In this document: piece by piece, positions 1 through 64,000 of the stretch
Position numbering within the stretch: position 1 is the stretch's first letter
Layout of the letters: each line of letters begins with the position of its first letter
Source: a virus
Lineage: Duplodnaviria > Caudoviricetes
Strand: one strand, 5' to 3'
IMG/VR virus record: IMGVR_UViG_3300021959_007005
Length of the DNA stretch: 64,000 nt
The notes under the pieces: generated by a model
Databases searched by the model: none
What the model was told of the DNA's origin: nothing
What the model saw: only the letters and a program-made list of their open reading frames with translations
Position numbers and translations under genes: made by a program

Positions 1-540
1 TCAACAGCACGTTTTATTCTCACATGCAATTATCCCAACAAGATTATTCCAGCTATTCATAGTAGATGCCAAGGGTTTCATATTACTAGTTTGGATGAAA
101 CAGACTTTACAGTACGTATTGCAGAAATACTTGTTGAAAATAAAGTACAATTTGAAATTGAAACACTTGATAGTTTTGTAAGAGCAACATATCCAGATAT
201 GCGTAAAACTATTAATAATGTACAGATGGCAGTTGTTGATAATATACTAAACATTGGTGATGTATCTGAACAAGATACTGGTTGGCGCATTACTATGGTA
301 GATTTGTTTAAGTCAGGTAAGATTTCTGAAGCACGTAAACTTATTGTTGCAAATGCTAGACAAGATGAGTATGAGGATATGTATCGTTGGCTTTATCGTA
401 ATGTTAACTTTTTTGGTGATACTGATGATAAACATGACGAAGCGATTGTGGTGATCCGCAACAGTATGGTTAAACATACACAAGTTGCGGATCCTGAAAT
501 TAATCTTAGTGCTACATTAATTGAGCTAGCTCAATTGTAA
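1..540 (+). CDS. Clamp loader AAA+ subunit (T4 gp44/RFC-small like), 5'-truncated by window edge
   Basis: Frame is open from base 1: STARFILTCNYPNKIIPAIHSRCQ (RFC/gp44 sensor SRC motif); C-terminal VADPEINLSATLIEL typical of clamp loaders. Confidence 0.9.
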   Translation, partial: STARFILTCNYPNKIIPAIHSRCQGFHITSLDETDFTVRIAEILVENKVQFEIETLDSFVRATYPDMRKTINNVQMAVVDNILNIGDVSEQDTGWRITMVDLFKSGKISEARKLIVANARQDEYEDMYRWLYRNVNFFGDTDDKHDEAIVVIRNSMVKHTQVADPEINLSATLIELAQL

Positions 541-541
541 C

Positions 542-946
542 CTACCAATCGTCATCCTTTGCGGCTTTTTTGGCTACTGGTTTAGATACTGCTTTAGCGG
601 TGTACGCCTGTGATCCATAAAATGCAGCAACAATAGCAGCAACTGATACAAAATACACACTCGCCATATCTCCTAAAATTTCACTTGCTTGCACTAAGTT
701 TAGTGCTACACCAATAACAACCGCAAATGGATACAACAACATTCCAGCTAGTGCAAACCATGCCATGTTACGCTGTGCATCTTGCTTTTTATCTTCATTC
801 TCCATTGTTACTTTACGAAATTCAAGTTCCATAATTGCCTCAGCCTGTGCCATTTCATCGTCTGTAATAATACCATCGCCATCAGCATCTAATTGGTTAT
901 ATTTAGATGATGATTCTAGTGTTTTAGCTTTTTTCGCTGCCGCCAT
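542..946 (-). CDS. Small membrane protein with EF-hand-like loop and two TM helices
   Basis: DADGDGIITDDE fits the 12-residue EF-hand loop (D1,D3,D5,G6,I8,E12); two hydrophobic segments (AWFALAGMLLYPFAVVIGVAL; YFVSVAAIVAAFYG). Confidence 0.65.
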   Translation of the reverse strand: MAAAKKAKTLESSSKYNQLDADGDGIITDDEMAQAEAIMELEFRKVTMENEDKKQDAQRNMAWFALAGMLLYPFAVVIGVALNLVQASEILGDMASVYFVSVAAIVAAFYGSQAYTAKAVSKPVAKKAAKDDDW

Positions 947-987
947 CGAGTTCTCCTTTGTCTTCTCTCAGGAGTATTTATTGCTAA

Positions 988-2124
988 TTACCAAAATTTA
1001 AGTTTCTTAGCTGCATGTTTTACTGCATTTTCTGCATCCCTTGCTGCTTTAGCTGCGGCATCTGCTTGTCTTTGAGCTTCTGCTGCAACACGTTTAGCTT
1101 CTTGTTCCGCCGCACGTTGTGCCGCAGCCGCTTGTTCTGCTGCCTGTTGAGCTGCAACCTGTGCTGCTTTCTGAGCAGCTCGGCGTTGAGATTCAGCCTC
1201 GGCTGCAACACGTTTTGCTTCTGCTTGTAATTCTCTATTATGACGTGCAAGAGCTTCAGCTGCTTCTCTAGCAGCCGCCTCGGCTTCTTTTTGTTGTTGC
1301 TTTATCATAGCAGCGGCACGATCTGCTTCTACTTGTGCGGCTTCCGCAGCCGCATCTGCTTGTTCTTTTGCTAATTTAGCAGTGTCATATGCTGCTTGAT
1401 GTGATGCTTCTGCAACTGCCTTTGAGGTTTGGGTGACTGCCTCTACTGCTGGTTTTGTATCCACACTAACACTAGCATCAATTTCAACACCTGCAAGTAA
1501 TTCAACTTCTCCACTAACACCGATAGTTGCAACACCATCTTCCATTGTTGCACCACCACCAACATCAGCACCTACTTGAGCACCAATACTTACACCAGCC
1601 CCAATGCTTCCGCCATTCCCTGCGTCATCATATGCACTAGTTGAGTTTTCAACCCCTACACCAACACCAGCATGAGCACCAGCCTCACCAGAAATACCAT
1701 CCATTCCAGCCTGTGCATGGGCACCTGCATCAGCTTCTGCAAAAGCGGTTGCTGATGACTCATTAGTAATAGTCACATCACCTACGTCTGCACTAGTACT
1801 TGTGCCAGCTTCAACACTGGCACCAGTTTCGGCACCAATATCAGCATATGCATTTCTATCATCTACACCAGCTTGTGCTTCTGCGGTTGCATGTACTTCT
1901 GCACCAACATGTGCTTCGTTTGTAATTTCAACATCACCAACAGTATCTGTTCTACTTGCACTTGCTCCAGTTTCGGCATGTGCTTCAGCAGTTGCCGCAA
2001 CACTTGAATCAGTTACTTCAGCACTTGCACTTGCTCCAGCTTCAGCATGTGCTTCTACATCAGCCCCTGCTACAAATGCCTCCGCTTTTTCCTGTTTACT
2101 CAACTCGACTTTATCTTCGCTCAT
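988..2124 (-). CDS. Hypothetical Ala/Gly-rich repeat protein with C-terminal Ala/Gln/Glu coiled coil
   Basis: 378-aa ORF, SD GGAG upstream; N-half has AEAHAE/AGA and VGDVxITNE repeats; C-half is a TolA-like helical AAEQAA tract ending KKLKFW. Confidence 0.75.
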   Translation of the reverse strand: MSEDKVELSKQEKAEAFVAGADVEAHAEAGASASAEVTDSSVAATAEAHAETGASASRTDTVGDVEITNEAHVGAEVHATAEAQAGVDDRNAYADIGAETGASVEAGTSTSADVGDVTITNESSATAFAEADAGAHAQAGMDGISGEAGAHAGVGVGVENSTSAYDDAGNGGSIGAGVSIGAQVGADVGGGATMEDGVATIGVSGEVELLAGVEIDASVSVDTKPAVEAVTQTSKAVAEASHQAAYDTAKLAKEQADAAAEAAQVEADRAAAMIKQQQKEAEAAAREAAEALARHNRELQAEAKRVAAEAESQRRAAQKAAQVAAQQAAEQAAAAQRAAEQEAKRVAAEAQRQADAAAKAARDAENAVKHAAKKLKFW

Positions 2125-2160
2125 AAATCTTCTCCTATAATAAGTTTATTATGTATGTAG

Positions 2161-2820
2161 TTATTTATTCATATCATTGAGAGGATTATCAAGTGCTTCG
2201 TCTATTCTTTCATTAACCTTGCTATCTAATTTACTCATTTCCTTATCAATACGTTCTTCGGTTTCACGCATATTATCCCTAACATCTTTTTCTGACTCTC
2301 TAACAGTATTTTCAATTTCACGTAGTGTTGCACTAGTCTCAACTCTAATGACATCCATTTGTGTTCTAATAATTTCTAATGTATTATTAATTTCTTGTTG
2401 TGTTGCTTTAAGTCTGGATTCACTTGCTTCTAATTGGTTCTCAATATTATCTTCTGTTTTCTTAACTCTCAATTCAGTACTATCAGTTGCCGCTTCTAGA
2501 CTTTGTATGTCAGCTTTAAGTTGGTTTCTAATATCTCTTGTATAGTCCAGAGCCTTAATTACTGAATCATCAATTGCAATTAACTTAGTTGCATTTGTTT
2601 GTTCAACTCTTTCTAATTGAGAATTTAACACACTTAGTTGCTCCTGCAATCCACTAAGATCTGGAGCAACATATTCTTGTATCTGTTCTTTCATATTTCT
2701 ATAATCGTTATAAAATTCAAACCCACCCCATGCAACTCCACCCAATGTGCTGAGTGCAGTTATAACAGCAAACATCTTGCCACCTGTAAATTTTACTCCA
2801 CCTACTTCTACTTCGGCCAT
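2161..2820 (-). CDS. Hypothetical N-terminally anchored coiled-coil protein
   Basis: Hydrophobic N-terminal segment (MFAVITALSTLGGVAWGGFEFY) followed by about 170 aa of heptad-like sequence. Confidence 0.75.
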   Translation of the reverse strand: MAEVEVGGVKFTGGKMFAVITALSTLGGVAWGGFEFYNDYRNMKEQIQEYVAPDLSGLQEQLSVLNSQLERVEQTNATKLIAIDDSVIKALDYTRDIRNQLKADIQSLEAATDSTELRVKKTEDNIENQLEASESRLKATQQEINNTLEIIRTQMDVIRVETSATLREIENTVRESEKDVRDNMRETEERIDKEMSKLDSKVNERIDEALDNPLNDMNK

Positions 2821-2822
2821 AT

Positions 2823-3143
2823 TTAATCTCCTATTGGTATTTCTAATCCAAAAACAATTCCTACTTGTCTGCCATTTTCAATCCCAGGCATAACAAACCA
2901 ATTGTCTTTCTTCCATCTTATCATTGGCGTAATTTTGTAATCAGTATAGCCAGTAATCATTCCTACTTCTATATTTTCAAAAATATTTACCCCAGTGTAT
3001 ATACTTACTTTATTTTCGCTGTTTAAAAACACTCCAGCAAATATTTGTTCTTGTGTACATCTAAAATTTGGATGTATTTGGTTATAATCATATTCAAACC
3101 CCACATGCATACTCAATCCTAAACTAATTAGACATTCAATCAT
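2823..3143 (-). CDS. Hypothetical small protein, predicted beta-strand rich (possible small outer-membrane barrel)
   Basis: Alternating aromatic/hydrophobic strands (EVGMITGY, PMIRW, WFVMPG, GIVFGLEI); tightly coupled to neighbours. Confidence 0.6.
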   Translation of the reverse strand: MIECLISLGLSMHVGFEYDYNQIHPNFRCTQEQIFAGVFLNSENKVSIYTGVNIFENIEVGMITGYTDYKITPMIRWKKDNWFVMPGIENGRQVGIVFGLEIPIGD

Positions 3144-5976
3144 TGTATTGTTCCCTTACCATTTTTTTATGTAGTTCATCACTTGCACCATTAAAAAATC
3201 TAGCACTAGGGTTATCCCAAACCTTCTGGTCAGTGTATATCCCTTCAGAACTATACCAATCGTTATTAGTTGGCATTTGCGGCTGTATGTATTGACGGAA
3301 GCTAGGATTGTACCCTAGTAGTGCTGCCTGTGCATCTTCACTGTCATCACCTGCTAGTGCTTTTTCAACTAGATCGTCTTCTAGTTGCTGTTGTTCTAAC
3401 AAATCTTCTGGACTAACTTCGTCTAACGGTTCTCCCATTTCATTTGCTTCTTCTAATGCTCGCTTTGTCATATCAATTATAAATGCGTTTATTTCTGCTG
3501 CAATTATACTTGATATCTCCGCTGCTACAGTTGCATCTATATTGCCGCCAAAGGAATATGTTGACTCCTGAGTTTGTCCGTAATCAGCTGCGCCTGTAAC
3601 ATCTACTGTAGAAACCCCTGTGCCTGCAAGCATTTCTGTAGATGTTCCAGAATTGAGAGCAGCGATGCCGCTGTCTCCCTGTTGTAGTGTTGTTTGTCCT
3701 GTGCTAAAGTTTTGCATAGAACTATTACTACCTGTTGTGAATGATGTTTGTGATCCTGTTGACCCTCCTTCGCTTGTTGACCCTCCTCCGTTATTGTTAG
3801 CAAAGTCGCTACTACTTTGTCCTGTATCTTGTCCTGTATCTTGACTAGCGCCACTATTGTTAGCACTTGAACCTGCATTTCCTGTATTACTATTTTCAGT
3901 ACTTCCAGTATTCTGTGCTGTACTATTTGCACTGTTGCCTGCACTATATCCACCTGTGCTAGATTGTGTACTCTGTTGTGCTTGTGTTGACGCCACTTGT
4001 TCTGCTGCTTTAGTTGTGGTACTTGCAATATTAAGTGCTCTAGTTTTTACACTTGATCGTTTTGCAACAGTTGCAATTGGAGATTCTACTGTTTCTTCTT
4101 CAATTACTTCTTCTTCAATTACTTCTTCTGTAATTTCCTCAATAGTTTCTTCTACTAATTCTTCTTCAATAACTTCTTCTATAGTTTCTTCAACTGTAGC
4201 TTCTGTTTCCTCTACAATTGGCTCTTCTACAATTGACTCTTCAAACGCTTCAACTGTCTCTGTAAACGTTTCTACTTCAGTAAATTCTTCTACAGGATCT
4301 GTAAATATTTCTACAGGCTCTGTAAATTCTTCTTGCGTGTCAACTACACCTGTTGACTGTTCTACGTCAACACCCGTTGACTGTTCTACATCAACACCTG
4401 TAGTTGCTTGTACATCTTCGCCTGTGCTTATATCAACAATAGGATCTTCGTATGTTTCTTCTGGAACAGGCGGCTCACTAAAATCTTGTTGTCCTGTTTG
4501 TTCTTCAATGTCAATACCAGTAGTTGCTTCTAGGTCAACACCGGTGGCTGCTTCAACATCAATACCTGTTGTGTTTTGAATGTCTACTCCTGAATTAGTA
4601 TCTACCATTCCGGTGCTTTGATCTACTGGATCGCTTGTCCCTGTAAATGTTTCTGGTTCAGGGTTTCCTGCATCTGACCCGTCATCCTGTCCGTCACTAG
4701 ACTGTGTACTTGGATCATCATAAGTCTCAGGAGTTGGTTCAATATATCCTGGACACATATTACTACTCTGTGCATCCATTCTACATTGTTCATCAAACTG
4801 TTGCTGTTGATATGCATCATCATAACCGTCACAACTTGAGTCATACAACGGATCTGCTGAACACTGTTGTTGTGTGTATGCTTGTTGATATCCAGCACAC
4901 GATTCGTCATACAATGGATCGTTTGCACACTGTTGATCAGTATATGCTTGTTGATATCCGCTACAACTTGAATCGTATAACGGATCTTGTGAACACTGCT
5001 GATCAGTATATGCCTGTTCATAGCCACTGCAACTTGAATCATACAATGGATCGTTTGCACACTGTTGGTTTGTGTATGCTTGTTCATAACCACTGCAACT
5101 CGAATCGTAAAGAGGATCGTTCGAACATTGTTGGTCAGTATATGCTTGTTGATAGCCCGGACATTGATCTGAACTTAACGGGTCTGAATTACAAGCTGCC
5201 GCAAAGTCATCAGCTGCACCGTAATCGTAGTTAGGATCAAATGGATCTGCTCCTTCTCTGATTGCATATGCGAATGTCATTTTCATTCCACGCACACCAC
5301 TGCCTTCGCCGTTGCCTTCCATAGTCATTTCTACATACCAGTCATCTTCCACTGTAAAAAATCCTGGTGGAGGATGATCTACATCAAAGCCTGTCCAGTC
5401 TGCAAAAGATTGATTAGCATAGCTGTATTCAGAACTATATATTAATCCGTCTTCCCAATCGCCTTCATGTGTTTGACCTGTGGTGCCATTATTACTAGGA
5501 CCCCAAATTTTAACAGTAAGTATTAAGTTACTACTAGCATCAGGTTTCTTAACTTCCCATTCGTAACCAAAGCCTCTAAATTGTGTTGTAAGGCCAGCTT
5601 GCTGTAGTGCTTCATTAATAGCAAATGTAGATTTAATAATTTTATTACTAAGAGTGTCTGCGGAAAATGTATAGGAACCGTCTGTTGAAGAATATACTGC
5701 TACAGGATTACCATCTGAGTCGTAGCTCATAGTTTCATCAACGATATAACCTACGTTGCCATTCATGTCAAGTGTTGTACACTCTAATGTATCGCTTTCT
5801 GTGTTTTGGTATTTTCTGCCGTCGCGGTTTGATATCATTGCTGAGCCGCTGCCTGTGCCTGTGTAAGTTGTTACAGCACAGTTAGATGCTGGTGTAGGAT
5901 CTGCTAGGCTTTCGTTAGAGTAAAAGAAGAAGCAAGATGCCAGCGCCAGCGCCTTTAAGCATGTTGTTAGTTGCAC
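3136..5976 (-). CDS. Large secreted acidic protein with 22-aa Cys repeats and low-complexity linkers
   Basis: 946 aa, GTG start, signal-peptide-like N-terminus, tandem AYTxQQCxxDPLYDSSCxGY repeats, Glu-rich and Ser/Gly/Thr/Gln-rich tracts. Confidence 0.8.
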   Translation of the reverse strand: MQLTTCLKALALASCFFFYSNESLADPTPASNCAVTTYTGTGSGSAMISNRDGRKYQNTESDTLECTTLDMNGNVGYIVDETMSYDSDGNPVAVYSSTDGSYTFSADTLSNKIIKSTFAINEALQQAGLTTQFRGFGYEWEVKKPDASSNLILTVKIWGPSNNGTTGQTHEGDWEDGLIYSSEYSYANQSFADWTGFDVDHPPPGFFTVEDDWYVEMTMEGNGEGSGVRGMKMTFAYAIREGADPFDPNYDYGAADDFAAACNSDPLSSDQCPGYQQAYTDQQCSNDPLYDSSCSGYEQAYTNQQCANDPLYDSSCSGYEQAYTDQQCSQDPLYDSSCSGYQQAYTDQQCANDPLYDESCAGYQQAYTQQQCSADPLYDSSCDGYDDAYQQQQFDEQCRMDAQSSNMCPGYIEPTPETYDDPSTQSSDGQDDGSDAGNPEPETFTGTSDPVDQSTGMVDTNSGVDIQNTTGIDVEAATGVDLEATTGIDIEEQTGQQDFSEPPVPEETYEDPIVDISTGEDVQATTGVDVEQSTGVDVEQSTGVVDTQEEFTEPVEIFTDPVEEFTEVETFTETVEAFEESIVEEPIVEETEATVEETIEEVIEEELVEETIEEITEEVIEEEVIEEETVESPIATVAKRSSVKTRALNIASTTTKAAEQVASTQAQQSTQSSTGGYSAGNSANSTAQNTGSTENSNTGNAGSSANNSGASQDTGQDTGQSSSDFANNNGGGSTSEGGSTGSQTSFTTGSNSSMQNFSTGQTTLQQGDSGIAALNSGTSTEMLAGTGVSTVDVTGAADYGQTQESTYSFGGNIDATVAAEISSIIAAEINAFIIDMTKRALEEANEMGEPLDEVSPEDLLEQQQLEDDLVEKALAGDDSEDAQAALLGYNPSFRQYIQPQMPTNNDWYSSEGIYTDQKVWDNPSARFFNGASDELHKKMVREQYND
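4744..5193 (-). repeat. In-frame 66-bp tandem repeat (5 full + 2 degenerate copies) encoding C-x9-C units
   Basis: Protein units such as AYTDQQCSNDPLYDSSCSGYEQ repeated with synonymous divergence. Confidence 0.9.
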
Positions 5977-7147
5977 GTTCTTTGTCCTCTTCAGTCTGCA
6001 CTGCTACAGGTTGTTTTTCTGGATTAGCTGCCCATTTGTCTTTTGCTTCTTGACCTATTGAGCCATCGAATGGGCAAGGTGTTCCTGCCATTTCCATTGA
6101 ACGATAAACCCGTTCGTCTTGACAGAGTAAGCTAACTGCCGCGACCTTCATGCCCATGTTATATAATGTCTTAGAAAGTTTTAAAGCTTCACAGTTCATA
6201 TCTCTTACATGTGTTCCGCCTGCAATACCTACAATTTGTGTTTGCACTGCACCACTAATACTAGTTGTACAAGTGTCATTGCCGCCAGCATTTACTGTAG
6301 GAGCAATAGCACTCGGGGGAGGAGCTTCTATCTTTTGTGTAATAGTGCTGTTGTTATTGTTATTGTTTGTATTAGTGTTGTCACTAGTACTGTCAACAGT
6401 AGTTTCATTTGTATTGTTATTTGTATTGTTGTTTGTATTGGTGTTGGTATTTGTGTTAGTATTGTTATTCGTGTTTGTATTATTACTAGTACTATTAACA
6501 GTTTGGTCTACAGTACTATTATTAGTGCTGTTTACAGTTTGATTAACAGTGCTTGTATTCGTGTTGGTATTATTGTTAGTGTTCGTATTGTTCGTACCAC
6601 CACTTATAACATTGTTATTAGTATTAGTTGCTGTACTATTAACAGTTGTATTGTTGGTATTGTTGTTTGTATTGGTATTCGTGCTTGTGTTCGTATTAGT
6701 ATTGTTCGTGCCACCGCTTAAAACATTATTATTAGTGTTCGTATTTGTATTATTGGTACCACCGCTTAAAACATTATTATTAGTGTTCGTATTTGTATTA
6801 GTACCAGTATACGTTGTGGTGTTGTTGTTGGTATTTGTGTTGGTGTTGTTATTCGTATTTGTATTAGTACCAGTATACGTTGTGGTGTTGTTGTTTGTAT
6901 TCGTATTGGTATTTGTATTATTATTAGTATTTGTGTTAGTTGTTCCACCACTCATAACTGTATTGTTATTATTTGTATTAGTATTTGTACTATTCACAGT
7001 GCTAGTGCTAGTAGTTGTACTATCAGTTTCTACGTAACTTGTATCATCAAAGTTACCATCAGCATCGTTTGCCACTTGTGCTGATACACTCGATGCTATC
7101 ATCCACAGTAACGCCGCTAAGATGGTGGTCTTTAAAAAAAACTTCAT
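5915..7147 (-). CDS. Secreted Asn/Thr-rich repeat protein with Cys-containing C-terminal domain and hydrophobic C-tail
   Basis: Probable start at the ATG at 7147 (MKFFLKTTILAALLWMIASSVSAQ, signal peptide; GGGG upstream); about 210 aa of TNTNTNNN repeats; C-domain with four Cys; ends GAGILLLLLL. Confidence 0.8.
   Translation of the reverse strand: MKFFLKTTILAALLWMIASSVSAQVANDADGNFDDTSYVETDSTTTSTSTVNSTNTNTNNNNTVMSGGTTNTNTNNNTNTNTNTNNNTTTYTGTNTNTNNNTNTNTNNNTTTYTGTNTNTNTNNNVLSGGTNNTNTNTNNNVLSGGTNNTNTNTSTNTNTNNNTNNTTVNSTATNTNNNVISGGTNNTNTNNNTNTNTSTVNQTVNSTNNSTVDQTVNSTSNNTNTNNNTNTNTNTNTNNNTNNNTNETTVDSTSDNTNTNNNNNNSTITQKIEAPPPSAIAPTVNAGGNDTCTTSISGAVQTQIVGIAGGTHVRDMNCEALKLSKTLYNMGMKVAAVSLLCQDERVYRSMEMAGTPCPFDGSIGQEAKDKWAANPEKQPVAVQTEEDKERATNNMLKGAGAGILLLLLL
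6345..7000 (-). repeat. Low-complexity Asn/Thr coding repeat with internal duplicated blocks
   Basis: Repeated TTTYTGTNTNTN (x2) and NNVLSGGTNNTNTN (x2, plus a VISGG variant) units. Confidence 0.9.
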
Positions 7148-7190
7148 GAATTTCCCCAGTTGTATGTATCTAGCACATATTCTCACTACA

Positions 7191-7198
7191 GTATTTAT
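7191..7198 (-). promoter_or_regulatory. Putative T4-like late promoter (ATAAATAC) for the minus-strand secreted-protein operon
   Basis: Same TAAATA core precedes many late-type genes in the window (e.g. 25681, 27244, 29606, 30084, 41099). Confidence 0.5.
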
Positions 7199-7204
7199 CG
7201 ATCA

Positions 7205-7224
7205 GGTGTTAAAATTTTAACACC
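7205..7224. promoter_or_regulatory. Perfect 20-bp palindrome GGTGTTAAAATTTTAACACC between divergent promoters
   Basis: Exact self reverse complement; lies between the 7191-7198 (-) and 7236-7243 (+) TAAATA boxes. Confidence 0.55.
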
Positions 7225-7235
7225 AGTTAACTATG

Positions 7236-7243
7236 TATAAATA
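7236..7243 (+). promoter_or_regulatory. T4-type late promoter TATAAATA
   Basis: Exact T4 gp55 consensus, 5 nt before the ATG at 7249. Confidence 0.6.
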
Positions 7244-7248
7244 GTTTT

Positions 7249-7491
7249 ATGAAATCACAACAAATGGAAGAACAAGATACATTTTTTGAATTGTTTGAGA
7301 CTTGGACAGAAGCATTACCTGTACCAGAAGAATATTGTTTAGACAATGATGTTGATGATTTTATTATTGATAAAATAAAAGATGCATTATTGGAGCATAA
7401 TGGAAATCAAACAAAAGCAAGCAAGTGCTTGGGTATTAAGCGTACTACACTAATTGCTAAGTGTAAAAAATTAAATATTTTTAGCCTTTAA
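7249..7491 (+). CDS. Fis-family (HTH_8) helix-turn-helix protein
   Basis: IKDALLEHNGNQTKASKCLGIKRTTLIAKCKKLNI matches the Fis/NtrC C-terminal HTH pattern (AL..GN.t.AA..LGi.R.TL..K.k). Confidence 0.8.
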   Translation: MKSQQMEEQDTFFELFETWTEALPVPEEYCLDNDVDDFIIDKIKDALLEHNGNQTKASKCLGIKRTTLIAKCKKLNIFSL

Positions 7492-7651
7492 TATCTACAT
7501 AAACGCATTCTATTGTTTCAGATTTGTCGTTTACCATAACTGATGCTTTTTTTAAGTTTACTGTACACAGTGTTTCAGCTGTAAACGTATCTAAATGATG
7601 ATACCTTACACCTTGATCTTCCATGAATACAAACCACATTAATAACCACAT
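7481..7651 (-). CDS. Hypothetical 56-aa protein (not in supplied track)
   Basis: Hand-translated MWLLMWFVFMEDQGVRYHHLDTFTAETLCTVNLKKASVMVNDKSETIECVYVDIKG; starts 1 nt after the stop of 7653-8135. Confidence 0.6.
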   Translation of the reverse strand: MWLLMWFVFMEDQGVRYHHLDTFTAETLCTVNLKKASVMVNDKSETIECVYVDIKG

Positions 7652-7652
7652 A

Positions 7653-8135
7653 TTACCATTTCCCTGTTCCCATACCTATTAACCAAAAAATAACAGCTAA
7701 TACGCCTGCGCCTACTGCTGCTATAGATCCTCCGACTATCCATTCAAGAATCATTTGTTTGCGTTCTTCAGCTGCATAAACTTCTGCTGCACGTTTCTTG
7801 CGCATTTGACCTTCCATGCGTACAATTTCATCCCAAGCACTCGGGCCGTAATAAAAGCTGATGTGCGTTTTCATTTCTTCACGCATTTCTTTTGCTTTTT
7901 GTTTATGTCCCCAAATTTCTAGAGCATTTTGCTCTATTTGACTTGCACCAAACAGTTTTTTGAACATTGGTGGATTTTGTGCTTGTTTGTGTGAAAAGTC
8001 TAAATCACTCATAGCAGTTGACCACTGAGAAAGTGTGCCTGCCATATCGTGCAGTTCTTTTCCTGTGTCTATTGCTGACTTAATTCCGCGATATGCGGCG
8101 GCCGCCATGCCAATGGCGCTTACTGGATCTATCAT
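7653..8135 (-). CDS. Hypothetical protein with C-terminal TM helix
   Basis: 160 aa, SD GGAG; C-terminal hydrophobic segment; ATAAATAG box at 8187-8194 upstream. Confidence 0.75.
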   Translation of the reverse strand: MIDPVSAIGMAAAAYRGIKSAIDTGKELHDMAGTLSQWSTAMSDLDFSHKQAQNPPMFKKLFGASQIEQNALEIWGHKQKAKEMREEMKTHISFYYGPSAWDEIVRMEGQMRKKRAAEVYAAEERKQMILEWIVGGSIAAVGAGVLAVIFWLIGMGTGKW

Positions 8136-8216
8136 GTGTTAGATCGAACTCCTCTGTTTAAAACTTATTACTCTGTACTCTCATTACTATTTATTCATTT
8201 TATTGTAAAAAAGTAC

Positions 8217-8245
8217 TTGACACTAATATGCATTGGTGCTATACG
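8217..8245 (+). promoter_or_regulatory. sigma70-type early promoter, degenerate member of the palindromic-spacer family
   Basis: TTGACA-CTAATATGCATTGGTGC(17 bp)-TATACG. Confidence 0.65.
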
Positions 8246-8277
8246 TTACGTATCTTAAACACAAATGGAGAAATAAA

Positions 8278-8466
8278 ATGGACTTTAATACACTACAAAA
8301 CATCCAAGTCGAGGATGTCGACATGAAAGACTATCCAAAATTTTGTGATGCTTATATCGCGTCTGCTGAACATGCAGATGGAACAGAACTTACTGATGCT
8401 GAATTAGAGCTAGTAAACAGTGACTCTTCTTTCGTCTACCAAGAAATTCAAAATTTTATTTGGTAA
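8278..8466 (+). CDS. Hypothetical early protein
   Basis: Start reassigned to the ATG at 8278 (GGAG SD): MDFNTLQNIQVEDVDMKDYPKFCDAYIASAEHADG... Confidence 0.7.
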   Translation: MDFNTLQNIQVEDVDMKDYPKFCDAYIASAEHADGTELTDAELELVNSDSSFVYQEIQNFIW

Positions 8467-8480
8467 AACGAAAAAAGTGT

Positions 8481-8520
8481 TTGACAATGGTTGCACCATT
8501 TGCTATAGATAGTGCAACCA
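8481..8520 (+). promoter_or_regulatory. sigma70-type promoter with a different inverted repeat
   Basis: TTGACA-17 bp-TATAGA; TGGTTGCAC (8488-8496) and GTGCAACCA (8512-8520) flank the -10. Confidence 0.6.
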
Positions 8521-8534
8521 ACGGAGATGATGAA

Positions 8535-8714
8535 ATGACAAAGTTTAACATTATTTTAAACGGAACAACTACACTACCAACTGGTGAAGTTAAAACTTTT
8601 GTGAATGAAGTTGAAACTACAGAAGATTGTTATGGCAATGCAGCTGAGTTTGTTTGCCTTTATCAAGAGTTTTATCCAGAAATTGACTTTAAAATAGAAG
8701 AGGTAACTGTATAA
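8535..8714 (+). CDS. Hypothetical early protein
   Basis: Start reassigned to the ATG at 8535 after GGAG SD. Confidence 0.65.
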   Translation: MTKFNIILNGTTTLPTGEVKTFVNEVETTEDCYGNAAEFVCLYQEFYPEIDFKIEEVTV

Positions 8715-8806
8715 TGTTGGAAGCAATTAATAATTGGGCTATTAATACATTGAGTACTACAATGAGTTTAATTGTAGTGGCTGGTATATTGAGCATAATG
8801 TCATGA
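8714..8806 (+). CDS. Putative 30-aa membrane peptide
   Basis: Hand-translated MLEAINNWAINTLSTTMSLIVVAGILSIMS; start and stop overlap both neighbours. Confidence 0.45.
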   Translation: MLEAINNWAINTLSTTMSLIVVAGILSIMS

Positions 8807-9033
8807 TATCAATTCCAGGGATTACACAGCAACAGAAAAAGTTGTTGGATATTATGTGGGATCTTGATAATCAAGAAGATTTATTAACTTGGTTTGACAC
8901 ACTTGATGACGATGAATTCCAACAAGCGGTTACACTTCATGAAATGATACTCATTGCAATGATGGAACACGATGATCGTGACAATTTAAACTTAGCACAA
9001 AAAATGTTAGCAGATATTGGAGTAGTATGTTGA
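8803..9033 (+). CDS. Hypothetical protein
   Basis: 76-aa ORF, ATGA overlap with the upstream ORF. Confidence 0.65.
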   Translation: MISIPGITQQQKKLLDIMWDLDNQEDLLTWFDTLDDDEFQQAVTLHEMILIAMMEHDDRDNLNLAQKMLADIGVVC

Positions 9034-9554
9034 GCCGTTTGAAACTTATACTTGGTATATTTGCATTATCTATTAATGTGATGATACTGATAACTGTAAC
9101 TGCAATAGTGTCACTTCAGTGGAATGAAGCACGAGCTGAACAACGATTAAAGCATGTTACTTCTGATGACGTATTTTGTTTACAACAAAATATTTATTTT
9201 GAAGCCCGTAATCAGAGTGTGTTGGGACAAGTTGCGGTTGCTTGGGTTACTCTCAATCGAATGACCGATACGTCTTACCCTAACAGTGTTTGTAAAGTAG
9301 TTTGGCAAAATAAGCAATTCAGCTGGACCCATGACGGTAAAAGCGATAAGCCAGGTAAAACTAAACTAGAGCAACGTGCTTGGGAAGATGCTGGGCTTGT
9401 GGCACAGATTGTACTTCTTGATTGGGCTCGAGCAAATAATAGTCCTATTTCAGAAGCTATTATGTATCACGCTAATTATGTTGATCCATATTGGACAGAT
9501 TCTTACGTTGAAGTAATCGTTATTGATGATCATATTTTTTATGAAAAAGGCTAA
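9027..9554 (+). CDS. Cell wall hydrolase, SleB/Hydrolase_2 family, N-terminal anchor
   Basis: CLQQNIYFEARNQSVLGQVAVAWVTLNR...YPNSVCKVVWQNKQFSW...YHANYVDPYW...IDDHIFY. Confidence 0.9.
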   Translation: MLSRLKLILGIFALSINVMILITVTAIVSLQWNEARAEQRLKHVTSDDVFCLQQNIYFEARNQSVLGQVAVAWVTLNRMTDTSYPNSVCKVVWQNKQFSWTHDGKSDKPGKTKLEQRAWEDAGLVAQIVLLDWARANNSPISEAIMYHANYVDPYWTDSYVEVIVIDDHIFYEKG

Positions 9555-9664
9555 CCTTTATTTTATTTACAAACTTATTATATAATAATCCATACTTTTG
9601 CTAGATTGCATTCTATGACTTCTTACTATATAACGTAAGAGTAACTTAACAAAAAGGAAAGACA

Positions 9665-9853
9665 ATGCAAATTAACCCATTATGGATTATGTTCGCAGTA
9701 GTATTTGGTGGTCTGGGTATTTGGCTTATTGCATTAGATGCACTAATGCCAGGTTTCTTAATGTGCTCCGGTGTATTAGGTTGGTTGTTTATAGCAAACA
9801 ACACAGGTCAACTATGGATCGAAGATGAAGACGAGGAGTATGAAGATGACTAA
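9665..9853 (+). CDS. Small two-TM protein with acidic tail
   Basis: Two hydrophobic segments then EDEDEEYEDD; AAGGA SD. Confidence 0.65.
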   Translation: MQINPLWIMFAVVFGGLGIWLIALDALMPGFLMCSGVLGWLFIANNTGQLWIEDEDEEYEDD

Positions 9854-9932
9854 TGAAATTATTATCTTAATGGTTGCAATCCCGGTAGTAGTTGCTATTA
9901 TAGCAATGTGCATAGATGTAGGAGACAGGTAA
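9846..9932 (+). CDS. Putative 28-aa membrane peptide
   Basis: Hand-translated MTNEIIILMVAIPVVVAIIAMCIDVGDR; overlaps both neighbours. Confidence 0.5.
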   Translation: MTNEIIILMVAIPVVVAIIAMCIDVGDR

Positions 9933-10075
9933 TGGAATATCTAACATATGAATTGTTGCAAAGAGTTGCAATAGGGTTTCTTGTAGGAGTAGGACTAGGA
10001 TGTATGATAATGCAAGTGTCCGCACTAGTGTGGATGTATTGGGATATGTTTAAGAGTAAACGCAATGGATCTTAA
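9932..10075 (+). CDS. Putative 47-aa membrane peptide
   Basis: Hand-translated MEYLTYELLQRVAIGFLVGVGLGCMIMQVSALVWMYWDMFKSKRNGS; TAATG coupling, GGAG SD. Confidence 0.55.
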   Translation: MEYLTYELLQRVAIGFLVGVGLGCMIMQVSALVWMYWDMFKSKRNGS

Positions 10076-10295
10076 TATCGCACTATCTAACCTAGCAGAA
10101 ATTGTAGTTTTAATTGTTGGTTTTGGAGTATGTGGCATAGTTTTTGCACATATGATGTCACTAGCAGATGTATCAACCAGACATGAAGATGATTATGAAG
10201 ATGAAGATGATTATGAAGATGATGATCTGTTTGAAGACGACGAGTTTACTGAAATGGATCGAGAAGACGAAGCTGAACTACAACGTATAGCATAA
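10065..10295 (+). CDS. Single-TM protein with highly acidic tail
   Basis: IVVLIVGFGVCGIVFA then EDDYEDEDDYEDDDLFEDDE. Confidence 0.65.
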   Translation: MDLNIALSNLAEIVVLIVGFGVCGIVFAHMMSLADVSTRHEDDYEDEDDYEDDDLFEDDEFTEMDREDEAELQRIA

Positions 10296-10303
10296 AGTAA
10301 TCA

Positions 10304-10328
10304 AAGGCACATCACTTGTGCCTTTTTT
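10304..10328 (+). terminator. Rho-independent terminator
   Basis: AAGGCACA-tcact-TGTGCCTT followed by a T run; TTGACA begins at 10330. Confidence 0.75.
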
Positions 10329-10363
10329 ATTGACAATAATTATCTTTATGTTACAATTTATAT

Positions 10364-11083
10364 ATGCTTATGAAAAATAAAGAAACAATATTAACATTCT
10401 ACCAAAAAGATAATCCAGTATTCGCTGAAGTATTTGCTCCTCGAACTAAACTTTATCCAGATTGGTGGCGATCATTAAAAGAATCCAAATCAGACACAAG
10501 TCGAAGTTTACATGATATTGTACCAACTATGAAAACGTGTCCAGGGTTTGTTGACTTATTAAGTACTGCTATTGCTATACCTATGTGGAGAGAAATAAAA
10601 ATCACATATGACACTCGAATTAGGAAAATAGAGATAGCTGGTGTTAATACTGACCAAGAACTAAGTGAACAGGCTGAAACTCATCCAAGTGTACAGTATG
10701 GAAATAATTTTAGTGATAGTATACATTTAAAATTAAAAAGTCCTTGGCTGACAGTCTGTAATGATAGAACAGAGTTTTTATTGCTGGATGCAACTTGGCA
10801 TCGGAATGAATTTTCTAATTATACAGTATTGCCTGGGAAATTAGAATTTAAATTTCAACACTCAGCGCATGTTAATCTATTCATACCAAAAAGTAAAGAA
10901 ACTAAGACATTCACAATAGAGCCAGGAACTCCAATTTGTTATCTATTACCATTAACAGATAAAGATATAAATATTGAGATTAAAACAGTTACTTGGGAAG
11001 AATGGCGCAGATTATTTCGACCTTGGATATGGTTCAGAGGCGGCTATACAAAACTAAAAAAATTATTTGATAAAGGAATTTAA
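10364..11083 (+). CDS. Conserved hypothetical phage protein (possible dUTPase-like beta fold)
   Basis: TMKTCPGFVDLL and IEPGTPICYLLP motifs typical of a family often found beside phage 2OG oxygenases; function not established. Confidence 0.55.
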   Translation: MLMKNKETILTFYQKDNPVFAEVFAPRTKLYPDWWRSLKESKSDTSRSLHDIVPTMKTCPGFVDLLSTAIAIPMWREIKITYDTRIRKIEIAGVNTDQELSEQAETHPSVQYGNNFSDSIHLKLKSPWLTVCNDRTEFLLLDATWHRNEFSNYTVLPGKLEFKFQHSAHVNLFIPKSKETKTFTIEPGTPICYLLPLTDKDINIEIKTVTWEEWRRLFRPWIWFRGGYTKLKKLFDKGI

Positions 11084-11084
11084 T

Positions 11085-11666
11085 ATGCATCTATTTCCAA
11101 TACTAATTTATGACCATGTTGTTGGGTTCGAGGAAGGTCAAAATATACAGACTGAGGCAGAATGGTTATACGAGAAAGCCCTACAAACTGGATTTTCAAA
11201 ACATCCTGGCTGGGAGAAAAATACTCACAGTCTCAGTGATCCTACCTTTGAAGAAAATATATTACATAAGCATCGATGTTATCATTTAATAGATAAAATT
11301 AATGAGTGTGTTAAAGAATATACTGATCAGTTACAGTCAGTACATAATGGATGGAAAATTACATCCAGTTGGTTAACTAGTACTGCACCTGGTGAGTATG
11401 CTAGACTGCATGACCATGGAACATCAGATATTTCTGGCGTCTATTATATTAAAACTCATACTGATACAGCTGGTAACATTTATTTTATAAGTCCTCTCGC
11501 AGTTACAAGAGCAACAAATTTAATGGTCAATTCACCAAGCCAACACGATATGCCGCCAGGAGTGCAATCTTTGTATCTATTTCCAGGATGGTTACAACAT
11601 GGTACACGTATAAACCAATGGGATCAAGATAGAATTAGTTTAAGTTTTAATGTAGATTTTCTTTAA
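11085..11666 (+). CDS. 2OG-Fe(II) oxygenase, TIGR02466-like phage family
   Basis: WLT...HDHGTSDISGVYY...LFPGWLQHGT...RISLSFN (H-x-H...H...RxS); start reassigned to 11085. Confidence 0.85.
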   Translation: MHLFPILIYDHVVGFEEGQNIQTEAEWLYEKALQTGFSKHPGWEKNTHSLSDPTFEENILHKHRCYHLIDKINECVKEYTDQLQSVHNGWKITSSWLTSTAPGEYARLHDHGTSDISGVYYIKTHTDTAGNIYFISPLAVTRATNLMVNSPSQHDMPPGVQSLYLFPGWLQHGTRINQWDQDRISLSFNVDFL

Positions 11667-11672
11667 TAGTTG

Positions 11673-11701
11673 TTGACACCAAGACGTATTGGTGTTAGAA
11701 C
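11673..11701 (+). promoter_or_regulatory. Early promoter with 18-bp dyad in spacer
   Basis: TTGACA-CCAAGACGTATTGGTGT-TAGAAC. Confidence 0.8.
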
Positions 11702-11738
11702 ATGTATATAGAAACAACGTAACACGGAGAAGATCAAA

Positions 11739-12146
11739 ATGGCATATGTATCACAAGCGATGAAAAAAGAATTAGCACCAGGCATTAAAGCTGTACTGAA
11801 AAAGTACAAAACCAAAGCCAGCATTAGTGTTAATAATCACTCAACAATTTGTGTAAACATTAAGAGCGGTCCAATTGACTTTATTGGCGAAGCTAATAAA
11901 AAGAATATGGAGATCGCAGAACGCCGTGGAACACCATACTATGAAAATGATGGATACATTCAAGTCAATGATTGCTATCCTGAAACATACGGTGCCGCTA
12001 GTGACTTCCTAGTAGAGCTTGTAGCTGCTATGAAAGGTCCAAAGTACTTTAATAATGACGACACAATGACTGATTATTTTAGTCGTTCACATTACACTGA
12101 CATTAATGTTGGTAAGTGGAACAAGCCATACGAGTGTGTGGCTTAA
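11739..12146 (+). CDS. Conserved hypothetical early protein
   Basis: 135 aa, GGAG SD, directly after the dyad promoter. Confidence 0.75.
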   Translation: MAYVSQAMKKELAPGIKAVLKKYKTKASISVNNHSTICVNIKSGPIDFIGEANKKNMEIAERRGTPYYENDGYIQVNDCYPETYGAASDFLVELVAAMKGPKYFNNDDTMTDYFSRSHYTDINVGKWNKPYECVA

Positions 12147-12159
12147 TAAGGAAAATTAA

Positions 12160-12375
12160 ATGAATCCCGAAGATAGAAAAGACTTTACAGTAGAAGAAAT
12201 ACAAAACAGACATGGTAAAACTAAATGGGCAGTAATGATAGCTAGTAAGTATACTCATAGTATCTGTCATACTTTAGATGATGCAAATAAAATGGCTAGT
12301 AACTTAAATCTAGATCCGTATCACTATGATCGTATAGTTAACAATCATCGTTCTAAGACTTATTATAATAGTTGA
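12160..12375 (+). CDS. Hypothetical protein
   Basis: 71 aa, AAGGA SD. Confidence 0.65.
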   Translation: MNPEDRKDFTVEEIQNRHGKTKWAVMIASKYTHSICHTLDDANKMASNLNLDPYHYDRIVNNHRSKTYYNS

Positions 12376-12377
12376 AA

Positions 12378-12421
12378 AATAAAAAGGCTGATTTCCTACC
12401 AGGGTTTTCAGTCTTTTATTT
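12378..12421. terminator. Probable bidirectional terminator between convergent genes
   Basis: AATAAAAAGGCTGA ... TCAGTCTTTTATT inverted arms with A/T tails on both sides. Confidence 0.6.
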
Positions 12422-12425
12422 CATG

Positions 12426-12656
12426 TTATTTGCGTTCCCAGATTTGATATAACACCCAGATTGCGATTAAGCCCATTAGGCCTTCCGCTCCAAGTGAACC
12501 GAGCATACTACTAACATTTGCAATAACACTCACTTCTGGAAAAAATGGGATCGCACCAACGCCAAGTACTTCTACTATGATCATTAATGCCGCGATGCTG
12601 ATACCAAGATCAGCTAGTCCTCCGGCCCACGCTCTTACTTTATTCAGTATATCCAT
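12426..12656 (-). CDS. Small membrane protein (2 TM)
   Basis: 76 aa, GGAGG SD; LGISIAALMIIVEVLGVG and GLMGLIAIWVLYQIW segments. Confidence 0.75.
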   Translation of the reverse strand: MDILNKVRAWAGGLADLGISIAALMIIVEVLGVGAIPFFPEVSVIANVSSMLGSLGAEGLMGLIAIWVLYQIWERK

Positions 12657-12740
12657 TATATACCTCCTTTTTCAGTTAGATAGGTTTTAAACCTACAAGT
12701 ATATTTACATAAAAAAGGTGAAAAAAAGTGAAAAAACTGC

Positions 12741-12769
12741 TTGACGCCAAAACGTCTTGGTGCTATAAA
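12741..12769 (+). promoter_or_regulatory. Early promoter with dyad spacer and phased upstream A-tracts
   Basis: TTGACG-CCAAAACGTCTTGGTGC-TATAAA; A6-7 tracts begin at 12711, 12721 and 12731 (10-bp phase, UP-element-like). Confidence 0.8.
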
Positions 12770-12801
12770 GTGTGAGTAAGTTAAACAAATGAGGTACTAA
12801 A

Positions 12802-13143
12802 ATGCAAGAACAGATTCAAACATTGATCCAAAAAGCCAAAGCAGACTACACAAAATTTGCTACTGCTGGCGGACGTGGTGAACCAGAAGCAGGTAGCTAC
12901 TTTGCTAAAGAACTTGCTAACTTTGAAAATAGTTTTACTGTTAAAGAAGGCAGTAAGTATATCAAACTAATCCGAGGCGGAGGTGTTTGGGGCTTTATTG
13001 TTAACACAGACAACGATAAAAAGTTTGTTAAAGGTGATATCCTTAAAGCCGCAGGTTATAATGCTCCAGCTCGTAACGCTGCACGTGGCAATGTTTTTGG
13101 TGAATACAATGTAGCATGGACTGGCCCACATTATTTGAAATAA
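12802..13143 (+). CDS. Conserved hypothetical T4-like phage early protein
   Basis: GSKYIKLI...VWGFI...KGDILKAAGYNAPARNAARGNVF pattern; GAGG SD. Confidence 0.75.
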   Translation: MQEQIQTLIQKAKADYTKFATAGGRGEPEAGSYFAKELANFENSFTVKEGSKYIKLIRGGGVWGFIVNTDNDKKFVKGDILKAAGYNAPARNAARGNVFGEYNVAWTGPHYLK

Positions 13144-13152
13144 GGAAATAAA

Positions 13153-13245
13153 ATGACTCAAGTAGCGTTATGGAGAACAATACATTGTGCAATAATTGGT
13201 ATGTTAGGTATTACACCAATTATTGCACTACTTTTAATATTATAA
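13153..13245 (+). CDS. Putative 30-aa membrane peptide
   Basis: Hand-translated MTQVALWRTIHCAIIGMLGITPIIALLLIL; AAGGA SD. Confidence 0.5.
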   Translation: MTQVALWRTIHCAIIGMLGITPIIALLLIL

Positions 13246-13251
13246 AAACAG

Positions 13252-13280
13252 TTGACACCAATACGTATTGGTGTTAAAAC
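13252..13280 (+). promoter_or_regulatory. Early promoter with perfect dyad spacer
   Basis: TTGACA-CCAATACGTATTGGTGT-TAAAAC; ACACCAATACGTATTGGTGT (13255-13274) is a perfect 20-bp palindrome. Confidence 0.8.
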
Positions 13281-13311
13281 ATGTATATAAATTAAACAAA
13301 CGGAGTTGAAA

Positions 13312-13815
13312 ATGTCTGTAATTGATAAAGCATTTGCATTTGCCACCGCAGCACACGCCGCAGTTGGACAAAAAAGAAAGTATGATGGTGCACCTTACAT
13401 TGTTCATCCTCAGAGAGTTGCTGATATTGTTAGAACATATGGAGGCAGTGACGATCAGATTGCCGCCGCTTACCTACATGATGTTGTGGAGGATACACAA
13501 GTTGACATTGATACTATTCGTGACATGTTTGGCGATACTATCGCTGATTTGGTTTCAGACCTTACAGATGTGTCTTGTTCCTATGATGGCAATAGAGCAA
13601 CCAGAAAATCAATAGACATGGAGCACACACTCTGTGGCAGTGTTGATGCACAGTTTGTTAAACTGGCTGATATATTGGATAACAGTCAGGACATCAAAGA
13701 AAATGATCCTAGTTTTTGGAAAGTATACCAAAAGGAAATGCTTGCACTATTAGAAGGAATGACAGATTGTACTATGTTCCCTCTATATGCTAAAGCATTG
13801 GACAGTGTTAGTTAA
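13312..13815 (+). CDS. Stand-alone HD-domain hydrolase, Mesh1/SpoT-hydrolase ((p)ppGpp hydrolase) family
   Basis: AFAFATAAH..GQKRKYDGAPYIVHP..VA...AAAYLHDVVEDT...VKLADILDN; no synthetase domain. Confidence 0.85.
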   Translation: MSVIDKAFAFATAAHAAVGQKRKYDGAPYIVHPQRVADIVRTYGGSDDQIAAAYLHDVVEDTQVDIDTIRDMFGDTIADLVSDLTDVSCSYDGNRATRKSIDMEHTLCGSVDAQFVKLADILDNSQDIKENDPSFWKVYQKEMLALLEGMTDCTMFPLYAKALDSVS

Positions 13816-13818
13816 TAA

Positions 13819-14589
13819 TTAACTTGGTTTAATTCCAGATAATGTTTTGAGATCGTCAATTGAAGAATCATCAGAACCCATTCTTTTTCCTTGCGTAGCA
13901 CTAGTGTTTGCTGGAAATTTATCAGTGGGTTCTGATTTAGCTTTTTCTGCTTCAGCGGCCTTTAATTCAGATAATCTTGGAAGGTCTGCATATCCACCCT
14001 TTGCATTAATTTTTTTAACTTCATCATCTGATAGTACTCTATTAATCATCATGTTACCAGAAATAATCCAATTTCCTGTCATGTTATTATTTGTTTTAAA
14101 TCTATAATGTCCGCCCAATGGTATTTGGTCAGTAATAGCTTTACTTTTTGCACTGATTTGACCTTTAAACGGTCCACTTTTTAATACAGTACCTTTTGCA
14201 TCAGCTCTCGCCTGCCAATCAACTTCGTCACTCATTAATACTTCTGCCCATACTTGGTTATCTGGTCTGTAATCTGGCTCTGCTTGACCTTTGCCTTTAC
14301 TCTTACCACCAATATGTGTTGCCATTGGATAATCACCTGCATGCCAACCTGGACGATATGCTAAATCACCTAATTTAGATTTAACCATTCTTCCACCACT
14401 TTTATTATCTTTAGCACGTTCACCTTCTTCAGCAGTTTTCCATACACCCATTTCTACTGGTATATTTTTATTCACATATAATGGATATAATTTTCCACCT
14501 TTTGTATTGAATAATTTGTATGCTTTAATGGTTTTACCTTCAAATTCATTAATTTGGGTTTCCTTAAGGTACTCTTTTAAATTTTTCAT
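13819..14589 (-). CDS. Hypothetical late/virion-type protein with RPGWH-containing domain
   Basis: N-terminus MKNLKEYLKETQINE, core LAYRPGWHAGDYPMATHIG...PDYRPDNQVWAEV, C-terminus DDLKTLSGIKPS; ATAAATA-like box upstream. Confidence 0.7.
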   Translation of the reverse strand: MKNLKEYLKETQINEFEGKTIKAYKLFNTKGGKLYPLYVNKNIPVEMGVWKTAEEGERAKDNKSGGRMVKSKLGDLAYRPGWHAGDYPMATHIGGKSKGKGQAEPDYRPDNQVWAEVLMSDEVDWQARADAKGTVLKSGPFKGQISAKSKAITDQIPLGGHYRFKTNNNMTGNWIISGNMMINRVLSDDEVKKINAKGGYADLPRLSELKAAEAEKAKSEPTDKFPANTSATQGKRMGSDDSSIDDLKTLSGIKPS

Positions 14590-14677
14590 GACGATATCCT
14601 TGTTATGTTTATTTATTCTTTTATTGACAACTATTATAAAATAGTATATTGATAGTTAGAGAGTTTAAATAAAAGAG

Positions 14678-15793
14678 GTGAGAATAATGCAGAATATAGT
14701 TAGTTTAAACAGCCTTTACAAAAGAGATTCAAAAGGCAAAGTTCGTATTTGGACTATAGAGTTTGGATACGACAATGAAGATACAGCAGGTATCCGCAGT
14801 ATTAGCGGGTTAGTTGATGGCGAGAAGATCACAAGTGTTTGGAACATAAGTGAAGCAAAGAACGTAGGACGTTCAAATGCCACTACTGCAAGAGAGCAAG
14901 CACAAGATGAAGCACATGCACAGTGGACTAAAAAAGCTGACAAAGAATATTTTGCAGACGTAAACAAAATCGATACGTATGAAAAGTTCAAGCCAATGCT
15001 TGCACATGATTATACCAAGCGTCCACAAAGCGAAGGTTACAGTCAACCTAAACTAGATGGTATCCGTTGTGTAGCAGATGCTAACGGACTATGGACACGT
15101 AGCGGCAAAGCCATTACAAGTTGTCCGCATGTTTGGGAAAGTGTAAAGCCATTTATTGACGCTAATCCAGGCATTGTACTGGATGGTGAGCTTTACAATC
15201 ACGACCTTAAAGCAGACTTTCAAAAGATTGTTAGCCTTGTGCGTAAAGTAAAATGTCGTCCAGAAGAGATTGCAGAAAGTGCAGAGCTTGTGCAGTATCA
15301 CGTATATGATTGCTATATCCCAGACATGGAGTTCGCAGACCGTATCAAAATTGCCAAAGGTGCAAAAAGTGATGTTGTACATATTGTACAAACAGATTAT
15401 GCTAGTTTCCAGGAGGAACTAGATGCACTGTACAGCGATTATATGGAACGTGGATATGAAGGACAAATGATCCGCAATAACACACCATACGAATGTAAAC
15501 GTAGCAAAAATCTACTCAAGCGTAAAGAGTTTATCACAGAAGAGTTTGACGTAGTAGAGGTAATAGAAGGACAAGGTGCATGGACTGGATATGCAAAACG
15601 TTTTGTTCTTGCAATGCCAGATGGCACACAGTTTGGCAGTGGAGTACGTGGCACTCAAGCACAACTCAAAGAGCTGTTGGAAACGGAAGTAAAACCCAAT
15701 TGGGTTACTTGTAGATTCTTCGAATACAGCAACGACGGTGTACCTCGCTTTCCAGTAGTAATTGATTATGGTGTAGGAGTACGTAATGATTGA
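14678..15793 (+). CDS. ATP-dependent DNA ligase
   Basis: KPMLAH...QPKLDGIRC (motif I), LDGELY (III), YHVYD (IIIa), YEGQMIR (IV), LLKRK (V), OB-fold PRFP; TTGACA at 14624 upstream. Confidence 0.95.
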   Translation: MRIMQNIVSLNSLYKRDSKGKVRIWTIEFGYDNEDTAGIRSISGLVDGEKITSVWNISEAKNVGRSNATTAREQAQDEAHAQWTKKADKEYFADVNKIDTYEKFKPMLAHDYTKRPQSEGYSQPKLDGIRCVADANGLWTRSGKAITSCPHVWESVKPFIDANPGIVLDGELYNHDLKADFQKIVSLVRKVKCRPEEIAESAELVQYHVYDCYIPDMEFADRIKIAKGAKSDVVHIVQTDYASFQEELDALYSDYMERGYEGQMIRNNTPYECKRSKNLLKRKEFITEEFDVVEVIEGQGAWTGYAKRFVLAMPDGTQFGSGVRGTQAQLKELLETEVKPNWVTCRFFEYSNDGVPRFPVVIDYGVGVRND

Positions 15794-16070
15794 ATCAGTT
15801 AAACAATTTTTTAAAGATAGTTATACACTGTCACCATTGGCATTTTACTGTGAACTAGTTGAGGCAGTAATGCTAATAGGTGCTAGTGCAGTACTAACAT
15901 TTACTGTGCTAGATCCAGCAACTAAAATCTTCATTCCAATGTATTTGGTAGGCAGTATACTTGGTGTGATTAGTACTTGGATTAGGCGGGCTGGATTTGC
16001 TATTGTTCTGACACTTTGGTTTGTTGTAATGAATAGCATTGCTATGGTGCAATTATTTGTATTAAGCTAA
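15786..16070 (+). CDS. Small polytopic membrane protein
   Basis: Three hydrophobic segments in 94 aa. Confidence 0.7.
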   Translation: MIESVKQFFKDSYTLSPLAFYCELVEAVMLIGASAVLTFTVLDPATKIFIPMYLVGSILGVISTWIRRAGFAIVLTLWFVVMNSIAMVQLFVLS

Positions 16071-16101
16071 ATAATGATATACATGTATTAAAGGAAAAAT
16101 A

Positions 16102-16575
16102 ATGGACGATTTAAATAGAGTAAGAGAACTGGCAGGAGTGCCATTATTAGAGTCTCACGTTAGTTCAGAAATTGAGTCAGCAGAAGTAGTAGAAAAAGAA
16201 ACTACTGAAGAAGAAGCAGTCGACGAAGCGGGTGATTATTATACTAAAGGTGTTTGGAAATTAATTGATGCACATGGTGCCGATGCAGTACTAAGAGAAA
16301 TGCTGCGATTTTTACATGCTGATGTGATTCAAGATTTTACAAACCATGTGCATGATGCAGATGCTATGTCATTTGAATCAACAGCTAATGAAGGCGAGAC
16401 AAAACCCAAATTTGTGTTTACAGTAATTAATTCTAATACGTTGCTAATTGTTAACGATAACACAGGGGAGCAACGTTATGCAAACAATGTTACGCTGCCG
16501 TCGCTGTATGATGTAACACAAGCACAACTTGCAAAATTATTTAAAACTGGAACACATTCAGACGCTCGGTCTTAG
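16102..16575 (+). CDS. Hypothetical late/virion-type protein
   Basis: CTAAATAA box and AAGGA SD; N-terminal LNRVRELAGVPLLE motif, Glu-rich linker. Confidence 0.7.
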   Translation: MDDLNRVRELAGVPLLESHVSSEIESAEVVEKETTEEEAVDEAGDYYTKGVWKLIDAHGADAVLREMLRFLHADVIQDFTNHVHDADAMSFESTANEGETKPKFVFTVINSNTLLIVNDNTGEQRYANNVTLPSLYDVTQAQLAKLFKTGTHSDARS

Positions 16576-16669
16576 TAACTTTTGCCACTAATATCCTCAG
16601 TTGACCCATGGAAAAGGTCACTACGGCAAGAAGAAAAAGTAATATAAACAAGAAGTCAACGACGAAGAT

Positions 16670-16697
16670 AGCGAAGGATTAAACCTTCGCTTTTTTC
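16670..16697 (+). terminator. Rho-independent terminator abutting an early promoter
   Basis: AGCGAAGG-attaaa-CCTTCGCT plus T run. Confidence 0.8.
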
Positions 16698-16726
16698 TTG
16701 ACATCAATACGTCTTGGTGCTATTGT
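16698..16726 (+). promoter_or_regulatory. Early promoter with dyad spacer
   Basis: TTGACA-TCAATACGTCTTGGTGC-TATTGT. Confidence 0.8.
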
Positions 16727-16757
16727 GAAGATAAGTTAAACAAAGCGAGGTGCCAAA

Positions 16758-16901
16758 ATGTATACAGTAGAATATGGATACTATAACTACCCAAAAAAGA
16801 TACGCACTTTCAAAACATATGAAAGCGCCAAAAAGTTTTTTTACTACATCGGAAAACAAAACGGTGTGAAAAAAGCAGAACTCACAGTACCAGGATCATA
16901 A
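16758..16901 (+). CDS. Hypothetical 47-aa early protein
   Basis: Hand-translated MYTVEYGYYNYPKKIRTFKTYESAKKFFYYIGKQNGVKKAELTVPGS; GAGGT SD after the dyad promoter. Confidence 0.65.
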   Translation: MYTVEYGYYNYPKKIRTFKTYESAKKFFYYIGKQNGVKKAELTVPGS

Positions 16902-16903
16902 TA

Positions 16904-17179
16904 ATGGAAGACATCATGCCAATTCAAGAACTCAAAGAACTTTTGAGTAATGAAATCGTAACTGTAACATTTACAAAACTTAATGGTGAAGAGCGTACTA
17001 TGCCCTGTACATTAATGGAAACTTATTTGCCTGAAGCAAAAAAAGAAGATCCATTAACACAGAAGAAAATTAGAACTCTTAATGAAAACGTACAAGTTGT
17101 ATGGGCTTTAGAGAGTAATGGCTTTCGTAGTTTTCGTTATGACCGTGTAACTAAAATTGAGGTTAAAAATGACTCGTAA
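16904..17179 (+). CDS. WYL_2-like (DUF2693) SH3-fold protein
   Basis: LLSNEIVTVTFTKLNGEERTMPCTL...VWALESNGFRSFRYDRV. Confidence 0.7.
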   Translation: MEDIMPIQELKELLSNEIVTVTFTKLNGEERTMPCTLMETYLPEAKKEDPLTQKKIRTLNENVQVVWALESNGFRSFRYDRVTKIEVKNDS

Positions 17180-17318
17180 TGAAATAATAGATGATGCCAT
17201 TGGTGTTATGTTGCTTGCTGTATTTGCTTTTGGGTGGATGGATACTCTTTGGATTTTTGGTGTGGAAAATAGTCAACAATACACTTGGTGGAATTTAATT
17301 CAGTATTTTGCCAATTAA
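17169..17318 (+). CDS. Putative 49-aa membrane protein
   Basis: Hand-translated MTRNEIIDDAIGVMLLAVFAFGWMDTLWIFGVENSQQYTWWNLIQYFAN; GAGG SD. Confidence 0.55.
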   Translation: MTRNEIIDDAIGVMLLAVFAFGWMDTLWIFGVENSQQYTWWNLIQYFAN

Positions 17319-17322
17319 TACA

Positions 17323-17351
17323 TTGACAAACTATTGTAATAGTAGTATAAC
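17323..17351 (+). promoter_or_regulatory. sigma70-type promoter
   Basis: TTGACA-17 bp-TATAAC; spacer holds an ACTATT-gt-AATAGT inverted repeat. Confidence 0.7.
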
Positions 17352-17387
17352 GTATGAATAAAGTTAAGTAGATCAGGAGATAATAAA

Positions 17388-17579
17388 ATGAGTGCTACAA
17401 AAAATTGGATGATGGCAGTAGAAGAAACTTTTTGGGACTGTGTTAACGATATTATGAAGCAATCTTCAACTTTAAATGAGGCTATTGAAAGATCAGTTTC
17501 ATTAGGTAAACCAATGGTTCCACATATTAGCGAATCTCAGATTGACGAAGCAGTTTCAGAAATGTATACACATGGATGA
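17388..17579 (+). CDS. Hypothetical protein
   Basis: 63 aa, AGGAG SD. Confidence 0.65.
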   Translation: MSATKNWMMAVEETFWDCVNDIMKQSSTLNEAIERSVSLGKPMVPHISESQIDEAVSEMYTHG

Positions 17580-17814
17580 GAACCAAATGTTAGAAACACT
17601 TAAACAGGAGTACCTAGGTATGAAGTTTGTAGTTGAATTTAAAAAGCATATGACAACTGGCATTTTGCAAGGTCTTACTTTCGATGAAAAGATGAACTTT
17701 GTAGACTGGAGCGATGCTTGTGATTGGGCAAGTAAAGTTACTGCCAGTGCAAAAGTACCGTTTAATATTCTTGAAATGCATAACCCTTTAACTGGTGAAA
17801 TGGAGACATTTTAA
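17572..17814 (+). CDS. Hypothetical protein
   Basis: Start reassigned to 17572 (MDENQMLETLKQEY...). Confidence 0.6.
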   Translation: MDENQMLETLKQEYLGMKFVVEFKKHMTTGILQGLTFDEKMNFVDWSDACDWASKVTASAKVPFNILEMHNPLTGEMETF

Positions 17815-17972
17815 TGAACGATCTATTAGAAGATATCGCAGTAATGGAAAGCGTACTTATTGCAATGGCAGAAGGTGCTAGTGATGAACGCCGAATGGCA
17901 CTTGGTTATATGGAAAACTTAGTTGCTAAAAAACAATTAATAGTAGAGGAATTTGAGAAACAAGCAGAATAA
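17814..17972 (+). CDS. Hypothetical 52-aa protein
   Basis: Hand-translated MNDLLEDIAVMESVLIAMAEGASDERRMALGYMENLVAKKQLIVEEFEKQAE; TAATG coupling, GGAG SD. Confidence 0.6.
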   Translation: MNDLLEDIAVMESVLIAMAEGASDERRMALGYMENLVAKKQLIVEEFEKQAE

Positions 17973-18003
17973 TTAATATTACAAAAAAGGAGCAGGTAAT
18001 ATT

Positions 18004-18213
18004 TTGAGTAATAAAGAGGTTGATTTTGAAGATGCAATGTCGGATGATGACTATGGTATTATTATTAGTAGAACTGGAGAGCTAAAAGGTCTATTTGTTC
18101 CAAAAATTATCAATAATAATGAAAACGTGCCAGATAGTATTGTTGCAATCATTACTGACATTTTTGGATTAGAACTTGATGGAAATGAAGAAAATAATAT
18201 AACAATACACTGA
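18004..18213 (+). CDS. Hypothetical protein
   Basis: TTG start with AGGAG upstream. Confidence 0.6.
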   Translation: MSNKEVDFEDAMSDDDYGIIISRTGELKGLFVPKIINNNENVPDSIVAIITDIFGLELDGNEENNITIH

Positions 18214-18222
18214 GGAGTTTAA

Positions 18223-18468
18223 ATGACAATACCTAATGCTTTTGAAGTAACTAATGATCGTCGGGAAGCAACAAAGCTCGCTGAGTTTATCGCGAACCTA
18301 ACTTATTCGACTGGAGAAGATTATAAACTAGCAAACACGTTGAGTGAAATTTCACGAAATTTACAATCATTTAATGAAATATTTGGATATAGATGGAATG
18401 ATTTTAGTCAGGAACATCAACGTATTATAGTTCAATGCAAAAAATTAATGGAAAAAGAAGTGAAATAA
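18223..18468 (+). CDS. Hypothetical protein
   Basis: 81 aa, GAGGAG SD. Confidence 0.65.
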   Translation: MTIPNAFEVTNDRREATKLAEFIANLTYSTGEDYKLANTLSEISRNLQSFNEIFGYRWNDFSQEHQRIIVQCKKLMEKEVK

Positions 18469-18469
18469 A

Positions 18470-18646
18470 ATGGGAAGATTTAGTGTAACTGATGAAGATC
18501 AGAAATTAATTGACGAGTATTTAAAAAAAGGTGGCGAGGTAACAATTTGTAAGAAATTTGCTCGTACAGAAGAAGAAGACATTCGTTATCTATGGAAAAA
18601 GAAAGCATTCAATCCTCCAAAAAAAGTTGACACTGATGACAAATAG
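18470..18646 (+). CDS. Hypothetical 58-aa protein
   Basis: Hand-translated MGRFSVTDEDQKLIDEYLKKGGEVTICKKFART...; I.EYLxKGG.V pattern common in small phage proteins. Confidence 0.6.
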   Translation: MGRFSVTDEDQKLIDEYLKKGGEVTICKKFARTEEEDIRYLWKKKAFNPPKKVDTDDK

Positions 18647-18685
18647 TGTTAGATATATTATGAATTAGAAATAAAGGATGAAGAA

Positions 18686-19270
18686 ATGAAATTTAGAAAA
18701 GATATAATTTTAACTGATGTAGATGGTGTCTTACTTGATTGGGAAAGTAAATTTACTCAATGGATGGAAACCAAAGGGTTTCGACCAGAACCTGAGCAAT
18801 ATAGTTATGAAATGAACCTTCGTTTTGGTTTAAAAAAACCACACGTTAAAGAGCTAATACGTCAGTTCAATGAAAGTGCCTGGATTGGATTCTTACAACC
18901 ATTACGTGATTCAGTAGAAGGGGTTCGTATATTACACCAAGAAAAAAAATGGAGGTTCGGCGCTATTACAAGTTTATCCGAAGATCCATTTGCTACACAG
19001 TTACGTAAAAATAATTTAGAACTAATTTTCGGAGAAGACACGTTTGACTTTGTAAAATGTATCGATACTGGTGCAGATAAAGACAATGAGCTTTTGCCAT
19101 ATAAAGACAGTGGTCTTTATTGGCTAGAAGATAAGCCTGAGAATGCACTACTAGGTGCAGACCTAGGATTAAACACAATTCTAATGCGGCATAAACATAA
19201 CGCAAATTTTTATGATGAACGTATCAAAGTTGTGGACAATTGGACTCAAATTGTTAATACTATAACTTAG
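18686..19270 (+). CDS. HAD-superfamily phosphatase (5'(3')-deoxyribonucleotidase-like)
   Basis: ILTDVDGVLLDWE (DxD), AITS (motif II), WLEDKPEN (motif IV); TTGACA at 18627. Confidence 0.85.
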   Translation: MKFRKDIILTDVDGVLLDWESKFTQWMETKGFRPEPEQYSYEMNLRFGLKKPHVKELIRQFNESAWIGFLQPLRDSVEGVRILHQEKKWRFGAITSLSEDPFATQLRKNNLELIFGEDTFDFVKCIDTGADKDNELLPYKDSGLYWLEDKPENALLGADLGLNTILMRHKHNANFYDERIKVVDNWTQIVNTIT

Positions 19271-19989
19271 TTATTTTCACCGTAAATATTCAGTATGTCT
19301 ATCACAGCGGGATGTCTTTCGACATCCCGTTTTGTAAAATGCACATGTCCTATAGACGCAGGAGAATGTGATCTATATCTTTCTAAAAAGTCTTTTAAAC
19401 CATTATTTGTAAATCCTCTATCATGTTGAGCAAGGTCACCTGTCACAACAACCTTTGATCCAACACCGATACGAGTTAATAACATTTTAGTTTGTTCTTG
19501 AGTTGCGTTTTGCATTTCGTCTGCAACAATCCAAGATTTTTTAAATGTTCGTCCTCGCATATATGCTAATGGGGAAATTTCAATGTCTTTGTTTTCTAAC
19601 ATTGCTGCTATCTGTTTGATAGTATAAAATTCCTCAAGGAAATCAAATATTGGTCGTGTCCAAGGCGCCATCTTGGCGTTTAAATCACCGGGTAAGAATC
19701 CATGTTGTTCGTCAACACTTACAGCGGGCCGTGTAACAACGATTTTGTCTACACTTCCTGCCTCCATTTGTTTAATTCCCATTTGGACAGCCATCATGGT
19801 TTTGCCTGTACCCGCAGGTCCAGTTGCAAAGCATATATGTTTATGGGTGTCTTCTAGGATATCAAGATATTCTTCTTGATTTAAATTACGAGGTAGGATT
19901 TGTAGTTTGGTTTTTTTAGAACGCTCTAGTTCTGATACCATATCGTTAAACGATCCTTTTTGTTTTGTTTGTCTTGCTCTTTTAGCCAT
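19267..19989 (-). CDS. phoH: PhoH-family ATPase
   Basis: GPAGTGKT, TRPAV, GFLPGDL..KM.PW, PLAYMRGRTF, ADEMQN, TGDLAQHD, DVERHP. Confidence 0.95.
   Translation of the reverse strand: MAKRARQTKQKGSFNDMVSELERSKKTKLQILPRNLNQEEYLDILEDTHKHICFATGPAGTGKTMMAVQMGIKQMEAGSVDKIVVTRPAVSVDEQHGFLPGDLNAKMAPWTRPIFDFLEEFYTIKQIAAMLENKDIEISPLAYMRGRTFKKSWIVADEMQNATQEQTKMLLTRIGVGSKVVVTGDLAQHDRGFTNNGLKDFLERYRSHSPASIGHVHFTKRDVERHPAVIDILNIYGENN
19308..19333 (+). terminator. Intrinsic terminator for the plus-strand early operon, embedded antisense in phoH
   Basis: CGGGATGTC-tttc-GACATCCCG-TTTT. Confidence 0.7.
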
Positions 19990-20090
19990 TTGTAGAACTC
20001 CATTGTTGAGTTAGTCTTTGCCGAGTCCAATGTGTCCACACTATTACTTATTACCAAACTGCTAAATAACTGTATAAAAGAGATGTAAAA

Positions 20091-20636
20091 ATGCGTGAAA
20101 TTGAAGAATTAAAACAAACATTAGACCAACTAGTCGATTCTAGTAGCGATTTAAATATCCTATTAGAGTTTGAAGAAGTATTGGATAATCTAAACATATA
20201 TGCATATAAGAATTGGGAGTATGGAGAAGTACTTGCTGGTCCTGATATTAGTAAGTATTGGATTACTTGTTCATTGATGTGGCCTCGAAATCTTATGCCA
20301 GATCCAGATGGTGCATTACGATTAACTAAACACGGTGCAAGAGTATCTTTTAAGAAAGACACTCTTATTGAACCAATTAAGATTGTAACACAAGACGATT
20401 TAGAGATTGCGCCTGGCACAGACGGAAAAAGCAGAGCAAAAAAGAAAAACACTCCAATTTGGATAGTAAATGTTGAAATGCCACGACAGTTTGTTGATGA
20501 ATTTGAAAGCAGTAAGATTACTATTAACGGAACAGACATTGATTTAAGTGAAGTTGATGGAGCATATGATAGTGATCAAAATCTTGATTTAACACCAGAA
20601 AAATCAGATGTATTAGACAATATTGGAGAACAATAA
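20091..20636 (+). CDS. Conserved hypothetical phage protein (late)
   Basis: CTAAATAA box upstream; LLEFEEVLD...KNWEYGEVLAGP...MWPRNLMPDPDG pattern. Confidence 0.7.
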   Translation: MREIEELKQTLDQLVDSSSDLNILLEFEEVLDNLNIYAYKNWEYGEVLAGPDISKYWITCSLMWPRNLMPDPDGALRLTKHGARVSFKKDTLIEPIKIVTQDDLEIAPGTDGKSRAKKKNTPIWIVNVEMPRQFVDEFESSKITINGTDIDLSEVDGAYDSDQNLDLTPEKSDVLDNIGEQ

Positions 20637-21109
20637 TGAGTGTAAAATTTAATGAAATGGCAAACCTAGTTAATCCAACAATTAGTATTGATCAATATAA
20701 GCCTAAAATTGGCGAAGCTAGTGAAACAGTTGTAGTAGCATTTGAAGTTGACTCAGAACAACCAGCAAGTGATTTAGCAAATTTATTAGAAACTGATGTT
20801 GTTGAAATGTTAGATGTGGATGTTTCCCAAGGTCCAAATAAGGATGGCAAGCATCTTGTATTTGTTGAATTTGCTAGAGATAATAGATTACACAGTAATA
20901 TCTTAGATATTATGCATGCTGTATCGAGTGCAACTGGTATATCAGAATGGCAGTTTGATGGATACAAATCTGAAGCATCTTCACAATTAGATGAAGACAA
21001 TCTGTCTTCTTTGGTACTTGACAATCCGCAAGATTATGTGTTAAAGTATGCGGACAAGATGGAAGAATCTTCAGAATTATTAAGGCTAAAAACCTTATCT
21101 GGAATTTAA
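20636..21109 (+). CDS. Conserved hypothetical phage protein
   Basis: TAATG coupling; ends ELLRLKTLSGI. Confidence 0.7.
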   Translation: MSVKFNEMANLVNPTISIDQYKPKIGEASETVVVAFEVDSEQPASDLANLLETDVVEMLDVDVSQGPNKDGKHLVFVEFARDNRLHSNILDIMHAVSSATGISEWQFDGYKSEASSQLDEDNLSSLVLDNPQDYVLKYADKMEESSELLRLKTLSGI

Positions 21110-21125
21110 AAATCGAGGTATAATA

Positions 21126-21587
21126 ATGGGAGCAAAATTAGCAGGTGTTATGTTTATAATACTGATTGCCGCAAGTGGTGTCGGTTACTGGTACTATAAT
21201 GACACCCAGCAACGTATTGCAATCTTAAATGAAAATAATGCTAAACTAAACGTAGCAATAAATTTAAATGAAGAAACTATAACTTCTTTGGAATCAGATT
21301 ACAGAAGAGTTAATGAAGAACTAACAACTATTAATCAACAATTTGCTAATGTTCGGAAACAAAATAATAGATTAAATGAAAAACTTGCAACGATTGATCT
21401 TGGACTAGCGGCAGTTAATAATCCCGATGGGATTGGCAGAGCAGTCAATAGAGGTACAGAAAATGCAGGAAGATGTTTCGAATTATTAAGTGGTGCTGAT
21501 TTAAATGAAAAGGAAAAGGGAGCCACCAATGGCATACAATTTAACAAAGAGTGTCCTTGGCTTTGGCCTGGTAATGACACTCCTTAG
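21126..21587 (+). CDS. Inner-membrane spanin (Rz-like)
   Basis: N-terminal TM, long coiled coil, two C-terminal Cys; overlaps a downstream lipoprotein gene. Confidence 0.75.
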   Translation: MGAKLAGVMFIILIAASGVGYWYYNDTQQRIAILNENNAKLNVAINLNEETITSLESDYRRVNEELTTINQQFANVRKQNNRLNEKLATIDLGLAAVNNPDGIGRAVNRGTENAGRCFELLSGADLNEKEKGATNGIQFNKECPWLWPGNDTP

Positions 21588-21918
21588 TGGGTGCAGTAGT
21601 TTACCAAGCACCTTAAATGTATCAACAAAACCAGTTACAAAGCCAATATTGGTATTGCCTGATGTTGACGAAGTATCAATGCGCCGCATTGAATGGATTG
21701 TTATTAATGAAGAAAATGTAGATGATGAGTTAGCTAAACTTAAAGAAAAAAACATTCCAACTGGTTTGTATGCATTAACTGGTCAAGGTTATGAAAATTT
21801 AGGTCTGAACTTTAGTGACATACGTGCTCTAGTACAACAACAGCAAGCAATTATTGTAGCATATAAAAATTATTATATTGAAGCAGAAGAAACTCTAGAC
21901 AACTCAGTAGCAAAGTAA
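21529..21918 (+). CDS. Outer-membrane spanin lipoprotein (Rz1-like)
   Basis: Probable start MAYNLTKSVLGFGLVMTLLSGC (lipobox LSGC); Pro-rich N-region; overlaps the i-spanin 3' end. Confidence 0.75.
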   Translation: MAYNLTKSVLGFGLVMTLLSGCSSLPSTLNVSTKPVTKPILVLPDVDEVSMRRIEWIVINEENVDDELAKLKEKNIPTGLYALTGQGYENLGLNFSDIRALVQQQQAIIVAYKNYYIEAEETLDNSVAK

Positions 21919-22769
21919 TGTCAACAAAACCATATAAAAATTCAGATCCATATGATCTATTAGGTGTTGACAAAACTGCTACTGATAGTGATATTAAAAG
22001 TGCGTATAGAAAATTAGCAAAAAAATGGCATCCTGATACTCCTAATGGAGATGCTAAAAAGTTTAATGAAGTAAATACTGCATATGAATCAATTAAAGAT
22101 GTCGATGCTAGGTTCCAACAAGAACAACAACAGCATACATCTAACCCACATAACTGGCAACATAAAGCAGAGTCTAATCCATTCAATAATCACAACACTC
22201 CTCCTGGATTTGATAGTATGTTTGATAGTATGTTTGGAAGACAGCAAAAATACCACCAACGTAATCAGGATGTAGAAATAACTGCACATGTAACATTAGA
22301 AGAAGTATTAAACGAATCTCAAAAAAACTTAAATATAAATCTTATGAATGGTAATTTTAGAACTGTTACTATACACATTCCACGTGGTGTACATGAAGGA
22401 TCTAAGATAAGATACAATAGTATGGGTGATGATTCCGTTCCTGGACCACCTGGTAATTTAATCGTAACTTATCGATTAAAAAAACATAATAGGTTTTGGA
22501 CAGATGGTTACAATTTAAATGAAAAAATTAATATAAGTTTAAAAACTGCATTATTTGGTGGTGACATCCCTATTAGCGGAATAGACGGAAGTCAATTTAA
22601 ATTAAATATAAAGGCGGGTACTAGCCCAAATACAAAACTTAGAATACCACAACATGGGTTACCACAACCCAATCAACCAAATGGTGATTTAATATTACAT
22701 ATTGATGTTTCTATACCACCATTAACAGTCGACAATTTAAATACCCCAATTGGGGAATTATTAGAATAA
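21918..22769 (+). CDS. DnaJ-class co-chaperone (class B/CbpA-like, no Zn finger)
   Basis: J domain PYDLLGV...IKSAYRKLAKKWHPD; DnaJ C-terminal domain (IPRGV..G.KIR...G, GDLILHI). Confidence 0.9.
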   Translation: MSTKPYKNSDPYDLLGVDKTATDSDIKSAYRKLAKKWHPDTPNGDAKKFNEVNTAYESIKDVDARFQQEQQQHTSNPHNWQHKAESNPFNNHNTPPGFDSMFDSMFGRQQKYHQRNQDVEITAHVTLEEVLNESQKNLNINLMNGNFRTVTIHIPRGVHEGSKIRYNSMGDDSVPGPPGNLIVTYRLKKHNRFWTDGYNLNEKINISLKTALFGGDIPISGIDGSQFKLNIKAGTSPNTKLRIPQHGLPQPNQPNGDLILHIDVSIPPLTVDNLNTPIGELLE

Positions 22770-22788
22770 AGTAATAGGAGTAAGTTTA

Positions 22789-25032
22789 TTGTCTAATGAA
22801 GATAAGATTGAAAAAATCGTAAACAAGACATTTATGTTGAGTAAAGATTACCGTCACCACTATGTAACTATTGAGCATTTACTAGCTATTATTCTTGATT
22901 TAGATGAAGTGAAGGATATTGTTTCTGATTTTAGTGTAGATCCATCTGATATAAGCAGAGAAGTATACGATCATTTAGCAGATTCAGTTGATAGTTATCC
23001 AGATGCTACAGAACAAGAACCCAAAAAGACTGTCATGTTGGAGCGAGTATTCCATAGAGCATTTACGCAAGCATTGTTCAATGGCCGTAATAACTTAGAC
23101 CCCAGAGATTTACTGATTAGTATTTTATCAGAGCAACAAACGCCAAGTGCTTTTATTTTACAAAAATACGGTATTGACAGAGATGCAGTTAGTAACTATC
23201 TTCAGGATATTAATCGTATTCGAGAGCAAAATATTAATCAAGATTCATCACCAACAATTACAAAAGCTGACAAGATATTACGTAAATTTTGTGAAAATTT
23301 AAATGAATCAGCAGCTAGTGGTAAAATAGATGCTATTGTTGGTAGAGAAGAAGAATTAGCCGAAACAGTACAGACCCTTGCTCGTCGTAAAAAGAATAAT
23401 GTTGTACTTGTTGGTGATAGTGGTGTTGGCAAAACTGCCATTGCCGAAGGACTTGCTTATTTAATCAATGAAGGAAGTGTTCCTGATCTAATACAAGGAC
23501 ATATTGTTTATAGTTTAGATTTAAGTGCTTTATTAGCTGGTACTAAATTTAGAGGAGACTTTGAAGACCGACTTAAAGAAGTACTAGATGTATTAGAAAA
23601 AAGAGACGATGCTATTTTGTTTATTGATGAAATACATATGATTATGGGAGCAGGCAATAGTGGATCCGGTGCAATGGATGTTGCTAATATGTTAAAGCCA
23701 GCACTACAAAAAGGAAAGTTGCGTTGTCTTGGTAGTACAACCTATGATGAATACCGCCAACATTTTGAAAAAGATAAGGCACTTGTACGTAGATTTCACA
23801 AAGTAGACGTACCTGAGCCAAGTGTGGCAGATGCAAAGCGTATAATTAATAACAGCATATATCCATATGAAGCACACCACGAGATTGCATTTACTAAGAA
23901 CGCACTTGATGGTGCAGTAGACTTAACTGCACAATATTGGCATAATAAATTTCTTCCAGATAAAGCATTTGATGTAATTGATAGTGCGGCGGCTCGTCAA
24001 CGGTTACTTCCCAAAGACGATCGTAAGAGTATTATTGACTTAGATGAAATTAGATTTGAGGTTGCTAAACTAACAAGGATACCAATTGACCAATTAGTAT
24101 TAACCAAAGATAGTGAGTACAAAAAAGAAAAGCCTGTAGATATTGAAAAGCAATTAAATCTTAAAGTGTTTGGCCAATCAGAAGCTATCACTAAGTTAGC
24201 TGATAGTATTTACATTGCGAAAGCAGGTCTTAAAGCAGAAGATAAACCAATTGGTAGTTACTTGTTTAGTGGACCAACGGGTGTTGGTAAAACAGAAACA
24301 GCAAAGCAGCTCAGTAATACCATGGGAATGGAATTATTACGTTTTGATATGAGTGAATATCAAGAAAGACATACAGTATCAAAACTTATCGGCAGTCCTC
24401 CAGGCTACGTTGGATTTAGTGAAGGCGGTTCAGGTAGTGGTCTGTTAATTAATAAACTAGAAGAAAATCCAAATAGTATTTTACTATTAGATGAGATTGA
24501 AAAGGCTCATCCAGACGTTAGTAACGTATTGTTACAACTAATGGATAATGGAATGGTTACATCAAGTGACGGCAAAACAGTCAGTGCTAGAAATTGTATT
24601 ATTATACTTACAAGTAATTTAGGTGCTGCTGATAGCGAAAAGAACTTAATTGGCTTTGGTGCTGGAAAAAATGAGTCAGCAGCAGGTGAGGCAGTTAAAA
24701 GTTTCTTTAGTCCAGAGTTTAGAAATAGACTTGATGCAATTGTGCAATTTAAAAAATTAGACAGAACATTGATGAAAAATGTTACAGTTAAGTTTATTAC
24801 TGAACTAGAAGCAATGTTAACTCCACGGGAGATTGTACTATTATATGATGATAAAGTAATTGAATGGCTAACTGACAATGGATTCAGTGAAACAATGGGC
24901 GCAAGGCCGATGGCACGTGTCATTAATCAACAAATCAAAAAACCGCTTGCTAAAGAATTATTATTTGGTAGTGACATTAAAACAGTAACACTGGAAATAT
25001 TAGATGGCAGTATTAACATTACAACAAATTAA
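22789..25032 (+). CDS. clpA: ClpA-type Hsp100 AAA+ chaperone
   Basis: Clp N-domain; NBD1 GDSGVGKT/LFIDEIH; NBD2 GPTGVGKT/LLLDEIEKAH; IGF ClpP-docking loop; no ClpB middle domain. Confidence 0.93.
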   Translation: MSNEDKIEKIVNKTFMLSKDYRHHYVTIEHLLAIILDLDEVKDIVSDFSVDPSDISREVYDHLADSVDSYPDATEQEPKKTVMLERVFHRAFTQALFNGRNNLDPRDLLISILSEQQTPSAFILQKYGIDRDAVSNYLQDINRIREQNINQDSSPTITKADKILRKFCENLNESAASGKIDAIVGREEELAETVQTLARRKKNNVVLVGDSGVGKTAIAEGLAYLINEGSVPDLIQGHIVYSLDLSALLAGTKFRGDFEDRLKEVLDVLEKRDDAILFIDEIHMIMGAGNSGSGAMDVANMLKPALQKGKLRCLGSTTYDEYRQHFEKDKALVRRFHKVDVPEPSVADAKRIINNSIYPYEAHHEIAFTKNALDGAVDLTAQYWHNKFLPDKAFDVIDSAAARQRLLPKDDRKSIIDLDEIRFEVAKLTRIPIDQLVLTKDSEYKKEKPVDIEKQLNLKVFGQSEAITKLADSIYIAKAGLKAEDKPIGSYLFSGPTGVGKTETAKQLSNTMGMELLRFDMSEYQERHTVSKLIGSPPGYVGFSEGGSGSGLLINKLEENPNSILLLDEIEKAHPDVSNVLLQLMDNGMVTSSDGKTVSARNCIIILTSNLGAADSEKNLIGFGAGKNESAAGEAVKSFFSPEFRNRLDAIVQFKKLDRTLMKNVTVKFITELEAMLTPREIVLLYDDKVIEWLTDNGFSETMGARPMARVINQQIKKPLAKELLFGSDIKTVTLEILDGSINITTN

Positions 25033-25681
25033 AAATTTACCAGAATTTACCTATGCTACTGGAATATATTATAAAAAGTTTCCTTGGCGTATTCAGTTTT
25101 GGCAACCAGAGTTCTTTAGACGTGGATTTTATAAAGATCTAGAGCATGAGAATGCATGGAGAACTTGTATGATACGTAATATGGACATCAACTCACTTTT
25201 AAAAAATCAATTAGGATATGAACGTTGGAAGGTTAGGCGAGACAGAAAGTTTTTTGTATATCTGACTGAACATAATTTAATATCTAAATTAGTAGATCGT
25301 TGGGGTGAAGATATATTGCAAATACAAGGGCCTATTAACCAAAAACATCAAGAGCTTATGATTGATAATTTAGACTTGGTAACAAAAAAAGAACTTTGGT
25401 ATAATAAATTTAGATATAAGGTTAGCTTTACTAGACATGGTAGACAACCACTCGACATACTGTCTGAAATTTTTGAGTTTGTTGATGAAACATTTGACGC
25501 AAATAATTATCAGATGAATCATATTATGAAGCGGTCTATTAGGCACAAGACAATGCACGATCCTTATACTAACACTGGTACTATATTTTTAAAAGAATAT
25601 GATGATGTTGCCACATTGCATCTGATGTTTAAGAAACACATAACATCAACCAAAAAATGTGTTCTAATAAATGAACTGTAA
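25004..25681 (+). CDS. Hypothetical protein
   Basis: 225-aa ORF overlapping the clpA end. Confidence 0.65.
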   Translation: MAVLTLQQIKNLPEFTYATGIYYKKFPWRIQFWQPEFFRRGFYKDLEHENAWRTCMIRNMDINSLLKNQLGYERWKVRRDRKFFVYLTEHNLISKLVDRWGEDILQIQGPINQKHQELMIDNLDLVTKKELWYNKFRYKVSFTRHGRQPLDILSEIFEFVDETFDANNYQMNHIMKRSIRHKTMHDPYTNTGTIFLKEYDDVATLHLMFKKHITSTKKCVLINEL

Positions 25682-25712
25682 TAAATACATGTAACTAATA
25701 GGATATTGTGCT

Positions 25713-25883
25713 ATGGCAAAGATGAATGAAGATATGGTCGTTATTAAAGTAAGCGAACTAATTCGAGACGATCAATCAGCATCAGAGATACTTAACGGAG
25801 AAATAATCTCCACTATAGAAGAAGCAGTACAAGCTCTAGTCGGCGCTGGTAAATTAGTGGAGATTATTAAAGATGAAAGCTAA
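25713..25883 (+). CDS. Hypothetical 56-aa late protein
   Basis: Hand-translated MAKMNEDMVVIKVSELIRDDQSASEILNGEIISTIEEAVQALVGAGKLVEIIKDES; ATAAATAC at 25681, AGGA SD. Confidence 0.65.
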   Translation: MAKMNEDMVVIKVSELIRDDQSASEILNGEIISTIEEAVQALVGAGKLVEIIKDES

Positions 25884-26199
25884 AGAATTTACAATTAACG
25901 TACCAATTAATATTAAGATTAATGGTGACGGCGATCCTGAAATTGATATGGGACAAAATGATGATGGTTATGAAAAGTCTGATGGACTTGACCCAGATCC
26001 ATTAATGGTTCCACCATTACAGCAAAACTTAGAACTTAAAAAAGCTGCATTAGGTAAAGATAGTGAAGCAATTGATAAAATTACATCTGATGATATCCCA
26101 TCAGATGAACAAGAACAAATTGATAATGACAGTATGGATAATTTTCGCAAGGCGTTGGGTTTAGTACAGGATGGTGGCAACGGCGCAGAGGTGGAATAA
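25873..26199 (+). CDS. Hypothetical acidic virion-type protein
   Basis: MKAKEF start; MVPPLQQNLELKK motif. Confidence 0.65.
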   Translation: MKAKEFTINVPINIKINGDGDPEIDMGQNDDGYEKSDGLDPDPLMVPPLQQNLELKKAALGKDSEAIDKITSDDIPSDEQEQIDNDSMDNFRKALGLVQDGGNGAEVE

Positions 26200-26865
26200 A
26201 TGTCTGTTCAAAAATTAGTTACTAGTCTTAATAAAAAACTTGATGGTCCTGATTATGTAGGCGAAAAGAATAGACTATTTTTTGATCTTGCAACTAGATC
26301 ATTTAGACTCAGTGACGGCGTGACACCAGGCGGTATAGTATTACAAGGCGGTGGTGGCGGAGGCGGTGGTGGTTTAACTGGTATTACTGATTTTGCAACT
26401 AGCAGTGTTGTTGAGCTTACTGATACTCAAATAACAATTACAGGTGCTGCACTATTAGAATCTGACGAGACTATTGATCCTGTTACAAAATATGAATATG
26501 TGTTATACGGCACAACAGTTAATAACACAGTATCAGAACTTTATAGAGATTCACTCAATAATAAAATTATCTTAGATAATAATACAACTTATTTTTATGA
26601 AATTGATGTAATAGGCAGAGGTAATGCAGGAACTAATCATGCCGCCATACAATTTACTGGTGCAATCAATGTTGACAATTATGGTAGTATGAGTAAAATT
26701 AATGAACAAAAAACTACTATTTCATCTGGACCAGGATTTGATTTAGATGCTATAATCGGCCTAACCTCTAATGATACTTCACTAAATGTTTCAGGCAGTG
26801 GAAGAGCTTCAAGTACTATTAGATGGACGGCACTTGTAAAATTAATTGAAGTTAAACAGATTTAA
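26200..26865 (+). CDS. Putative virion/fibre-associated protein
   Basis: LFFDLATRSFRLSDGVTPGG resembles fibre N-terminal modules; poly-Gly hinge, then a beta-rich domain. Confidence 0.55.
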   Translation: MSVQKLVTSLNKKLDGPDYVGEKNRLFFDLATRSFRLSDGVTPGGIVLQGGGGGGGGGLTGITDFATSSVVELTDTQITITGAALLESDETIDPVTKYEYVLYGTTVNNTVSELYRDSLNNKIILDNNTTYFYEIDVIGRGNAGTNHAAIQFTGAINVDNYGSMSKINEQKTTISSGPGFDLDAIIGLTSNDTSLNVSGSGRASSTIRWTALVKLIEVKQI

Positions 26866-26935
26866 ACACATAAAATAGATAAATAAATATATAGGTACAC
26901 AATATAGTGTAATGAATTTTTAGAGGAGACCAGAA

Positions 26936-27190
26936 ATGGCTTTAACAACAAACGCAGCAACCAAAGCAGGCAACGGCTTAGGTTCAGTAACACAAATCGT
27001 TTCAGCAGCACCATCAGATCAAGCGGCATTAGATGCATTTGAAAAAGCAGTAGGCGCAGCAGGACACACAATTGCAGGCGTCGACGGCGCACACGGCGGA
27101 ACAATGCACTTTGCAATCCAAGGTGGCGGTGCAGTAGCTAACCCAACAGGCGCAGAAGCAACAGCAATTGTTGCAACATTTGAAGACTAA
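26936..27190 (+). CDS. Small Ala/Gly-rich putative virion protein
   Basis: Late box, strong GAGGAG SD, own terminator; highly biased codon use. Confidence 0.7.
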   Translation: MALTTNAATKAGNGLGSVTQIVSAAPSDQAALDAFEKAVGAAGHTIAGVDGAHGGTMHFAIQGGGAVANPTGAEATAIVATFED

Positions 27191-27209
27191 GTTTTAGTAA
27201 TACTAAAAT

Positions 27210-27238
27210 AAAAGCAGTGTTTCGGCACTGCTTTTTTT
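27210..27238 (+). terminator. Rho-independent terminator (UUCG loop)
   Basis: AAAAGCAGTGT-TTCG-GCACTGCTTTTTTT. Confidence 0.85.
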
Positions 27239-27274
27239 ATGACTAAATACAGGTAGAGTATATAGGAGATTAAA

Positions 27275-27622
27275 ATGGTAGCAAGAGCAACAAACAATTT
27301 AAATGCATTTAGCCACACAAATGGAATTGCCGAAGATGTAGAAATGTTTACAATTGATGGTGGTGCAACACTGGCAAATGAAACTAATCCAGGCGAAGCT
27401 ATGGACGCAATTACAAGATGTATTGAAGAATTTTCAAATATTATTGCAGTAGGAGTAGAAGATACTGCTGGTGCATTTCGTATTATGTTACATGGTGGTA
27501 AATGGAAAGCGGCGACATTACAGGACGCACTAAGGGTATTAGGACCAACAGCAAACGGACTAAACGTTGGATCAAATAATTATGACTTATCAGGTGCAAC
27601 AGTAGTCGATTTTGAATTCTAA
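27275..27622 (+). CDS. Small putative virion protein
   Basis: CTAAATAC box at 27243, AGGAG SD, own terminator. Confidence 0.7.
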   Translation: MVARATNNLNAFSHTNGIAEDVEMFTIDGGATLANETNPGEAMDAITRCIEEFSNIIAVGVEDTAGAFRIMLHGGKWKAATLQDALRVLGPTANGLNVGSNNYDLSGATVVDFEF

Positions 27623-27645
27623 ATTATAAAGAATATCCCCAGAAG

Positions 27646-27672
27646 AAGGCGCATTTCGATGCGTCTTTTTTT
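27646..27672 (+). terminator. Rho-independent terminator (UUCG loop)
   Basis: AAGGCGCAT-TTCG-ATGCGTCTT plus T run. Confidence 0.85.
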
Positions 27673-27693
27673 ATGATTTCTTACAATTAAGTG

Positions 27694-27722
27694 TTGACAC
27701 CAAGACGTATTGGTGCTATATG
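27694..27722 (+). promoter_or_regulatory. Early promoter with dyad spacer
   Basis: TTGACA-CCAAGACGTATTGGTGC-TATATG. Confidence 0.8.
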
Positions 27723-27761
27723 TAGTACATAGAAAACAACATAACAAAGAAGGAAGACAAA

Positions 27762-28106
27762 ATGCAAACTCAGTTAAGCACAGCAGAAACCGGATTTGGA
27801 ATTTGGAACCGTTACGTTAATAAGTCAGGCTCTAATAAATCAATACGTTTTAGCTTTGAGCGTGAAACTCAAAACGGTGAGTGGGCATATGATCTTCCAA
27901 TTTGGAATATCAAATATACAGAAGATGGCTTTCATTATACTACAGTTGGTTGTGTTACAGCGTTTCCAGGAGATGGTGTACAAGCTACTATAAGAGGTTA
28001 TGATACGGTCAAAGGTGTAGATCCGTTTACAGTGTTTGAAGATGCAGTTGAAGCCGCCGCAGATTTTGATTTAGAAGAGTTTTATAGAGCAAAAGAAAGT
28101 GATTGA
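27762..28106 (+). CDS. Hypothetical early protein
   Basis: 114 aa after the dyad promoter; AAGGA SD. Confidence 0.7.
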   Translation: MQTQLSTAETGFGIWNRYVNKSGSNKSIRFSFERETQNGEWAYDLPIWNIKYTEDGFHYTTVGCVTAFPGDGVQATIRGYDTVKGVDPFTVFEDAVEAAADFDLEEFYRAKESD

Positions 28107-28131
28107 CACCAAGACGTCTTGGTGCTATGGT
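28103..28131 (+). promoter_or_regulatory. Early promoter with perfect dyad spacer
   Basis: TTGACA-CCAAGACGTCTTGGTGC-TATGGT; CACCAAGACGTCTTGGTG (28107-28124) is a perfect palindrome. Confidence 0.8.
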
Positions 28132-28163
28132 ATGTGTATAAGTTAAACAAAAAGGAACACACA

Positions 28164-28493
28164 ATGAGCTATATGATCAATAAATTCAATAACGGTGAAG
28201 TTAAAATGCAAAATGGCGCCGCAGGTTGGTTGTTTGATAGTGGTGAGTTTCGTCCGCTTATGGCAGATGCAATGGCAGAGCTTTTAGAAGCAGGACTTGT
28301 AGATACCGCTATTGTTAATGCAACTGCAGATGCCCGTAAAGAGCATCTTAAAGAAATATTTGCAGAATATAGAACAGCACAAGCAAATCGCAGTCCAGAA
28401 CAAATTGCAGAAGAACGTATGATGGCAGCTGGTGCAATGGGACCAGGTGTTGATATGGTAAATATATTCACAGGTGAAACTTACACTACATAA
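28164..28493 (+). CDS. Hypothetical early protein
   Basis: Start reassigned to 28164 (MSYMINKF), AAGGA SD. Confidence 0.7.
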   Translation: MSYMINKFNNGEVKMQNGAAGWLFDSGEFRPLMADAMAELLEAGLVDTAIVNATADARKEHLKEIFAEYRTAQANRSPEQIAEERMMAAGAMGPGVDMVNIFTGETYTT

Positions 28494-28504
28494 GGATTAA
28501 TAAA

Positions 28505-28768
28505 ATGAAACGTAATTATAGAACAGCATTCAATGCACTGAAGAAAATGGGGGTGCCAGTAATCGAAGGCGGTTATAATGGCGAAGATACATTTCGTATT
28601 AGCGGTGAAGATAACGATACAGTTGTTTGGGCCGACTACTATGGTGAGTACATGAATGAGCCAGAATACTTGTTTGGTGTTAAGCGTGAAATTAATGATG
28701 TGCTGGACACATGTGGATTGTTTGCAGAGTGGATTAATCCAGGTGTGTTAGGTGTGTGCGAAGCATAA
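28505..28768 (+). CDS. Hypothetical early protein
   Basis: 87 aa, AAGGA SD. Confidence 0.7.
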   Translation: MKRNYRTAFNALKKMGVPVIEGGYNGEDTFRISGEDNDTVVWADYYGEYMNEPEYLFGVKREINDVLDTCGLFAEWINPGVLGVCEA

Positions 28769-28794
28769 ATATTGTTAATACAAAGGACAATGTT

Positions 28795-29037
28795 ATGAAC
28801 GAATTAGATTTATTAAAACGCAATGCTGGTATCTCAGAAGATTCGCAAATGATTCAAGTTAGAGTAATAAACAGTGGATTCGGATCTGATCGAGGTATGA
28901 TGGATGCACAGATTATTAGTCAAGAATTAGACCATAGAATGATGCCTATTCTCAAAGTTAAAATTAAAGATGTTAATATGGGTGACCCTGTTGTTGCGGA
29001 TTTCCGTGACGGTGGATGGGTTGTGGACATGGACTAA
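28795..29037 (+). CDS. Hypothetical late protein
   Basis: Probable start MNELDLLKRNAGISE after CATAAATA box and AAGGA SD. Confidence 0.6.
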   Translation: MNELDLLKRNAGISEDSQMIQVRVINSGFGSDRGMMDAQIISQELDHRMMPILKVKIKDVNMGDPVVADFRDGGWVVDMD

Positions 29038-29595
29038 ATGCAAGATTTTTATATACTACAAAGAACAGATAAGCCACTTAATGCTGAAGTAATTCAGCGT
29101 TGGTACTTAACTGTTGACATGCTTACACCAGAAGATGTTATTATGAGTGATGACGAAACTAATAGTTTTGTTATGGCTACACAAGCTGATTCGTATTTGT
29201 ACTTAATACCGCTAGTAAGACATCTTACTGCTAACGAAGCAGAAGTAATTGTTGAAGGGTATATGAGAATTGCAGATCATGATTTTCAAATAGAATCAAG
29301 TAACGTATATCGTGTAGATGCAGACTTTGGTCATCCTTTTGATTATGACATTGATTTAGACGAAGGTGCTCGTAGTATATTAGAAGATACATATTCAAGA
29401 CAGCAACATAATGCTTGGATACAAGACAAGCAACACAAAGGCTGGCGCTACGGGTTAAATTTAAGTATGCAAGAAAAAACTCATCCAGCAATGCGTCCCT
29501 GGGACGATTTACCAGAGTCTTACAGAAAACAGCCAAGTGCAGATAATAAACAACTAGTTGATTTTTATGCTAGTAATGTAAGCAAATTTAAATAA
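29038..29595 (+). CDS. Protein with C-terminal RyR (ryanodine receptor repeat) domain
   Basis: HNAWIQDKQHKGWRYG...KTHPAMRPWDDLPESYRK fits the RyR-domain pattern H..W...K...GW.YG.....K.HP.L.P...L. Confidence 0.75.
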   Translation: MQDFYILQRTDKPLNAEVIQRWYLTVDMLTPEDVIMSDDETNSFVMATQADSYLYLIPLVRHLTANEAEVIVEGYMRIADHDFQIESSNVYRVDADFGHPFDYDIDLDEGARSILEDTYSRQQHNAWIQDKQHKGWRYGLNLSMQEKTHPAMRPWDDLPESYRKQPSADNKQLVDFYASNVSKFK

Positions 29596-29612
29596 CAATC
29601 TCCACTAAATAC

Positions 29613-29703
29613 GTGTGTCCAATAGTACTCATGAGAGGACTTATGCTGCACCACAGCGTAGCCCATAGAACGGGCGTAGGACTTCTTTTTAAGGAGAAAA
29701 CAA
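29613..29703 (+). ncRNA. Candidate structured cis-regulatory 5' leader, copy 1
   Basis: Follows TAAATAC; stems GTCC/GGAC, TATGCTG/CAGCGTA, GCCC-ATAGAAC-GGGC; near-identical to 30091-30182 with compensatory changes. Confidence 0.6.
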
Positions 29704-30075
29704 ATGGGAAGACCACTAAACAAAAGACACTTTGGCAATCCAGGTAATGATGGGTTCCAGATCAGGGTAACAGCAGACGTAGGTGCTGGCGCAAGCGCAG
29801 GTCATATTGTAAAGCAAACAGGCAGCAAGCGTTTTCTATGTGATGTAGGCGGAAGTGAAGCAGTTTGTTCATTAGGAGCAGGCGCACCAGGCGTAGGCGA
29901 AGTGAGAATTAACGTAACAGACAGTGCAGCAGGTACTTATGATGTTACTAAAATCTCAGGTAGAACATGTACAGTTAAACCACAGACAGGTACACAATTT
30001 GCTCAAGGCGATAAAGTTCCTTGGAACAAAATTGGCGCCGTGGTTAATGAAAGTGTTGTAATCGACTTTCTATAA
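29704..30075 (+). CDS. MGRPLNKR-family putative virion protein, paralogue 1
   Basis: AAGGAG SD; shares KQxGSKRFL, KISGRTCTV and GTQFA...KVxWN with 30183-30572. Confidence 0.75.
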   Translation: MGRPLNKRHFGNPGNDGFQIRVTADVGAGASAGHIVKQTGSKRFLCDVGGSEAVCSLGAGAPGVGEVRINVTDSAAGTYDVTKISGRTCTVKPQTGTQFAQGDKVPWNKIGAVVNESVVIDFL

Positions 30076-30090
30076 TTGCAGCATAAATAC

Positions 30091-30182
30091 GTATGTCCAA
30101 TAGTACTCATGAGAGGACTTATGCTGTACCCACAGCGTAGCGACTAGAACTCGCATAGGACTTCTTTTTAAGGAGAAAACAA
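30091..30182 (+). ncRNA. Candidate structured cis-regulatory 5' leader, copy 2
   Basis: Stems GTCC/GGAC, TATGCTGT/ACAGCGTA, GCGA-CTAGAAC-TCGC. Confidence 0.6.
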
Positions 30183-30572
30183 ATGGGAAGACCACTAAAC
30201 AAGAGAAATTTCGGCGCACGAGCAGACGCTGGTGCCCAAATTGCACCAGCCGCATACACTACCCAACTATTTGGTAATGCTCATATAATCAAGCAAAAAG
30301 GTAGTAAGCGTTTTCTAGTAGCAACTGCGCTGTCTGGGGTCGATCAACCAGACCAAATTTGCAAACTAGTAACGGATGTACCAGCTGCTACTGGTGAAAT
30401 GGTTATCAAATGTAAAGATAGTGTGAACGGAACTTACTTTGTAAGTAAAATTTCTGGTAGAACTTGCACAGTAGTAGCAGATTCAGGAACACAGTTTGCA
30501 TCAAAAACAAAAGTACAGTGGAACCTCAGTGCCGCTGAAGCTGGCGTATCAGTTATACTAGACCTAGCATAA
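30183..30572 (+). CDS. MGRPLNKR-family putative virion protein, paralogue 2
   Basis: Tandem paralogue of 29704-30075. Confidence 0.75.
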   Translation: MGRPLNKRNFGARADAGAQIAPAAYTTQLFGNAHIIKQKGSKRFLVATALSGVDQPDQICKLVTDVPAATGEMVIKCKDSVNGTYFVSKISGRTCTVVADSGTQFASKTKVQWNLSAAEAGVSVILDLA

Positions 30573-30590
30573 TAAAATTATAAAACTCTT

Positions 30591-30637
30591 CCCTTAGTAA
30601 ACACATAAATACTTTAAAGTTTACTAAGGGTTTTTTT
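30591..30637 (+). terminator. Terminator-like hairpin with a late-promoter motif in its loop
   Basis: CCCTTAGTAAAC-acataaatactttaaa-GTTTACTAAGGG-TTTTTTT. Confidence 0.65.
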
Positions 30638-30686
30638 ATGGAAGATCCAAACTAATGAGAATAAATACATTTGATAGGAAGTTAAT

Positions 30687-31289
30687 ATGGATAACATGAG
30701 AAATTTAATTAATTTAGTAGAGGGCCGTATTGAAGGCAATCCAGAAGTTAGTTACACAGATAGCGAAGGTGCATCTGCTACCAAAGTTGTAGCACAATTA
30801 AACAGTTATAAAAGCGGCGTGTATACTAAGTTAGCTATGAAATTAACAAGGCTAGAAGAAATTAAACAAGAAGCTAAAGAACTAACTGCTGAAATTAAGC
30901 AACAATCAAGAGAAAATGTTGCAGATTTATTTGATGCAGAAGATGCAGCAAGTACGAGAGTTGTAGACACATTACAATTTATTTTTACTATGACTAAAGA
31001 TCCAAAAGCAACTGAAAGTCCACAATATAAAAAGATACTAGAAACACTCGAAAAACAATTTACACCAGAGTTAACAGAAGTATATACTAGATTAAAATCA
31101 GAAATGGTTACAGTAACACAAAAAGCACCAGCCTTAAAAGTTGCAAAAAAAGAAGAATCAATACAAGAAATGTTAAATCTACGTGAGGGCATTGCTTCTA
31201 TGTTTACTAAAATTAAAAATGCAGTTATGAGATGGGGACAAAAATATGACGCCAAACTTGATGCATTAAAGGCACAAGTAGGGATGTAA
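30687..31289 (+). CDS. Hypothetical helical virion-type protein
   Basis: ATAAATAC box, AGGA SD; MDNMRNLINLVE N-terminal tag. Confidence 0.7.
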   Translation: MDNMRNLINLVEGRIEGNPEVSYTDSEGASATKVVAQLNSYKSGVYTKLAMKLTRLEEIKQEAKELTAEIKQQSRENVADLFDAEDAASTRVVDTLQFIFTMTKDPKATESPQYKKILETLEKQFTPELTEVYTRLKSEMVTVTQKAPALKVAKKEESIQEMLNLREGIASMFTKIKNAVMRWGQKYDAKLDALKAQVGM

Positions 31290-31291
31290 TA

Positions 31292-31666
31292 ATGAAAATT
31301 AATGAAGTGATACAAATAGTAGAAGAAGTTACGCTAGAAGATGATCAAGACTTCCATGAAGAATATGGCTATCTAGCATACAGCATTGATGAAAGTGATT
31401 TGTTCGAAGCAGAGTATCAAGGACGTAAAGTTAAACTAAACAAGCCAATGCGTGGCGATGTTAAAAAGTTTAAAGTATATGTTAAGAATAAAAAAGGCAA
31501 TGTTATCAAAGTTAACTTTGGACACGGTGGTACTAGTGCCAAACGTCCAACAATGCGTATACGCAAAAGCAATCCAAAAGCACGTAAGAGTTTTAGAGCA
31601 AGACATAATTGCGATAACCCAGGGCCAAAGACTAAGGCACGTTACTGGTCATGTAGAAAGTGGTGA
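31292..31666 (+). CDS. Conserved basic Cys-containing phage protein
   Basis: MKINEVIQIVEE tag; EAEYQGRKVKLNKP...KVNFG...RKSFRARHNC...ARYWSCRKW. Confidence 0.75.
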   Translation: MKINEVIQIVEEVTLEDDQDFHEEYGYLAYSIDESDLFEAEYQGRKVKLNKPMRGDVKKFKVYVKNKKGNVIKVNFGHGGTSAKRPTMRIRKSNPKARKSFRARHNCDNPGPKTKARYWSCRKW

Positions 31667-31667
31667 T

Positions 31668-32741
31668 ATGAAAGCTGAAGATTTAAGGTTACCTGCAGCC
31701 GCAGCAGGATTAAGAACAGGTACTTCATTTAAAAAAGGTGCTAAAGCGAGTGGACCAGTGAGTCAAGCTACTTACAATCGTGAAATGGGAGCTTTAGCAA
31801 GAAGTAAAACAGCCGTAAAACCAACAAAACAGATTCCAATGCCAGGGCGTGGTGTAAATGAACTTAAAATAGTTAAGCCTAATCCTAAGGATACCAAAGG
31901 TATTAAACGTAGTGATATGCCACAAGTGTCCAAAAAAGATTATCCAGAATTTTTTGAATACTTAAAATCTAACGGTGCTACTTTTGAGATGCAAAGAGAT
32001 ATTCCTGCTAACACATTCAAATCAACACAGGGTGAATTTAGCGATGCTGGTGTTGAGAGATCAATGACTAAACTACTCAAAGGTGCAAAAAAGAAACCAA
32101 TTATAGTTAGTCAAGACAACTATATTATTGACGGACATCACAGATGGTTAGTTGCTATGAACTTAGGCAACAGTACAGTTGACACAATAAAGATAAGCAT
32201 GGATGCAGATGAGTTGCTAGCACTAGTAAAAGCATTTAACAAAACAAGTTACAAAGACATTTACAGTGAAAAAATAGATAAATTTAATAAAGACGAACCA
32301 AACAAAAGTACAGTAGCAGTACCAGGTTACGGTACTATGAACATTGATAGTTTGATGAAAAATGTAATCGATCAAACAACACAAATGTTAACTCAGATGA
32401 AACAAGGCACACAGGGTTTTCGTAATGCAAATTATGCACTTAACAGTAATAAGGTGTTAGCAGCTAAAGTTGGGGCATTAGTACAAGCGTTAGATGACTT
32501 GCAGTCAATACGTAGTAAAGGCGGATCAAATAGTAGAAATATACAGCAAGAAGCAGAAAGCGATAATGAATTGCCAGTTGATGAAAATGCTATTATGTCT
32601 AAAATACAAGAATTTGAGAGCCAAGAATATGTTACACCAGAAGACGCTGACTTTATGAGAAGAGCTGTACAAAGTTTAACATCTGGTAGACAAACAATTA
32701 ATCCACAAGCTATACTACAGTTATTAACACTGGTATCATGA
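31668..32741 (+). CDS. Multidomain protein with ParB/sulfiredoxin-like domain
   Basis: True start probably the ATG at 31668; FKSTQ...KPIIVSQDNYIIDGHHRW is the ParBc/Srx signature. Confidence 0.7.
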   Translation: MKAEDLRLPAAAAGLRTGTSFKKGAKASGPVSQATYNREMGALARSKTAVKPTKQIPMPGRGVNELKIVKPNPKDTKGIKRSDMPQVSKKDYPEFFEYLKSNGATFEMQRDIPANTFKSTQGEFSDAGVERSMTKLLKGAKKKPIIVSQDNYIIDGHHRWLVAMNLGNSTVDTIKISMDADELLALVKAFNKTSYKDIYSEKIDKFNKDEPNKSTVAVPGYGTMNIDSLMKNVIDQTTQMLTQMKQGTQGFRNANYALNSNKVLAAKVGALVQALDDLQSIRSKGGSNSRNIQQEAESDNELPVDENAIMSKIQEFESQEYVTPEDADFMRRAVQSLTSGRQTINPQAILQLLTLVS

Positions 32742-33586
32742 AAGCATTTGAAATCATAAATGAACGTGTTCAACAACGTACACAGATTATGTATCATGGC
32801 ACTAGTACTAATTTAATACCTAGTATTAAGTCTAACGGATTATTAGCAACACCACCAAAGAAAACATATGATAAAGACACGTATGGTGCAAGTACTGCGA
32901 GTATGGGTGGTGTATATGTTGCTAGTGAGAAAGGCTTTGCATTAGAAGTTGCTCGTGAAGCAGTTGGAACACATGGTGGCGAAAAGGCACTAGTTACAAT
33001 ACAATATGTAAAAGGTTCAGGAGACCTTGACGAGGATGAAATAGTTGCTAGTATTAGTGATGCCGCCCAGCAAATAATGAGAAAACTGTCTGCTGACGCA
33101 CCTAATAAAAGACCAGATATCATACCAAGTGGAATGAAGTTTAAAGATGAGCCACCTGATCGTTATTCTGGAATGAGCTATCCAGATCAAGGATGGGCTG
33201 CTGATTGGATGGTTAGTAATATAGATAAATCCGCAACTCAAATCGCCACACGAACAATAGAAATACTACAGAAAAAATCCAAACCAAGTAAGCAAGCCAT
33301 TTCTATAGTAAAACAAATGGCAACTAAATTATTACAGTCAGCTAGTAAGGTTGAAGACGCATATGGCAGATCAAGAGCCATTGGCTTTGATGCGTATGAT
33401 ACTTTTAGAGAAAACATGGAAGATTTATTATCGGTATTAATGCAACAAGTTAATCCTGATACTGCTAATAAGAGTGCAGAATCAAGACGTATTAATAGAG
33501 ATGTAAAGTTTAAAGGTAAAACAAGAATACTACAAATTGAATCTCCTGTTGGCAATATTGTATATAAAGATGCAAATTTTAATTGA
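32738..33586 (+). CDS. Putative ADP-ribosyltransferase-fold protein
   Basis: MKAFEIINE tag, then MYHGTS...SIKSNGLL...GGVYVAS...A, typical of HY-clade ART/Tpt1-like strands. Confidence 0.55.
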   Translation: MKAFEIINERVQQRTQIMYHGTSTNLIPSIKSNGLLATPPKKTYDKDTYGASTASMGGVYVASEKGFALEVAREAVGTHGGEKALVTIQYVKGSGDLDEDEIVASISDAAQQIMRKLSADAPNKRPDIIPSGMKFKDEPPDRYSGMSYPDQGWAADWMVSNIDKSATQIATRTIEILQKKSKPSKQAISIVKQMATKLLQSASKVEDAYGRSRAIGFDAYDTFRENMEDLLSVLMQQVNPDTANKSAESRRINRDVKFKGKTRILQIESPVGNIVYKDANFN

Positions 33587-33641
33587 CAGTTAATACCCAA
33601 TAGTATACAACATAGTAGTACATACAATCTAGGTAATCAAA

Positions 33642-34760
33642 ATGGAAATGAAAATAACTAAAGAACTGAAACAACTAGATAAAATGTTTACTAAGTCTGG
33701 CTACGACATACGAGTTGTAGGTGGTGCAGTAAGAGATCTCGCATTAGGTAAAGATCCAAAAGATATAGACCTTGCAACAAACGCAACCCCCACAGAAATG
33801 CAAAAAATGTTTGACAGCTCAGGCGTTAAGCATATACCGTCAGGCATTGAACATGGCACTATAACTGCCATAATCAACGGCGAGGAGTTTGAAATAACCA
33901 CACTAAGAGCAGACGTGGAAACAGACGGTAGGCATGCAGAAGTGGAGTTTGTACGTAGTTGGAAAGAAGATGCTAAACGCAGAGACTTAACGTACAATGC
34001 AATGAGCATGGATTTTGATGGTAAACTATATGATTACTTTGGTGGTATGGATGACTTACAAAACAAAGTAAGCCGTTTTGTCGGTGATCCTGCAGCACGT
34101 ATACAAGAAGATTATTTGCGTATATTAAGGTATTTCCGTTTCCAAGGAAGAATGGATACGCCAAAGTTTGAAAAAGATACAATGAAATCTATAGCAGATA
34201 ATGTTTCTGGACTAAAGCAGTTGAGTGTTGAACGTGTTTGGATGGAAATAAGCAAGATACTTAGTGGTGGAAATATACAGCAAGTACTTAGTGCTATGTC
34301 ACATACTGGTGTAACTAATTCTTTAAATTTACAAGTGCAAAATATAGATAAAGTACAAGATGGCGGAGATCCTATTATAAATCTTGCTAGAATAACTAAC
34401 GATGAATCAGTAGGCAAGCGTTGGAAGATGAGCAATGATGAAAAATCAAAGCTAGGGTTCCTAATACAAAACAAAGGGCAAACACACGATAAAAAGTGGT
34501 TTACTGATCAAATGGCAGACGGATTTAATAGAGATTTGTTGGATGCACTTGCTAGGTTTAATCATCAAGACGATATGATACAGCATGTTAAATCATTCAA
34601 AGCACCTGAGTTTCCAGTTACTGGAAATGACTTGATGAAACTAGGACATGCACGTGGTCCTGGTATAGGAAAAACGTTGCAGTCAATGAGAGATCAATGG
34701 AAAAAAGGTAACTTTGATTTAAGTAAAGACGATTTGCTAAAGAGTGTAAGTAAAGAATAA
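33642..34760 (+). CDS. cca: Class II CCA-adding tRNA nucleotidyltransferase
   Basis: VGGAVRD...DIDLAT; GIEHGT; EITTLR; EDAKRRDLTYNAM; RIQEDYLRILRYFRF; TTGACA at 33583. Confidence 0.9.
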   Translation: MEMKITKELKQLDKMFTKSGYDIRVVGGAVRDLALGKDPKDIDLATNATPTEMQKMFDSSGVKHIPSGIEHGTITAIINGEEFEITTLRADVETDGRHAEVEFVRSWKEDAKRRDLTYNAMSMDFDGKLYDYFGGMDDLQNKVSRFVGDPAARIQEDYLRILRYFRFQGRMDTPKFEKDTMKSIADNVSGLKQLSVERVWMEISKILSGGNIQQVLSAMSHTGVTNSLNLQVQNIDKVQDGGDPIINLARITNDESVGKRWKMSNDEKSKLGFLIQNKGQTHDKKWFTDQMADGFNRDLLDALARFNHQDDMIQHVKSFKAPEFPVTGNDLMKLGHARGPGIGKTLQSMRDQWKKGNFDLSKDDLLKSVSKE

Positions 34761-34788
34761 ATACACTTAGTAAATAAAGGCCCTTTAC

Positions 34789-36723
34789 ATGAGACTTAAT
34801 GAATTAACAGAAGCATTAGATAATCCATATCCATACACCTGGTACGAGCGTAGTAATGATACATGGACTGCATATGCAGAATTGAATTCAGAACGTTCAT
34901 CTGATGGAAGAGATGACGAAGACGCAACACTTAGAATAATAGCTGACAGAGTTTCAGGCGGTGATGACTGGGACGATGATGAGCGTGTGGTTCCTACCAT
35001 TTGGGAACTTAGCTTTATGACTGGTTATAAAACTCACAAGACCGGTGCAGGTGATCAATTTAGAATTTTTGCTACAGTGGTTGCCGCATTTACTGATTGG
35101 TGGAAACAAATGGGATCAAAAGTAAATGATATTGACGAACTTGAATTTACCGCAGATAAAGCAAAAGATGGTAAAAGCAGAGCAGTACTATATGCTAGAT
35201 TTGCTAAAAAGTTTGCACAAATGACTGGCTTTAATTTAGAAACTAAGCAAGATAGTTATCAGGATGTCTTTACGTTTGTAAATCCACAAAGTAGTTTTGC
35301 TGAGGCTTCAGTTACTGAAGTATCAAAAGAAGAGTTTGATGCTATTCAGAATGGATACGTTGATATTGAGTTTGATAAGAAGTGGTGGCCACTAGACGAT
35401 GATTACCCACTGATCAAACATATCGGTAAAGCAATCGGCGCAACTAGTTGGACTAGTTGGGGTAAAGTTGGTGTCCCATGGTCAGAAAAAGAAATGATCG
35501 GTGGCGGTGGCACATATATGCTTAAAGGTGATTTCGGTCATATCTTGTTGGATGCGGCTAAGAGTTTTAGCCCAGAACAAATTTTAATGGCACAAATATC
35601 AACTTCTAATCGTGGTGGTGGCGTCGGCGTTAAAGTTATGAACGCAATAAAGTCATATGCCGATCAAAAGGGTTTGCCAATAACAATATATAAAGTAACT
35701 AATCAGAAGTTTTTTGACAAGTTTGAATGGTTAGAAAAGACAGGTGCTGATACATACGAATATAAACTTAGTAGTTTTGCTGAGGCTTCAGTTACTGAAG
35801 AGGTAAGTCTTCCAGAAGATATCTTTCATATGAAAAACAGATTGCTAAAAGTTAAAAAAATAACTGATGCAATGGGTAATCGTCCAATAATGTTTAGAAG
35901 TTTTGTATATGACGCAGATCGTATTGGAAAAATTATTAAAAAGGTAACTAATGATAGTGGCAGAAAAATAAAAACTGGAAGCAATCAAAAACAACAAGAA
36001 GTCTTACAAAAACTTGGTGTCAACAATCCAACATTTGCAAACCTTGCAGCAGGAAAGCATGCAGATGTTCGCAGAACCTCACTTGAGGATCATGGGGTAG
36101 CTGGATTGCAAAACATTTTTATCCCAATAAGCAACGAAATATATTACAGTGATGCAGTTGAAGACTTGGGCATGGGTCGCTCAACAGGTGGAAAAAATAT
36201 TTCATTGCAAAGTGACTTTGATGTAGATAAAGCAGTAGCCAGTTATAAAAAAGGGTGGCCACCTGCTGGATTTGATAACGAAATAATTGTAGATACTGAT
36301 AAGTATTATCTTCTAAACTTGCAGTCTTTTTTATTAGAACTAACAAGTCCTGATATTAAAGATCAGATTAAACGTTTAAAAAGAGAATATGATAAGTCAT
36401 ATTCTAGCAATGCATCAAAAAATCAGGTCGATGATATTTTAAAAGATCTGTTTAAAACAAAAATAATGACATATAGTAATATATCACGCTGGATCGAAAG
36501 TGTTGCTATTCCTTTTGTAGATATGCTTGGAGCCAGTAGTGTACAAGAAAACTTTGCTGACGGTAAAGTAAAAGGCAAAAGTAGACCAGGGCGTGTAAAA
36601 CGTAGTGGTGCAAGTTGTAATGGTAGTGTAACAGAACTAAGAGCCAAAGCAAAAAAAGCCAGCGGTGAAAAAGCAAAAATGTATCACTGGTGCGCCAACA
36701 TGAAGGCTGGTAAGAAGAAATGA
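34789..36723 (+). CDS. Modular multi-domain (polyprotein-like) virion-type protein including a GNAT-like module
   Basis: MRLNELTE tag; SSFAEASVTE linker occurs twice; RGGGVGVKVMNAI acetyl-CoA-binding-like motif; basic Cys-containing C-module after VQE. Confidence 0.7.
   Translation: MRLNELTEALDNPYPYTWYERSNDTWTAYAELNSERSSDGRDDEDATLRIIADRVSGGDDWDDDERVVPTIWELSFMTGYKTHKTGAGDQFRIFATVVAAFTDWWKQMGSKVNDIDELEFTADKAKDGKSRAVLYARFAKKFAQMTGFNLETKQDSYQDVFTFVNPQSSFAEASVTEVSKEEFDAIQNGYVDIEFDKKWWPLDDDYPLIKHIGKAIGATSWTSWGKVGVPWSEKEMIGGGGTYMLKGDFGHILLDAAKSFSPEQILMAQISTSNRGGGVGVKVMNAIKSYADQKGLPITIYKVTNQKFFDKFEWLEKTGADTYEYKLSSFAEASVTEEVSLPEDIFHMKNRLLKVKKITDAMGNRPIMFRSFVYDADRIGKIIKKVTNDSGRKIKTGSNQKQQEVLQKLGVNNPTFANLAAGKHADVRRTSLEDHGVAGLQNIFIPISNEIYYSDAVEDLGMGRSTGGKNISLQSDFDVDKAVASYKKGWPPAGFDNEIIVDTDKYYLLNLQSFLLELTSPDIKDQIKRLKREYDKSYSSNASKNQVDDILKDLFKTKIMTYSNISRWIESVAIPFVDMLGASSVQENFADGKVKGKSRPGRVKRSGASCNGSVTELRAKAKKASGEKAKMYHWCANMKAGKKK
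35290..35800 (+). repeat. Perfect 31-bp direct repeat pair (35290-35320 and 35770-35800), 480 bp apart, in frame
   Basis: AGTAGTTTTGCTGAGGCTTCAGTTACTGAAG at both positions. Confidence 0.95.
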
Positions 36724-36908
36724 GATTTCGAGAACTAACTGAAGATGGAAAAATTGTTCCAGGGGTAAATACTACAGTTGATGTACAACCTGGCGAAACT
36801 GAAAGACAAGCAAAGAAATTGTTTCCTATGAATAAAGACGGAAAGCCCAAGCCATTGGGTGTAAAAGGTGCTACGCCTCATCAAGCATTTAACTTGGGAC
36901 TAGATTAA
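36720..36908 (+). CDS. Small virion-type protein
   Basis: MRFRELTE tag; IVPGVNTTVDV module; ATGA overlap. Confidence 0.7.
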   Translation: MRFRELTEDGKIVPGVNTTVDVQPGETERQAKKLFPMNKDGKPKPLGVKGATPHQAFNLGLD

Positions 36909-37771
36909 TGAAGATTAACGAAATTTTTGAAAATATGAGTTATACTGGCACTGCATTAAAAAAAGCAGAGCGTAAAAAGGGTATACAGCCAGGGACGACT
37001 GAATGGTTCCAACATTGGTTTGAGTTGCCTTATATGAAAGAAGATGTGTCACAAGGACAATTAAATGCTTTAGAAAAAATTGTTGATAAAGTATTTGCTC
37101 GTGTTGGTATTGATGTGGAATTTACACGTCACTTTTTAGATAGAGTAAATGATGAACGTAACGGCGAGCCTATTAGTATACAAGAGTTGGGAAGATTATT
37201 TGCTAAAGAATATAAGCAATGGGGGAAGCCAATTGCACAAATGGGTCCAAACCAAGCAATAATGAAAGATTTAGAAAGTGATATTAATGTACCATTTGTA
37301 TTAGAAATTAACCCACGTACTAAAATGCTTGACTTAGTTGCCAAGAGTGTTATGCGTAAGAAAGATTTCAGAACAAGTAATAAGGTATTTGCTGTTGAAG
37401 ACTTTGGCAGTTTGCCTAGTTTAGTAGATTTAATTTTACTTGCTGTTGCACTAAAGACAACAGTAGCTGGTGTCAGAGTATTGTTCAAAACTGCACAAGG
37501 ATATAGAAAATTACTTCGTGCTGCAGATTCAGTTGGTGTTAAACTAGCAAACAAACTGCAAAGAGAAGATACTAAAGATGAAATGATGGATAGAATTTTG
37601 GCTAGTCAAAAGAATCGTTTTTGGGATGCCGCAGTAGAAGCATTGCATCGTTTAGTAACATCACAGTCAGGACGCCAAAGTTTAGGCGGTTATGCATTTG
37701 ATATTTCTAAAAGTTTCAAAGATATGGATTCTAAAGAACTGATATCTGCATATAGACAAAAATATTCATAG
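36908..37771 (+). CDS. Modular virion-type protein, central domain possibly an RNase-like fold
   Basis: MKINEIFE tag; modules separated at KE/VE/RE; central FTRHFLDRVNDERN...VMRK. Confidence 0.6.
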   Translation: MKINEIFENMSYTGTALKKAERKKGIQPGTTEWFQHWFELPYMKEDVSQGQLNALEKIVDKVFARVGIDVEFTRHFLDRVNDERNGEPISIQELGRLFAKEYKQWGKPIAQMGPNQAIMKDLESDINVPFVLEINPRTKMLDLVAKSVMRKKDFRTSNKVFAVEDFGSLPSLVDLILLAVALKTTVAGVRVLFKTAQGYRKLLRAADSVGVKLANKLQREDTKDEMMDRILASQKNRFWDAAVEALHRLVTSQSGRQSLGGYAFDISKSFKDMDSKELISAYRQKYS

Positions 37772-37816
37772 ACTTACAAAAAAACACATGTTATAATAAT
37801 TAAAAATGGAGTTACT

Positions 37817-38722
37817 ATGAAAATAGCTATAATGCTTAGTGGGCAAGCTAGATATCTCGAACAAAGTGCTGAATGGTGGCAAAAAGTGTTTCCTAAAATA
37901 ACTGGATCACATATAGAGGTTGATTTTTTCTGTCATTTTTGGGAAGAACCGGGAAGAGACTTATATGAAGAATGTCAACGCCTATTTAACCCAGTTAAAT
38001 GTTTTATACAGTCTTATGATGATGTTTTTTATCCACATATGTATGCTATTCAAAATCTAAATAAAAAATATGATAAGCATACGGAACTAGTACCTAACGA
38101 TGTTAGGTCTACTTTATTATTTCCAGGAAGTGAACTTAGTACATATGCATATAATTTTCATGCGATGTTTTTAAGTGCATCTGCAATAGGAAAAATGTGT
38201 GGAGAGTTGACTGAATATGACTTTGTTATTAAAACAAGAAGTGATACAGTGTTTAATCCAATGGCCGAACATCATTGGATGAATTTATTACACAATATGA
38301 GAAAAGATATATACAACAATATTATATTTTCTCCTTGGATGCGTTTACATAACGGAAGCGGCTATTTTGGTGATTTGGCATTTATTTCTGCTCCATCTAC
38401 TATGTATAGATATTTAAAAAACTTAGACGATAATCTTATTAATGTGTGTACCAAATATAAATTTCTGTTTGGTGAAAGATTAATAGAATCTAGCTCTCCA
38501 ATTGCCCATTGGATGTGGCATAGATTAAGTATGGAATCTAAGGTTGATTGGCTTGCAATTAGTGTAGTTTGGCCTACACCATTTAATGCAGCATTAATAA
38601 GGAATAACGAACCAGTTACTAATTTTGATTTTGATACTATGCTAGAAAAGTATAAAAATGAAGAGGATTCGAGACATGCGGAAATGCATAAAAAAGATCT
38701 TATTAAACCAAGGTCAACTTAG
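37817..38722 (+). CDS. Hypothetical glycosyltransferase/polysaccharide-biosynthesis-like protein
   Basis: MKIAIMLSGQAR...VDFFCHFW...YDFVIKTRSD pattern; sigma70-like TATAAT upstream. Confidence 0.55.
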   Translation: MKIAIMLSGQARYLEQSAEWWQKVFPKITGSHIEVDFFCHFWEEPGRDLYEECQRLFNPVKCFIQSYDDVFYPHMYAIQNLNKKYDKHTELVPNDVRSTLLFPGSELSTYAYNFHAMFLSASAIGKMCGELTEYDFVIKTRSDTVFNPMAEHHWMNLLHNMRKDIYNNIIFSPWMRLHNGSGYFGDLAFISAPSTMYRYLKNLDDNLINVCTKYKFLFGERLIESSSPIAHWMWHRLSMESKVDWLAISVVWPTPFNAALIRNNEPVTNFDFDTMLEKYKNEEDSRHAEMHKKDLIKPRST

Positions 38723-38733
38723 CGGACAATTAG

Positions 38734-38741
38734 TATAAATA
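38734..38741 (+). promoter_or_regulatory. T4-type late promoter TATAAATA
   Basis: Exact consensus, 5 nt before the ATG at 38747. Confidence 0.6.
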
Positions 38742-38746
38742 ACTAT

Positions 38747-38941
38747 ATGAAAGTCTGGGAAGTCATAAAAGAAGATACTACTTCTGGCGTATTTGCCAGT
38801 GTTGCTATGCCACTGTTTACAGGAAAAAAAGGCAAAGCACATCACAAGGCTGCACGAAAAGCAGTAGGATTAGAAGACACAGGAAAAAACAAACCTGTTG
38901 TTCCAGGCTATCCAAATAACATGATTCGGAGAGTCAAATGA
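38747..38941 (+). CDS. Small virion-type protein
   Basis: MKVWEVIKE tag. Confidence 0.7.
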   Translation: MKVWEVIKEDTTSGVFASVAMPLFTGKKGKAHHKAARKAVGLEDTGKNKPVVPGYPNNMIRRVK

Positions 38942-39405
38942 GACTAAACACATTAAACACAAATAAAGCGCCTAAAGCAGTACCAATGGTTGTCAAAGAA
39001 AATGCTGGGTATGCAGTTAAAGATATAAATGGTATTACAAGGAAACTATTTGACGATATTGATATTGCAAATCATTATATGAAACGTCACAATAAAGAAC
39101 TTAGAGAAGGTGTCGAGCCAGTTGTATACATGAGTGAAATTATGGAAGGTGTTCTTGATAGCACTGACGATGATGGATGGATGGCAAAAGGACAACTATA
39201 TCAACTTAGTAAGTATAGTGTAGAGTTACACGGAATGATTCAAGACACGGATAATTTAGAGCCTTGGGTACAAGCAAAAATTACTAAAGCAGCAGATTAT
39301 ATTAGTGCAGTTAAACATTATATGGAATATCTAGTAATTAATGATCAACAATCTGACGCACCAGTAGTAATAGATGACCTTCCTGACGACGAATTTGAAA
39401 TGTAA
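38938..39405 (+). CDS. Conserved hypothetical virion-type protein
   Basis: MAKGQLY...LEPWVQAKITKAADYISAVKHYMEY helical module. Confidence 0.7.
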   Translation: MRLNTLNTNKAPKAVPMVVKENAGYAVKDINGITRKLFDDIDIANHYMKRHNKELREGVEPVVYMSEIMEGVLDSTDDDGWMAKGQLYQLSKYSVELHGMIQDTDNLEPWVQAKITKAADYISAVKHYMEYLVINDQQSDAPVVIDDLPDDEFEM

Positions 39406-41102
39406 TGCGTTTTACGGAGTTCACTGATCTAACTGAAGGCCTCCCTGCTTTAAATCAAGGTGGGGTGTTTGGCTCTGGGTTAGATCCACAGCAATTCCAA
39501 CAACGCTACGGGGTTTCTGCAGCTAATGCATCAAACGCAGTTAAGAATGTAGTTAAATTATCGCCGGGATTTAAAAGTCCCCAAATGAAAAATGCACTAC
39601 AGAGTTATTTTTTAGAAAACCCTAAATCACTTCAAGCAGCTAATCAAAATTTCAACCCACAAGGTCAATTAAAATCAAACGTAAAGCCTGGATTATTCAA
39701 AGGGTTGCTAGGTAAAGCATTTGGTGCCATTGGATTAATATTCACTCCTAGTGCTACAAACCAGGGAGAAGACCAAGCAGTAAGACAAATGGAAGCTGTT
39801 TGGAAATTTACAAGATATTTGTTAAAAAATGCACCCAAGGAATACATTAAGTTTTATAATGATGAATGGGATGCATTAACCCCAAAAGAAAAAGAAACAA
39901 ACGCACAATGGAACCCAACAGAGTCTGACGAATATAAGCAAGCTCAAGAAATAGTACGTATGTTAGGCAAAAATACTACTGATTTTTCTCCTAACGAAGA
40001 TCCCACCCCAGATGAAGTTAGCCCACAAGTCCAACCAGATTGGTGGCCGGAGGATTTACCTTTTAATCCAGAGACATTGCCAGAGCCAGATACTCGTCCT
40101 GAAACGAAACCAATAACACAACCGGATATTCCTACTGTACCAGAGAAACCAACAACACCAGAACCAGATGACGCACCAGAACCAAAAGTTAATCCAAAGT
40201 CTCCTGATGTAGATCCAACTCCTCCGAAGCAACCAAGCGATCCAAAAATAGAACCAGACAAAAAACCTCAATCAGAACCAATAACGCCGCCTAAGTTTCC
40301 AGGTATTCCTGTACTACCTGATGCGCCTGGGCCTGAGACACCATTGGAAATTCCAGAACCAGATGTGGATCCAACTTCTCCGGAGCAACCAATAGTACCT
40401 GATCCACTGCCAGTACCGGGACCTGAATTAGATCCTAAAGCACCGGAACAGCCACTGACACCAGAAGTGCCTGATAATGCTCCAATTGTGCTTCCTAGAA
40501 TTTCGCCAGACGCTGATCCGCAATTTGATCCAACCCCAATGCCTGTTATTCCTCTACCGGATCCATCACCAGTACCTAGTACAACTCCATCAGATCCAGC
40601 AGCACCACCTAAGCCACAACCCAAACCAGAGCCTGGGCCTAATATAAATCCGCTGGCACCTTCTCAACCAAACACTCCAAAAATAGATCCAAATACTAAT
40701 CCTAAATCAGACCCAATTACACAACCAGATATTCCTACTACGCCAGCTCAACCGGAAGCTCCTAAACCAGATGATGCACCAGCAACTCAGCCTGCACCAA
40801 AGCCAGCACCTAAGCCAGTACCGAAACCTAAGCCAGCACCGAAACCTAAGCCAGTACCGAAACCTAAGCCAGCACCGAAACCAAAACCCAAGCCTGCACC
40901 CAAAGTTGCACCTACACCTAAGGTACAACCAATACCTAAAACTGGTGGGGGAAGAGGTGGTAGGCCACCACGTATAAGACCACGTAAAAGAATCGGGTTA
41001 CCTCCATTTAGTGCAAAGGGTGATAACAAAAAATGGGTACCATTTGATTTTGTAAACGTAAGAGATCCGTTAGATCTTGGCAGAGCGGCAAGACGTAGCT
41101 AA
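39405..41102 (+). CDS. Pro-rich extended protein
   Basis: MRFTEFTDLTE tag; about 300 aa of P/E/D/K low complexity with PKPAP/PKPVP repeats. Confidence 0.75.
   Translation: MRFTEFTDLTEGLPALNQGGVFGSGLDPQQFQQRYGVSAANASNAVKNVVKLSPGFKSPQMKNALQSYFLENPKSLQAANQNFNPQGQLKSNVKPGLFKGLLGKAFGAIGLIFTPSATNQGEDQAVRQMEAVWKFTRYLLKNAPKEYIKFYNDEWDALTPKEKETNAQWNPTESDEYKQAQEIVRMLGKNTTDFSPNEDPTPDEVSPQVQPDWWPEDLPFNPETLPEPDTRPETKPITQPDIPTVPEKPTTPEPDDAPEPKVNPKSPDVDPTPPKQPSDPKIEPDKKPQSEPITPPKFPGIPVLPDAPGPETPLEIPEPDVDPTSPEQPIVPDPLPVPGPELDPKAPEQPLTPEVPDNAPIVLPRISPDADPQFDPTPMPVIPLPDPSPVPSTTPSDPAAPPKPQPKPEPGPNINPLAPSQPNTPKIDPNTNPKSDPITQPDIPTTPAQPEAPKPDDAPATQPAPKPAPKPVPKPKPAPKPKPVPKPKPAPKPKPKPAPKVAPTPKVQPIPKTGGGRGGRPPRIRPRKRIGLPPFSAKGDNKKWVPFDFVNVRDPLDLGRAARRS
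40791..40904 (+). repeat. 18-bp coding tandem repeat (PKPKPA/PKPKPV)
   Basis: Units such as CCGAAACCTAAGCCAG(C/T)A. Confidence 0.85.
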
Positions 41103-41124
41103 ATAATACTGTTAAGGATGTACC

Positions 41125-42849
41125 ATGGATAGTTTAACAGAAGCACAAATAATAGAAGCACAAGTACAAGAAATAATAGATGAAGCAGAACAACTCAATG
41201 AGTTCTTGCCACTAATACCATTGGCTATTTGGGCAGGTGGTGCTGCATGGACAGCCTACGATGTTTATCGTACTGCAAAACAATACAAAGCAGGTGAAAT
41301 TACCAAAGGTGAAGTTGCTAAACGAGTTGGTACTGATGTTGCATTAAGTATCGCTGGAGGAGCAATAGCCAAGGGTTTAATTAAAGGTGGAAAAGTTGGT
41401 TACGGCGTAATTAAAAAAGTAGTTGACAAAAGTAAAGAAAAGTTCGATGTAGTTGATCGAGCAAATAAAAGAGGGCGTACTACTAAGGATATAACAATTG
41501 GTGGTCAAAAAATAGTTGATCCTACTAAAGTAACTACAGCACGTGGTGCTGATGGTAAGATGAGAGCATTAACTAAAGCAGAGAAAAAAGCATTAGCAAG
41601 GGCTAGTGATACTAGAAGTACTGCCGCAAAAGCAATTGATGCGGTTTCTGCACCAGTTAAGGCGGTTACTGGGTTGGGTAAAGGTGGACTTGACAGAAAA
41701 ATGGGCACTGCTACAAGTAATGTTGTTAAAAAAATTACTGACCCCTTAATGAAAAAGAAAAATATTCCTACAGTAGCAATAGATCCTTTAACCAAAAAGT
41801 TTAAAAAATTAGATGGACCAATTGATGACAGAACTAGATTAGCTAAAGTTATTGACGCACCAAAAGCTGGACTGGATGCTCTAAGAAAAGTAGATGACTT
41901 TATTGGTGATATACCTGGCAACATTGCAAGAAAAACTATAGACACAGTAACACAGAATCCAATTGCTAAAGCAGAAAAAGCTAGACGTAAAGCAGCTAAA
42001 CAAATTAGAGCGGCGGATGCAGTCGCAGCAAGAGCCGCTAAAGAAATTGATAAGCAAATGCAGCAAGCAAAAGACTTGCGTAAACGTGATGCAACACAAC
42101 GTATTAGATCTGCTGATGCGGATGCGGCAGCTGCCGCTAAAAAAGCAGCAAAGAGTGCAGATGAATTTAAACGTAATGCAGCTCAACGTAATGCTAGTGC
42201 CGCAATGCGTAATGCAGATAACATCGCAGTTAAGCAAGCAACTAGGCAAGCAGCAGACCAAAAAGCAAATGCCGCCAAAAGAAGTGCATCAGCAGCAATA
42301 CGTAAAGCAGATAAAATTGCTACAGACAGAGCATCTGATGTAGCCGCATTTAAACGTAATGCAGCTCAAAGAACAGCTTCAACTAGGATGCGTAGTGCAG
42401 ATAAAATTGCTACTAGACGAGCTGATGATCTAGCAGTAAATGATAAAAGAAGAGCGGCAGCAGCCACAATTAGAAAAGCAGACTCAGATGCAATTAAAAA
42501 AGCAAAAGAGATAGAAATTGCTGCTAAAAAGAAACGAGCAGATGCTGTGGCAGCAAGAGCTGCTAAAAAAGCAGATGCAGAAGCACGTATTAAGAAAGCT
42601 GATGCCGCCGCAGCGAAGAGATTAGGCAAAAAGACAGATGCTGGTGAAATCGCTGCAAGAGTAGCTGCAAGACGTGCAGCCAGAAAAGTTGATGGTAAGA
42701 CAAAAATGGCCAAGCGTGTGGGAAGAAGAGTTGACAAATTAATTCCAGGCGGTAAATCTGGTGGTGGCGCTCCAGCAGCTTCATGGCAGTCATTTTCGCC
42801 AGTCGCAGTAAATGATCCACTAAATTTGTCAAGAGCTAATAAAGGGTAA
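41125..42849 (+). CDS. Lys/Arg/Ala-rich basic protein (histone-H1-like composition)
   Basis: CTAAATAA box; acidic N-tag ending LNE, hydrophobic FLPLIPLAIWAGGAAW, then FKRNAAQR.AS..MR.AD.IA repeats. Confidence 0.75.
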   Translation: MDSLTEAQIIEAQVQEIIDEAEQLNEFLPLIPLAIWAGGAAWTAYDVYRTAKQYKAGEITKGEVAKRVGTDVALSIAGGAIAKGLIKGGKVGYGVIKKVVDKSKEKFDVVDRANKRGRTTKDITIGGQKIVDPTKVTTARGADGKMRALTKAEKKALARASDTRSTAAKAIDAVSAPVKAVTGLGKGGLDRKMGTATSNVVKKITDPLMKKKNIPTVAIDPLTKKFKKLDGPIDDRTRLAKVIDAPKAGLDALRKVDDFIGDIPGNIARKTIDTVTQNPIAKAEKARRKAAKQIRAADAVAARAAKEIDKQMQQAKDLRKRDATQRIRSADADAAAAAKKAAKSADEFKRNAAQRNASAAMRNADNIAVKQATRQAADQKANAAKRSASAAIRKADKIATDRASDVAAFKRNAAQRTASTRMRSADKIATRRADDLAVNDKRRAAAATIRKADSDAIKKAKEIEIAAKKKRADAVAARAAKKADAEARIKKADAAAAKRLGKKTDAGEIAARVAARRAARKVDGKTKMAKRVGRRVDKLIPGGKSGGGAPAASWQSFSPVAVNDPLNLSRANKG

Positions 42850-42853
42850 TAAG

Positions 42854-44269
42854 ATGAAAAAAGATGCAAATAGTATACTAAAAAATATTTTTGATAAAGC
42901 CGCCAATGCGGTTAATGAAGGTTACAAAGTACTTCCTCCAATGGATGACAAGTACCAACCACGTGATGGTTTAGAAGGCCCGTTTACAACATTAAGTGGA
43001 AAAGTAGTATACTATGATCCAGGCGAGGGGGCATATTACGACCCAGATACTGATTTTTATATTTCATACGATGAGTACCAAGAACTAGATAAAGATTATA
43101 GTGGTATGAAAACCGAAGGTGTTGAAACAGATTATGAAAATGAGATTGATCAAATTATTGATGAGATAAAAGAGTTAGGAATAACAGATGTAGATGAAAT
43201 CGCCAGTGTTGTTGGAAACTTTATTGATAATGAAGATGACGCAGCGGAAGTATACGTAACTGTGTTAGACTTTTTGGGACTTGCAGAATCAATTAGCGAA
43301 GGTGCAATGGATGATGAGATTGCCGCATACTACAGGCAGTTAAAACTTCCAAATATGAAATCTTGGAAAAAATTAACAAAAAATGAAAATCTTGGAGGAT
43401 CTCCATTTAGAGCATCCGCTGCTAATGCTGAAGATTATGGCATGTTTAGTCAAGATGGTAATTATGAAGTTCAAGAGATTGTCGACGATGCATGTGGAAT
43501 GGTTAAAAGTGGTGAAGCTGATATTATGAAGGCAGTCGATGCAGCAATGCGAATGCTTACAGATCTAAGTGAAATGGGCGGTCACGAAGAAGCAGAAGAC
43601 ACCGCAGTACGTGATAGTGTTACACGAGCTATTTGGAATCGTTGTGATAATGACGATACTAACGAAGGGCATAGTCCACATAAAAAAGGTACTGCAAAAT
43701 ATAAAAAGCATATGGCTGCAATGCATGCTGAAGATAAAAAGAAAATGGTTAAGGATCCAAAAACAGGTAAGATGGTTCCAAGTTATGCAATAGACGGCAA
43801 AGGTGATAATGATCTTAAAGAGAAGGTATCAATTTCCCAAGTTAAAGAAAGTATCAATACTAAGTCCACAGACAAGAATCGCATAGTAGCGGATTATATT
43901 GGCGGATACTTAAATGGAAACCTTACTGAATCACAAGTTAAAGATGAAATTAAACATGTAGTAAGTCAAATACGCGAATCTGTTGATGCTAACGTAATAT
44001 ACACTAACATGCGTAAAACTAATATACAAGAATCTCTTGATAAAAAATTAATGGTAAGAGAAAGTATTGCACAACTCCAAAAAATTGTATCAGACAAGCA
44101 AATGATGCCAGTTAAATTTACTGACGGCAGTATGAAAATTGATATGACTACAGCAAATATAGTTCTAGATGCATACAAAAAAGTTAAGCCTGAAAATCAA
44201 CAAAAAATAGAAAAAATGATGGAAACAAAATACGGGTTTAAGCGTTTATTAGATATCATCTATAAATAA
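42854..44269 (+). CDS. Modular virion-type protein
   Basis: Several short modules separated by xNE/xKE/xRE; C-terminal VKFTDGSMKIDMTTANIVL domain. Confidence 0.7.
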   Translation: MKKDANSILKNIFDKAANAVNEGYKVLPPMDDKYQPRDGLEGPFTTLSGKVVYYDPGEGAYYDPDTDFYISYDEYQELDKDYSGMKTEGVETDYENEIDQIIDEIKELGITDVDEIASVVGNFIDNEDDAAEVYVTVLDFLGLAESISEGAMDDEIAAYYRQLKLPNMKSWKKLTKNENLGGSPFRASAANAEDYGMFSQDGNYEVQEIVDDACGMVKSGEADIMKAVDAAMRMLTDLSEMGGHEEAEDTAVRDSVTRAIWNRCDNDDTNEGHSPHKKGTAKYKKHMAAMHAEDKKKMVKDPKTGKMVPSYAIDGKGDNDLKEKVSISQVKESINTKSTDKNRIVADYIGGYLNGNLTESQVKDEIKHVVSQIRESVDANVIYTNMRKTNIQESLDKKLMVRESIAQLQKIVSDKQMMPVKFTDGSMKIDMTTANIVLDAYKKVKPENQQKIEKMMETKYGFKRLLDIIYK

Positions 44270-44871
44270 TGATTGCTGACAGTGCTGAAGATTTTGTATG
44301 GGCGAGTATTGACCCAGATGATATCTGGGTCATGGATAAACTAATACTGTCAAGAAAATTAGGGTACGTTTGTGGTCCAGTTGGGCTTGATGTTCCGATA
44401 CCAGGATATTATATTGTGCGACCATGTGTTAACATGTTAGGTCTAGGGTTAGGGACACGGCGGGTATGGATAGAAAAAGAAACTATGCATTTGCCATTAG
44501 GATATTTTTGGTGTGAATTCTTTGAGGGCAGACACCTTAGTGTAGATTATAACTATGGATTACAGCGGTTATGTGTTGAAGGATTTAAACCATTAGATAC
44601 ATTTACTAAATGGAGCGAATGGAAACGTACTACAGACTATGTAACCCGTCCTAATATATTACTTGACTTATTAAAAAGATACGAATGGATTAATTGTGAA
44701 TTTATTGGCGGCAATCTTATTGAAGTTCATCTAAGACACAACGAAGATTTTGACGGCGGTATTAATCATTTTATTCCAGTATGGGAAGGACAAGACACTA
44801 TTCCACCAAATGGATATCAATATAAAGATTATCCAGACGTACATGGACGTATAGGAGCGTTTATAAAATAA
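44269..44871 (+). CDS. Conserved hypothetical protein, possible ATP-grasp-like fold
   Basis: YIVRPCVNMLGLGLG...FWCEFFEGRHLSVDY...INCEFIGG resembles ATP-grasp motifs. Confidence 0.5.
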   Translation: MIADSAEDFVWASIDPDDIWVMDKLILSRKLGYVCGPVGLDVPIPGYYIVRPCVNMLGLGLGTRRVWIEKETMHLPLGYFWCEFFEGRHLSVDYNYGLQRLCVEGFKPLDTFTKWSEWKRTTDYVTRPNILLDLLKRYEWINCEFIGGNLIEVHLRHNEDFDGGINHFIPVWEGQDTIPPNGYQYKDYPDVHGRIGAFIK

Positions 44872-44898
44872 ATACATTTAGTATAAAAAGGAAAAACT

Positions 44899-45753
44899 AT
44901 GAGTAAATTTACATTTGACTTTAAAGGAAGATATGTAGCAGACATCTTACATCTTGGTAAAGATGACGCTATGGAATGGTTAGGCGCAATGCAAGATGTA
45001 TTACCTAAATATGACATTAATACTCCAGAAAGAGTTGCTGGATTTATGGCTCAAACTGGGCATGAATCCAATGGATATAAGGTACTTACTGAAAACTTAA
45101 ACTACAGTGCAAAAGCACTCGATGCTATATTTGGCAAATATTTTAAACGAGCTGGGAGAGATGCAAATGAATATCATAGACAGCCTGAAAAAATTGCGAA
45201 CGTTATTTACGCAAACAGAATGGACAACGGTGATACCAATTCCGGTGATGGCTGGAGATTTAGGGGCGGTGGCATACTGCAACTTACAGGTAGAAGCAAT
45301 TATACAAGATTTGGAGAATCAGTTGGAATGAGTGCTGAAGAAGCAACTGACTATGTACGCACAAAAGAAGGTGCTCTTGAGAGTGCATGTTGGTTCTGGA
45401 AAACAAACAACTTAAACAAATACTGTGATAATAATGATATCACAACATTGTCTAAGCGTGTTAATGGTGGTACAATTGGTCTTGAAGATCGTATTAAACA
45501 TTGGAATCATGCAATGGAATTGTTTACTGGAGTAGCAGCACCACACGTAGAAGAGAAGCTAGACATTAAACTTATTAAAAAAGGTAGTAGGGGATCGCTT
45601 GTTAAAGCAATGCAAGAAGTGCTTGGACTTGATGCTGATGGCGACTTTGGCCCAGGCACAGAACGTGCGGTCAAATCTTGGCAAGCTGAAAATGGACTAA
45701 CACCTGATGGCATTGTAGGACCAAAAACACTAGCTAAGATGGGTATTGAATAA
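44899..45753 (+). CDS. Endolysin: glycoside hydrolase family 19 plus C-terminal peptidoglycan-binding domain
   Basis: FMAQTGHES...ENLNYS...FRGGGILQLTGRSNY...VNGGTIGLEDR; PG_binding_1 DGDFGPGTERAVKSWQ...LTPDGIVGPKT. Confidence 0.92.
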   Translation: MSKFTFDFKGRYVADILHLGKDDAMEWLGAMQDVLPKYDINTPERVAGFMAQTGHESNGYKVLTENLNYSAKALDAIFGKYFKRAGRDANEYHRQPEKIANVIYANRMDNGDTNSGDGWRFRGGGILQLTGRSNYTRFGESVGMSAEEATDYVRTKEGALESACWFWKTNNLNKYCDNNDITTLSKRVNGGTIGLEDRIKHWNHAMELFTGVAAPHVEEKLDIKLIKKGSRGSLVKAMQEVLGLDADGDFGPGTERAVKSWQAENGLTPDGIVGPKTLAKMGIE

Positions 45754-45947
45754 TGGCAGCAAACGATGATGATCAAGGAAAGTTGGAAATTGCCGTAAGA
45801 GTATTAGGTAATGAACTAGTTGCTTTAAAAATGGTAGTAGATGATTTTAAAATGAAATGGTTAGTAATCGGTGTATTCACCATTGTGTCATTATTTTGGG
45901 CCGCTAGTAAATTTGGTCCAGCATTAATGGGAACATTTGGATCATGA
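45753..45947 (+). CDS. Small single-TM protein (holin/antiholin candidate)
   Basis: TAATG-coupled to the endolysin; WLVIGVFTIVSLFWAA. Confidence 0.55.
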   Translation: MAANDDDQGKLEIAVRVLGNELVALKMVVDDFKMKWLVIGVFTIVSLFWAASKFGPALMGTFGS

Positions 45948-46138
45948 TAAGCAAACAGTGTAAAGCACATTTAAATGATGTTGGAGAAACAGGATTACAA
46001 CATATGGCAGTGGCATTAAAAACCGCAGTTAGGTTACAACTATTGGTTCCTGCACTAATTATTCACAGCATCGCACCTAGGTGCTTTACACACACAGCAA
46101 CTAATGTGATGAAAGATATTTTGGAGAAAAGAAAATGA
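45944..46138 (+). CDS. Small hypothetical protein (DUF6356-like pattern)
   Basis: HLNDVGETGLQHM...LIIHSIAPRCFTHTAT. Confidence 0.55.
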   Translation: MISKQCKAHLNDVGETGLQHMAVALKTAVRLQLLVPALIIHSIAPRCFTHTATNVMKDILEKRK

Positions 46139-46293
46139 ATTGGATAAAAGAACGTATCAGTGAACGCACCACATGGGACGGTGGCGTGATGATCGCAATG
46201 GGACTGATTGCATTGTTTGCAACTAGCTTTATTAAATTAGCGGCAATTGCAGCAATTGCATATGGCGCATGGACTATTTGGAAAGCAGAATAG
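46135..46293 (+). CDS. 52-aa two-TM protein, holin candidate (not in supplied track)
   Basis: Hand-translated MNWIKERISERTTWDGGVMIAMGLIALFATSFIKLAAIAAIAYGAWTIWKAE; GGAG SD, ATGA overlap. Confidence 0.6.
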   Translation: MNWIKERISERTTWDGGVMIAMGLIALFATSFIKLAAIAAIAYGAWTIWKAE

Positions 46294-46294
46294 T

Positions 46295-46594
46295 ATGTGG
46301 GAAATGATCGAACGCATGGCTAGCGATAGGCTTTGGATTTACACTGCACTTGCTGGAAGTGTGTTCGGTGCCATATTTGTGGCATATATGAGTACTACAC
46401 GTATAGGACTTTGGTTTTATGCCAAAGTGGACAGTTGGGTAGACTTTTTAGTAGAGCGTTGGGGCTGGACATGGTTACAACAACCAGAAGATGCATGGCG
46501 TAAAAAGTATCCACACGTTACTAAGAAAATAGATAAACTAGAAACTCGTATTGAAGAACTAGAGAGAAAAGACACACAATATCATAATTATTAA
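46295..46594 (+). CDS. Membrane-anchored hypothetical protein
   Basis: Start reassigned to 46295 (MWEMIERM); N-terminal TM and C-terminal coiled coil. Confidence 0.6.
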   Translation: MWEMIERMASDRLWIYTALAGSVFGAIFVAYMSTTRIGLWFYAKVDSWVDFLVERWGWTWLQQPEDAWRKKYPHVTKKIDKLETRIEELERKDTQYHNY

Positions 46595-46595
46595 C

Positions 46596-46625
46596 TTGAC
46601 ATTTCTATTGTAAACCTGCTATACT
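46596..46625 (+). promoter_or_regulatory. sigma70-type promoter of the replication operon
   Basis: TTGACA-18 bp-TATACT with an extended -10 TG. Confidence 0.7.
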
Positions 46626-46658
46626 ATAGTAAGATTATAATATAAACAAGGAGCAAAT

Positions 46659-46919
46659 ATGCCTACACGATCATTTAGTAGTTCAGAAATTACAAAACTA
46701 AAGCAATTAATGAGCGAAGGAATTCAAGTAACTAGTGAAGTTGATGCATTAAAAGAAGGTCTTAAAGATACAGTTAAGGCTATTGCTGAAGAAATGGATA
46801 TGAAACCAGCACTACTTAATAAAGCAATCCGAATTGCTTACAAAAATGAGTTTGCTCAAACACAGGATAACTTTAGCCAAGTTGAAGAAATTTTAGCGGC
46901 TGTAGGTAGAGACAATTAA
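46659..46919 (+). CDS. Small dsDNA-binding protein (T4 DsbA/GapR-like)
   Basis: Helical KLKQLMSE...LKEGLKDTVKAIAEEMDMKPALLNKAIRIAYK pattern. Confidence 0.6.
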   Translation: MPTRSFSSSEITKLKQLMSEGIQVTSEVDALKEGLKDTVKAIAEEMDMKPALLNKAIRIAYKNEFAQTQDNFSQVEEILAAVGRDN

Positions 46920-47617
46920 TGCTCGACTTAAAAGTTATTGAAGTAGAACATTACACAGACAAATTATTTAGAATACAAACAGAAAGACCCCGTAGTTTTA
47001 GATTTACTGCGGGGGAGTTTGTTATGATAGGTTTAGAAGATGCACCTAATAGGGCATACAGTATTACCAGTGGTCCATATGATGACTACATTGAGTTCTA
47101 CAGTATCAAAGTACAAGATGGACCGCTAACAAGTAAACTACAGCATATTCAAGTAGGCGATACTATTCGTGTAGGTGAGAAGCCAACAGGTACACTTATA
47201 CTTGCTAACTTAGAGCTAGGCGGGCACCTAGTAATGATGGCAAGTGGTACTGGTATTGCTCCGTTTATTAGTTTACTACGTGAACCAGAAACATATGACT
47301 TGTTTGAGAACATTACAGTAACATGGACCACTAGGCTACATGCTGAACAAGACTGTTACCGAGACTTCTTGAATGAGATGCCAATTGAATACATCAGCAC
47401 AGTTACACAAGAGCCAGCTGAACTACAAGGACGTATTCAAAAGTTTATGGCAGATGGTACAGTACAGATTGACAATCCTGCTGAACAGCGTATAATGTTA
47501 TGTGGAAGTGTGGCATTTAATAATGATTTGAAAGAACACTTTAACAGTCTCGGATTTAATGAGGGAAACAAACGCACACAAGGTACGTTTGTACAAGAAA
47601 GGGCGTTTGTTAGTTAA
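46919..47617 (+). CDS. fpr: Ferredoxin/flavodoxin-NADP+ reductase
   Basis: RFTAGEFVMIGL, RAYSI, EFYSIKVQDGPLTSKL, GTGIAPFISL, MLCGS. Confidence 0.93.
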   Translation: MLDLKVIEVEHYTDKLFRIQTERPRSFRFTAGEFVMIGLEDAPNRAYSITSGPYDDYIEFYSIKVQDGPLTSKLQHIQVGDTIRVGEKPTGTLILANLELGGHLVMMASGTGIAPFISLLREPETYDLFENITVTWTTRLHAEQDCYRDFLNEMPIEYISTVTQEPAELQGRIQKFMADGTVQIDNPAEQRIMLCGSVAFNNDLKEHFNSLGFNEGNKRTQGTFVQERAFVS

Positions 47618-50298
47618 TGTATGTAGATGCACATTTTGATCGTAACAAAGATATTATCTATGTTGCTGAACGTATTAATGGCCATAGAGAGTATCGAGAG
47701 TACCCGCCAAGCTATATGTTTTATTATAAAGACCAACGTGGGAAATATGAAAGTATTTTCGGAGACAAACTCTCACGGTATTCAACTACAAATGGCAAGG
47801 CATTTAAAAAAGAAAAGAAAATGTATGGTGGACAAACATTATTTGAAAGTGATGTTAATCAAGTTTTCAAATGTTTGGAAAACAACTACTTGGGGAAAGA
47901 ACCTCCTAAACTAAACACTGCATTTTTTGATATTGAAGTTGACTTTGACAAAGATGTAGGATTTGCACCGCCAGAAGATCCGTTTAATCCTGTTACTGCT
48001 ATTGCTGTTAACTTAAATTGGATTGGCAAGACAATATGTATTGCTTGTAAGCCTGATACACTCACTAAAGAAGATGCACAAGAAATTTGTGATAGATTTC
48101 CTGACACACTTCTTATGGATACAGAAGAAGAACTGCTTCGAACATTTTTAGAGTTAATTGAAGACGCAGACGTAATGAGTGGATGGAATAGTGAAGGATT
48201 TGATATTCCATATTTGGTAAACCGCATTACACGTATACTTGGAAAAGATTACACACGTAAATTTTGCTTGTGGGATCAACTACCAAAGCGCAGAGAGTTT
48301 GAAAAATATGGCAAGGCACAAGAAACATATGATACAATTGGTCGATTGCATTTGGATTATATGCAACTATATCAGAAGTACACATATCATGAAATGCATA
48401 GTTATGCACTAGACGCAATTGGCGAATATGAGCTCAATGAGCGTAAGATTGCATATTCAGGCACATTAGATGCATTGTATAATAATGACTTTGAAACTTT
48501 TATTGATTACAACCGTCAAGATGTGGAATTGTTAGTTAAACTAGATGCAAAGTTGCAGTTTATTGACTTAGCAAATGTTATTGCACATGATAACACAGTA
48601 CTAATACAAACCACAATGGGCGCAGTTGCAGTTACTGACCAAGCTATTATTAATGAAGCACATCGCAATGGACTTATTGTTCCAGATAAACAACATGATA
48701 AAGTACAAAAGCATTATCCACAAACAACACAAGCCGCTGGTGCATACGTTGCAACACCAGTTAGAGGACGGCATGAATGGATTGGTAGTATGGATTTAAA
48801 CAGTCTGTATCCAAGTATTTTACGTGGACTTAACTTGAGTACTGAAACAATTGTTGGGCAAATTAGACATACATTAACTGTACCACTTCTACAAGAGTTT
48901 AAATGGGAAGCAGCAAGGGCTTGGGAAGGTAAATTCGCCACACCTGAATATGAGCTAGTAATGGCTAAAGATACTAAAACACAGTTATGGATTGACTTTG
49001 AAAATGGTGAAGAGTTAATGGCAACTGGCGCTGAGATATACCAGATCATTTTTGAAAGTGGACAGCCTTGGGTTATATCAAGTAATGCTACTATTATTAA
49101 ACAAGATAAAAAAGGCATCATTCCTGGCTTATTAGAGCGTTGGTATGCTGAACGTAAAGTATTACAAAAGAATGCCAAAGAAGCAAAAGGTGTTGATGGT
49201 GAAAAATTTACATATTGGGATAAACGACAGCTAGTTAAAAAGATTAACTTGAACAGTTTGTATGGTGCGTTACTTAATCCAGGCAGTAGATTTAATGATC
49301 CACGCATGGGGCAATCAACAACACTAACTGGCAGAACTATTGCTAGACATATGGGAGCTAAAGTAAATGAACTATTTACAGGAGAGTATGACCATGTCGG
49401 GGCCAGCATTATATATGGAGATACTGATAGTATCTATTTTAGTGCGTATCCTATATTCAAGGAACAGATAAAAAATGGAGAGTTTGAATGGGATAAAGAT
49501 AAGGTTAGTGAATTATATGACACAGTATGTGAGCAAGCTAACGTAACCTTTCCTGATTACATGGCAAATGCACATAATGTGCAAGACCGTGAGCAGGGAA
49601 AAATTATTGCCGCTGCTCGAGAAATGTGTGCGTTATCAGGTATCTTTATCAAGAAGAAACGCTATGCAATCCTAGTATATGACAACGAAGGGTTTAGAGA
49701 AGATTATGATGATAAACCTGGTAAAATTAAAGCCATGGGATTGGACTTAAAACGTAGCGATACTCCTCCATTTATGCAAGATTTTTTGAGTGAACTACTT
49801 TTAAAAACACTTACTGGTGTCCCTAATGAAGAACTTATTGAAAGAATTGTTGAATTCAGACGTGAGTTTAGAGACAAGCCAGCATGGGAGATTGGCACAC
49901 CTAAGCGTGTTAATAAGCTCACATATTATAATAATTTAGAGTGGGATAAAAAAGGCAGCTACAAAGGTAAAGCAAACATGCCAGGGCATGTTCGTGCCGC
50001 AATTAACTATAATCGTCTACGTGATATCAATAGTGATAAGTTTAGCTTAGATATTATTGATGGTATGAAAACTATTGTATGTAAATTAAAACCAAACCCA
50101 ATGGGATTTACTAGTATCGGTTATCCTACAGATGAAGGCAGAATTCCAGATTGGTTTAAGGAATTACCATTTGATACTGATCTTATGGAGGAGACTATTA
50201 TTACTAAAAAAATAGAAAACTTACTAGGAGTAATAGATATTGACTTATCTAAAGCAGAGGACAAAACTACATTTGAGAGTTTGTTTGATTTTGGATGA
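47617..50298 (+). CDS. Family B DNA polymerase (T4 gp43-like)
   Basis: Exonuclease FFDIEV / SGWNSEGFDIPY / YNRQDV; polymerase DLNSLYPS, KINLNSLYG, YGDTDS, KKRYA, GLDLKRSD. Confidence 0.97.
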   Translation: MYVDAHFDRNKDIIYVAERINGHREYREYPPSYMFYYKDQRGKYESIFGDKLSRYSTTNGKAFKKEKKMYGGQTLFESDVNQVFKCLENNYLGKEPPKLNTAFFDIEVDFDKDVGFAPPEDPFNPVTAIAVNLNWIGKTICIACKPDTLTKEDAQEICDRFPDTLLMDTEEELLRTFLELIEDADVMSGWNSEGFDIPYLVNRITRILGKDYTRKFCLWDQLPKRREFEKYGKAQETYDTIGRLHLDYMQLYQKYTYHEMHSYALDAIGEYELNERKIAYSGTLDALYNNDFETFIDYNRQDVELLVKLDAKLQFIDLANVIAHDNTVLIQTTMGAVAVTDQAIINEAHRNGLIVPDKQHDKVQKHYPQTTQAAGAYVATPVRGRHEWIGSMDLNSLYPSILRGLNLSTETIVGQIRHTLTVPLLQEFKWEAARAWEGKFATPEYELVMAKDTKTQLWIDFENGEELMATGAEIYQIIFESGQPWVISSNATIIKQDKKGIIPGLLERWYAERKVLQKNAKEAKGVDGEKFTYWDKRQLVKKINLNSLYGALLNPGSRFNDPRMGQSTTLTGRTIARHMGAKVNELFTGEYDHVGASIIYGDTDSIYFSAYPIFKEQIKNGEFEWDKDKVSELYDTVCEQANVTFPDYMANAHNVQDREQGKIIAAAREMCALSGIFIKKKRYAILVYDNEGFREDYDDKPGKIKAMGLDLKRSDTPPFMQDFLSELLLKTLTGVPNEELIERIVEFRREFRDKPAWEIGTPKRVNKLTYYNNLEWDKKGSYKGKANMPGHVRAAINYNRLRDINSDKFSLDIIDGMKTIVCKLKPNPMGFTSIGYPTDEGRIPDWFKELPFDTDLMEETIITKKIENLLGVIDIDLSKAEDKTTFESLFDFG

Positions 50299-50525
50299 AA
50301 CTAGATTTACATGGAAAACATATTCATGAAGCATGGAAATGTGTTGACAGATTCATTAATGACTGCTATTATGGTAATATTAAAAGATGTGAAATTATCT
50401 GCGGTCAAGGTGCTATTAGGACTGAAATTGAAACCTGGTTGCATCTAAATAAGCATGTAAAAGAATACAGGTTTAATAGTCGCACACAAGGCAGCTACAA
50501 CATAATACTAACAAAAAGGAAATAA
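50295..50525 (+). CDS. Stand-alone Smr/MutS2-domain protein
   Basis: LDLHGKHIHEA...EIICGQGAIRTEIETWL. Confidence 0.8.
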   Translation: MKLDLHGKHIHEAWKCVDRFINDCYYGNIKRCEIICGQGAIRTEIETWLHLNKHVKEYRFNSRTQGSYNIILTKRK

Positions 50526-50527
50526 GT

Positions 50528-51247
50528 ATGAGAGATTATCTTCTCGATATTGTAAAACATACACGAAGTGTAGGCAACATTGATGCAGTTAAAGTTACTG
50601 ACGGATTAGTTGTCGAAGCAAAAGACGACGATAATAAGGTAATTGTGAAAGCAACTTATAAGTCAGCCCCAACAGAATTAGACGGTGTACTAGGGCTACC
50701 TAACTTGGATAAACTAAACATTATCCTTAATATTCCTGAGTACACAGAAAATGCAAAAATTAGTGTTGAAAATCGTGAACGCAATGGAGAAAGCACACCA
50801 TTTAGTTTGAAGTTTGAAAATGCAGGTGGCGACTTTAAAAATGACTTCCGCTTTATGAGTAAGGAACTAGTTACCCAACGTATTCCAGAAGTAAGATTTA
50901 AAGGTGCTAATTGGGATGTAGAGTTTGAACCACATAGTGCAAGCGTACAACGGTTTAAATTCCAAAGCCAAGCAAATAGTGAAGAAAGTGTGTTTATTGC
51001 AAAAACTGAAGACACCAATCTAAAGTTTTATTTTGGCGATGATAGTGGACATACTGGAAACTTAGTATTTCAGGCAGACATATCTGGATCACTAAAACAA
51101 AGCTGGAAATATCCAGTTGCAGAGGTATTAAACGTATTAAATATCAATGGTGACATTACTATGCGGTTTAGTGATAGTGGGGCACTTAAAATTGATGTAG
51201 ACAATGGCATGGCCATTTATGAATACATCTTTCCGGCACAAAGTTAA
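50528..51247 (+). CDS. Sliding clamp / polymerase processivity factor (gp45-like)
   Basis: 239-aa two-domain beta/alpha pattern directly after the polymerase; clamp loader also in the window. Confidence 0.65.
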   Translation: MRDYLLDIVKHTRSVGNIDAVKVTDGLVVEAKDDDNKVIVKATYKSAPTELDGVLGLPNLDKLNIILNIPEYTENAKISVENRERNGESTPFSLKFENAGGDFKNDFRFMSKELVTQRIPEVRFKGANWDVEFEPHSASVQRFKFQSQANSEESVFIAKTEDTNLKFYFGDDSGHTGNLVFQADISGSLKQSWKYPVAEVLNVLNINGDITMRFSDSGALKIDVDNGMAIYEYIFPAQS

Positions 51248-51684
51248 TGATAGTTGGGTTCACATGTAGTGTATTTGACCTGCTACATGCAGGTCATATT
51301 GCAATGCTACGTGAAGCTAAAGATCATGTTGATTACTTAATAGTTGGGTTACAAACTGACCCAACTATTGATAGACCAGACGAAAAGAATAAACCAGTAC
51401 AGAGTTTAGTAGAAAGATACGCACAATTAGCAGCTACTAAATATGTTGATGAAATAATACCTTATCAAACTGAACAGGACTTAACTGACATACTTGAAAT
51501 GTATCATATTGATATTCGAATCCTTGGAGAAGAATATCGAGAAAAAGATTTTACTGGAAAAGAAGTTTGTCGCAAAAGAGAAATCGAACTATATTTTAAC
51601 AAACGAGATCATAGGTTTAGTACTAGTGATCTTAGGAAGAGAGTGGAAAATGCACCCTGCCAAAAAAGAAGCTCGCCTAAATAA
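51247..51684 (+). CDS. Cytidylyltransferase (TagD/glycerol-3-phosphate CTase-like)
   Basis: FDLLHAGHI (HxGH), LIVGLQTD, VDEII, FSTSDLRKR. Confidence 0.88.
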   Translation: MIVGFTCSVFDLLHAGHIAMLREAKDHVDYLIVGLQTDPTIDRPDEKNKPVQSLVERYAQLAATKYVDEIIPYQTEQDLTDILEMYHIDIRILGEEYREKDFTGKEVCRKREIELYFNKRDHRFSTSDLRKRVENAPCQKRSSPK

Positions 51685-51838
51685 ACTACGTGAACAACAT
51701 AAAAATCTTGACATCAGGATCCAAAAGTTATATAATACAACTAATAGTGAACGTACCTTAAAAACCCTTAAAATTGAGAAATTAGATCTCAAAGATAAAA
51801 TTACCGAATTGGAGAATAGAAATGGTAAAAAAAATTAG
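51650..51838 (+). CDS. YdcH/DUF465-like coiled-coil protein
   Basis: Start reassigned to 51650; RLNKLREQHKNLDIRI...LKIEKLDLKDKI. Confidence 0.65.
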   Translation: MHPAKKEARLNKLREQHKNLDIRIQKLYNTTNSERTLKTLKIEKLDLKDKITELENRNGKKN

Positions 51839-51992
51839 AGTTATTGAACCAGATATTGAAAATACTGGAGATGCAGAAAATATGACAGAGCTAGCAAAAT
51901 CTATGGATTGGAAGCTATGGGAAATCTTGCAAATTATGCAGAGATTAGAAAAGAAAATTGGGGCTGATGGTTTAGTTCTCGACGATGGCTGA
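51822..51992 (+). CDS. Hypothetical 56-aa protein
   Basis: Hand-translated MVKKIRVIEPDIENTGDAENMTELAKSMDWKLWEILQIMQRLEKKIGADGLVLDDG; GGAG SD. Confidence 0.6.
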   Translation: MVKKIRVIEPDIENTGDAENMTELAKSMDWKLWEILQIMQRLEKKIGADGLVLDDG

Positions 51993-52431
51993 TAATTATG
52001 AACCCTACGAAGCATATATGCGACGGAGATCAAAAGAAGAGGATGCAAAAATGAATAATGCTAAACGTAGTATTTGGGTAACTTTCACTAAAGAAGGTAT
52101 CCATAAGTATCCAGCAGCATTAGACGATCCTGCACTAGCAACAGGAGATGAGTATGATGTAAGTTTCTTAGGATACCCACATCGACATACTTTTCATTTT
52201 AAAGTACAAATACAAGTAACACACAACGATAGAGATATTGAATTTATTCAATTCAAGCGTTGGTTAGAGAATCTTTATAAAGAAGATATTCTCGAACTAG
52301 ATTACAAGTCATGTGAAATGATTGCAGATGACTTATATCTACACATCAACAGCAAATACCCCGGCCGGTTTGTTGTCATTGATGTCGCCGAAGATGGCGA
52401 AAACGGCTGTCAAATTGTTTATCCAGCATAA
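51985..52431 (+). CDS. QueD-like (6-pyruvoyltetrahydropterin synthase T-fold) protein
   Basis: IWVTF..EGIHKY...HRHTFHFKV...DIEF...SCEMIA...V.EDGENG: T-fold His motif and terminal E; clustered with folE and a TGT-like gene. Confidence 0.65.
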   Translation: MADNYEPYEAYMRRRSKEEDAKMNNAKRSIWVTFTKEGIHKYPAALDDPALATGDEYDVSFLGYPHRHTFHFKVQIQVTHNDRDIEFIQFKRWLENLYKEDILELDYKSCEMIADDLYLHINSKYPGRFVVIDVAEDGENGCQIVYPA

Positions 52432-52440
52432 AGGAATATA

Positions 52441-52764
52441 GTGGTGAATAATGTAGGTACAGATATTCGAGACCTTCGTCAAGGTCGTGTGAGTATTAAT
52501 GATATCAAGTTTGACTTGATTAAGATTATCGAACCACATGATGGGTGGTTAGCAACAAATGAAGGAAGTGATAAACTTGTACGTCATCTTTTTACTCGTT
52601 ATTTGAGTGACTTAAGATACGCTGGTTTAGTAAATGACTTTAATATTAGAAGTGCTATACGTAATAATGCAATTACATATGATGTTTCTGTTAAAATGAG
52701 TCAAGAACGTAGTGATAAGAAACTCAAAATTCATGTGGGTGTATATCAGAAACGAGTAAAGTAA
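52441..52764 (+). CDS. Hypothetical protein, paralogue of 56838-57125
   Basis: Shared SINDIK.DLIKIIEP.DG and AITYDVS.K...KLKIHVG.YQ. Confidence 0.7.
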   Translation: MVNNVGTDIRDLRQGRVSINDIKFDLIKIIEPHDGWLATNEGSDKLVRHLFTRYLSDLRYAGLVNDFNIRSAIRNNAITYDVSVKMSQERSDKKLKIHVGVYQKRVK

Positions 52765-54275
52765 TGACAGCGACCCGTATTAACTTAACAGAACGTAATA
52801 AGGACTATGCAGTATTTTTGCCTAGTATTAGTACATTTTATAATAATTATATTGCTAAACAACGAGTAACCGGTGGACAGCACATTTTGCCAGACCGCAT
52901 GCCAGATGGTTTTGAAACTGGCATGGAAGGCATGAACTTTCTCAATGAGAAGGATGCTTACTATAGTTACAAGTGGGGGTTATACTCCGCAGGACATGCC
53001 CAACTTAATTTAAGCAAAGCTAATGATTCAGATGCAATGGTACAAGGACGTGATCGTGACAAAACGTTTATGCTCTGTGACAGTGGCGGGTTTCAGATTA
53101 TTAAAGGTGTTATCCAGTGTGATTGGGATAACTTTAAAACTGATGACAGTTTACGTCAGAAGATCTTAAACTGGTTGGAACACACAGGTGACTATAGTAT
53201 GATCCTGGATATTCCAACACTGGCGGCGGATCCTACATTTAGTGGACGTACTGGTATTACTAGTTTTAATCAGTGTTTGGAGTTTACAGACTTTAATGTA
53301 AACTGGTTTAAGAAACACCGCAAGTATCAAACAAAGTATCTTAATGTTATGCAAGGCCGTAATTGGGCTGAAGCAGAACATTGGTATGAAACTATGAAGC
53401 ATCATGATTTGGAAGGCTTTGCGTTTGGTGGTAGTGCTAAGAACGATATTAATATTGTACTACGAACACTTATTAAGATGCGTGATGATCAGCAACTTGA
53501 ACGTGGCAAACGTGATGTACTACACTACTTGGGCATTGGTAGACTGGAATGGGCAACAGCCTATACAGCAATCCAACGTGCATTGCGTGAGCATGTAAAC
53601 GAAGATGTTCAAGTAATGTTTGACTGTGCATCGCCTTTCTTAGCAACAGCAAATGGTACAATGTATACCCAACATGTACATAAAAATGACCGCTTTGGTT
53701 ATGTTATGGATAAAGCAATGGACAATAAAGCACTAAGCGGTAGTAAGTTGGCATTTCCCTTTGGTAGTCCAATTGGCGAAAGACTTAACTTAGGTGACAT
53801 TTGTCATTATGCACCTGGCATGCTGAATAAAATTGGCAAAGAAGGGAAAACTAGTTGGGATAGTTTTACATACATGCTGTTAATGTCACATAATGTATAC
53901 AGTCATATTGAAAGTGTACAACGTGCAAACGCACTTACTGATATGGTAAACACAACAGTAAGTACAGACTACAGACAGTGGCGTAAGCTAAAAGCGACCA
54001 GTAAAGATGAAGTGTTTAGTCCGTATGTACCACGTAATATTGTTTATATGACGCAATTTATTGATCAACTGTTCCGTAGTGAAACGCCAATGCAAATGTT
54101 AGACGAAGCGGAGTCTATGCTTGCTAACTTTAGTGGACAGAAACTACAAACATCAAGTGCTGGAAGTTTTAGTAACTTGTTTGAAGTTAACGATGTGGTT
54201 TCAGAAGAATCAAATGAAATGACAGCTGAACAAGAAGCTGAGGCTGAAAACTTCTTAGAAACATTGGAGGTATAA
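52764..54275 (+). CDS. dpdA: TGT-fold transglycosylase, DpdA-like (7-deazaguanine DNA insertion)
   Basis: CDSGGFQ, MILDIP, VMQG, FAFGG, LHYLG, FDCASP and a C-terminal HN follow the TGT catalytic order; lacks the CxCxxC of tRNA-TGT; clustered with folE and the queD-like gene. Confidence 0.7.
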   Translation: MTATRINLTERNKDYAVFLPSISTFYNNYIAKQRVTGGQHILPDRMPDGFETGMEGMNFLNEKDAYYSYKWGLYSAGHAQLNLSKANDSDAMVQGRDRDKTFMLCDSGGFQIIKGVIQCDWDNFKTDDSLRQKILNWLEHTGDYSMILDIPTLAADPTFSGRTGITSFNQCLEFTDFNVNWFKKHRKYQTKYLNVMQGRNWAEAEHWYETMKHHDLEGFAFGGSAKNDINIVLRTLIKMRDDQQLERGKRDVLHYLGIGRLEWATAYTAIQRALREHVNEDVQVMFDCASPFLATANGTMYTQHVHKNDRFGYVMDKAMDNKALSGSKLAFPFGSPIGERLNLGDICHYAPGMLNKIGKEGKTSWDSFTYMLLMSHNVYSHIESVQRANALTDMVNTTVSTDYRQWRKLKATSKDEVFSPYVPRNIVYMTQFIDQLFRSETPMQMLDEAESMLANFSGQKLQTSSAGSFSNLFEVNDVVSEESNEMTAEQEAEAENFLETLEV

Positions 54276-54276
54276 A

Positions 54277-55044
54277 ATGCGTGATATTGTTTTAGTAACT
54301 GGTGGATTTGATCCGTTACACTCAGGACATATTGCTTATTTTAAAGCAGCTCGGGAACTAGGTGATATCTTAGTTGTCGGGCTGAATAGCGACAGTTGGC
54401 TTACCCGTAAAAAAGGTAGACCATTTATGTCTTGGAATGAACGTAGTAGTATTATTGGCGAACTTGAGTGTGTTGATGAGGTTATTGGATTTAACGATGA
54501 TGATGGCACCGCTGTTGATGCAATTTCAGAAATGATTTCAGAATATCCGAATGATAATATTATATTTGCCAATGGCGGAGACCGTAAAAAAGGCACAACA
54601 CCAGAACTAGAATTTGCTAAACAATTCGATAACGTTACATTTGAGTTTGGTGTTGGTGGTGAAGATAAAAAGAACTCTAGTAGTTGGATACTAAAAGACT
54701 GGAGCCAACCTACTACAAAAAGAGCATGGGGTACTTATACAGTACTTCACAATGGCCCAGGCTGGGCAGTAAAAGAACTAGCATTTGGTACTGAAACTCC
54801 ACTAAGTGATCAACGACATTTTATTCGTAGTGAACATTGGCATGTAGTTGAAGGCACTATACAAATGGATTTAGAGTTTGACAATGGCGAAAAATCTAGT
54901 ACAATATATACATCAGGCGAAAGTATTGACATTCCTGTTTTAACTTGGCACAAAGCGACTAACATTGGTAGCACAACAGCAAAAGTTATTGAAGTTTGGA
55001 TGGGCGATGAATTAACAGAAGATGATATTGAAAGAAGAGATTAA
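54277..55044 (+). CDS. Bifunctional nucleotidyltransferase (RfaE/HldE-type) plus cupin (mannose-6-P isomerase-like)
   Basis: TGGFDPLHSGH, VVGLNSD, FANGGDR, SSSWIL; cupin R.WG.Y...QRH..RSEHWHVVEG. Confidence 0.85.
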   Translation: MRDIVLVTGGFDPLHSGHIAYFKAARELGDILVVGLNSDSWLTRKKGRPFMSWNERSSIIGELECVDEVIGFNDDDGTAVDAISEMISEYPNDNIIFANGGDRKKGTTPELEFAKQFDNVTFEFGVGGEDKKNSSSWILKDWSQPTTKRAWGTYTVLHNGPGWAVKELAFGTETPLSDQRHFIRSEHWHVVEGTIQMDLEFDNGEKSSTIYTSGESIDIPVLTWHKATNIGSTTAKVIEVWMGDELTEDDIERRD

Positions 55045-56105
55045 TGAACACAATTTGGATTATACCAATTGAGCCTATTGACCAGCGTTATACTAAACAG
55101 TGGTACGATAATATTCCACTTACATTAAAAGCAAAAATTGCAGAACGTGAACTTAATTATTTTGTACAAACTATTGATGGTGAAGATTTTAAACCTGATG
55201 TGAGAACTGAAGGTGCCTTTCTTGACTTTGGTGCAACTAATGTATACAAAGCAACACAAGCGGCAGAAGTAAGTCGTATGTTTAGCAATGGCAAAGTTAA
55301 AGCAGGTGACAAATTTCTGATAACTGATGCTTGGAACTTTATCATCACTCCAATCAAATACATGAGTGACTTATTAGATATTCCAGTAGAGATACATAGT
55401 ATTTGGCATGCTGGTGCATATGATCCTACAGACATACTTGGCTATAAAATGAGTAAGCCTTGGCCTTCACATGTTGAAAAAAGTTGGTATTATAGTAGTG
55501 ATTATAATTACTTTGCAACAAATTTCCACAAAAATATGTTTTTACGCAACTTGGATATTCCAGTAGAAGATCATGGAAGAGCAATACGTAGTGGGCAACC
55601 GCACGAGCTTATTGTTGATAGTTTAGTAAAGCATCAAAATACACCAAAGAGTGATAAAATTATGTGGCCACATAGGTGGAATGATGATAAGCAACCGGAT
55701 ATTGCATTGGCATTAGCACAAGATTTTGATATGGTTATTACACAAAAAATGAACCTTGACAAATCACAGTACTATGCTAAAATGGGAGAAAGTAAATTAA
55801 TTTTTAGTTGTGCATTACATGAAAACTTAGGTATCAGTGTTATGGAAGCAGTACTAACTGGTGCTATTCCTATTGTACCAGATCGTGCAAGCTATAGTGA
55901 GATGTATTTGCCAGAATTTAAGTACCCATCTGAATGGACTGCAAGTTTTGAATCATACAAACAACATAGGGATTCACTAGTAGGATTTATAAAAGAAAAA
56001 CTAATCATGTTTGACAAATACCAAGACGTATTGGTTAAGCAACGTAACATTCTTATTGAAAATTATCTAAATAGCAGTGTTATGATAAACAACATACTAC
56101 AATAA
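55044..56105 (+). CDS. GT-B fold glycosyltransferase (GT4-like)
   Basis: C-terminal HENLGISVMEAVLTGAIPIVPDRASYSEM (E-x7-E motif); WPHRWNDDKQP. Confidence 0.75.
   Translation: MNTIWIIPIEPIDQRYTKQWYDNIPLTLKAKIAERELNYFVQTIDGEDFKPDVRTEGAFLDFGATNVYKATQAAEVSRMFSNGKVKAGDKFLITDAWNFIITPIKYMSDLLDIPVEIHSIWHAGAYDPTDILGYKMSKPWPSHVEKSWYYSSDYNYFATNFHKNMFLRNLDIPVEDHGRAIRSGQPHELIVDSLVKHQNTPKSDKIMWPHRWNDDKQPDIALALAQDFDMVITQKMNLDKSQYYAKMGESKLIFSCALHENLGISVMEAVLTGAIPIVPDRASYSEMYLPEFKYPSEWTASFESYKQHRDSLVGFIKEKLIMFDKYQDVLVKQRNILIENYLNSSVMINNILQ
56020..56035. promoter_or_regulatory. Orphan copy of the early-promoter dyad core inside the GT gene, upstream of folE
   Basis: ACCAAGACGTATTGGT is identical to the cores at 11678 and 27699; TTGACA at 56011. 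Confidence 0.45.
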
Positions 56106-56121
56106 AAAGGAACATAGTATA

Positions 56122-56811
56122 ATGACAAAGACTTCCGATTTGATTAAGCAACGACTTAAAGATCAAAATATTAGACATTGGGCTGGTGACAACATTAGCT
56201 CAGTATTAGAAGATGGTGATAAACAAAAACTTATTGATGAAGCGACAACTAGTTTTGAAGATGTATTAGACTCATTAATTATTGACAGGGATAATGACCC
56301 AAATAGTCATGGAACTGCCAAGCGTCTTGCTAAGATGTATTTTAATGAATTAATGAGTGGACGGTATGAGCCAGCACCTAGTGCAACAGCATTTCCAAAT
56401 GATAGTGCTGAACGTTATGAAGGTATGCTAGTTGTACGTAGTGAATTAAGAAGCATGTGTTCACATCATCATCAGCCAGTAGCAGGAGTTGCATATATTG
56501 GCATTATCGCCTCTAATAAATTAATTGGACTAAGTAAGTATACAAGAATTGCACAGTGGTGTGCAAGACGTGGAACTTTACAAGAAGAGTTGGCAACCGA
56601 CATTGCTCGAGAAATTATGAAAGCAACAGAAAGTGAAAATGTAGGGGTCTACATTCAGGCTACCCATGGCTGTTGTGAAAATCGAGGTATTATGGCACAT
56701 AGTAGTTTAACACAAACTACAGTACTTAAAGGTAGCTTCCATAATGATCCTGGATGCAAAAAAGAATTCATGGATAATATTAAACTACAACAAGAATATG
56801 CTCCAAGATAA
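56122..56811 (+). CDS. folE: GTP cyclohydrolase I
   Basis: RSMCSHHHQP, GLSKYTRI, QEEL, ATHGCCENRG. Confidence 0.95.
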   Translation: MTKTSDLIKQRLKDQNIRHWAGDNISSVLEDGDKQKLIDEATTSFEDVLDSLIIDRDNDPNSHGTAKRLAKMYFNELMSGRYEPAPSATAFPNDSAERYEGMLVVRSELRSMCSHHHQPVAGVAYIGIIASNKLIGLSKYTRIAQWCARRGTLQEELATDIAREIMKATESENVGVYIQATHGCCENRGIMAHSSLTQTTVLKGSFHNDPGCKKEFMDNIKLQQEYAPR

Positions 56812-56837
56812 ATGTAAACAATTAATAAGGAATAAAG

Positions 56838-57125
56838 ATGTATACCCGTTTAAGCATTAACGATATCAAATGGGATCTAATAAAGATCATTGAACCATTT
56901 GATGGTATCCTCGAAAATAAGCCACGTGGAGAAAAGTCGATCCGTCGACTTTTTGAAGCGTATCTTAAAGACTTACGTTCAGATCAACAAATATCAGATT
57001 TTAACGTATATAGTAACATTCGTGACACAGCGATTACTTACGATGTTTCTATAAAAGTGGCATCAGATAGATCGCCACGAAAACTAAAAATCCATGTTGG
57101 CACATATCAACACCCATGGATATAA
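56838..57125 (+). CDS. Hypothetical protein, paralogue of 52441-52764
   Basis: Shares the motifs listed for 52441-52764; AAGGA SD. Confidence 0.7.
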   Translation: MYTRLSINDIKWDLIKIIEPFDGILENKPRGEKSIRRLFEAYLKDLRSDQQISDFNVYSNIRDTAITYDVSIKVASDRSPRKLKIHVGTYQHPWI

Positions 57126-57197
57126 TTTTTAAATTGCATTAGTAATTTATATAAGGGTGAGGCATTAGTTAAAGAATACCCTTCAGAAAGGAAAAAA

Positions 57198-58274
57198 ATG
57201 AAACTATTAAAACTATTGGCTGCTACACTAGTAGTGGCAGCTGTAGGCGTTTCTGCAAGTGCAGATGCTCCTAAGGATAAAGCAAAAGTCGCATTTATTT
57301 ACGTTGGCCCAACAGGTGATCACGGTTGGACATATCGTCACGATATTGGTCGTCAGCAAGTAGAAGAAGCATACGGAGATCGTGTCGAAACTACGTTTGT
57401 TGAAAGTGTAGCAGAAGGTGCTGACGCTGAACGTGTAATGACACAAATGGCACTACAGGGCGCAGACATTATTTTTGCGACATCATTTGGATATATGGAT
57501 CCAATAATGAACGTAGCAAAGAAGTTTCCAAACGTAAAGTTTGAACATGCTACAGGTTATAAATCATCTGACAACGTTGCTAACTATGGTTTGAAACTAT
57601 ACCAAGCAAGACACGTACAAGGTGTTGTAGCAGGTATGATGACAAAAACAAACAAAATTTGTTATATTGCTTCATTCCCAATTCCAGAAGTTATGCGTGA
57701 GATTAACACATTCTTCTTGGGCGCACGTAAGTATAATCCAGATGTAGAACTATCAATTGCGTGGGTTTACACATGGTATGATCCAGGCAAAGAAAAAGAT
57801 GCGGCTGTGGCTCTGATCCAACAAGGTTGTGACATTGTAGCACAACACACTGACTCACCTGCTCCGCTACAAGCGGCAGAACAAGCAGGTGTACTTGGTT
57901 TTGGACAAGCAAGTGATCAAATGAAGTTTGCTCCTAACGCACAATTGACAGCAACTATTGACAATTGGGGTCCTTACTACATCGACAAAGTAGGACAAGT
58001 ACTAGATGGTACATGGGAAACAGGCGATTACTTTGGACATATGAACGAAGGTGCTGTACAAATGGCACCATTTGCTAATATGCCAGCTGATGTACAAGCA
58101 GAAGCACAACGTGTAAAAGATGCTATTAGCGCAGGCGAGTTGTTTGGATTTACAGGTCCAATTAACAAGCAAGACGGAACAGTGTTCCTGAAAGAAGGTG
58201 AAGTAGCAACGAGACAGCAACTAGACACTATGATGTTTTATGTCGAAGGCATCACATCACAGGTACCTGGTTAA
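57198..58274 (+). CDS. BMP-family (basic membrane protein/PnrA-like) ABC substrate-binding protein
   Basis: Signal peptide; VAFIYVGPTGDHGWTYRHDIGR, IIFATSFGY, KFEHATGY, SFPIPEV.REIN.F.LG, WYDP.KE. Confidence 0.92.
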   Translation: MKLLKLLAATLVVAAVGVSASADAPKDKAKVAFIYVGPTGDHGWTYRHDIGRQQVEEAYGDRVETTFVESVAEGADAERVMTQMALQGADIIFATSFGYMDPIMNVAKKFPNVKFEHATGYKSSDNVANYGLKLYQARHVQGVVAGMMTKTNKICYIASFPIPEVMREINTFFLGARKYNPDVELSIAWVYTWYDPGKEKDAAVALIQQGCDIVAQHTDSPAPLQAAEQAGVLGFGQASDQMKFAPNAQLTATIDNWGPYYIDKVGQVLDGTWETGDYFGHMNEGAVQMAPFANMPADVQAEAQRVKDAISAGELFGFTGPINKQDGTVFLKEGEVATRQQLDTMMFYVEGITSQVPG

Positions 58275-59137
58275 TGATTCCAGTAATTGATTTACAAGCA
58301 TCAGACGCTTTAGATCGCATTGACGAAGCCTACACAACAGTAGGCTTCGCAGTGTTTACAAATGCGTTAACTGACACACATCAACAAGACATCAAGTCTT
58401 GGCAAGAACAAATGAAAGCATTCTTTGAATTGCCAATGGATACAAAACAAAGCTATCCTTACAACGCAGATACTAACTTAGGTTACAGTATGGTAGGTGA
58501 CGAAAATGTAGACCCTACAGCACCCAAGGATATTAAAGAAAGTTTTAATTATAACAATACACGTATGCCAGATGATCTTTGGCCTACTGAACTAAATGGA
58601 TTTAAATCAACAGCATTACAAAGTATAGATATTGCCGATAAACTTACACTAAAGATATTAGAAAAGTTTGATACTATCCTAGATAGCGGAACTACACTAG
58701 TAGATTCACATTTACAACCTTTTAATACAACAAGGGTCATTCATTATCCAGCATATGATGGACCAGTACAAGATAAACAAATGCGTATAGGAGAACATAG
58801 TGACTACGGTACTATTACTTTACTTTGGCAAATTAACGATGTACCAGGACTCGAAGTTCAAGACCTTGATGGAACATGGCATGCAGTACCATATGAAAAG
58901 GATGCAGTAATTTGTAACATAGGCGACTTGTTACAACGATGGACTAATGACTATTTCAAGTCAACCAAGCACAGAGTTGTAAACAGTCACATACATCAAC
59001 AACGCTATAGTATGCCACACTTTGTAGATCCTACACCGGGTACTATTGTTGATAATCTGCGTTTCCACGAAGCGCCTAAATATCCGCCAATTGAATCAAA
59101 AGAGTATTTGATGTGGCGCCTAGCACAGAGTTATTAA
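58274..59137 (+). CDS. Isopenicillin-N-synthase-like 2OG-Fe(II) oxygenase
   Basis: IPVIDL, GEHSDYGTITLL (HxD), NIGDLLQRWTND.FKST.HRV, RYS. Confidence 0.9.
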   Translation: MIPVIDLQASDALDRIDEAYTTVGFAVFTNALTDTHQQDIKSWQEQMKAFFELPMDTKQSYPYNADTNLGYSMVGDENVDPTAPKDIKESFNYNNTRMPDDLWPTELNGFKSTALQSIDIADKLTLKILEKFDTILDSGTTLVDSHLQPFNTTRVIHYPAYDGPVQDKQMRIGEHSDYGTITLLWQINDVPGLEVQDLDGTWHAVPYEKDAVICNIGDLLQRWTNDYFKSTKHRVVNSHIHQQRYSMPHFVDPTPGTIVDNLRFHEAPKYPPIESKEYLMWRLAQSY

Positions 59138-59138
59138 T

Positions 59139-59654
59139 ATGAAACAATATATAAAAAGTTACATGGACTTTCCTAAAGACGGTATTGATTTTAAATGTAC
59201 CGCAAGTTTATGTGCATCACAGGATGGGTTTGAACTAGCCAACAATTTTATATACAGTAATTTATTGAAGTATTGTCCAGTAGATAAAATTATTGGTATT
59301 GATGCTAGAGGTTTTATCTTTGCAAGTGTGTTTGCACACAGGACTAGAGGACCACTTGTGCTTGCACGTAAACCAGGGAAGTTGCCAGGTAGTACTATTA
59401 GTCGTGAGTATGAACTAGAGTACGGAACCAACGAACTAGTAATGCAACGAGATAGTTTTGATAAGGGCGACACTGTTCTTATTATAGATGACTTAATAGC
59501 AACTGGTGGAACTATGAAAGCAGTTATTGAAATGTGTGATGAAATAGAAGTAACCATAAAAGCAGTTGCATGTATAATGGACTTACCTAAACTTGGCGGA
59601 AGTGATTATGTTAAGAATCGTAACATACCATTTTACGCAGGTGTAAATTATTAA
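59139..59654 (+). CDS. apt: Adenine phosphoribosyltransferase
   Basis: DFPKDGIDF, GIDARGF, RKPGKLPG, YELEYG, IIDDLIATGGT. Confidence 0.92.
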   Translation: MKQYIKSYMDFPKDGIDFKCTASLCASQDGFELANNFIYSNLLKYCPVDKIIGIDARGFIFASVFAHRTRGPLVLARKPGKLPGSTISREYELEYGTNELVMQRDSFDKGDTVLIIDDLIATGGTMKAVIEMCDEIEVTIKAVACIMDLPKLGGSDYVKNRNIPFYAGVNY

Positions 59655-60860
59655 ATGGCAAACTTAGTAGTAATAGGAACCCAATGGGGCGATGAAGGCA
59701 AAGGCAAAGTAGTTGATTTACTAGCAGAACAAGCAGATGTTATAGTACGTTTTCAAGGAGGACATAACGCAGGGCATACACTGGTAATAGGTGACAAAGT
59801 TTTTAAACTTAGCTTACTGCCCAGCGGTATAGTAAGAGAAGATAAAGTTTCGGTTATTGGTAACGGTGTTGTATTGAATCCTTGGAAACTATTAGAAGAG
59901 ATTGAACTAGTACAGTCACAAGGTGTAAACATTGATCCTAGTAGATTGATGATTGCAGAAAACACTCCGCTAATTTTACCCTATCACCAAGCATTAGATC
60001 AGTCAAGAGAAGAAGTAACTGATAAAAAAATCGGTACTACTGGCAGAGGCATTGGTCCTGCATATGAAGATAAAGCAGGAAGACGTGCAATTAAAGTAGG
60101 AGATCTTAGAGATGATGAACTACTCAAACATAGACTAGCAATAGCCGCAGAGTATCACGACTTTGACCAACAACAGTTGTTTAATCAGCTAGCACATATC
60201 AAAAAACATGTATTACAATATGTAAATGATGTACCACTTTATCTAAATCAAAAGACTGACTTAGGATTTAATATATTATTCGAAGGCGCACAAGGAAGCA
60301 TGCTAGATGTAGACTTTGGCACTTATCCTTATGTAACAAGCTCAAACACACTAGCAGGTATGGCTAGTATAGGCTCAGGGGTACCGCATAATAAGATACC
60401 AAATGTAATTGGTATAACAAAAGCATACACAACTCGAGTTGGCGAAGGGCCAATGACGACTGAATTATTTGATGATGTTGGAGAGCATCTAGCAAGTGTA
60501 GGTAAAGAAAAAGGTACAGTAACTGGTAGAAGCAGACGCTGTGGATGGTTTGATGTATCACAAGTAAAACGAACATGTATGTTAAATGGTGTTACTGGCA
60601 TAGCATTAATGAAAATAGACGTACTCGATAAACTCGAGACTATTAAGATTTGTACTGACGTACACAACGGAATACCAGTGTATGAAGAGCTACCTGGTTG
60701 GTGTACTAGTACAATAGGTATAACTGATTATTCAGATTTACCAAGACTTGCTCAAGAGTATATTAACCGTATTGAGCAATTAACACAAACCGAAGTAGTT
60801 TTGATATCAACTGGACCAGAAAGAGATCAAACTATTTTATTACAAGATTCTTTCTTTTAG
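59655..60860 (+). CDS. purA: Adenylosuccinate synthetase
   Basis: QWGDEGKGK, RFQGGHNAGHT, IGTTGRGIGPAY.DK, FEGAQG..LD.DFGTYPYVTSS, GTVTGRSRRCGWFD. Confidence 0.95.
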   Translation: MANLVVIGTQWGDEGKGKVVDLLAEQADVIVRFQGGHNAGHTLVIGDKVFKLSLLPSGIVREDKVSVIGNGVVLNPWKLLEEIELVQSQGVNIDPSRLMIAENTPLILPYHQALDQSREEVTDKKIGTTGRGIGPAYEDKAGRRAIKVGDLRDDELLKHRLAIAAEYHDFDQQQLFNQLAHIKKHVLQYVNDVPLYLNQKTDLGFNILFEGAQGSMLDVDFGTYPYVTSSNTLAGMASIGSGVPHNKIPNVIGITKAYTTRVGEGPMTTELFDDVGEHLASVGKEKGTVTGRSRRCGWFDVSQVKRTCMLNGVTGIALMKIDVLDKLETIKICTDVHNGIPVYEELPGWCTSTIGITDYSDLPRLAQEYINRIEQLTQTEVVLISTGPERDQTILLQDSFF

Positions 60861-60894
60861 AGAAAGAAATAACACTAACAGGGAGAAATATATT

Positions 60895-61515
60895 ATGTTA
60901 GGATTTTTTAAAGATATTGACAGAAGCATGTTGCTGAAACTAGTAGCACTACATGTAATTGTTATCGTAGTAAGTAACGCACTAGTAAGTATTCCAGTAG
61001 AAATTTTTGGAATTAAACTTACCTGGGCTGCATTTACATTTCCGTTAGTTGTACTAGCAACTGACTTAACAGTACGAATGTTAGGTAAAAACATTGCACG
61101 TTCAACAATTGCGGCAGCTTATCCGTTGGCAATTATTGGCTCAATTTTAGTTGTAATGGCGGAGGGTGCACCAAGTAGTGTAGCAATGCGTATTGGTTTA
61201 GCTAGTGCAACAGCATATGCAGTTGGCACAATGTTGGATGTATATGTATTTCAATACCTACGTGAAAACTTTATGAAGCATTGGTGGATTGCGCCAGCAG
61301 TATCAACTGTAGCGGCAAACGTCATTGACACATACACATTCTTTTGGGTTGCGTTCAACAACAGTGCAGACGAATATATGGCTGCAAACTGGGTAGAGAT
61401 CGCAGGATCACAAGTTGTGATTAAGATTGCAGTAGGACTTATTATCTTCCTACCAGCATACGGTGTGCTATTACGTTACTTAAATGGTAAACTTTCAGAA
61501 GAAGACGCCGAATAA
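60895..61515 (+). CDS. yhhQ: Queuosine-precursor (preQ0/preQ1) transporter, YhhQ/VUT family
   Basis: SN.LV..P...G..LTW.AF.FP...LATDLTVR..G...AR; AS..AY..G..LDV.VF..LR...WW.AP..ST...N..DT..FF..AF, matching the YhhQ pattern as I recall it. Confidence 0.88.
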   Translation: MLGFFKDIDRSMLLKLVALHVIVIVVSNALVSIPVEIFGIKLTWAAFTFPLVVLATDLTVRMLGKNIARSTIAAAYPLAIIGSILVVMAEGAPSSVAMRIGLASATAYAVGTMLDVYVFQYLRENFMKHWWIAPAVSTVAANVIDTYTFFWVAFNNSADEYMAANWVEIAGSQVVIKIAVGLIIFLPAYGVLLRYLNGKLSEEDAE

Positions 61516-61526
61516 TACAAAATTAA

Positions 61527-61553
61527 AAACGGTGGGGGAGATCCCCGCCGTTT
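61527..61553 (+). terminator. GC-rich hairpin, probable terminator
   Basis: AAACGGTGGGG-gagat-CCCCGCCGTTT. Confidence 0.65.
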
Positions 61554-61570
61554 AATATAAGGATAATATA

Positions 61571-62290
61571 ATGAAAATTAAATATGAAGACCATGATATA
61601 CTTTATCCATTTGGTGAATATATTTATAGATCAAAAGTAGACGCTGATGGTCTTAAATTTATGCAAGACTTAGCTGAATCCTCAAGGGAAGGCGATGATG
61701 CTAGTAAATCTTTAGTTGGAAATATAAAAGAACAACGACATGGCATGATTAAAAATCAACAAGATGTAAATAACTTTGATAAAATTTTTCGTCCACATTT
61801 AAAAAACTATATGGATCAAATTAACAGAACGGCTAATTTTGTCTTAGAAGAAGATTCTGAACGTTCTGAGCATGAAAGAGAAAATACACCATTTTGGAAA
61901 ATTGTTAGTGGTGATTATGAAAAACTTAGTTATTCGTTAAACCAAGGACCTTGGTTTAATTATATGAAAAAATATGAATTTAATCCATTACACAATCATC
62001 ATGGAGAAATAAGTGCAATATGTATGGTAAAGGTACCTGAGGAAATTCAAAAAGAAGCAGAGAATGATGAAGATCCAAATTGGAGAGCTGGTGGAAAATT
62101 AGAGTTTGTTAGTGCAAACGGCCAAGCATCACCACATAGGGTTGTTTCAAGAGAGGCTGATGTATATATGTTTCCATCTATACTGAGACATCAAGTTTAT
62201 CCTTATAAAAGTGATGTTGAACGAATTACATGTAGTTGGAATTATTATAATATTAACTACCCACCCTTGCAGGAATCATCAAATGAGTAA
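61571..62290 (+). CDS. Putative 2OG-Fe(II) oxygenase (phage type)
   Basis: WFNY...FNPLHNHHGEISA...GKLEF...MFPS.L.HQVYP...ERITCSWN. Confidence 0.75.
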   Translation: MKIKYEDHDILYPFGEYIYRSKVDADGLKFMQDLAESSREGDDASKSLVGNIKEQRHGMIKNQQDVNNFDKIFRPHLKNYMDQINRTANFVLEEDSERSEHERENTPFWKIVSGDYEKLSYSLNQGPWFNYMKKYEFNPLHNHHGEISAICMVKVPEEIQKEAENDEDPNWRAGGKLEFVSANGQASPHRVVSREADVYMFPSILRHQVYPYKSDVERITCSWNYYNINYPPLQESSNE

Positions 62291-62471
62291 TGAAATACAA
62301 GCTAGAATGTTAGAGCTATGTGAGCCAATTGAACGACAAATTATGATGTGCGATAACAGAGAAGATATCTTAATGATGGCATGCGTTATGCTAGATAAGG
62401 TTAAAGTTATGCTTGACAGTCAAATTGGTGTTAAAGGAAGACGTGAAATTATAGATGGTGCAAATAAGTAA
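62283..62471 (+). CDS. Hypothetical protein
   Basis: Start reassigned to 62283 (MSNEIQARML), AGGA SD. Confidence 0.6.
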   Translation: MSNEIQARMLELCEPIERQIMMCDNREDILMMACVMLDKVKVMLDSQIGVKGRREIIDGANK

Positions 62472-63164
62472 ATGTATTTTATCAGTGCGCCATTTGGCAA
62501 TTATTTACAGTACACAAACTTTCTAAGTGGCAAACCAATAGTCAGTGTTACTGGAACATTTACGGTGAAGCCACGTCCTGGACTAGCAAAACAAATTATA
62601 AAAACACTTAGGTATACTAGAACAGGCTGGCGCAACAAACTAGGTTTGCGTAACCCAGGAATATTTAAGGGGTTGGACAACACTGCACCACACAATGTAA
62701 TGAGTATTGCTAGTTTGGAACCAAATGATTGGCGTATACTATATGAAATAGTGCCCAAGCATCAGAATGTAGAACTTAACATAAGTTGCCCAAATGTAGA
62801 TGAACATCCAGACTTAACTAAAGCATTTGCAAAAGATCAACGCTTCTGGTGCATTGTAAAAGTACCACCAACTATAACAAACAAACAGATTGACAAAATA
62901 GTTAAACTAGGCTATAATCAAATACATGCAAGCAATACTATTCCAACAGCGAAAGGTGGACTTAGTGGTGATGTAATTGTACCACACACTTTGAGAATAC
63001 TAGAATACATAAAAAGTACACATCCTCATGTTGAAGTTATCGCAGGCGGCGGAGTAAAAGATAAAGCTAGTGTTGATAGATATATTAACGCTGGAGCAGA
63101 TCATATTAGTATAGGCAGTGTATGTTTTACTCCTTGGCGTATTAAAGGAATTATAAATGATTAA
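62472..63164 (+). CDS. Dihydroorotate dehydrogenase-like FMN enzyme (compact form)
   Basis: NKLGLRNPG, ELNISCPN, VKVPP, SNT, GGLSG, IAGGGV, AGAD.I.IGS. Confidence 0.8.
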   Translation: MYFISAPFGNYLQYTNFLSGKPIVSVTGTFTVKPRPGLAKQIIKTLRYTRTGWRNKLGLRNPGIFKGLDNTAPHNVMSIASLEPNDWRILYEIVPKHQNVELNISCPNVDEHPDLTKAFAKDQRFWCIVKVPPTITNKQIDKIVKLGYNQIHASNTIPTAKGGLSGDVIVPHTLRILEYIKSTHPHVEVIAGGGVKDKASVDRYINAGADHISIGSVCFTPWRIKGIIND

Positions 63165-63717
63165 GAAACATTATTACAGTTGGCAAGATATTGAAAATAT
63201 GTGTAGTAGTATTGTATTACAAATGTATGCTGACAATTGGCGTCCGGATTATATTGTAGGACTTACTCGTGGAGGGAATGTACCTGCTACTATTATTAGT
63301 AACATGACAGGCATTCGTTGTGAAGCACTTAAAGTAAGTTTGCGAGATGATGAAGTAGGACCAGAAAGTAACCTATGGATGTCTGAAGATGCATTTGGAT
63401 ATAACGATCCAGACAAATCTGGTATTACTGGTGCACGATGGGATATTAAACTTCGTAAGAATATTCTTATTGTAGATGATATCAATGATACAGGTGCAAC
63501 ATTCAATTGGATTATAAAAGATTGGCAAGCAAGTTGTTTCCCCGAAGAAGAAAATGGTTGGAATAGTGTATGGAACAATAATGTTCGATTTGCCACATTA
63601 ACAGACAATTTGGCTAGTGAATTTACAGAGCATTGTGCTTACACATGTCACGAAATTAATAAAGCAGAACAAGATGTTTGGCTAGTTTATCCTTGGGAAA
63701 ACGTAGGAGAATATTAA
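63157..63717 (+). CDS. Type I phosphoribosyltransferase (purine salvage, Gpt/Hpt-like)
   Basis: YIVGLTRGG.VPA; ILIVDDINDTGAT; WLVYPWE. Confidence 0.85.
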   Translation: MIKKHYYSWQDIENMCSSIVLQMYADNWRPDYIVGLTRGGNVPATIISNMTGIRCEALKVSLRDDEVGPESNLWMSEDAFGYNDPDKSGITGARWDIKLRKNILIVDDINDTGATFNWIIKDWQASCFPEEENGWNSVWNNNVRFATLTDNLASEFTEHCAYTCHEINKAEQDVWLVYPWENVGEY

Positions 63718-64000
63718 ATGAGCAAATTTTTATATAGAGTTGATGGCGGACGATATGGCGGAGAATTAGCAATTGGTAAAGTAACAGCAGAATTTGTACG
63801 CTATTGGCAAGACAAAGACCAAGATGATCTAGTATCACACATTGTTGGATTGGATTGGGACGATAGTGAAGATGTTGATACTAATAGTCCAGATCCATAT
63901 GAAGATATGGATTACTGGAACAACTGGTACGAATGTGACGAGTATGAACATCAAAATGGTTACTATGCTGACGGTACATTTAGTGTCCATGATGTTTCAG
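63718..64000 (+). CDS. Hypothetical acidic protein, 3'-truncated by window edge
   Basis: Hand-translated MSKFLYRVDGGRYGGELAIGKVTAEFVRYWQDKD...; AGGAG SD; open to the window end. Confidence 0.6.
   Translation, partial: MSKFLYRVDGGRYGGELAIGKVTAEFVRYWQDKDQDDLVSHIVGLDWDDSEDVDTNSPDPYEDMDYWNNWYECDEYEHQNGYYADGTFSVHDVS

What the first reader, a model, noticed from the sequence alone, without database searches (positions are those of the whole stretch)
542..7147. Six-gene late operon of secreted and membrane proteins that looks like an envelope-spanning module
Seen: six co-oriented, closely spaced genes behind one ATAAATAC box. They encode (i) a signal-peptide Asn/Thr-repeat protein with a 4-Cys domain and hydrophobic C-tail, (ii) a 946-aa secreted Cys-repeat/acidic protein, (iii) a small beta-strand-rich protein, (iv) a membrane-anchored coiled coil, (v) an Ala/Gly-repeat plus TolA-like helix protein, and (vi) an EF-hand two-TM protein. 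None has a recognisable virion or enzyme motif. Inference: the parts list (inner-membrane anchors, a periplasm-spanning coil, a small barrel, large exported low-complexity subunits, a Ca2+ loop) resembles an export-and-display system such as curli/Fap amyloid or adhesin machineries. It could remodel the infected-cell surface (superinfection exclusion, grazer avoidance, aggregation). I know of no described function for such a phage operon.
Basis: partly seen in the sequence, partly recalled or inferred. Interest (0 to 1): 0.78.

Follow-up and report, generated by a model that had tools for sequence, protein, structure and literature searches.

The report
Conserved phage envelope triad near lysis genes
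Three of the six genes form an undescribed, very widespread marine-phage module of two inner-membrane-anchored proteins and a secreted lectin-like rod. It sits next to lysis genes in several phage lineages and may be the missing outer-envelope lysis device of "spanin-less" ocean phages, although this phage also has ordinary spanins.

Summary
The six minus-strand genes are real and have the described features, but they are not one conserved operon. Four ATAAATA late-type boxes split the region into g0 | g1-g2-g3-g4 | g5 | g6.

Only g1 (signal peptide, spacer, 4-Cys helical domain, C-terminal hydrophobic tail), g2 (secreted; FBA/CBM-like beta-sandwich, Cys repeats, acidic stalk, conserved C-terminus) and g4 (N-terminal TM, variable coiled coil, C-terminal NPL motif) travel together. 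Of 52 independent g1-seeded viral loci, 51 carry g4 downstream. The g1 and g2 genes overlap by 46-85 nt in nearly all loci.

The triad occurs in myo-, podo- and siphoviruses of SAR11 and Roseobacter. It was never found in an isolate bacterial genome, and no database names it.

Every endolysin or holin I could identify in the fetched loci lies within one gene of the triad. Two complete pelagiphage genomes have no lipoprotein gene, and their g4 homologue is the only i-spanin-like protein. However, this window and a complete 195-kb relative also carry canonical Rz/Rz1-type spanins.

Best reading (about 0.4): a lysis-associated, periplasm-spanning complex of new architecture. The curli/Fap-like export reading is not supported. 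First readers flagged the same module in other genomes of this scan.

The parts
5915..7147 (-). g1: core gene 1. Signal peptide, Asn/Thr spacer, conserved 4-Cys helical domain (residues about 285-375), and a Gly-rich/LLLLLL C-terminal hydrophobic tail.
   Evidence: alignment A1; 25 invariant columns, including D37, C39, N64, C65, E66 and the GMKVA block; at least 7961 clusters at 90% identity; 1952 clusters at 50% identity; a C-terminal tail in 103 of 106 homologues. Only phrog_20531 (unknown function) matches.
3136..5976 (-). g2: core gene 2. Secreted 946-aa protein with an N-terminal FBA/CBM-like beta-sandwich, six Cys repeats, an acidic Glu/Thr stalk, a Ser/Thr/Gly region and a conserved C-terminal stretch of about 100 aa ending MVxxQY. 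Its GTG start lies 62 nt inside g1.
   Evidence: Profile A5 hits the FBXO6/FBXO2/FBXO44 sugar-binding domain (E 3.6e-5, motif G.D..FWAGYYGP). AF2 model pLDDT 70. VIA-align Z 9.2 to Fbs1, 9.5 to SGBP-B and 9.1 to CBM16.
2823..3143 (-). g3: optional insert. A small beta-rich 106-aa protein, translationally coupled to g2 and g4.
   Evidence: homologues only in L009-L013 and L023; L148. No family hit. The Atlas feature search gives only a weak lead to Phage_OMP/PagP-like clusters (score 0.90).
2161..2820 (-). g4: core gene 3. Conserved N-terminus (MAEVE.GG.KFTGGK), a Gly-rich TM segment, the motif YVAPDLS, a coiled coil of variable length and a conserved C-terminal ALDNPL motif.
   Evidence: 55 IMG/VR loci; alignment A2; at least 2447 clusters. 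Only sub-threshold coiled-coil Pfam hits.
988..2124 (-). g5: neighbour, not part of the conserved module. Ala/Gly-repeat N-half and an Ala/Glu/Gln-rich helix. No signal peptide or TM segment. It has its own ATAAATAA box.
   Evidence: No homologue in the syntenic loci. A 60%-identical homologue in G002 lies about 12 kb from that genome's triad.
542..946 (-). g6: frequent accessory gene. Predicted cytoplasmic EF-hand loop followed by two TM segments, with N-in/C-in topology by charge. Holin-like in architecture. It has its own ATAAATAC box.
   Evidence: Phage_holin_3_6, E 1.8e-5, 25.2 bits against a cut-off of 28.4, in this member only; EF-hand hits in 4 of 11 members. (A7: the loop residues D20, D24, G25 and E31 are invariant). 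(inside or beside the triad in many loci, including CRP-207 next to a lysozyme gene).
7653..8135 (-). g0: accessory tail-anchored protein of 160 aa with a C-terminal TM segment, ending GKW.
   Evidence: phrog_32327, unknown function; in 17 of 52 loci, usually directly after g4.
7191..7198 (-). ATAAATAC late-promoter-like box, 43 nt upstream of the g1 ATG. This favours ATG 7147 over GTG 7186 as the start.
974..981 (-). Second ATAAATAC box, upstream of g6. A related ATAAATAA box at 2161-2168 precedes g5.
21126..21918 (+). Not part of the module, but bears on it: a canonical overlapped two-component spanin. The i-spanin is at 21126-21587. The o-spanin lipoprotein is at 21529-21918, with lipobox LLSGC.
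   Evidence: phrog_739/214/13/89 'Rz-like spanin', E 2.7e-7; phrog_812, E 2.8e-5. A 46%-identical i-spanin is present in the complete 195-kb relative G003.

Best explanation
The conserved unit is a three-protein periplasmic complex made late in infection.

Anatomy:
- g4 sits in the inner membrane by its N-terminal helix and projects a coiled coil of variable length that ends in a conserved NPL peptide.
- g1 is exported and held in the inner membrane by its C-terminal tail. It carries a disulfide-type 4-Cys helical domain and a long flexible spacer that ends in a conserved N-terminal peptide. In some lineages that N-terminus is instead a lipoprotein anchor.
- g2 is a secreted, very acidic rod with a glycan-binding-type beta-sandwich head in most lineages and a conserved C-terminal docking region.

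Proposed mechanism: the three proteins bridge the inner membrane to the wall or outer side of the envelope. They act at, or tune, the last step of lysis, which is disruption of what remains after holin and endolysin. They would be a spanin-like device built without an Rz1-type lipoprotein. In small pelagiphages they may be the only such device. In this jumbo-type phage they would work beside the ordinary Rz/Rz1-like spanins. g6 (EF-hand, 2 TM) and g0 (tail-anchored) would be holin-like or regulatory partners.

Shown: gene linkage and order, sequence-predicted targeting signals, domain homology and fold, and neighbourhood.

Inferred: complex formation, topology, glycan binding and any role in lysis.
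For: Linkage and coupling:
- 45 of 55 g4-seeded loci also carry g1.
- 51 of 52 g1-seeded loci with enough flank carry g4, and 44 carry the g2 C-domain.
- The g1/g2 overlap of 46-85 nt is conserved, and g2/g4 often overlap by 12-15 nt.

Targeting signals:
- Signal peptides on g1 and g2.
- A C-terminal tail in 103 of 106 g1 homologues.
- An N-terminal TM segment in g4.
- A lipobox N-terminus plus C-terminal TM segment in the L009-type g1, which is the topology of a unimolecular spanin.

Spacers:
- The termini are conserved while the spacers vary in length.
- Protein lengths co-vary across 75 distinct triads (g1~g2 rho 0.64, g1~g4 rho 0.35).
- The g2 stalk is Pro/Glu-rich and TonB-like in L100.

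g2 head: it matches the FBA lectin domain and has a CBM-type fold.

Lysis neighbourhood. Every endolysin or holin I could identify in the fetched loci lies within one gene of the triad:
- L052: GTA_holin_3TM, triad, M15.
- L042 and L048: the triad, then in L048 a GTA_holin_3TM gene and in L042 an unmatched 125-aa ORF followed by an M15 peptidase.
- L096 and L100: endolysin upstream.
- L104: holin downstream.
- HTVC023P: triad followed by the gp49 M15 peptidase.
- CRP-207: a lysozyme gene between g2 and g6.
- Mosig: holin-like gene upstream.

Complete HTVC023P and HTVC202P genomes: no plausible lipoprotein ORF in any frame, and the g4 homologue is the only protein with an N-terminal TM segment and nothing else.

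Literature:
- Kongari et al. 2018 (PMC6139136, section 15) leave open exactly such non-canonical topologies for the 13% of phages without spanins.
- A recent preprint shows that lysis cassettes can hold further envelope-targeting factors such as LysZ (10.1101/2025.06.24.661397).
Against: - The window itself (21126-21918) and the complete 195-kb relative G003 carry canonical Rz/Rz1-type spanins. The triad is therefore not needed as the spanin here.
- In the g1-seeded sample only 3 of 52 loci show an endolysin or holin nearby. My detectors covered only the M15, GTA-holin and one lysozyme family. In HTVC202P the triad is 20 kb from the M15 peptidase. The association is conditional, not general.
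- From the periplasm a lectin head can reach peptidoglycan but not LPS, so a link to the outer membrane is unexplained.
- The window's own g2 has lost the WAGYYGP motif, and short g2 forms lack the head altogether.
- The g1 domain model is poor (pLDDT 59) and has no structural match.
- No experimental data exist for any member.
Confidence: 0.4

Rival explanations
1. Superinfection exclusion or receptor masking, the nearest testable form of the first reader's surface-remodelling idea. The membrane-tethered complex with its glycan-binding head would coat the wall or periplasm, or be released at lysis. It would then block incoming phages or keep progeny from sticking to debris.
For: - All products are envelope proteins.
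- The g2 head has the same fold class as carbohydrate-binding modules of phage tail fibres and tailspikes (Kp7 gp52 Z 9.2, CBA120 TSP4 Z 8.9).
- The middle of g2 is hypervariable between relatives.
- The module persists in phages that already have spanins.
- From general knowledge: known exclusion and receptor-blocking proteins (T4 Imm and Sp, T5 Llp) are small envelope proteins.
Against: - The boxes are late-promoter-type, whereas T4 imm/sp and T5 llp are expressed early (general knowledge).
- Three tightly coupled subunits with conserved termini and spacers of variable length suggest a distance-spanning machine rather than a blocker.
- Immediate adjacency to holin and endolysin in several lineages is not explained.
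- No route across the outer membrane is encoded.
Confidence: 0.2
2. Lysis-timing or envelope-integrity control rather than disruption. The inner-membrane-to-wall tether, with g6 and g0, would sense or stabilise the envelope and so delay or sharpen holin triggering. This would be analogous in role to T4 RI/RIII lysis inhibition.
For: - It co-occurs with canonical spanins.
- Its partners have holin-like architecture: g6 with 2 TM segments and a conserved, predicted cytoplasmic EF-hand loop that could respond to Ca2+ influx, and the tail-anchored g0.
- The TM segment and N-terminus of g4 are unusually conserved and Gly-rich, as expected for specific intramembrane contacts.
- A wall-binding-type head is present on g2.
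Against: - g6 and g0 are present in only 19% and 33% of loci, so the triad must work without them.
- There is no homology to RI, RIII or T (PF11031 not found, though that control did not ring anywhere).
- The holin assignment of g6 is sub-threshold and limited to one member.
Confidence: 0.15
3. A curli/Fap-like or adhesin-type export-and-display system that puts g1 or g2 on the cell surface.
For: - The subunits are exported and of low complexity (Asn/Thr-rich g1, acidic g2).
- g3 is a possible small barrel (weak Atlas lead).
- Pelagiphages and Melnitz are reported to carry real curli (T8SS) operons elsewhere in their genomes (PMC9599517, PMC9004378).
Against: - No CsgG/CsgF/CsgE, FapF, usher, secretin or autotransporter family is found in the six proteins, in 20 g2 homologues or in 141 neighbouring ORFs.
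- g3 is absent from most loci.
- The conserved proteins carry inner-membrane anchors, not outer-membrane ones.
- There are no Curlin repeats.
Confidence: 0.04
4. Virion or assembly components, such as tail, baseplate or decoration proteins.
For: - Late-type promoters.
- In HTVC023P the triad lies among structural genes.
- The g2 head has a CBM-like fold also seen in tail fibres.
Against: - Cleavable signal peptides and membrane anchors on all core proteins.
- No structural PHROG or Pfam hit.
- The same module occurs in myo-, podo- and siphoviruses with unrelated tails.
Confidence: 0.03

Closest known systems
Two-component spanins (lambda Rz/Rz1, T4 PseT.3/PseT.2)
   Same: - g4 has the i-spanin layout: an N-terminal TM segment, a periplasmic coiled coil and a conserved distal end.
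- The genes overlap, as in 'overlapped' spanins.
- Cys residues suggest periplasmic disulfides.
- The module lies next to holin and endolysin in several lineages.
   Different: - No lipoprotein partner follows or is embedded in g4.
- There are three subunits, one of them a large secreted lectin-like rod.
- No sequence similarity to any spanin PHROG.
- It coexists with a true Rz/Rz1-like pair in this window.
Unimolecular spanin (T1 gp11)
   Same: g1 has an N-terminal export signal and a C-terminal TM segment. In the L009-type loci, and possibly in CRP-207, the N-terminus is a lipobox, giving the exact gp11 topology.
   Different: - Most g1 proteins, including the window's, have a signal-peptidase-I type signal and no lipid anchor (1 lipobox-like sequence among 106).
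- g1 never occurs without g2 and g4.
- There is no sequence similarity.
FBA sugar-binding domain of F-box proteins Fbs1/Fbs2 (FBXO2/FBXO6), within the galactose-binding-like/CBM beta-sandwich class
   Same: The g2 family profile matches the C-terminal strands, including G-x-D-x-x-F-W-A-G-W-Y-G-P (E 3.6e-5). The AF2 model superposes on Fbs1 (Z 9.2, 143 residues, rmsd 3.3).
   Different: - No single member reaches Pfam FBA.
- The window's copy lacks the WAGYYGP motif.
- The context is a secreted phage protein, not a cytosolic ubiquitin ligase.
- The ligand is unknown.
TonB/TolA-type periplasm-spanning anchors
   Same: An N-terminal TM anchor with conserved residues, a rigid spacer of variable length and a small conserved distal element. 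Some g2 stalks are Pro/Glu-rich, and one homologue was annotated 'tonB' by its depositor.
   Different: No TonB_C or TolA domain, no ExbBD/TolQR partners, and no sequence similarity.
LysZ of corynephages and mycobacteriophages (preprint 10.1101/2025.06.24.661397)
   Same: A precedent that lysis cassettes encode an extra membrane factor directed at an envelope glycopolymer, beyond holin, endolysin and the outer-membrane disruptor.
   Different: Unrelated hosts and proteins. This is an analogy of concept only.

Membership tests
Two-component spanin (i-spanin + o-spanin) | The i-spanin is a type II inner-membrane protein: a single N-terminal TM segment and a mostly helical, coiled-coil periplasmic domain. 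| tested here: met
   g4 has one N-terminal hydrophobic segment and the rest is hydrophilic with sub-threshold coiled-coil hits. Topology was not tested experimentally.
Two-component spanin (i-spanin + o-spanin) | The o-spanin is a small outer-membrane lipoprotein (lipobox plus Cys) encoded within, overlapping or just after the i-spanin gene. | tested here: not met
   An all-frame lipobox scan of the window finds no candidate in or near g4. The only good one is at 21529-21918. None is present in the complete HTVC023P or HTVC202P genomes.
Two-component spanin (i-spanin + o-spanin) | Sequence membership in a known spanin family (PHROG Rz-like families, TIGR03495). | tested here: not met
   No spanin PHROG or NCBIfam hit for g1, g2 or g4. 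The control pair at 21126-21918 does hit.
Two-component spanin (i-spanin + o-spanin) | Function: required for outer-membrane disruption, with a spherical-cell lysis defect when absent. | not testable with these tools
   This needs genetics, for example complementation of a lambda Rz/Rz1 amber lysogen or deletion in a cultivable roseophage.
Unimolecular spanin (T1 gp11 type) | An N-terminal outer-membrane lipoprotein signal and a C-terminal TM segment in one protein. | tested here: not met
   The window's g1 has a C-terminal tail but a signal-peptidase-I type signal with no Cys. Only 1 of 106 homologues is lipobox-like. The feature is met in the L009-L012 lineage (LTLAAC...).
Holin (for g6) | A small membrane protein with at least one TM segment and a charged C-terminus, encoded beside an endolysin, or membership of a holin family. 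| tested here: inconclusive
   g6 has 2 TM segments and a Lys-rich C-terminus. Phage_holin_3_6 scores 25.2 bits against a cut-off of 28.4, in 1 of 11 members only. It lies next to a lysozyme gene in CRP-207.
Curli (T8SS) / Fap amyloid secretion | An outer-membrane channel (CsgG or FapF), accessory CsgE/CsgF, and repeat amyloid subunits (Curlin_rpt). | tested here: not met
   No such Pfam family is found in the six proteins, in 20 g2 homologues or in 141 neighbouring ORFs.
FBA / galactose-binding-like lectin domain (g2 N-terminus) | A beta-sandwich fold with the conserved C-terminal G-x-D-x-x-F-W-A-G-W-Y-G-P strand pair. | tested here: met
   Met for the family profile (E 3.6e-5) and for the fold (Z 8.9-9.2). 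The motif is degenerate in the window's own copy. Sugar binding was not tested.

The most novel reading that the evidence does not exclude
The g1-g2-g4 triad is a previously unrecognised class of phage envelope machine. It would be a non-lipoprotein, three-subunit, periplasm-spanning device with a lectin-type head that carries out, or is required for, the final envelope-disruption step. It would do this in the ocean's most abundant 'spanin-less' phages (HTVC023P-type pelagiphages and relatives) and would have been exchanged as a cassette between myo-, podo- and siphoviruses.
Probability: 0.3. Interest if true: 0.85.

Novelty: new variant of a known kind. Interest (0 to 1): 0.68.

Why it matters
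About 13% of phages of Gram-negative hosts have no recognisable spanin, and how they breach the outer membrane is an open question (Kongari et al. 2018, PMC6139136). Many marine phages are in this group.

This module is a concrete, testable candidate:
- It is strictly viral.
- It is very diverse: 1952 clusters at 50% identity for g1 alone, and at least 592 IMG/VR loci.
- It is present in cultured phages of SAR11 and Roseobacter, including the HTVC023P type. [quoted passage not shown]
- It is entirely unannotated.

If it acts in lysis, it bears on how the most abundant marine bacteria are killed and how their contents are released. If it does something else, it is still a cross-family cassette of unknown function. 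It also places an F-box-type lectin domain in a secreted phage protein.

Tried and rejected
- Complex prediction of the g1 domain, the g4 C-terminus and the g2 C-terminus gave no verdict (score 0.00, partner poorly folded). It counts neither for nor against binding.
- AF2 of the g1 4-Cys domain gave a weak model (pLDDT 59). It had no PDB match at E <= 0.001, no hit to PDB sequences with the profile, and only its own viral clusters in the Atlas.
- Pfam, PHROGs and NCBIfam on all six proteins and on homologue sets gave nothing above threshold for g1-g5.
- Atlas feature searches of g4, g6 and g3 returned only unnamed viral clusters, plus a weak Phage_OMP/PagP lead for g3 that Pfam did not confirm.
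- Megablast of the region against cultured phages found no match. tblastn with g2 found no match.
- The search for related loci with g3 found nothing.
- A search for the T4 holin T family in relatives found nothing, but the control did not ring either, so it is uninformative.
- The family PF28217, which the database attaches to many g4 homologues, is not in the local library, so its name is unknown.
- Literature searches found no paper that describes the module.
- The idea that the triad simply replaces spanins was dropped as the sole reading after canonical spanins turned up in the window and in G003.
- 'Lysozyme' HMM hits fell on the g4 ORF itself and were discarded as spurious.
- The whole genome of the window is not held.
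Full report
**What is there**

The window belongs to a large marine phage.
- It encodes a gp44-type clamp loader (1-540), a ClpA/B-like ATPase, a family-B DNA polymerase and PhoH.
- Its close relatives lie on contigs of 300-352 kb.
- No cultured phage matches at the DNA level.

The six minus-strand ORFs exist as described.
- g1 (7147-5915, 410 aa): signal-peptide-like N-terminus, an Asn/Thr spacer of about 240 aa, a 4-Cys domain and a Gly-rich/LLLLLL tail.
- g2 (5976-3136, 946 aa): signal-peptide-like N-terminus, six C-x9-C-x-GY-x3-Y repeats, a Glu/Thr stalk and a net charge near -146.
- g3 (106 aa): beta-rich.
- g4 (219 aa): N-terminal TM segment followed by a coiled coil.
- g5 (378 aa): Ala-rich, with no export signal.
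- g6 (134 aa): a canonical EF-hand loop followed by two TM segments.

The region is not one transcription unit behind one box.
- Four ATAAATA motifs lie on this strand: before g0 (8187-8194), g1 (7191-7198), g5 (2161-2168) and g6 (974-981).
- Only g1-g2-g3-g4 are coupled, with spacers of -62, -8 and +2 nt.
- The exact 8-mer is not enriched (8 found, 6.1 expected). All eight copies are co-oriented with the genes, and the four + strand copies printed lie about 25-95 nt before a start codon.

**What is conserved**

- A scan of IMG/VR with g4 found 55 loci.
- tblastn of the window's proteins on these loci showed the order g1 C-domain, g2-like, optional inserts, g4 in 45 of them. Most of the loci without g1 are short or cut near g4.
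- The reciprocal scan with the g1 domain found at least 592 loci. Of the 52 fetched loci with at least 4 kb downstream of g1, 51 carry g4 on the same strand, 44 carry the g2 C-terminal domain and 38 carry the g2 N-terminal domain.
- g1 and g2 overlap by 46-85 nt in nearly every lineage, and g2 and g4 often overlap by 12-15 nt.
- g0 follows g4 in a third of loci. g6 and a staphylococcal-nuclease homologue each occur in about a fifth. g3 is rare.
- g5 is not part of the module. Its only homologue lies 12 kb from the triad in G002.

The triad is present in four cultured phages:
- pelagiphage HTVC023P, a podovirus (gp45-48);
- pelagiphage HTVC202P, a siphovirus (gp24-26);
- pelagiphage Mosig, a myovirus (00202-00200);
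- pelagiphage HTVC115P.

Roseophage CRP-207 carries g1, a g2-like gene and g6.

The g1 domain family has 1952 clusters at 50% identity. It carries no Pfam family or name. It was found only in viral records, MAGs and single-cell genomes, never in an isolate genome.

**Anatomy of the core proteins**

g1 homologues:
- 84 of 106 show a signal-peptide-like N-terminus by the hydropathy test, usually of the signal-peptidase-I type.
- They often carry a conserved mature N-terminus (A-D/E-P-I-V-T-D/E-S-T-S).
- They have a Ser/Thr/Asn spacer of 30-250 aa.
- They have an invariant-rich 4-Cys domain, consensus NSD.C..G.SGAVQTQ.LG.S.G...D.NCE.LK.S..LY.MGMKVAAVS.LC.D.RV..AM..AGTPCP..G.IG..A...W.
- 103 of 106 carry a C-terminal hydrophobic tail.
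- In the L009-L012 lineage the signal is a lipobox (LTLAAC), which gives the topology of a unimolecular spanin.

g4 homologues keep the N-terminus with its Gly-rich TM segment and the C-terminal ALDNPL motif. The coiled coil between them varies, for total lengths of 115-278 aa.

g2 homologues keep a C-terminal region of about 100 aa ending M-V-x-x-Q-Y/W. Most also keep an N-terminal beta-sandwich.
- A profile of that domain matches the sugar-binding FBA domain of FBXO6, FBXO2 and FBXO44 through the G.D..FWAGYYGP strands (E 3.6e-5).
- The AF2 model (pLDDT 70) superposes on Fbs1/Fbs2, SGBP-B, CBM16 and the CBM-like domains of phage fibres (Z about 9).
- The window's own copy has the fold but has lost the motif.
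- Short g2 forms lack the head.

Total lengths of the three proteins co-vary across 75 distinct triads (g1~g2 rho 0.64, g1~g4 rho 0.35). This was not corrected for relatedness.

**Neighbourhood**

Pfam names few of the neighbouring ORFs, and holin and endolysin families recur among those it names. Every such gene that I could recognise lies within one gene of the triad:
- L052: GTA_holin_3TM, a 45-aa ORF, the triad, then an M15 peptidase.
- L042 and L048: in L048 the triad is followed by a GTA_holin_3TM gene. In L042 it is followed by an unmatched 125-aa ORF and then an M15 peptidase.
- L096: an M15 peptidase directly upstream of g1.
- L100: a two-domain GH19-like plus M15 endolysin, a signal-peptide nuclease, then the triad.
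- L104: a holin directly after g4.
- HTVC023P: the triad followed by the gp49 M15 peptidase.
- CRP-207: a lysozyme gene between g2 and g6.
- Mosig: a GTA-holin-like gene upstream.

The association is conditional.
- Only 3 of the 52 g1-seeded loci show such a gene with my limited detectors.
- In HTVC202P the triad sits just before the terminase gene, 20 kb from the M15 peptidase.

**For and against a spanin-like role**

For:
- All-frame scans of the complete HTVC023P and HTVC202P genomes find no plausible lipoprotein.
- In both genomes the g4 homologue is the only protein with an N-terminal TM segment and nothing else.
- Kongari et al. (PMC6139136, section 15) report no spanin in 91 of 677 phages. 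They state that type I proteins with a C-terminal TM segment and non-lipoprotein outer partners were not considered.

Against:
- The window carries a canonical overlapped pair: an i-spanin at 21126-21587 and a lipoprotein o-spanin at 21529-21918. Both hit Rz-like PHROGs.
- The complete 195-kb relative G003 has both the triad and a 46%-identical i-spanin.

The triad therefore cannot be just 'the spanin' in these large phages.

**Reading**

I commit to a lysis-associated, periplasm-spanning complex of new architecture. It either performs the last envelope-disruption step in small phages that lack Rz/Rz1, or assists or tunes that step beside ordinary spanins (confidence about 0.4).

Rivals:
- Superinfection exclusion or receptor masking: 0.2.
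- Lysis-timing or envelope-integrity control, with g6 and g0 as partners: 0.15.
- Curli/Fap-like export: 0.04. No channel, usher or amyloid family is found anywhere. True curli operons are reported elsewhere in pelagiphage genomes (PMC9599517, PMC9004378).
- Virion components: 0.03.

The complex prediction gave no verdict.

**Earlier findings of this scan**

First readers flagged look-alike four- and five-gene envelope modules in other genomes. These were unchecked notes that describe the same parts. My synteny tests confirm that the module recurs.

**Novelty and score**

No paper or database entry describes the module. I file it as a new variant of a known kind (spanin-like lysis-cassette envelope proteins). 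There is a 0.3 chance that it is a truly new class of lysis machine for spanin-less marine phages. Interest is 0.68.

Noticed in passing
window 21126-21918 (+): A canonical overlapped two-component spanin. The i-spanin is 153 aa (N-terminal TM segment, coiled coil, 2 Cys). The o-spanin is a lipoprotein (lipobox LLSGC, Pro-rich after the Cys). It lies between virion-protein genes and a DnaJ-like gene, far from any recognisable endolysin.
   Followed up: yes
window 7249-7491 (+): An 80-aa Fis-type HTH_8 protein transcribed divergently from g1. The same arrangement recurs in L001, L002, L005, L006 and L071, so it may regulate the module.
   Followed up: partly
window 59655-60860 (+): An adenylosuccinate-synthetase homologue (phrog_1211, E 4e-120). 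I did not test whether it is a PurA-type auxiliary gene or a PurZ of the 2-aminoadenine (Z-base) pathway.
   Followed up: no
window 542-946 (-) and alignment A7: The g6 family keeps a canonical EF-hand loop (DxDxDGxIxxxE), predicted cytoplasmic, in front of two TM segments. I know of no description of a Ca2+-loop membrane protein of holin-like size.
   Followed up: partly
L071 (349.5-kb ENA contig), L121 (352 kb), L152 (335 kb, binned as a Neomarinimicrobiota MAG): Close relatives of the window's module sit on jumbo-phage-sized contigs. L071 also carries GroEL, HSP20, ClpS, heme oxygenase, bilin reductase and SHMT genes. The MAG assignment is probably a binning artefact.
   Followed up: partly
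L100 4213-5762: A two-domain endolysin (GH19-like plus M15 peptidase) is followed by a staphylococcal-nuclease homologue with a signal peptide, then the triad. SNase homologues, most without a signal peptide, accompany the triad in about a fifth of loci.
   Followed up: partly
L058 (roseophage CRP-207) 6457-6672 (-): An unannotated ORF with a good lipobox (LLLAGC) overlaps the annotated start of the g1 homologue gp75 in another frame. It may reflect a frameshift or mis-called start, so that CRP-207's g1 could be a lipoprotein.
   Followed up: no
window 988-2124 (-): g5 has an Ala/Gly-repeat N-half and a 41%-Ala helical C-third ending KFW. It has no export signal and no family. One 60%-identical homologue lies elsewhere in G002. 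Its function is unknown and it appears unrelated to the module.
   Followed up: partly

Follow-up and report, generated by a model that had tools for sequence, protein, structure and literature searches.

The window, that is, the whole stretch of 64,000 nucleotides analyzed here, belongs to an uncultured marine T4-like jumbo phage and carries seven strong host-RNA-polymerase (sigma70-type) promoters sharing a palindromic element between their -35 and -10 hexamers. This element is 14-18 bp long and consists of two half-sites, CACCAAnAC and GTnTTGGTG. It is an add-on that is separable from promoter function and, on balance and as far as its sequence tells, appears to be an operator recognized by a dimeric, sequence-specific DNA-binding protein that would control the early genes jointly. 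The promoter units bearing it are early-promoter cassettes of the PeSL (promoter-early stem-loop) kind and, as judged from contig comparison, mark the swap points of gene cassettes between related phages.

A motif scan of the 64-kb window with CACCAANACGTNTTGGTG, allowing up to three mismatches, returned eight matches, starting at positions 8221, 11677, 12745, 13256, 16702, 27698, 28107, and 56019. Shuffled windows contained 0.22 matches on average, and none of 100 shuffles reached eight. Scan and site inspection confirmed the seven promoters with 17-bp spacers that had been listed in the first-pass annotation, including the degenerate copy at 8217, and three features were added to that list, namely the copy at 56019, a second-type dyad at 29213, and a decayed promoter at 9606. 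Relatives carry the CC-type dyad, a GT-type or mixed dyad, or none. The features are as follows:

8217-8245, plus strand: early promoter with the degenerate dyad CACTAATATGCATTGGTG (three mismatches); drives 8278-8466 and the small genes after it.
9606-9634, plus strand: decayed early promoter, TTGCAT-17 bp-TATAAC, upstream of 9665-9853, with the same leader type.
11673-11701, plus strand: early promoter of the 135-aa gene 11739-12146 (phrog_10415), its CC-type dyad being perfect.
12741-12769, plus strand: early promoter with the -35 hexamer TTGACG and one mismatch in the dyad; drives 12802-13143.
13252-13280, plus strand: early promoter of the HD_4 hydrolase-like gene 13312-13815; dyad perfect.
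16670-16726, plus strand: terminator hairpin (16670-16691) with a promoter directly after it, one mismatch in the dyad; classical PeSL layout.
27641-27722, plus strand: terminator hairpin (27641-27672) and promoter (27694-27722) with a perfect dyad; drives 27762-28106.
28103-28131, plus strand: early promoter with a perfect dyad and central GACGTC; drives 28164-29595.
28132-28163, plus strand: leader example GTATAAGTTAAACAAA, followed by the Shine-Dalgarno (SD) sequence; the same word follows promoters 12741, 13252, and 16698.
29213-29230, no strand assigned: dyad of the second type (GT-type), TAGTAAGACATCTTACTG, without promoter context and within the RyR-domain gene 29038-29595.
56019-56036, no strand assigned: CC-type dyad, inner 16 bp perfect, in the 3' end of gene 55044-56105.

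All seven promoters combine TTGACA (TTGACG at 12741) with a 17-bp spacer and a TAnnnn hexamer, and the extended -10 position is occupied by TG, resulting in a profile of consensus -35, extended -10, and weak -10 hexamer. The register of the dyad within the spacer is constant, and the dyad is nearly invariant across the same promoters in which no two -10 hexamers are alike. As had been described before, the variable dyad positions form a symmetric pair, located at ±3 from the centre, which is often non-complementary (G/A, A/C, T/C). Each unit is built of the sigma70 promoter, a short conserved leader, an SD sequence, and the ATG, the latter being located 61-68 nt from the start of the -35 hexamer at all seven promoters. 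Both leader words proposed earlier were recovered: a AGTTAAACAAA-like word at 12774, 13285, 16729, and 28136 (promoters 12741, 13252, 16698, and 28103), and TAGAAA(A)CAAC at promoters 11673 and 27694, which are followed by the second leader type TAGAAACAAC. A stem-loop (terminator) lies directly upstream of two of the seven promoters (16698 and 27694) and is frequent at this place in relatives. The units head short cassettes of small, mostly uncharacterized early-type genes in a hyperplastic region. The 16698 promoter drives 16758-19270, including the WYL_2 gene, and the TGA stop codon of the gene upstream of the 28103 promoter falls within its -35 hexamer. The 8217 promoter resides in a divergent region bordering the conserved late module, synteny with relatives stopping at approximately 8146, and the spacer of the decayed 9606 promoter is similar to the GT-type dyad of relatives (CTATGACTTCTTAC). 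Metatranscriptome contigs from two studies begin at 27728 and 27737, corresponding to the predicted +1 of the 27694 promoter, which is a weak hint that this promoter is in use.

The dyad was found to be separable from the promoter, since relatives retrieved by protein similarity keep TTGACA-17-TATAAT and the same leader with unrelated, non-palindromic spacers, and since the window itself contains dyad-less intergenic sigma70 promoters (10330, 46596, and 51708). Upstream of the 135-aa gene, for which orthologues were found in close relatives (85-96% aa identity), the promoters carry a CC-type dyad, a variant, a mixed dyad, or none; some of the variant or mixed dyads contain GT-type half-sites, and the leader remains constant. 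This variation at an orthologous promoter indicates that the dyad is dispensable for at least some promoters and has been moved by recombination. Across relatives, two main half-sites occur, CACCAAGAC and CAGTAAGAC, and mixed sites are common. A related contig of 133 kb harbors four CC-type dyad promoters and three weaker GT-type matches (two mismatches, pattern level only), the dyads spanning 100 kb on both strands. In an alignment that pooled both palindrome strands and drew its sites largely from the motif search, which in part predetermines the dyad columns, information content was approximately 1.5-2.5 bits across the spacer and below 0.9 in most -10 columns. The relatives that entered the conservation counts had mostly been retrieved with the motif pattern itself, which inflates apparent conservation; only the protein-retrieved relatives, the orthologous promoters of the 135-aa gene, and the orthologue comparisons at 29213 and 56019 are outside that bias.

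These last comparisons concern the copies located within genes. The 56019 copy lies approximately 85 bp ahead of the next gene (56122), and its -10 is poor; TTGACA is set 2 bp farther away than at the promoters, on the upstream side, giving a spacing of 19 bp. Its dyad is identical letter for letter in four of seven relatives despite changed neighboring codons and is missing in the remaining three. The dyad at 29213 received a PWM score of 17.7, shuffles giving 0.33 matches each that score at least 12. In 12 of 13 orthologues of the RyR-domain gene (57-98% aa identity), GTAAGACATCTTAC is kept at the synonymous sites it spans; the other orthologue has lost the dyad through three joint synonymous changes. 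Conservation of these non-promoter copies, together with the common mixed half-sites and an unconserved hairpin energy, argues for a separate sequence-specific element.

The first-pass annotation had preferred the operator of a dimeric protein over an RNA hairpin, and the part directed against the hairpin stood. A structured RNA hairpin or intrinsic terminator is disfavored because the second half-site type CAGTAAGAC and mixed, non-complementary sites occur in related lineages (of 35 distinct sites, 15 show complementarity at pair 3/16 and 20 at pair 4/15), the predicted energy varies between -4.0 and -12.1 kcal/mol (z between -0.45, at 16698, and -4.6), and no U-tract follows the stem at the inspected sites. 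In a wider form, the spacer might be intrinsic to promoter strength or nucleic-acid structure, acting through polymerase contacts, a cruciform, or a hairpin in read-through transcripts (processing or termination). T4 early promoters do show extra consensus beyond -35, TGn, and -10 (PMC2988021), and part of the symmetry here stems from the promoter itself, as the CA and TG at the outer edges of the dyad simply coincide with the last bases of the -35 hexamer and with the TG of the extended -10, and the palindrome reaches 26 bp at 11673 and 13252. This explanation is nevertheless highly improbable, given that relatives combine an identical -35, -10, and leader with unrelated spacers and that transcription from each promoter starts downstream of the element, in addition to the half-site and energy data above.

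An explanation that dispenses with a regulator has more in its favor, namely that the sequence identity results from PeSL-type cassette dynamics. Homologous or site-specific recombination would spread the promoter units and make them alike, and the identical 24-bp block with its palindrome would be what recombination acts on, or what a nuclease or recombinase recognizes, instead of an operator. Compared with the window, indels in the 97%-identical relative contig G001 begin and end exactly at promoter units (breakpoint within 27693-27741; indel edge at 28097/28100), and G001 contains two additional cassettes, each with its own dyad promoter. Moreover, the spacer was swapped at an orthologous promoter with the leader unchanged, copies from one genome tend to share the base at the free dyad position (always A in G001, usually T in G005), and PeSLs are documented mediators of shuffling for which site-specific recombination was left open by the authors (PMC2839356, PMC4122927). 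Cassette recombination does account for part of the identity and, combined with the within-genome uniformity, implies that this identity can partly be concerted evolution rather than selection. As the complete explanation, however, it is unlikely: a palindrome is not required for homologous recombination and is absent from the published PeSLs, conservation is confined to -35 and dyad and falls at the -10 (in the pooled, motif-ascertained alignment), the coding-sequence dyads at synonymous sites are not cassette boundaries, and no recombinase or nuclease was found by Pfam among the scanned window ORFs. Recent duplication with equally conserved flanks, which had been named as a possible cause of the similarity, does not agree with upstream flanks devoid of information content and with the genes behind 37 promoters falling into 20 unrelated families.

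For the preferred operator reading, symmetry, conserved half-sites, and a fixed position overlapping the polymerase contacts, as expected of an operator in a promoter core, are all present. From these features, we infer binding by a protein. A dimer bound at -31 to -14 of an activator-independent promoter would exclude RNA polymerase, and such exclusion would shut off or throttle the entire promoter class together. The intragenic copies at 29213 and 56019 may serve as auxiliary or roadblock sites. The coordinated regulon suggested earlier is borne out as a promoter class of early-type genes; the regulators suggested with it are not, and no candidate for the binding protein survives. The Fis-like HTH protein (7249-7491) is conserved with 51-86% identity in dyad-less contigs of relatives (17-116 kb), whose early promoters lack the dyad; its HTH_8 is the only Pfam-recognized DNA-binding domain in the window, and its distribution does not follow the dyad. 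The DsbA-like protein (46659-46919) is encoded by a core gene beside polB in 51 of 51 relatives, dyad-less ones included, and has counterparts even in cultured jumbo phages that are distantly related. For the WYL_2 protein, Pfam returned the WYL_2 family alone and no DNA-binding domain, and no DNA-binding candidate emerged among the other early proteins tested (Pfam, PHROGs, Atlas).

A phage-encoded early or middle product is the more likely factor. That the phage instead borrows a host transcription factor, e.g., coupling early expression to host physiology, is very unlikely, even though the search gave no phage-encoded candidate and the restriction of the motif to some lineages of closely related phages could mean different hosts. 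An exact-match search of one-genome-per-species prokaryote contigs recovered the 18-mer in 116 stretches, with approximately 140 expected by chance (our own estimate for 16 fixed bases in 596 Gb) and hence no excess. These stretches came from unrelated phyla without clade enrichment, and none was in a TTGA...TA promoter context. This argument is weak, as the host could have degenerate operators and is itself possibly unrepresented. Neither a host regulon nor a cultured phage carrying the motif was found.

Repressor operators placed between or across -35 and -10 are familiar from lambda OR/OL, P22 Pant with Arc/Mnt, LexA boxes, and tetO. These share with the present element a two-fold symmetric site of 14-18 bp in the core of a strong, activator-independent promoter, at a position implying steric exclusion of polymerase. 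In contrast to them, the element described here is a candidate operator, the phage looks virulent and T4-like, and approximately ten dispersed sites replace one immunity region. Dispersed operators of phage repressors are represented by the P1 C1 operators, the mycobacteriophage L5 gp71 stoperators, and the conserved inverted repeats of phiC31, where, as here, a short site is repeated across a large phage genome at promoters and in transcription units. Here, the copies at 29213 and 56019 are similar to such stoperator-like or auxiliary sites. P1 C1, L5 gp71, and the phiC31 repressor are lysogeny repressors of temperate phages, those of P1 and L5 acting at asymmetric sites; in the window, neither an integrase nor a lysogeny module was seen. 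MerR-family promoters likewise have a dyad centred in the -35/-10 spacer, which is over-long (19-20 bp), and need the regulator for activity. A MerR-type promoter was rejected here because all seven promoters have the optimal 17-bp spacer and 19-bp spacing occurs only at 56019, with its poor -10.

The closest structural counterparts are the PeSL cassettes of the T4-type phages RB49/phi1, T4/PST, and KVP40/nt-1 (Arbiol et al. 2010, PMC2839356; Comeau et al. 2014, PMC4122927). Common to both are a near-consensus sigma70 promoter with 17-bp spacer, an AT-rich upstream region, a 3' end formed by SD and ATG, terminator hairpins immediately ahead of some copies, an accumulation of the elements in a hyperplastic region before small ORFans, and indels between close relatives that end within the elements. 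However, no conserved palindrome in the -35/-10 spacer has been published for PeSLs (neither 'spacer' nor 'palindrom' occurs in PMC2839356), the stem-loop accompanies only two of seven promoters here, and dyads are also intragenic here. T4 early promoters are likewise very strong '-35/TGn/-10' promoters with extra conserved positions, and they are shut off coordinately minutes into infection (Hinton 2010, PMC2988021). This shut-off is independent of ModA and AsiA, its mechanism being stated as unknown, and, unlike the discrete candidate operator found here, no spacer palindrome or operator is described for T4 in PMC2988021.

It is conceivable, but distinctly unlikely in its full extent, that marine T4-like jumbo phages, presumed to be without the AsiA/MotA logic of T4, achieve early shut-off by a lineage-specific repressor. 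The spacer operator would then co-evolve with this repressor (CC-type, GT-type, and dyad-less lineages), the intragenic copies would be auxiliary operators for looping or roadblocks, and the system might perhaps sense injected 7-deazaguanine-modified versus newly replicated DNA.

For phage biology, a conserved two-half-site element in one promoter class provides a bait for the factor and a marker of early genes in uncultured marine relatives. PeSL-like cassettes can evidently carry regulatory cargo, and a gene landing behind such a unit would gain expression plus any regulation conferred by the dyad. Two half-site types and dyad-less relatives constitute a natural experiment, from which the partner protein may be identified by phylogenetic profiling once complete genomes exist. 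It was concluded previously that unknown strategies must exist for stopping T4 early transcription (PMC2988021); if the reading of a lineage-specific repressor is true, it would provide a concrete mechanism for early shut-off, which is unexplained even in T4.

A search of the window with the motif CACCAANACGTNTTGGTG, allowing up to three mismatches, returned eight sites compared to 0.22 expected from shuffled sequences, and none of 100 shuffles reached eight. The seven promoter sites proposed in the first-pass annotation (8217, 11673, 12741, 13252, 16698, 27694, and 28103) were all recovered, the eighth copy, at 56019, being intragenic. All seven promoters feature TTGACA (TTGACG at 12741), a 17-bp spacer, a -10 hexamer of the form TAnnnn, and a TG at the extended -10 position, with a Shine–Dalgarno sequence and ATG located 61–68 nt past the start of the -35 hexamer. 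The variable positions of the 18-bp dyad, two in number and placed at ±3 from its centre, are frequently non-complementary, and leader words (AGTTAAACAAA-like or TAGAAACAAC) follow the promoters. The downstream genes mostly encode small, acidic proteins of unknown function, the exceptions being an HD_4 hydrolase-like protein and the WYL_2 protein.

The 18-mer begins with CA and ends with TG, which are simply the last bases of the -35 hexamer and the TG of the extended -10, respectively; a separate explanation is thus needed only for the inner 14 bp. In an alignment of dyad sites, obtained mostly by motif search and with both strands of each palindrome pooled, the spacer dyad columns reached approximately 1.5–2.5 bits, and most -10 columns remained below 0.9 bits; the seven -10 hexamers in the window are all different. 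A generic promoter scan of the window was uninformative, because its 81 matches did not exceed the 84.6 in shuffles, and it detected only one of the seven dyad promoters.

No match to cultured phages was obtained in a near-identity search with 12 kb of the region, and promoter plus leader as a query returned only insignificant matches (E of at least 0.5). The family-B DNA polymerase and the ClpA-like ATPase share approximately 45% identity with their counterparts in jumbo phages, among them Atu_ph07, Phosso, and RaK2, and the late promoters are of the T4 type (TATAAATA). Dozens of related uncultured viral contigs were found (53–99% polymerase identity), the closest record, G001, being a 78-kb fragment with 97% identity. 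Sequencing runs containing DNA of this phage were labelled as marine, estuary, or seawater metagenomes. Across the window, CGCG occurs far less often than trinucleotide frequencies predict (7 vs. 40 expected), and ACGT and CTAG show no depletion. Two paralogous small basic proteins (52441–52764 and 56838–57125; pI 9.8 and 9.3), located within and just past the deazaguanine/folE cluster (51247–56811), have a SINDIK-DLIKIIEP motif in common, and neither matched a Pfam family.

Comparison with the relatives indicated that the dyad is an element separable from the promoter. Dyad-less relatives were found via the Fis-like protein and were thus not selected for the motif. Their early promoters consist of TTGACA, 17 bp, and TATAAT followed by an identical leader word, with unrelated, non-palindromic spacers, and dyad promoters on their whole contigs (17–116 kb) were not above the control count. 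Contigs of the clade at 75% polymerase identity (57 and 91 kb) contained zero dyad promoters, those of the 79% clade one variant dyad apiece. Within the window itself, sigma70 promoters devoid of the dyad are located between genes at 10330, 46596, and 51708.

Region 10303–10363 comprises a terminator hairpin and a dyad-less promoter close to consensus (TTGACA and TACAAT separated by 16 bp, with TG); as the ATG of gene 10364–11083 lies only about 6 nt past the -10, transcription from it would yield a leaderless mRNA. Immediately after the -10, the word GTATAAGTTAA(A)CAAA is found in the leaders of the window and of the related loci L127, L130, and L139. It is kept far outside the dyad-bearing lineage and thus represents an older feature of these early transcripts, which could be the start region or a signal acting in translation or at the RNA level.

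To what extent the dyad resembles a protein-binding site or an RNA hairpin can be judged from the 135-aa early gene (11739–12146, driven by the 11673 promoter), whose orthologues were retrieved by protein (80 loci, 35–96% identity). Two main half-sites, CACCAAGAC and CAGTAAGAC, occur in their spacers, arranged symmetrically or mixed and at times shifted by 1 bp. Mixed sites are non-self-complementary, the pair 3/16 being complementary in 15 of the 35 distinct sites, and predicted hairpin energies of the dyads range from -4.0 to -12.1 kcal/mol (z-scores -0.45 to -4.6). Judged from sequence, this pattern fits a protein reading two half-sites and not a hairpin, in support of the preference expressed in the first-pass annotation. 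Survival as a lone restriction site was also considered and rejected, ACGT not being avoided (218 observed vs. 193.5 expected). For an operator of a host factor, the exact 18-mer was searched in one-genome-per-species prokaryotic contigs, yielding 116 stretches compared to approximately 140 by chance according to our own estimate (16 fixed bases, 596 Gb); these were scattered over phyla, with none in promoter context, which weakly speaks against a host-factor operator.

The regulators suggested earlier did not hold as partners of the dyad. The Fis-like HTH protein (7249–7491; HTH_8, E 9e-9 in Pfam), preceded by a late promoter, is conserved with 51–86% identity in dyad-less relatives. Its likelier target is a distinct 20-bp palindrome, GGTGTTAAAATTTTAACACC, just upstream of its gene (7205–7224), flanked by late-type promoters of divergent orientation (TATTTATC and TATAAATA, one to each side) and conserved in all relatives examined, where symmetric variation occurs (e.g., GGTGTAAATTATTTTACACC). 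This palindrome could be the operator of the Fis-like protein or two overlapping extended -10 promoters. The DsbA-like protein (46659–46919) is a core gene located beside the polymerase gene in 51 of 51 related loci, dyad-less ones included, and occurs also in PA5oct, Phosso, and Atu_ph07. For the WYL_2 protein (16904–17179), Pfam returned WYL_2 only, without a DNA-binding domain. Among the remaining early proteins tested, the 109-aa protein encoded downstream of the 28103 promoter gave only a sub-threshold TetR_C_41 match (E 8e-4), PHROGs and Atlas returning no match, the 113-aa basic protein was DUF7717-like and nothing else, and the others had no match in Pfam, PHROGs, or Atlas. A 53/85-aa family common behind the relatives' dyad promoters is absent from the window, and no obvious regulator emerged among the gene families enriched near the relatives' dyads, which comprise ORFans and genes for replication and recombination.

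Two further palindromes were observed. In the GT-type relatives L141, L157, and L160 (CC-type and GT-type being the two dyad classes defined by half-site), AAAAAAGACGTCTTTTTT precedes the -35 hexamer of the 135-aa-gene promoter by approximately 25 nt, shares the GACGTC core of the spacer dyad, and is placed 24 bp upstream of it, centre to centre; a weak terminator or one member of an operator pair may be represented here. At 14624–14658, ahead of the DNA-ligase operon (14687–16575), TTGACA is followed by a spacer palindrome unlike the dyad, ACTATT-N4-AATAGT, which hints at a second operator-like class.

Dyads are also found outside promoters. The 56019 copy is letter-for-letter identical in four of seven relatives, with flanking codons changed. 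Within the RyR-domain gene, the GT-type dyad at 29213 retains GTAAGACATCTTAC at the spanned synonymous sites in 12 of 13 orthologues, the thirteenth having lost it via three joint synonymous changes. In a 133-kb relative, four CC-type dyad promoters and three weaker GT-type pattern matches, the latter identified by motif match alone, were detected over 100 kb on both strands. In close relatives, the spacer of the 135-aa-gene promoter contains a CC-type dyad, a variant or mixed dyad (GT-type half-sites being present in some), or no dyad, the leader being unchanged; the dyad is thus subject to turnover by recombination and is not essential. The free dyad position tends towards uniformity per genome (A in five of five copies in G001, T in three of four in the related contig G005), which hints at concerted evolution. 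A search for the dyad motif itself supplied a large part of the data on the relatives.

The dyad promoters head gene cassettes, and two of the seven in the window are directly preceded by a terminator hairpin, a layout frequent among the relatives' copies.

Terminator hairpins directly before dyad promoters in the window
16670–16691, terminator hairpin
27641–27672, terminator hairpin

Two gene cassettes of G001, each with its own dyad promoter there, are absent from the window, and the alignment blocks between both sequences break at 27693–27741 and 28097/28100, corresponding to promoter units. The TGA stop of gene 27762–28106 (at 28104–28106) sits within the -35 hexamer of the 28103 promoter, and G001 carries a 520-bp cassette inserted exactly at this overlap. 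Synteny of the conserved late module with other relatives stops at 8146, just before the first dyad promoter, and the genes behind 37 dyad promoters at the loci retrieved belong to 20 unrelated families. These units match the promoter-early stem-loop (PeSL) cassettes known from RB49/phi1, T4/PST, and KVP40/nt-1 (PMC2839356, PMC4122927), would function like them, and largely qualify as such. No spacer palindrome was described in these papers, the dyad being an addition beyond PeSLs as described.

Metatranscriptome contigs from two studies start at 27728 and 27737, and the predicted +1 of the 27694 promoter, whose -10 ends at 27722, is at about 27728–27729, a weak hint that this promoter is in use and silent on timing; the RNA contigs carry no information on levels or timing, nor do their uncovered parts carry meaning. 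In region 28765–28795, RNA contigs from two studies start at 28792/28793 with depth above that upstream, 20 nt past a late-promoter-like word (CATAAATA) and 3 nt ahead of the start codon (ATG) of 28795–29037; these starts may reflect RNA processing or a late promoter internal to the unit.

Taken as a sequence element, the dyad has a somewhat better than even chance of being the operator of a sequence-specific protein. It lies in a promoter needing no activator, at a position within the promoter core resembling that of classical operators, which, by analogy, would point to repression by occlusion. The dispersal of the dyad, its intragenic copies included, is reminiscent of the operator regulons of P1, L5, and phiC31; however, the phage studied here looks virulent and T4-like. 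In the literature, the motif letters were matched only by primers in unrelated papers. In T4, early shut-off requires neither ModA nor AsiA and is still unexplained (PMC2988021), so that finding a discrete candidate operator in a relative of T4 provides a useful lead on this process.

Follow-up and report, generated by a model that had tools for sequence, protein, structure and literature searches.

Two tandem genes for paralogous virion proteins in an uncultured marine jumbo phage are each preceded by a structured leader RNA. Both leaders are members of the known RNA family freshwater-2 (RF02980) and act as the cis leader of a single gene, an assignment in which we have high confidence. The leaders and genes are located in the window, by which we mean the whole stretch of 64,000 nucleotides that was analysed. 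With respect to the catalogue entry, the new elements are the phage origin of the RNA, its late-promoter context, the virion-protein family that it precedes, an optional closing helix (P0), and the tandem double copy.

Organization of the Locus

The leader-gene pairs form a two-gene unit. The features of the locus are listed below, where plus denotes the strand shown.

Ending at 29595: RyR-domain gene, upstream of leader 1
29605–29703, plus: leader 1 including its box, about 90–100 nt, preceding paralogue 1
29605–29611, plus: late-promoter-like box CTAAATA, copy 1, homologous to the family's (A/T)TAAATA box
29617–29620, plus: GUCC, copy 1, where the transcript is predicted to start; in the fold, it forms the 5′ strand of P0, the optional closing helix
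29625–29706, plus: freshwater-2 RNA, copy 1 (RF02980, 66.4 bits; our own model R1, 78.6 bits)
29625–29640, 29642–29660, and 29661–29675, plus: hairpins P1, P2, and P3 of copy 1
29679–29696, plus: GGAC of copy 1 (29679–29682), the 3′ strand of P0, then the CUUCUU...AAGGAG hairpin over the SD, in the minimum-energy fold
29691–29696, plus: SD of copy 1 (AAGGAG), downstream of the spacer, with the AUG at 29704
29704–30075, plus: ORF of paralogue 1, 123 aa, MGRPLNKRH...
30083–30182, plus: leader 2 including its box, preceding paralogue 2
30083–30089, plus: late-promoter-like box ATAAATA, copy 2, 8 nt past the stop codon of paralogue 1
30095–30098, plus: GUCC, copy 2, 5′ strand of P0
30103–30185, plus: freshwater-2 RNA, copy 2 (RF02980, 71.7 bits; R1, 89.7 bits)
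30103–30118, 30120–30139, and 30140–30154, plus: hairpins P1, P2, and P3 of copy 2
30158–30161, plus: GGAC of copy 2, with the SD at 30170–30175 and the AUG at 30183
30183–30572, plus: ORF of paralogue 2, 129 aa, MGRPLNKRN...
30591–30637, plus: intrinsic terminator closing the two-gene unit, with a 12-bp stem (30591–30602/30619–30630) and a T7 run

The fold of the terminator has an energy of −18.1 kcal/mol (z −3.4). Leaders 1 and 2 are identical at 90 of 99 positions (90.9%), whereas identity is 47% between the two proteins and 59.3% over the remainder of the coding DNA. An earlier reading of this DNA, made without database searches (the sequence-only reading), had noticed nearly identical leaders in front of diverged MGRPLNKR paralogues, and these values bear it out.

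Other genes of the window include a phage DNA polymerase gene, a gene for a CCA-adding enzyme (3 kb downstream of the leaders), and ParB-like genes. The only DNA similarity to cultured phages (69–83% identity) was located at 31415–31667; the matches, annotated as “HVA1 family protein”, were to Pelagibacter phages Aegir, Kolga, and HTVC111P and Roseobacter phages CRP-901/902. The matching stretch lies inside a 124-aa ORF (phrog_7595); this ORF overlaps the predicted start of the next one, whose product has ParB-like matches. The ORF at 59655–60860 matched phrog_1211, “2-aminooxy adenylosuccinate synthetase” (E 4e-120), and is PurA- or PurZ-like. A 282-aa ORF at 32738–33586 gave a weak match to the PARP catalytic domain (PF00644, E 0.005) and, judged from this match, may encode an ADP-ribosyltransferase.

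Identification of the Leaders as Freshwater-2 RNAs

The Rfam scan of the window gave exactly two matches above gathering (49.9 bits for RF02980). Both were to freshwater-2, and both copies matched the model at full length with the scores listed above. The sequence-only reading had named this search as a check and had implied that the element was novel; the novelty did not survive, since the leaders belong to a family that is already catalogued and that a plain Rfam scan finds.

RF02980 is of the Rfam type Cis-reg. Its model comprises three adjacent hairpins and, behind them, a U-rich spacer and AAGGAGAAAACAAAUG, with the SD and the start codon of the gene inside the model. Model positions 70–84 align to AAGGAGAAAACAAAUG of both genes in the window, so that the element is directly upstream of the ORF, and the conserved UUAUGCNG...CNGCGUAG and the P3 loop NUAGAAC are present in both copies. 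The family and the window leaders therefore share the same three hairpins, UUAUGC...GCGUAG, UAGAAC, and the SD and AUG within the model, and no structural difference was found in the core.

The freshwater-2 motif reportedly originates from the screen of Weinberg et al. in 2017 (NAR). To our knowledge, its public description names no classified organism and no gene function. A literature text search for “freshwater-2” returned unrelated papers only, and the word “freshwater” does not occur in the main text of Weinberg et al. 2017 (PMC5737381).

The manA RNA motif (RF01745) is, like freshwater-2, an orphan structured RNA family, but its fold is unrelated and it is absent from the window. In one contig that also carries a Gp23 capsid gene (L014:2147–2353), manA (79.3 bits) and freshwater-2 share a single 400-nt gap, with manA immediately upstream.

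Homologous Leaders and Covariation

We checked the upstream regions of eight homologue contigs. RF02980 was above gathering in six and just under it in two (44.5 and 48.5 bits), and the matches upstream of all eight end at the true ATG. A scan of IMG/VR with a pattern of conserved letters found at least 120 viral contigs, giving 93 unique leaders among the matches listed. Our own covariance model (R1) gave 98 matches in 97 sources among the matches listed, with one match per locus and two in the window. Among the genomes of 185,579 species (GTDB), the pattern matched 18 times; only two of these matches were real, and each of the two lies on a MAG contig that may represent mis-binned phage DNA.

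Covariation was determined in an alignment of 96 distinct leaders from viral and metagenomic contigs, among the matches listed. In this alignment, which was fitted to the model and thus leans towards structure, pairing was kept in 90.4% of the cells, two-sided changes occurred in 12 of the 17 pairs (405 cells), and the covariation score was 0.552 against 0.139 in shuffles, with none of 500 shuffles reaching 0.552. Controls with slid partners scored 0.096 or less. The two-sided changes were distributed over all 6 pairs of P1, 2 of the 7 pairs of P2, and all 4 pairs of P3. P1 is the variable hairpin, and P3 consists of a 4-bp stem and the invariant 7-nt loop NUAGAAC. P2 is nearly invariant in this set, most of which was recruited by a pattern in which the letters of P2 and of the P3 loop are fixed; its U·G wobble was kept in 95 of 96 rows (among the matches listed), and one P2 position alternates between G-C, U-A, and A-U. 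Loci found through the protein (L002, L008, L012, L019, and L028) keep the conserved letters with small changes.

The two copies in the window differ in the same manner. In P3, copy 1 has GCCC-AUAGAAC-GGGC and copy 2 has GCGA-CUAGAAC-UCGC, with two compensated pairs and an unchanged UAGAAC loop, and P2 (UAUGCUG/CAGCGUA) has an extra U-A pair in copy 2. Both differences had been read from the letters in the sequence-only reading, which proposed a structured cis-acting leader with internal covariation and suggested collecting homologous leaders as a further check. The strong covariation in the 96 leaders confirms that the leader is a structured cis-acting RNA.

The likeness of the leaders could also be explained by recent duplication or gene conversion only, with no functional RNA involved. 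The copies are in tandem, and the leader possibly served as homology for cassette exchange, as in the relative G001 described below. However, the same core and compensatory changes are found in about 100 independent phage contigs, and the covariation result refutes this explanation, which retains practically no probability. That the two leaders are nearly identical requires no special explanation, because the core leader sequence is kept across phages whose proteins share only 25–50% identity. Gene conversion is not needed either, since the R1 score of leader 2 equals that of the L001, L018, and L023 leaders.

Putative Late Promoter and Expression

The late promoter of phage T4 has a TATAAATA-like box some 6 nt ahead of the transcript start and is without a −35 element. 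A TAAATA box was located 14–38 nt before P2 in 91 of 93 leaders among the matches listed, and CTAAATA (copy 1) and ATAAATA (copy 2) are at the position homologous to this family box. In the window, 18 of 37 (A/T)TAAATA boxes were 8–120 nt before ORF starts, compared with 3.5 ± 1.8 at random positions. The leaders behind such boxes in the window are mostly 15–50 nt in length, and the two freshwater-2 leaders are unusually long. By analogy with T4, the predicted transcript start would be about 6 nt past the box, that is, at GUCC in the window and within 2–3 nt of P1 elsewhere. Each leader very probably constitutes the untranslated 5′ end of a phage mRNA of the late class, with a putative T4-type late promoter box upstream.

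Marine metatranscriptome libraries from three studies cover 66–88% of the window, as assembled contigs in which DNA carry-over is possible. These contigs break at the repeated leader because the assembly branches there, and the metatranscriptomes thus say nothing on the transcript start or the RNA level. In one RNA-library contig (run X1, depth 34), Illumina adapter sequence directly adjoins position 29628, which is in P1 of leader 1; this single observation may represent a defined RNA end or a reverse-transcription stop.

The Gene Family Behind the Leaders

An ORF starting with M(G/A)R(P) was found behind 133 of 134 pattern matches among the matches listed, and the remaining match was without such a start. 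The first codons vary synonymously (GGA/GGT/GGC, AGA/CGT/CGC, and CCN), which indicates that the MGRP start is kept at the protein level and not for RNA pairing. The ORFs behind the leaders encode 116–463 aa and constitute one family, with 1424 clusters at 50% identity. All 68 close protein homologues were metagenomic; they include paralogue 2 of the window itself, which was found on a 305,533-base contig. The loci of relatives adjoin T4-type Gp23 capsid genes or gp9/10 baseplate genes. A metagenomic protein of 7433 aa (P0080) contains 38 stretches matching the family profile, the best of which covers profile positions 53–105.

Pfam and PHROGs contained no family for the protein, and nothing was found in a PDB sequence profile search with the family, in a tblastn search of paralogue 1 against 50,697 phage records, or in a search of viral contigs with back-translated peptide patterns. 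PF09956 (Phage_cement_2) did not reach gathering, with sub-threshold matches in 6 of 34 members (best E 4e-4); the leads to a capsid cement or decoration role are weak. The AlphaFold (AF2) model of paralogue 1 (pLDDT 90) consists of two tandem small β-barrels. Among solved structures it resembled only generic SH3/Tudor/KOW barrels (Foldseek E ≥0.15; VIA Z ≤4.6). Predicted viral structures matched well, with E values down to 2e-9, and included two proteins of the Agrobacterium jumbo phage Atu_ph07.

The profile search gave AUZ95257 and AUZ95225 as the Atu_ph07 homologues, with computed masses of 35.15 and 52.32 kDa, respectively. The accessible portion of the published virion proteome of this phage lists gp498 at 35.16 kDa and gp466 at 52.32 kDa (PMC6102473). 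AUZ95257 is thus gp498 and AUZ95225 is gp466 by mass, and the gene-order offset from the tail fibre gp472 also fits. For gp498 and gp466, 23 and 21 peptides with coverages of 75.5% and 62.8%, respectively, are reported, and these values are among the highest in that portion of the table (PMC6102473). The high coverage of the homologues in the virion proteome indicates that the family is an abundant virion protein, and the description of the two genes as virion-type in the sequence-only reading is upheld by this route.

Each of the two Atu_ph07 genes is preceded by an ATAAATA box and a short leader without structure, and each encodes the MGRP start. Neither has freshwater-2; no RF02980 match above 21.7 bits was found in Atu_ph07. 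The homologues also keep a basic RQxGxRRY motif. The retention of MGRP and RQxGxRRY without the leader indicates that these conserved protein features do not exist for the RNA.

Copy Number and the Tandem Pair

Each of five large viral genomes (180–525 kb, three of them ≥90% complete) contained exactly one RF02980 match and exactly one gene of the family, adjacent to it; the window has two family genes, the tandem pair, and no others. The cis action of the element is confined to a single gene family, a conclusion that we hold with little doubt, and this exclusivity points to gene-specific control. The presence of one leader and one gene in each of the five genomes also makes the tandem pair unusual.

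The close relatives L018, L019, and L023 have a copy-1-type gene only. The nearest relative found, G001, has a single copy-2-type gene behind the upstream flank of copy 1. In this relative (L001; G001:C1:13817–14280), a single leader joins the upstream flank of copy 1 to a copy-2-type P3 and gene, a junction whose sequence suggests cassette exchange or a deletion by way of the conserved leader. The tandem pair may have arisen by recombination through the conserved leader.

Pairings Outside the Core

The minimum-energy fold of each window leader is a cloverleaf of P0 (GUCC/GGAC) and P1–P3, followed by a weak CUUCUU/AAGGAG hairpin over the SD. The z values of the folds were −1.7 and −2.55 for the two copies, and the GUCC/GGAC duplex of copy 1 had an energy of −6.5 kcal/mol (z −2.3). 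The sequence-only reading had proposed that GUCC pairs with either of two AGGAC copies, that CUUCU pairs with the SD, and that the leader forms a translational switch. GUCC/GGAC after P3 and CUUCUU/AAGGAG are formed in both window folds, but two AGGAC copies and the anti-SD are present in some subfamilies only. The features of the proposed switch are thus not universal; of 79 leaders tested, 36 were without the GGAC/CUUCU spacer. The remaining 43, which have a GGAC-type spacer, had a duplex energy modestly better than that of shuffled sequences (−3.7 vs −2.2 kcal/mol). A closing helix that would join the 5′ flank to the 3′ spacer showed no family-wide excess by longest run (3.82 vs 3.78), and L142 and L172 have a long closing helix of different composition that is apparently compensated. 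It is plausible that P0 and the SD masking are lineage-specific additions and not part of the core.

A further helix, in which UGUG/UAUG was thought to be mirrored by CGUA/CAUA, was rejected. The changes are two separate transitions, and the UGUG/CGUA helix cannot nest with the GUCC/GGAC helix, is absent from relatives, and is not conserved.

The conserved nucleotides at the helix junctions and the Rfam type Cis-reg would suit a riboswitch, in which the three-hairpin core binds a small molecule and alters access to the SD or the start codon. In 87% of the cells, moreover, the P2 loop CCCA and the UGGG at the start codon are complementary. The 3′ side of this pairing never varies, however, and the P2-loop/AUGGG pseudoknot showed no covariation; among four AUGGCA variants, one loop was fully compensated (GCCA), two partly, and one not. 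The expression platform is not conserved, and the controlled gene encodes a virion structural protein, for which there is no metabolic logic. We consider a riboswitch improbable.

The cloverleaf has also been considered as a tRNA-like mimic, or as a processed or packaged small RNA, that is cut or recognized by RNase P or the phage CCA-adding enzyme. The window leaders fold with four helices and a 7-nt P3 loop, the gene for a CCA-adding enzyme is 3 kb downstream, and the adapter junction at 29628 in the single RNA-library contig would agree with a cut. However, ARAGORN found no tRNA genes in the window, the closing helix is absent in about half of the family, and the RF02980 model also takes in the SD and the AUG of the downstream gene. 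Neither the T-loop nor the anticodon-loop consensus is matched by the loops; only the overall shape is similar. Such a role is very improbable, and the small-RNA proposal of the sequence-only reading found no support.

Possible Mechanisms

Our best guess, which is tentative, is a translational operator that binds a candidate protein partner on a structured, protected 5′ end. P2–P3 would be the operator, bound either by the virion protein itself in its unassembled state or by some other factor, from the late phage or from the host. Once bound, the protein would be positioned 10–25 nt from the SD and tune translation, and the structured 5′ end would also protect the mRNA. In the lineage of the window, the 4-bp GUCC/GGAC helix would close the three hairpins into a cloverleaf, with the strong, conserved ribosome-binding site (AAGGAGAAAACAAAUG) behind it. 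The invariant U·G of P2, the fixed P2 sequence, and the invariant UAGAAC loop point to a specific partner and not to a generic hairpin. The subfamily-specific occurrence of the SD masking and the closing helix argues against an operator in general.

A pure mRNA stabilizer and translation enhancer, which blocks 5′-end-dependent decay, leaves the A-rich SD region free, and involves no regulator, is a possible alternative that comes close behind. P1 or P0 starts within a few nucleotides of the predicted transcript start, the SD region is unpaired in many subfamilies (e.g., L037), the SD and its spacing are strong and conserved, and the product is an abundant virion protein. The 5′ UTR of Escherichia coli ompA and the leader of T7 gene 10 are 5′-terminal leaders of this stabilizing or enhancing kind. 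They resemble the window leaders in their base-paired 5′ end, strong SD, and very abundant product, but they are without a sequence-invariant multi-hairpin core conserved across distant genomes. A generic protective role leaves unexplained the invariant P2 sequence, the fixed U·G wobble, and the invariant P3 loop, and also the absence of the element from every other late gene in the five whole genomes.

The operator has an autogenous form, in which the unassembled MGRP protein binds P2–P3 of its own mRNA and shuts off translation. Binding would occur via the invariant basic N-terminal arm and the KQKGSKRF patch, and the contact between the CCCA of the P2 loop and the UGGG at the start codon would possibly be part of the closed state. 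Autogenous operators are known in phage T4 (the gene 32 pseudoknot, the gene 43 hairpin, and the RegA sites), and the scaffolding protein of P22 exerts feedback on its own synthesis. As in the window, these systems have a structured 5′ leader beside the SD of a single phage gene, and gene-specific control is plausible. They are, however, unrelated to the window leaders in sequence and fold, product binding is only hypothetical here, and the gene here is a late structural gene and not a replication gene. The persistence of the protein motifs in the leaderless Atu_ph07 genes and the acidic nature of 62% of the family members also argue against autogenous binding, and we consider this form unlikely.

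Significance

Freshwater-2, an orphan motif, is now tied to the late promoters of T4-like and jumbo phages and to a single gene family per genome, and the cultured-phage homologues of this family are among the best-detected virion proteins in the available part of the Atu_ph07 proteome. Freshwater-2 thus becomes a case in which the post-transcriptional control of a structural gene of a phage can be tested. If the autogenous reading were true, the synthesis of an abundant virion protein would be coupled to assembly in T4-like and jumbo phages.
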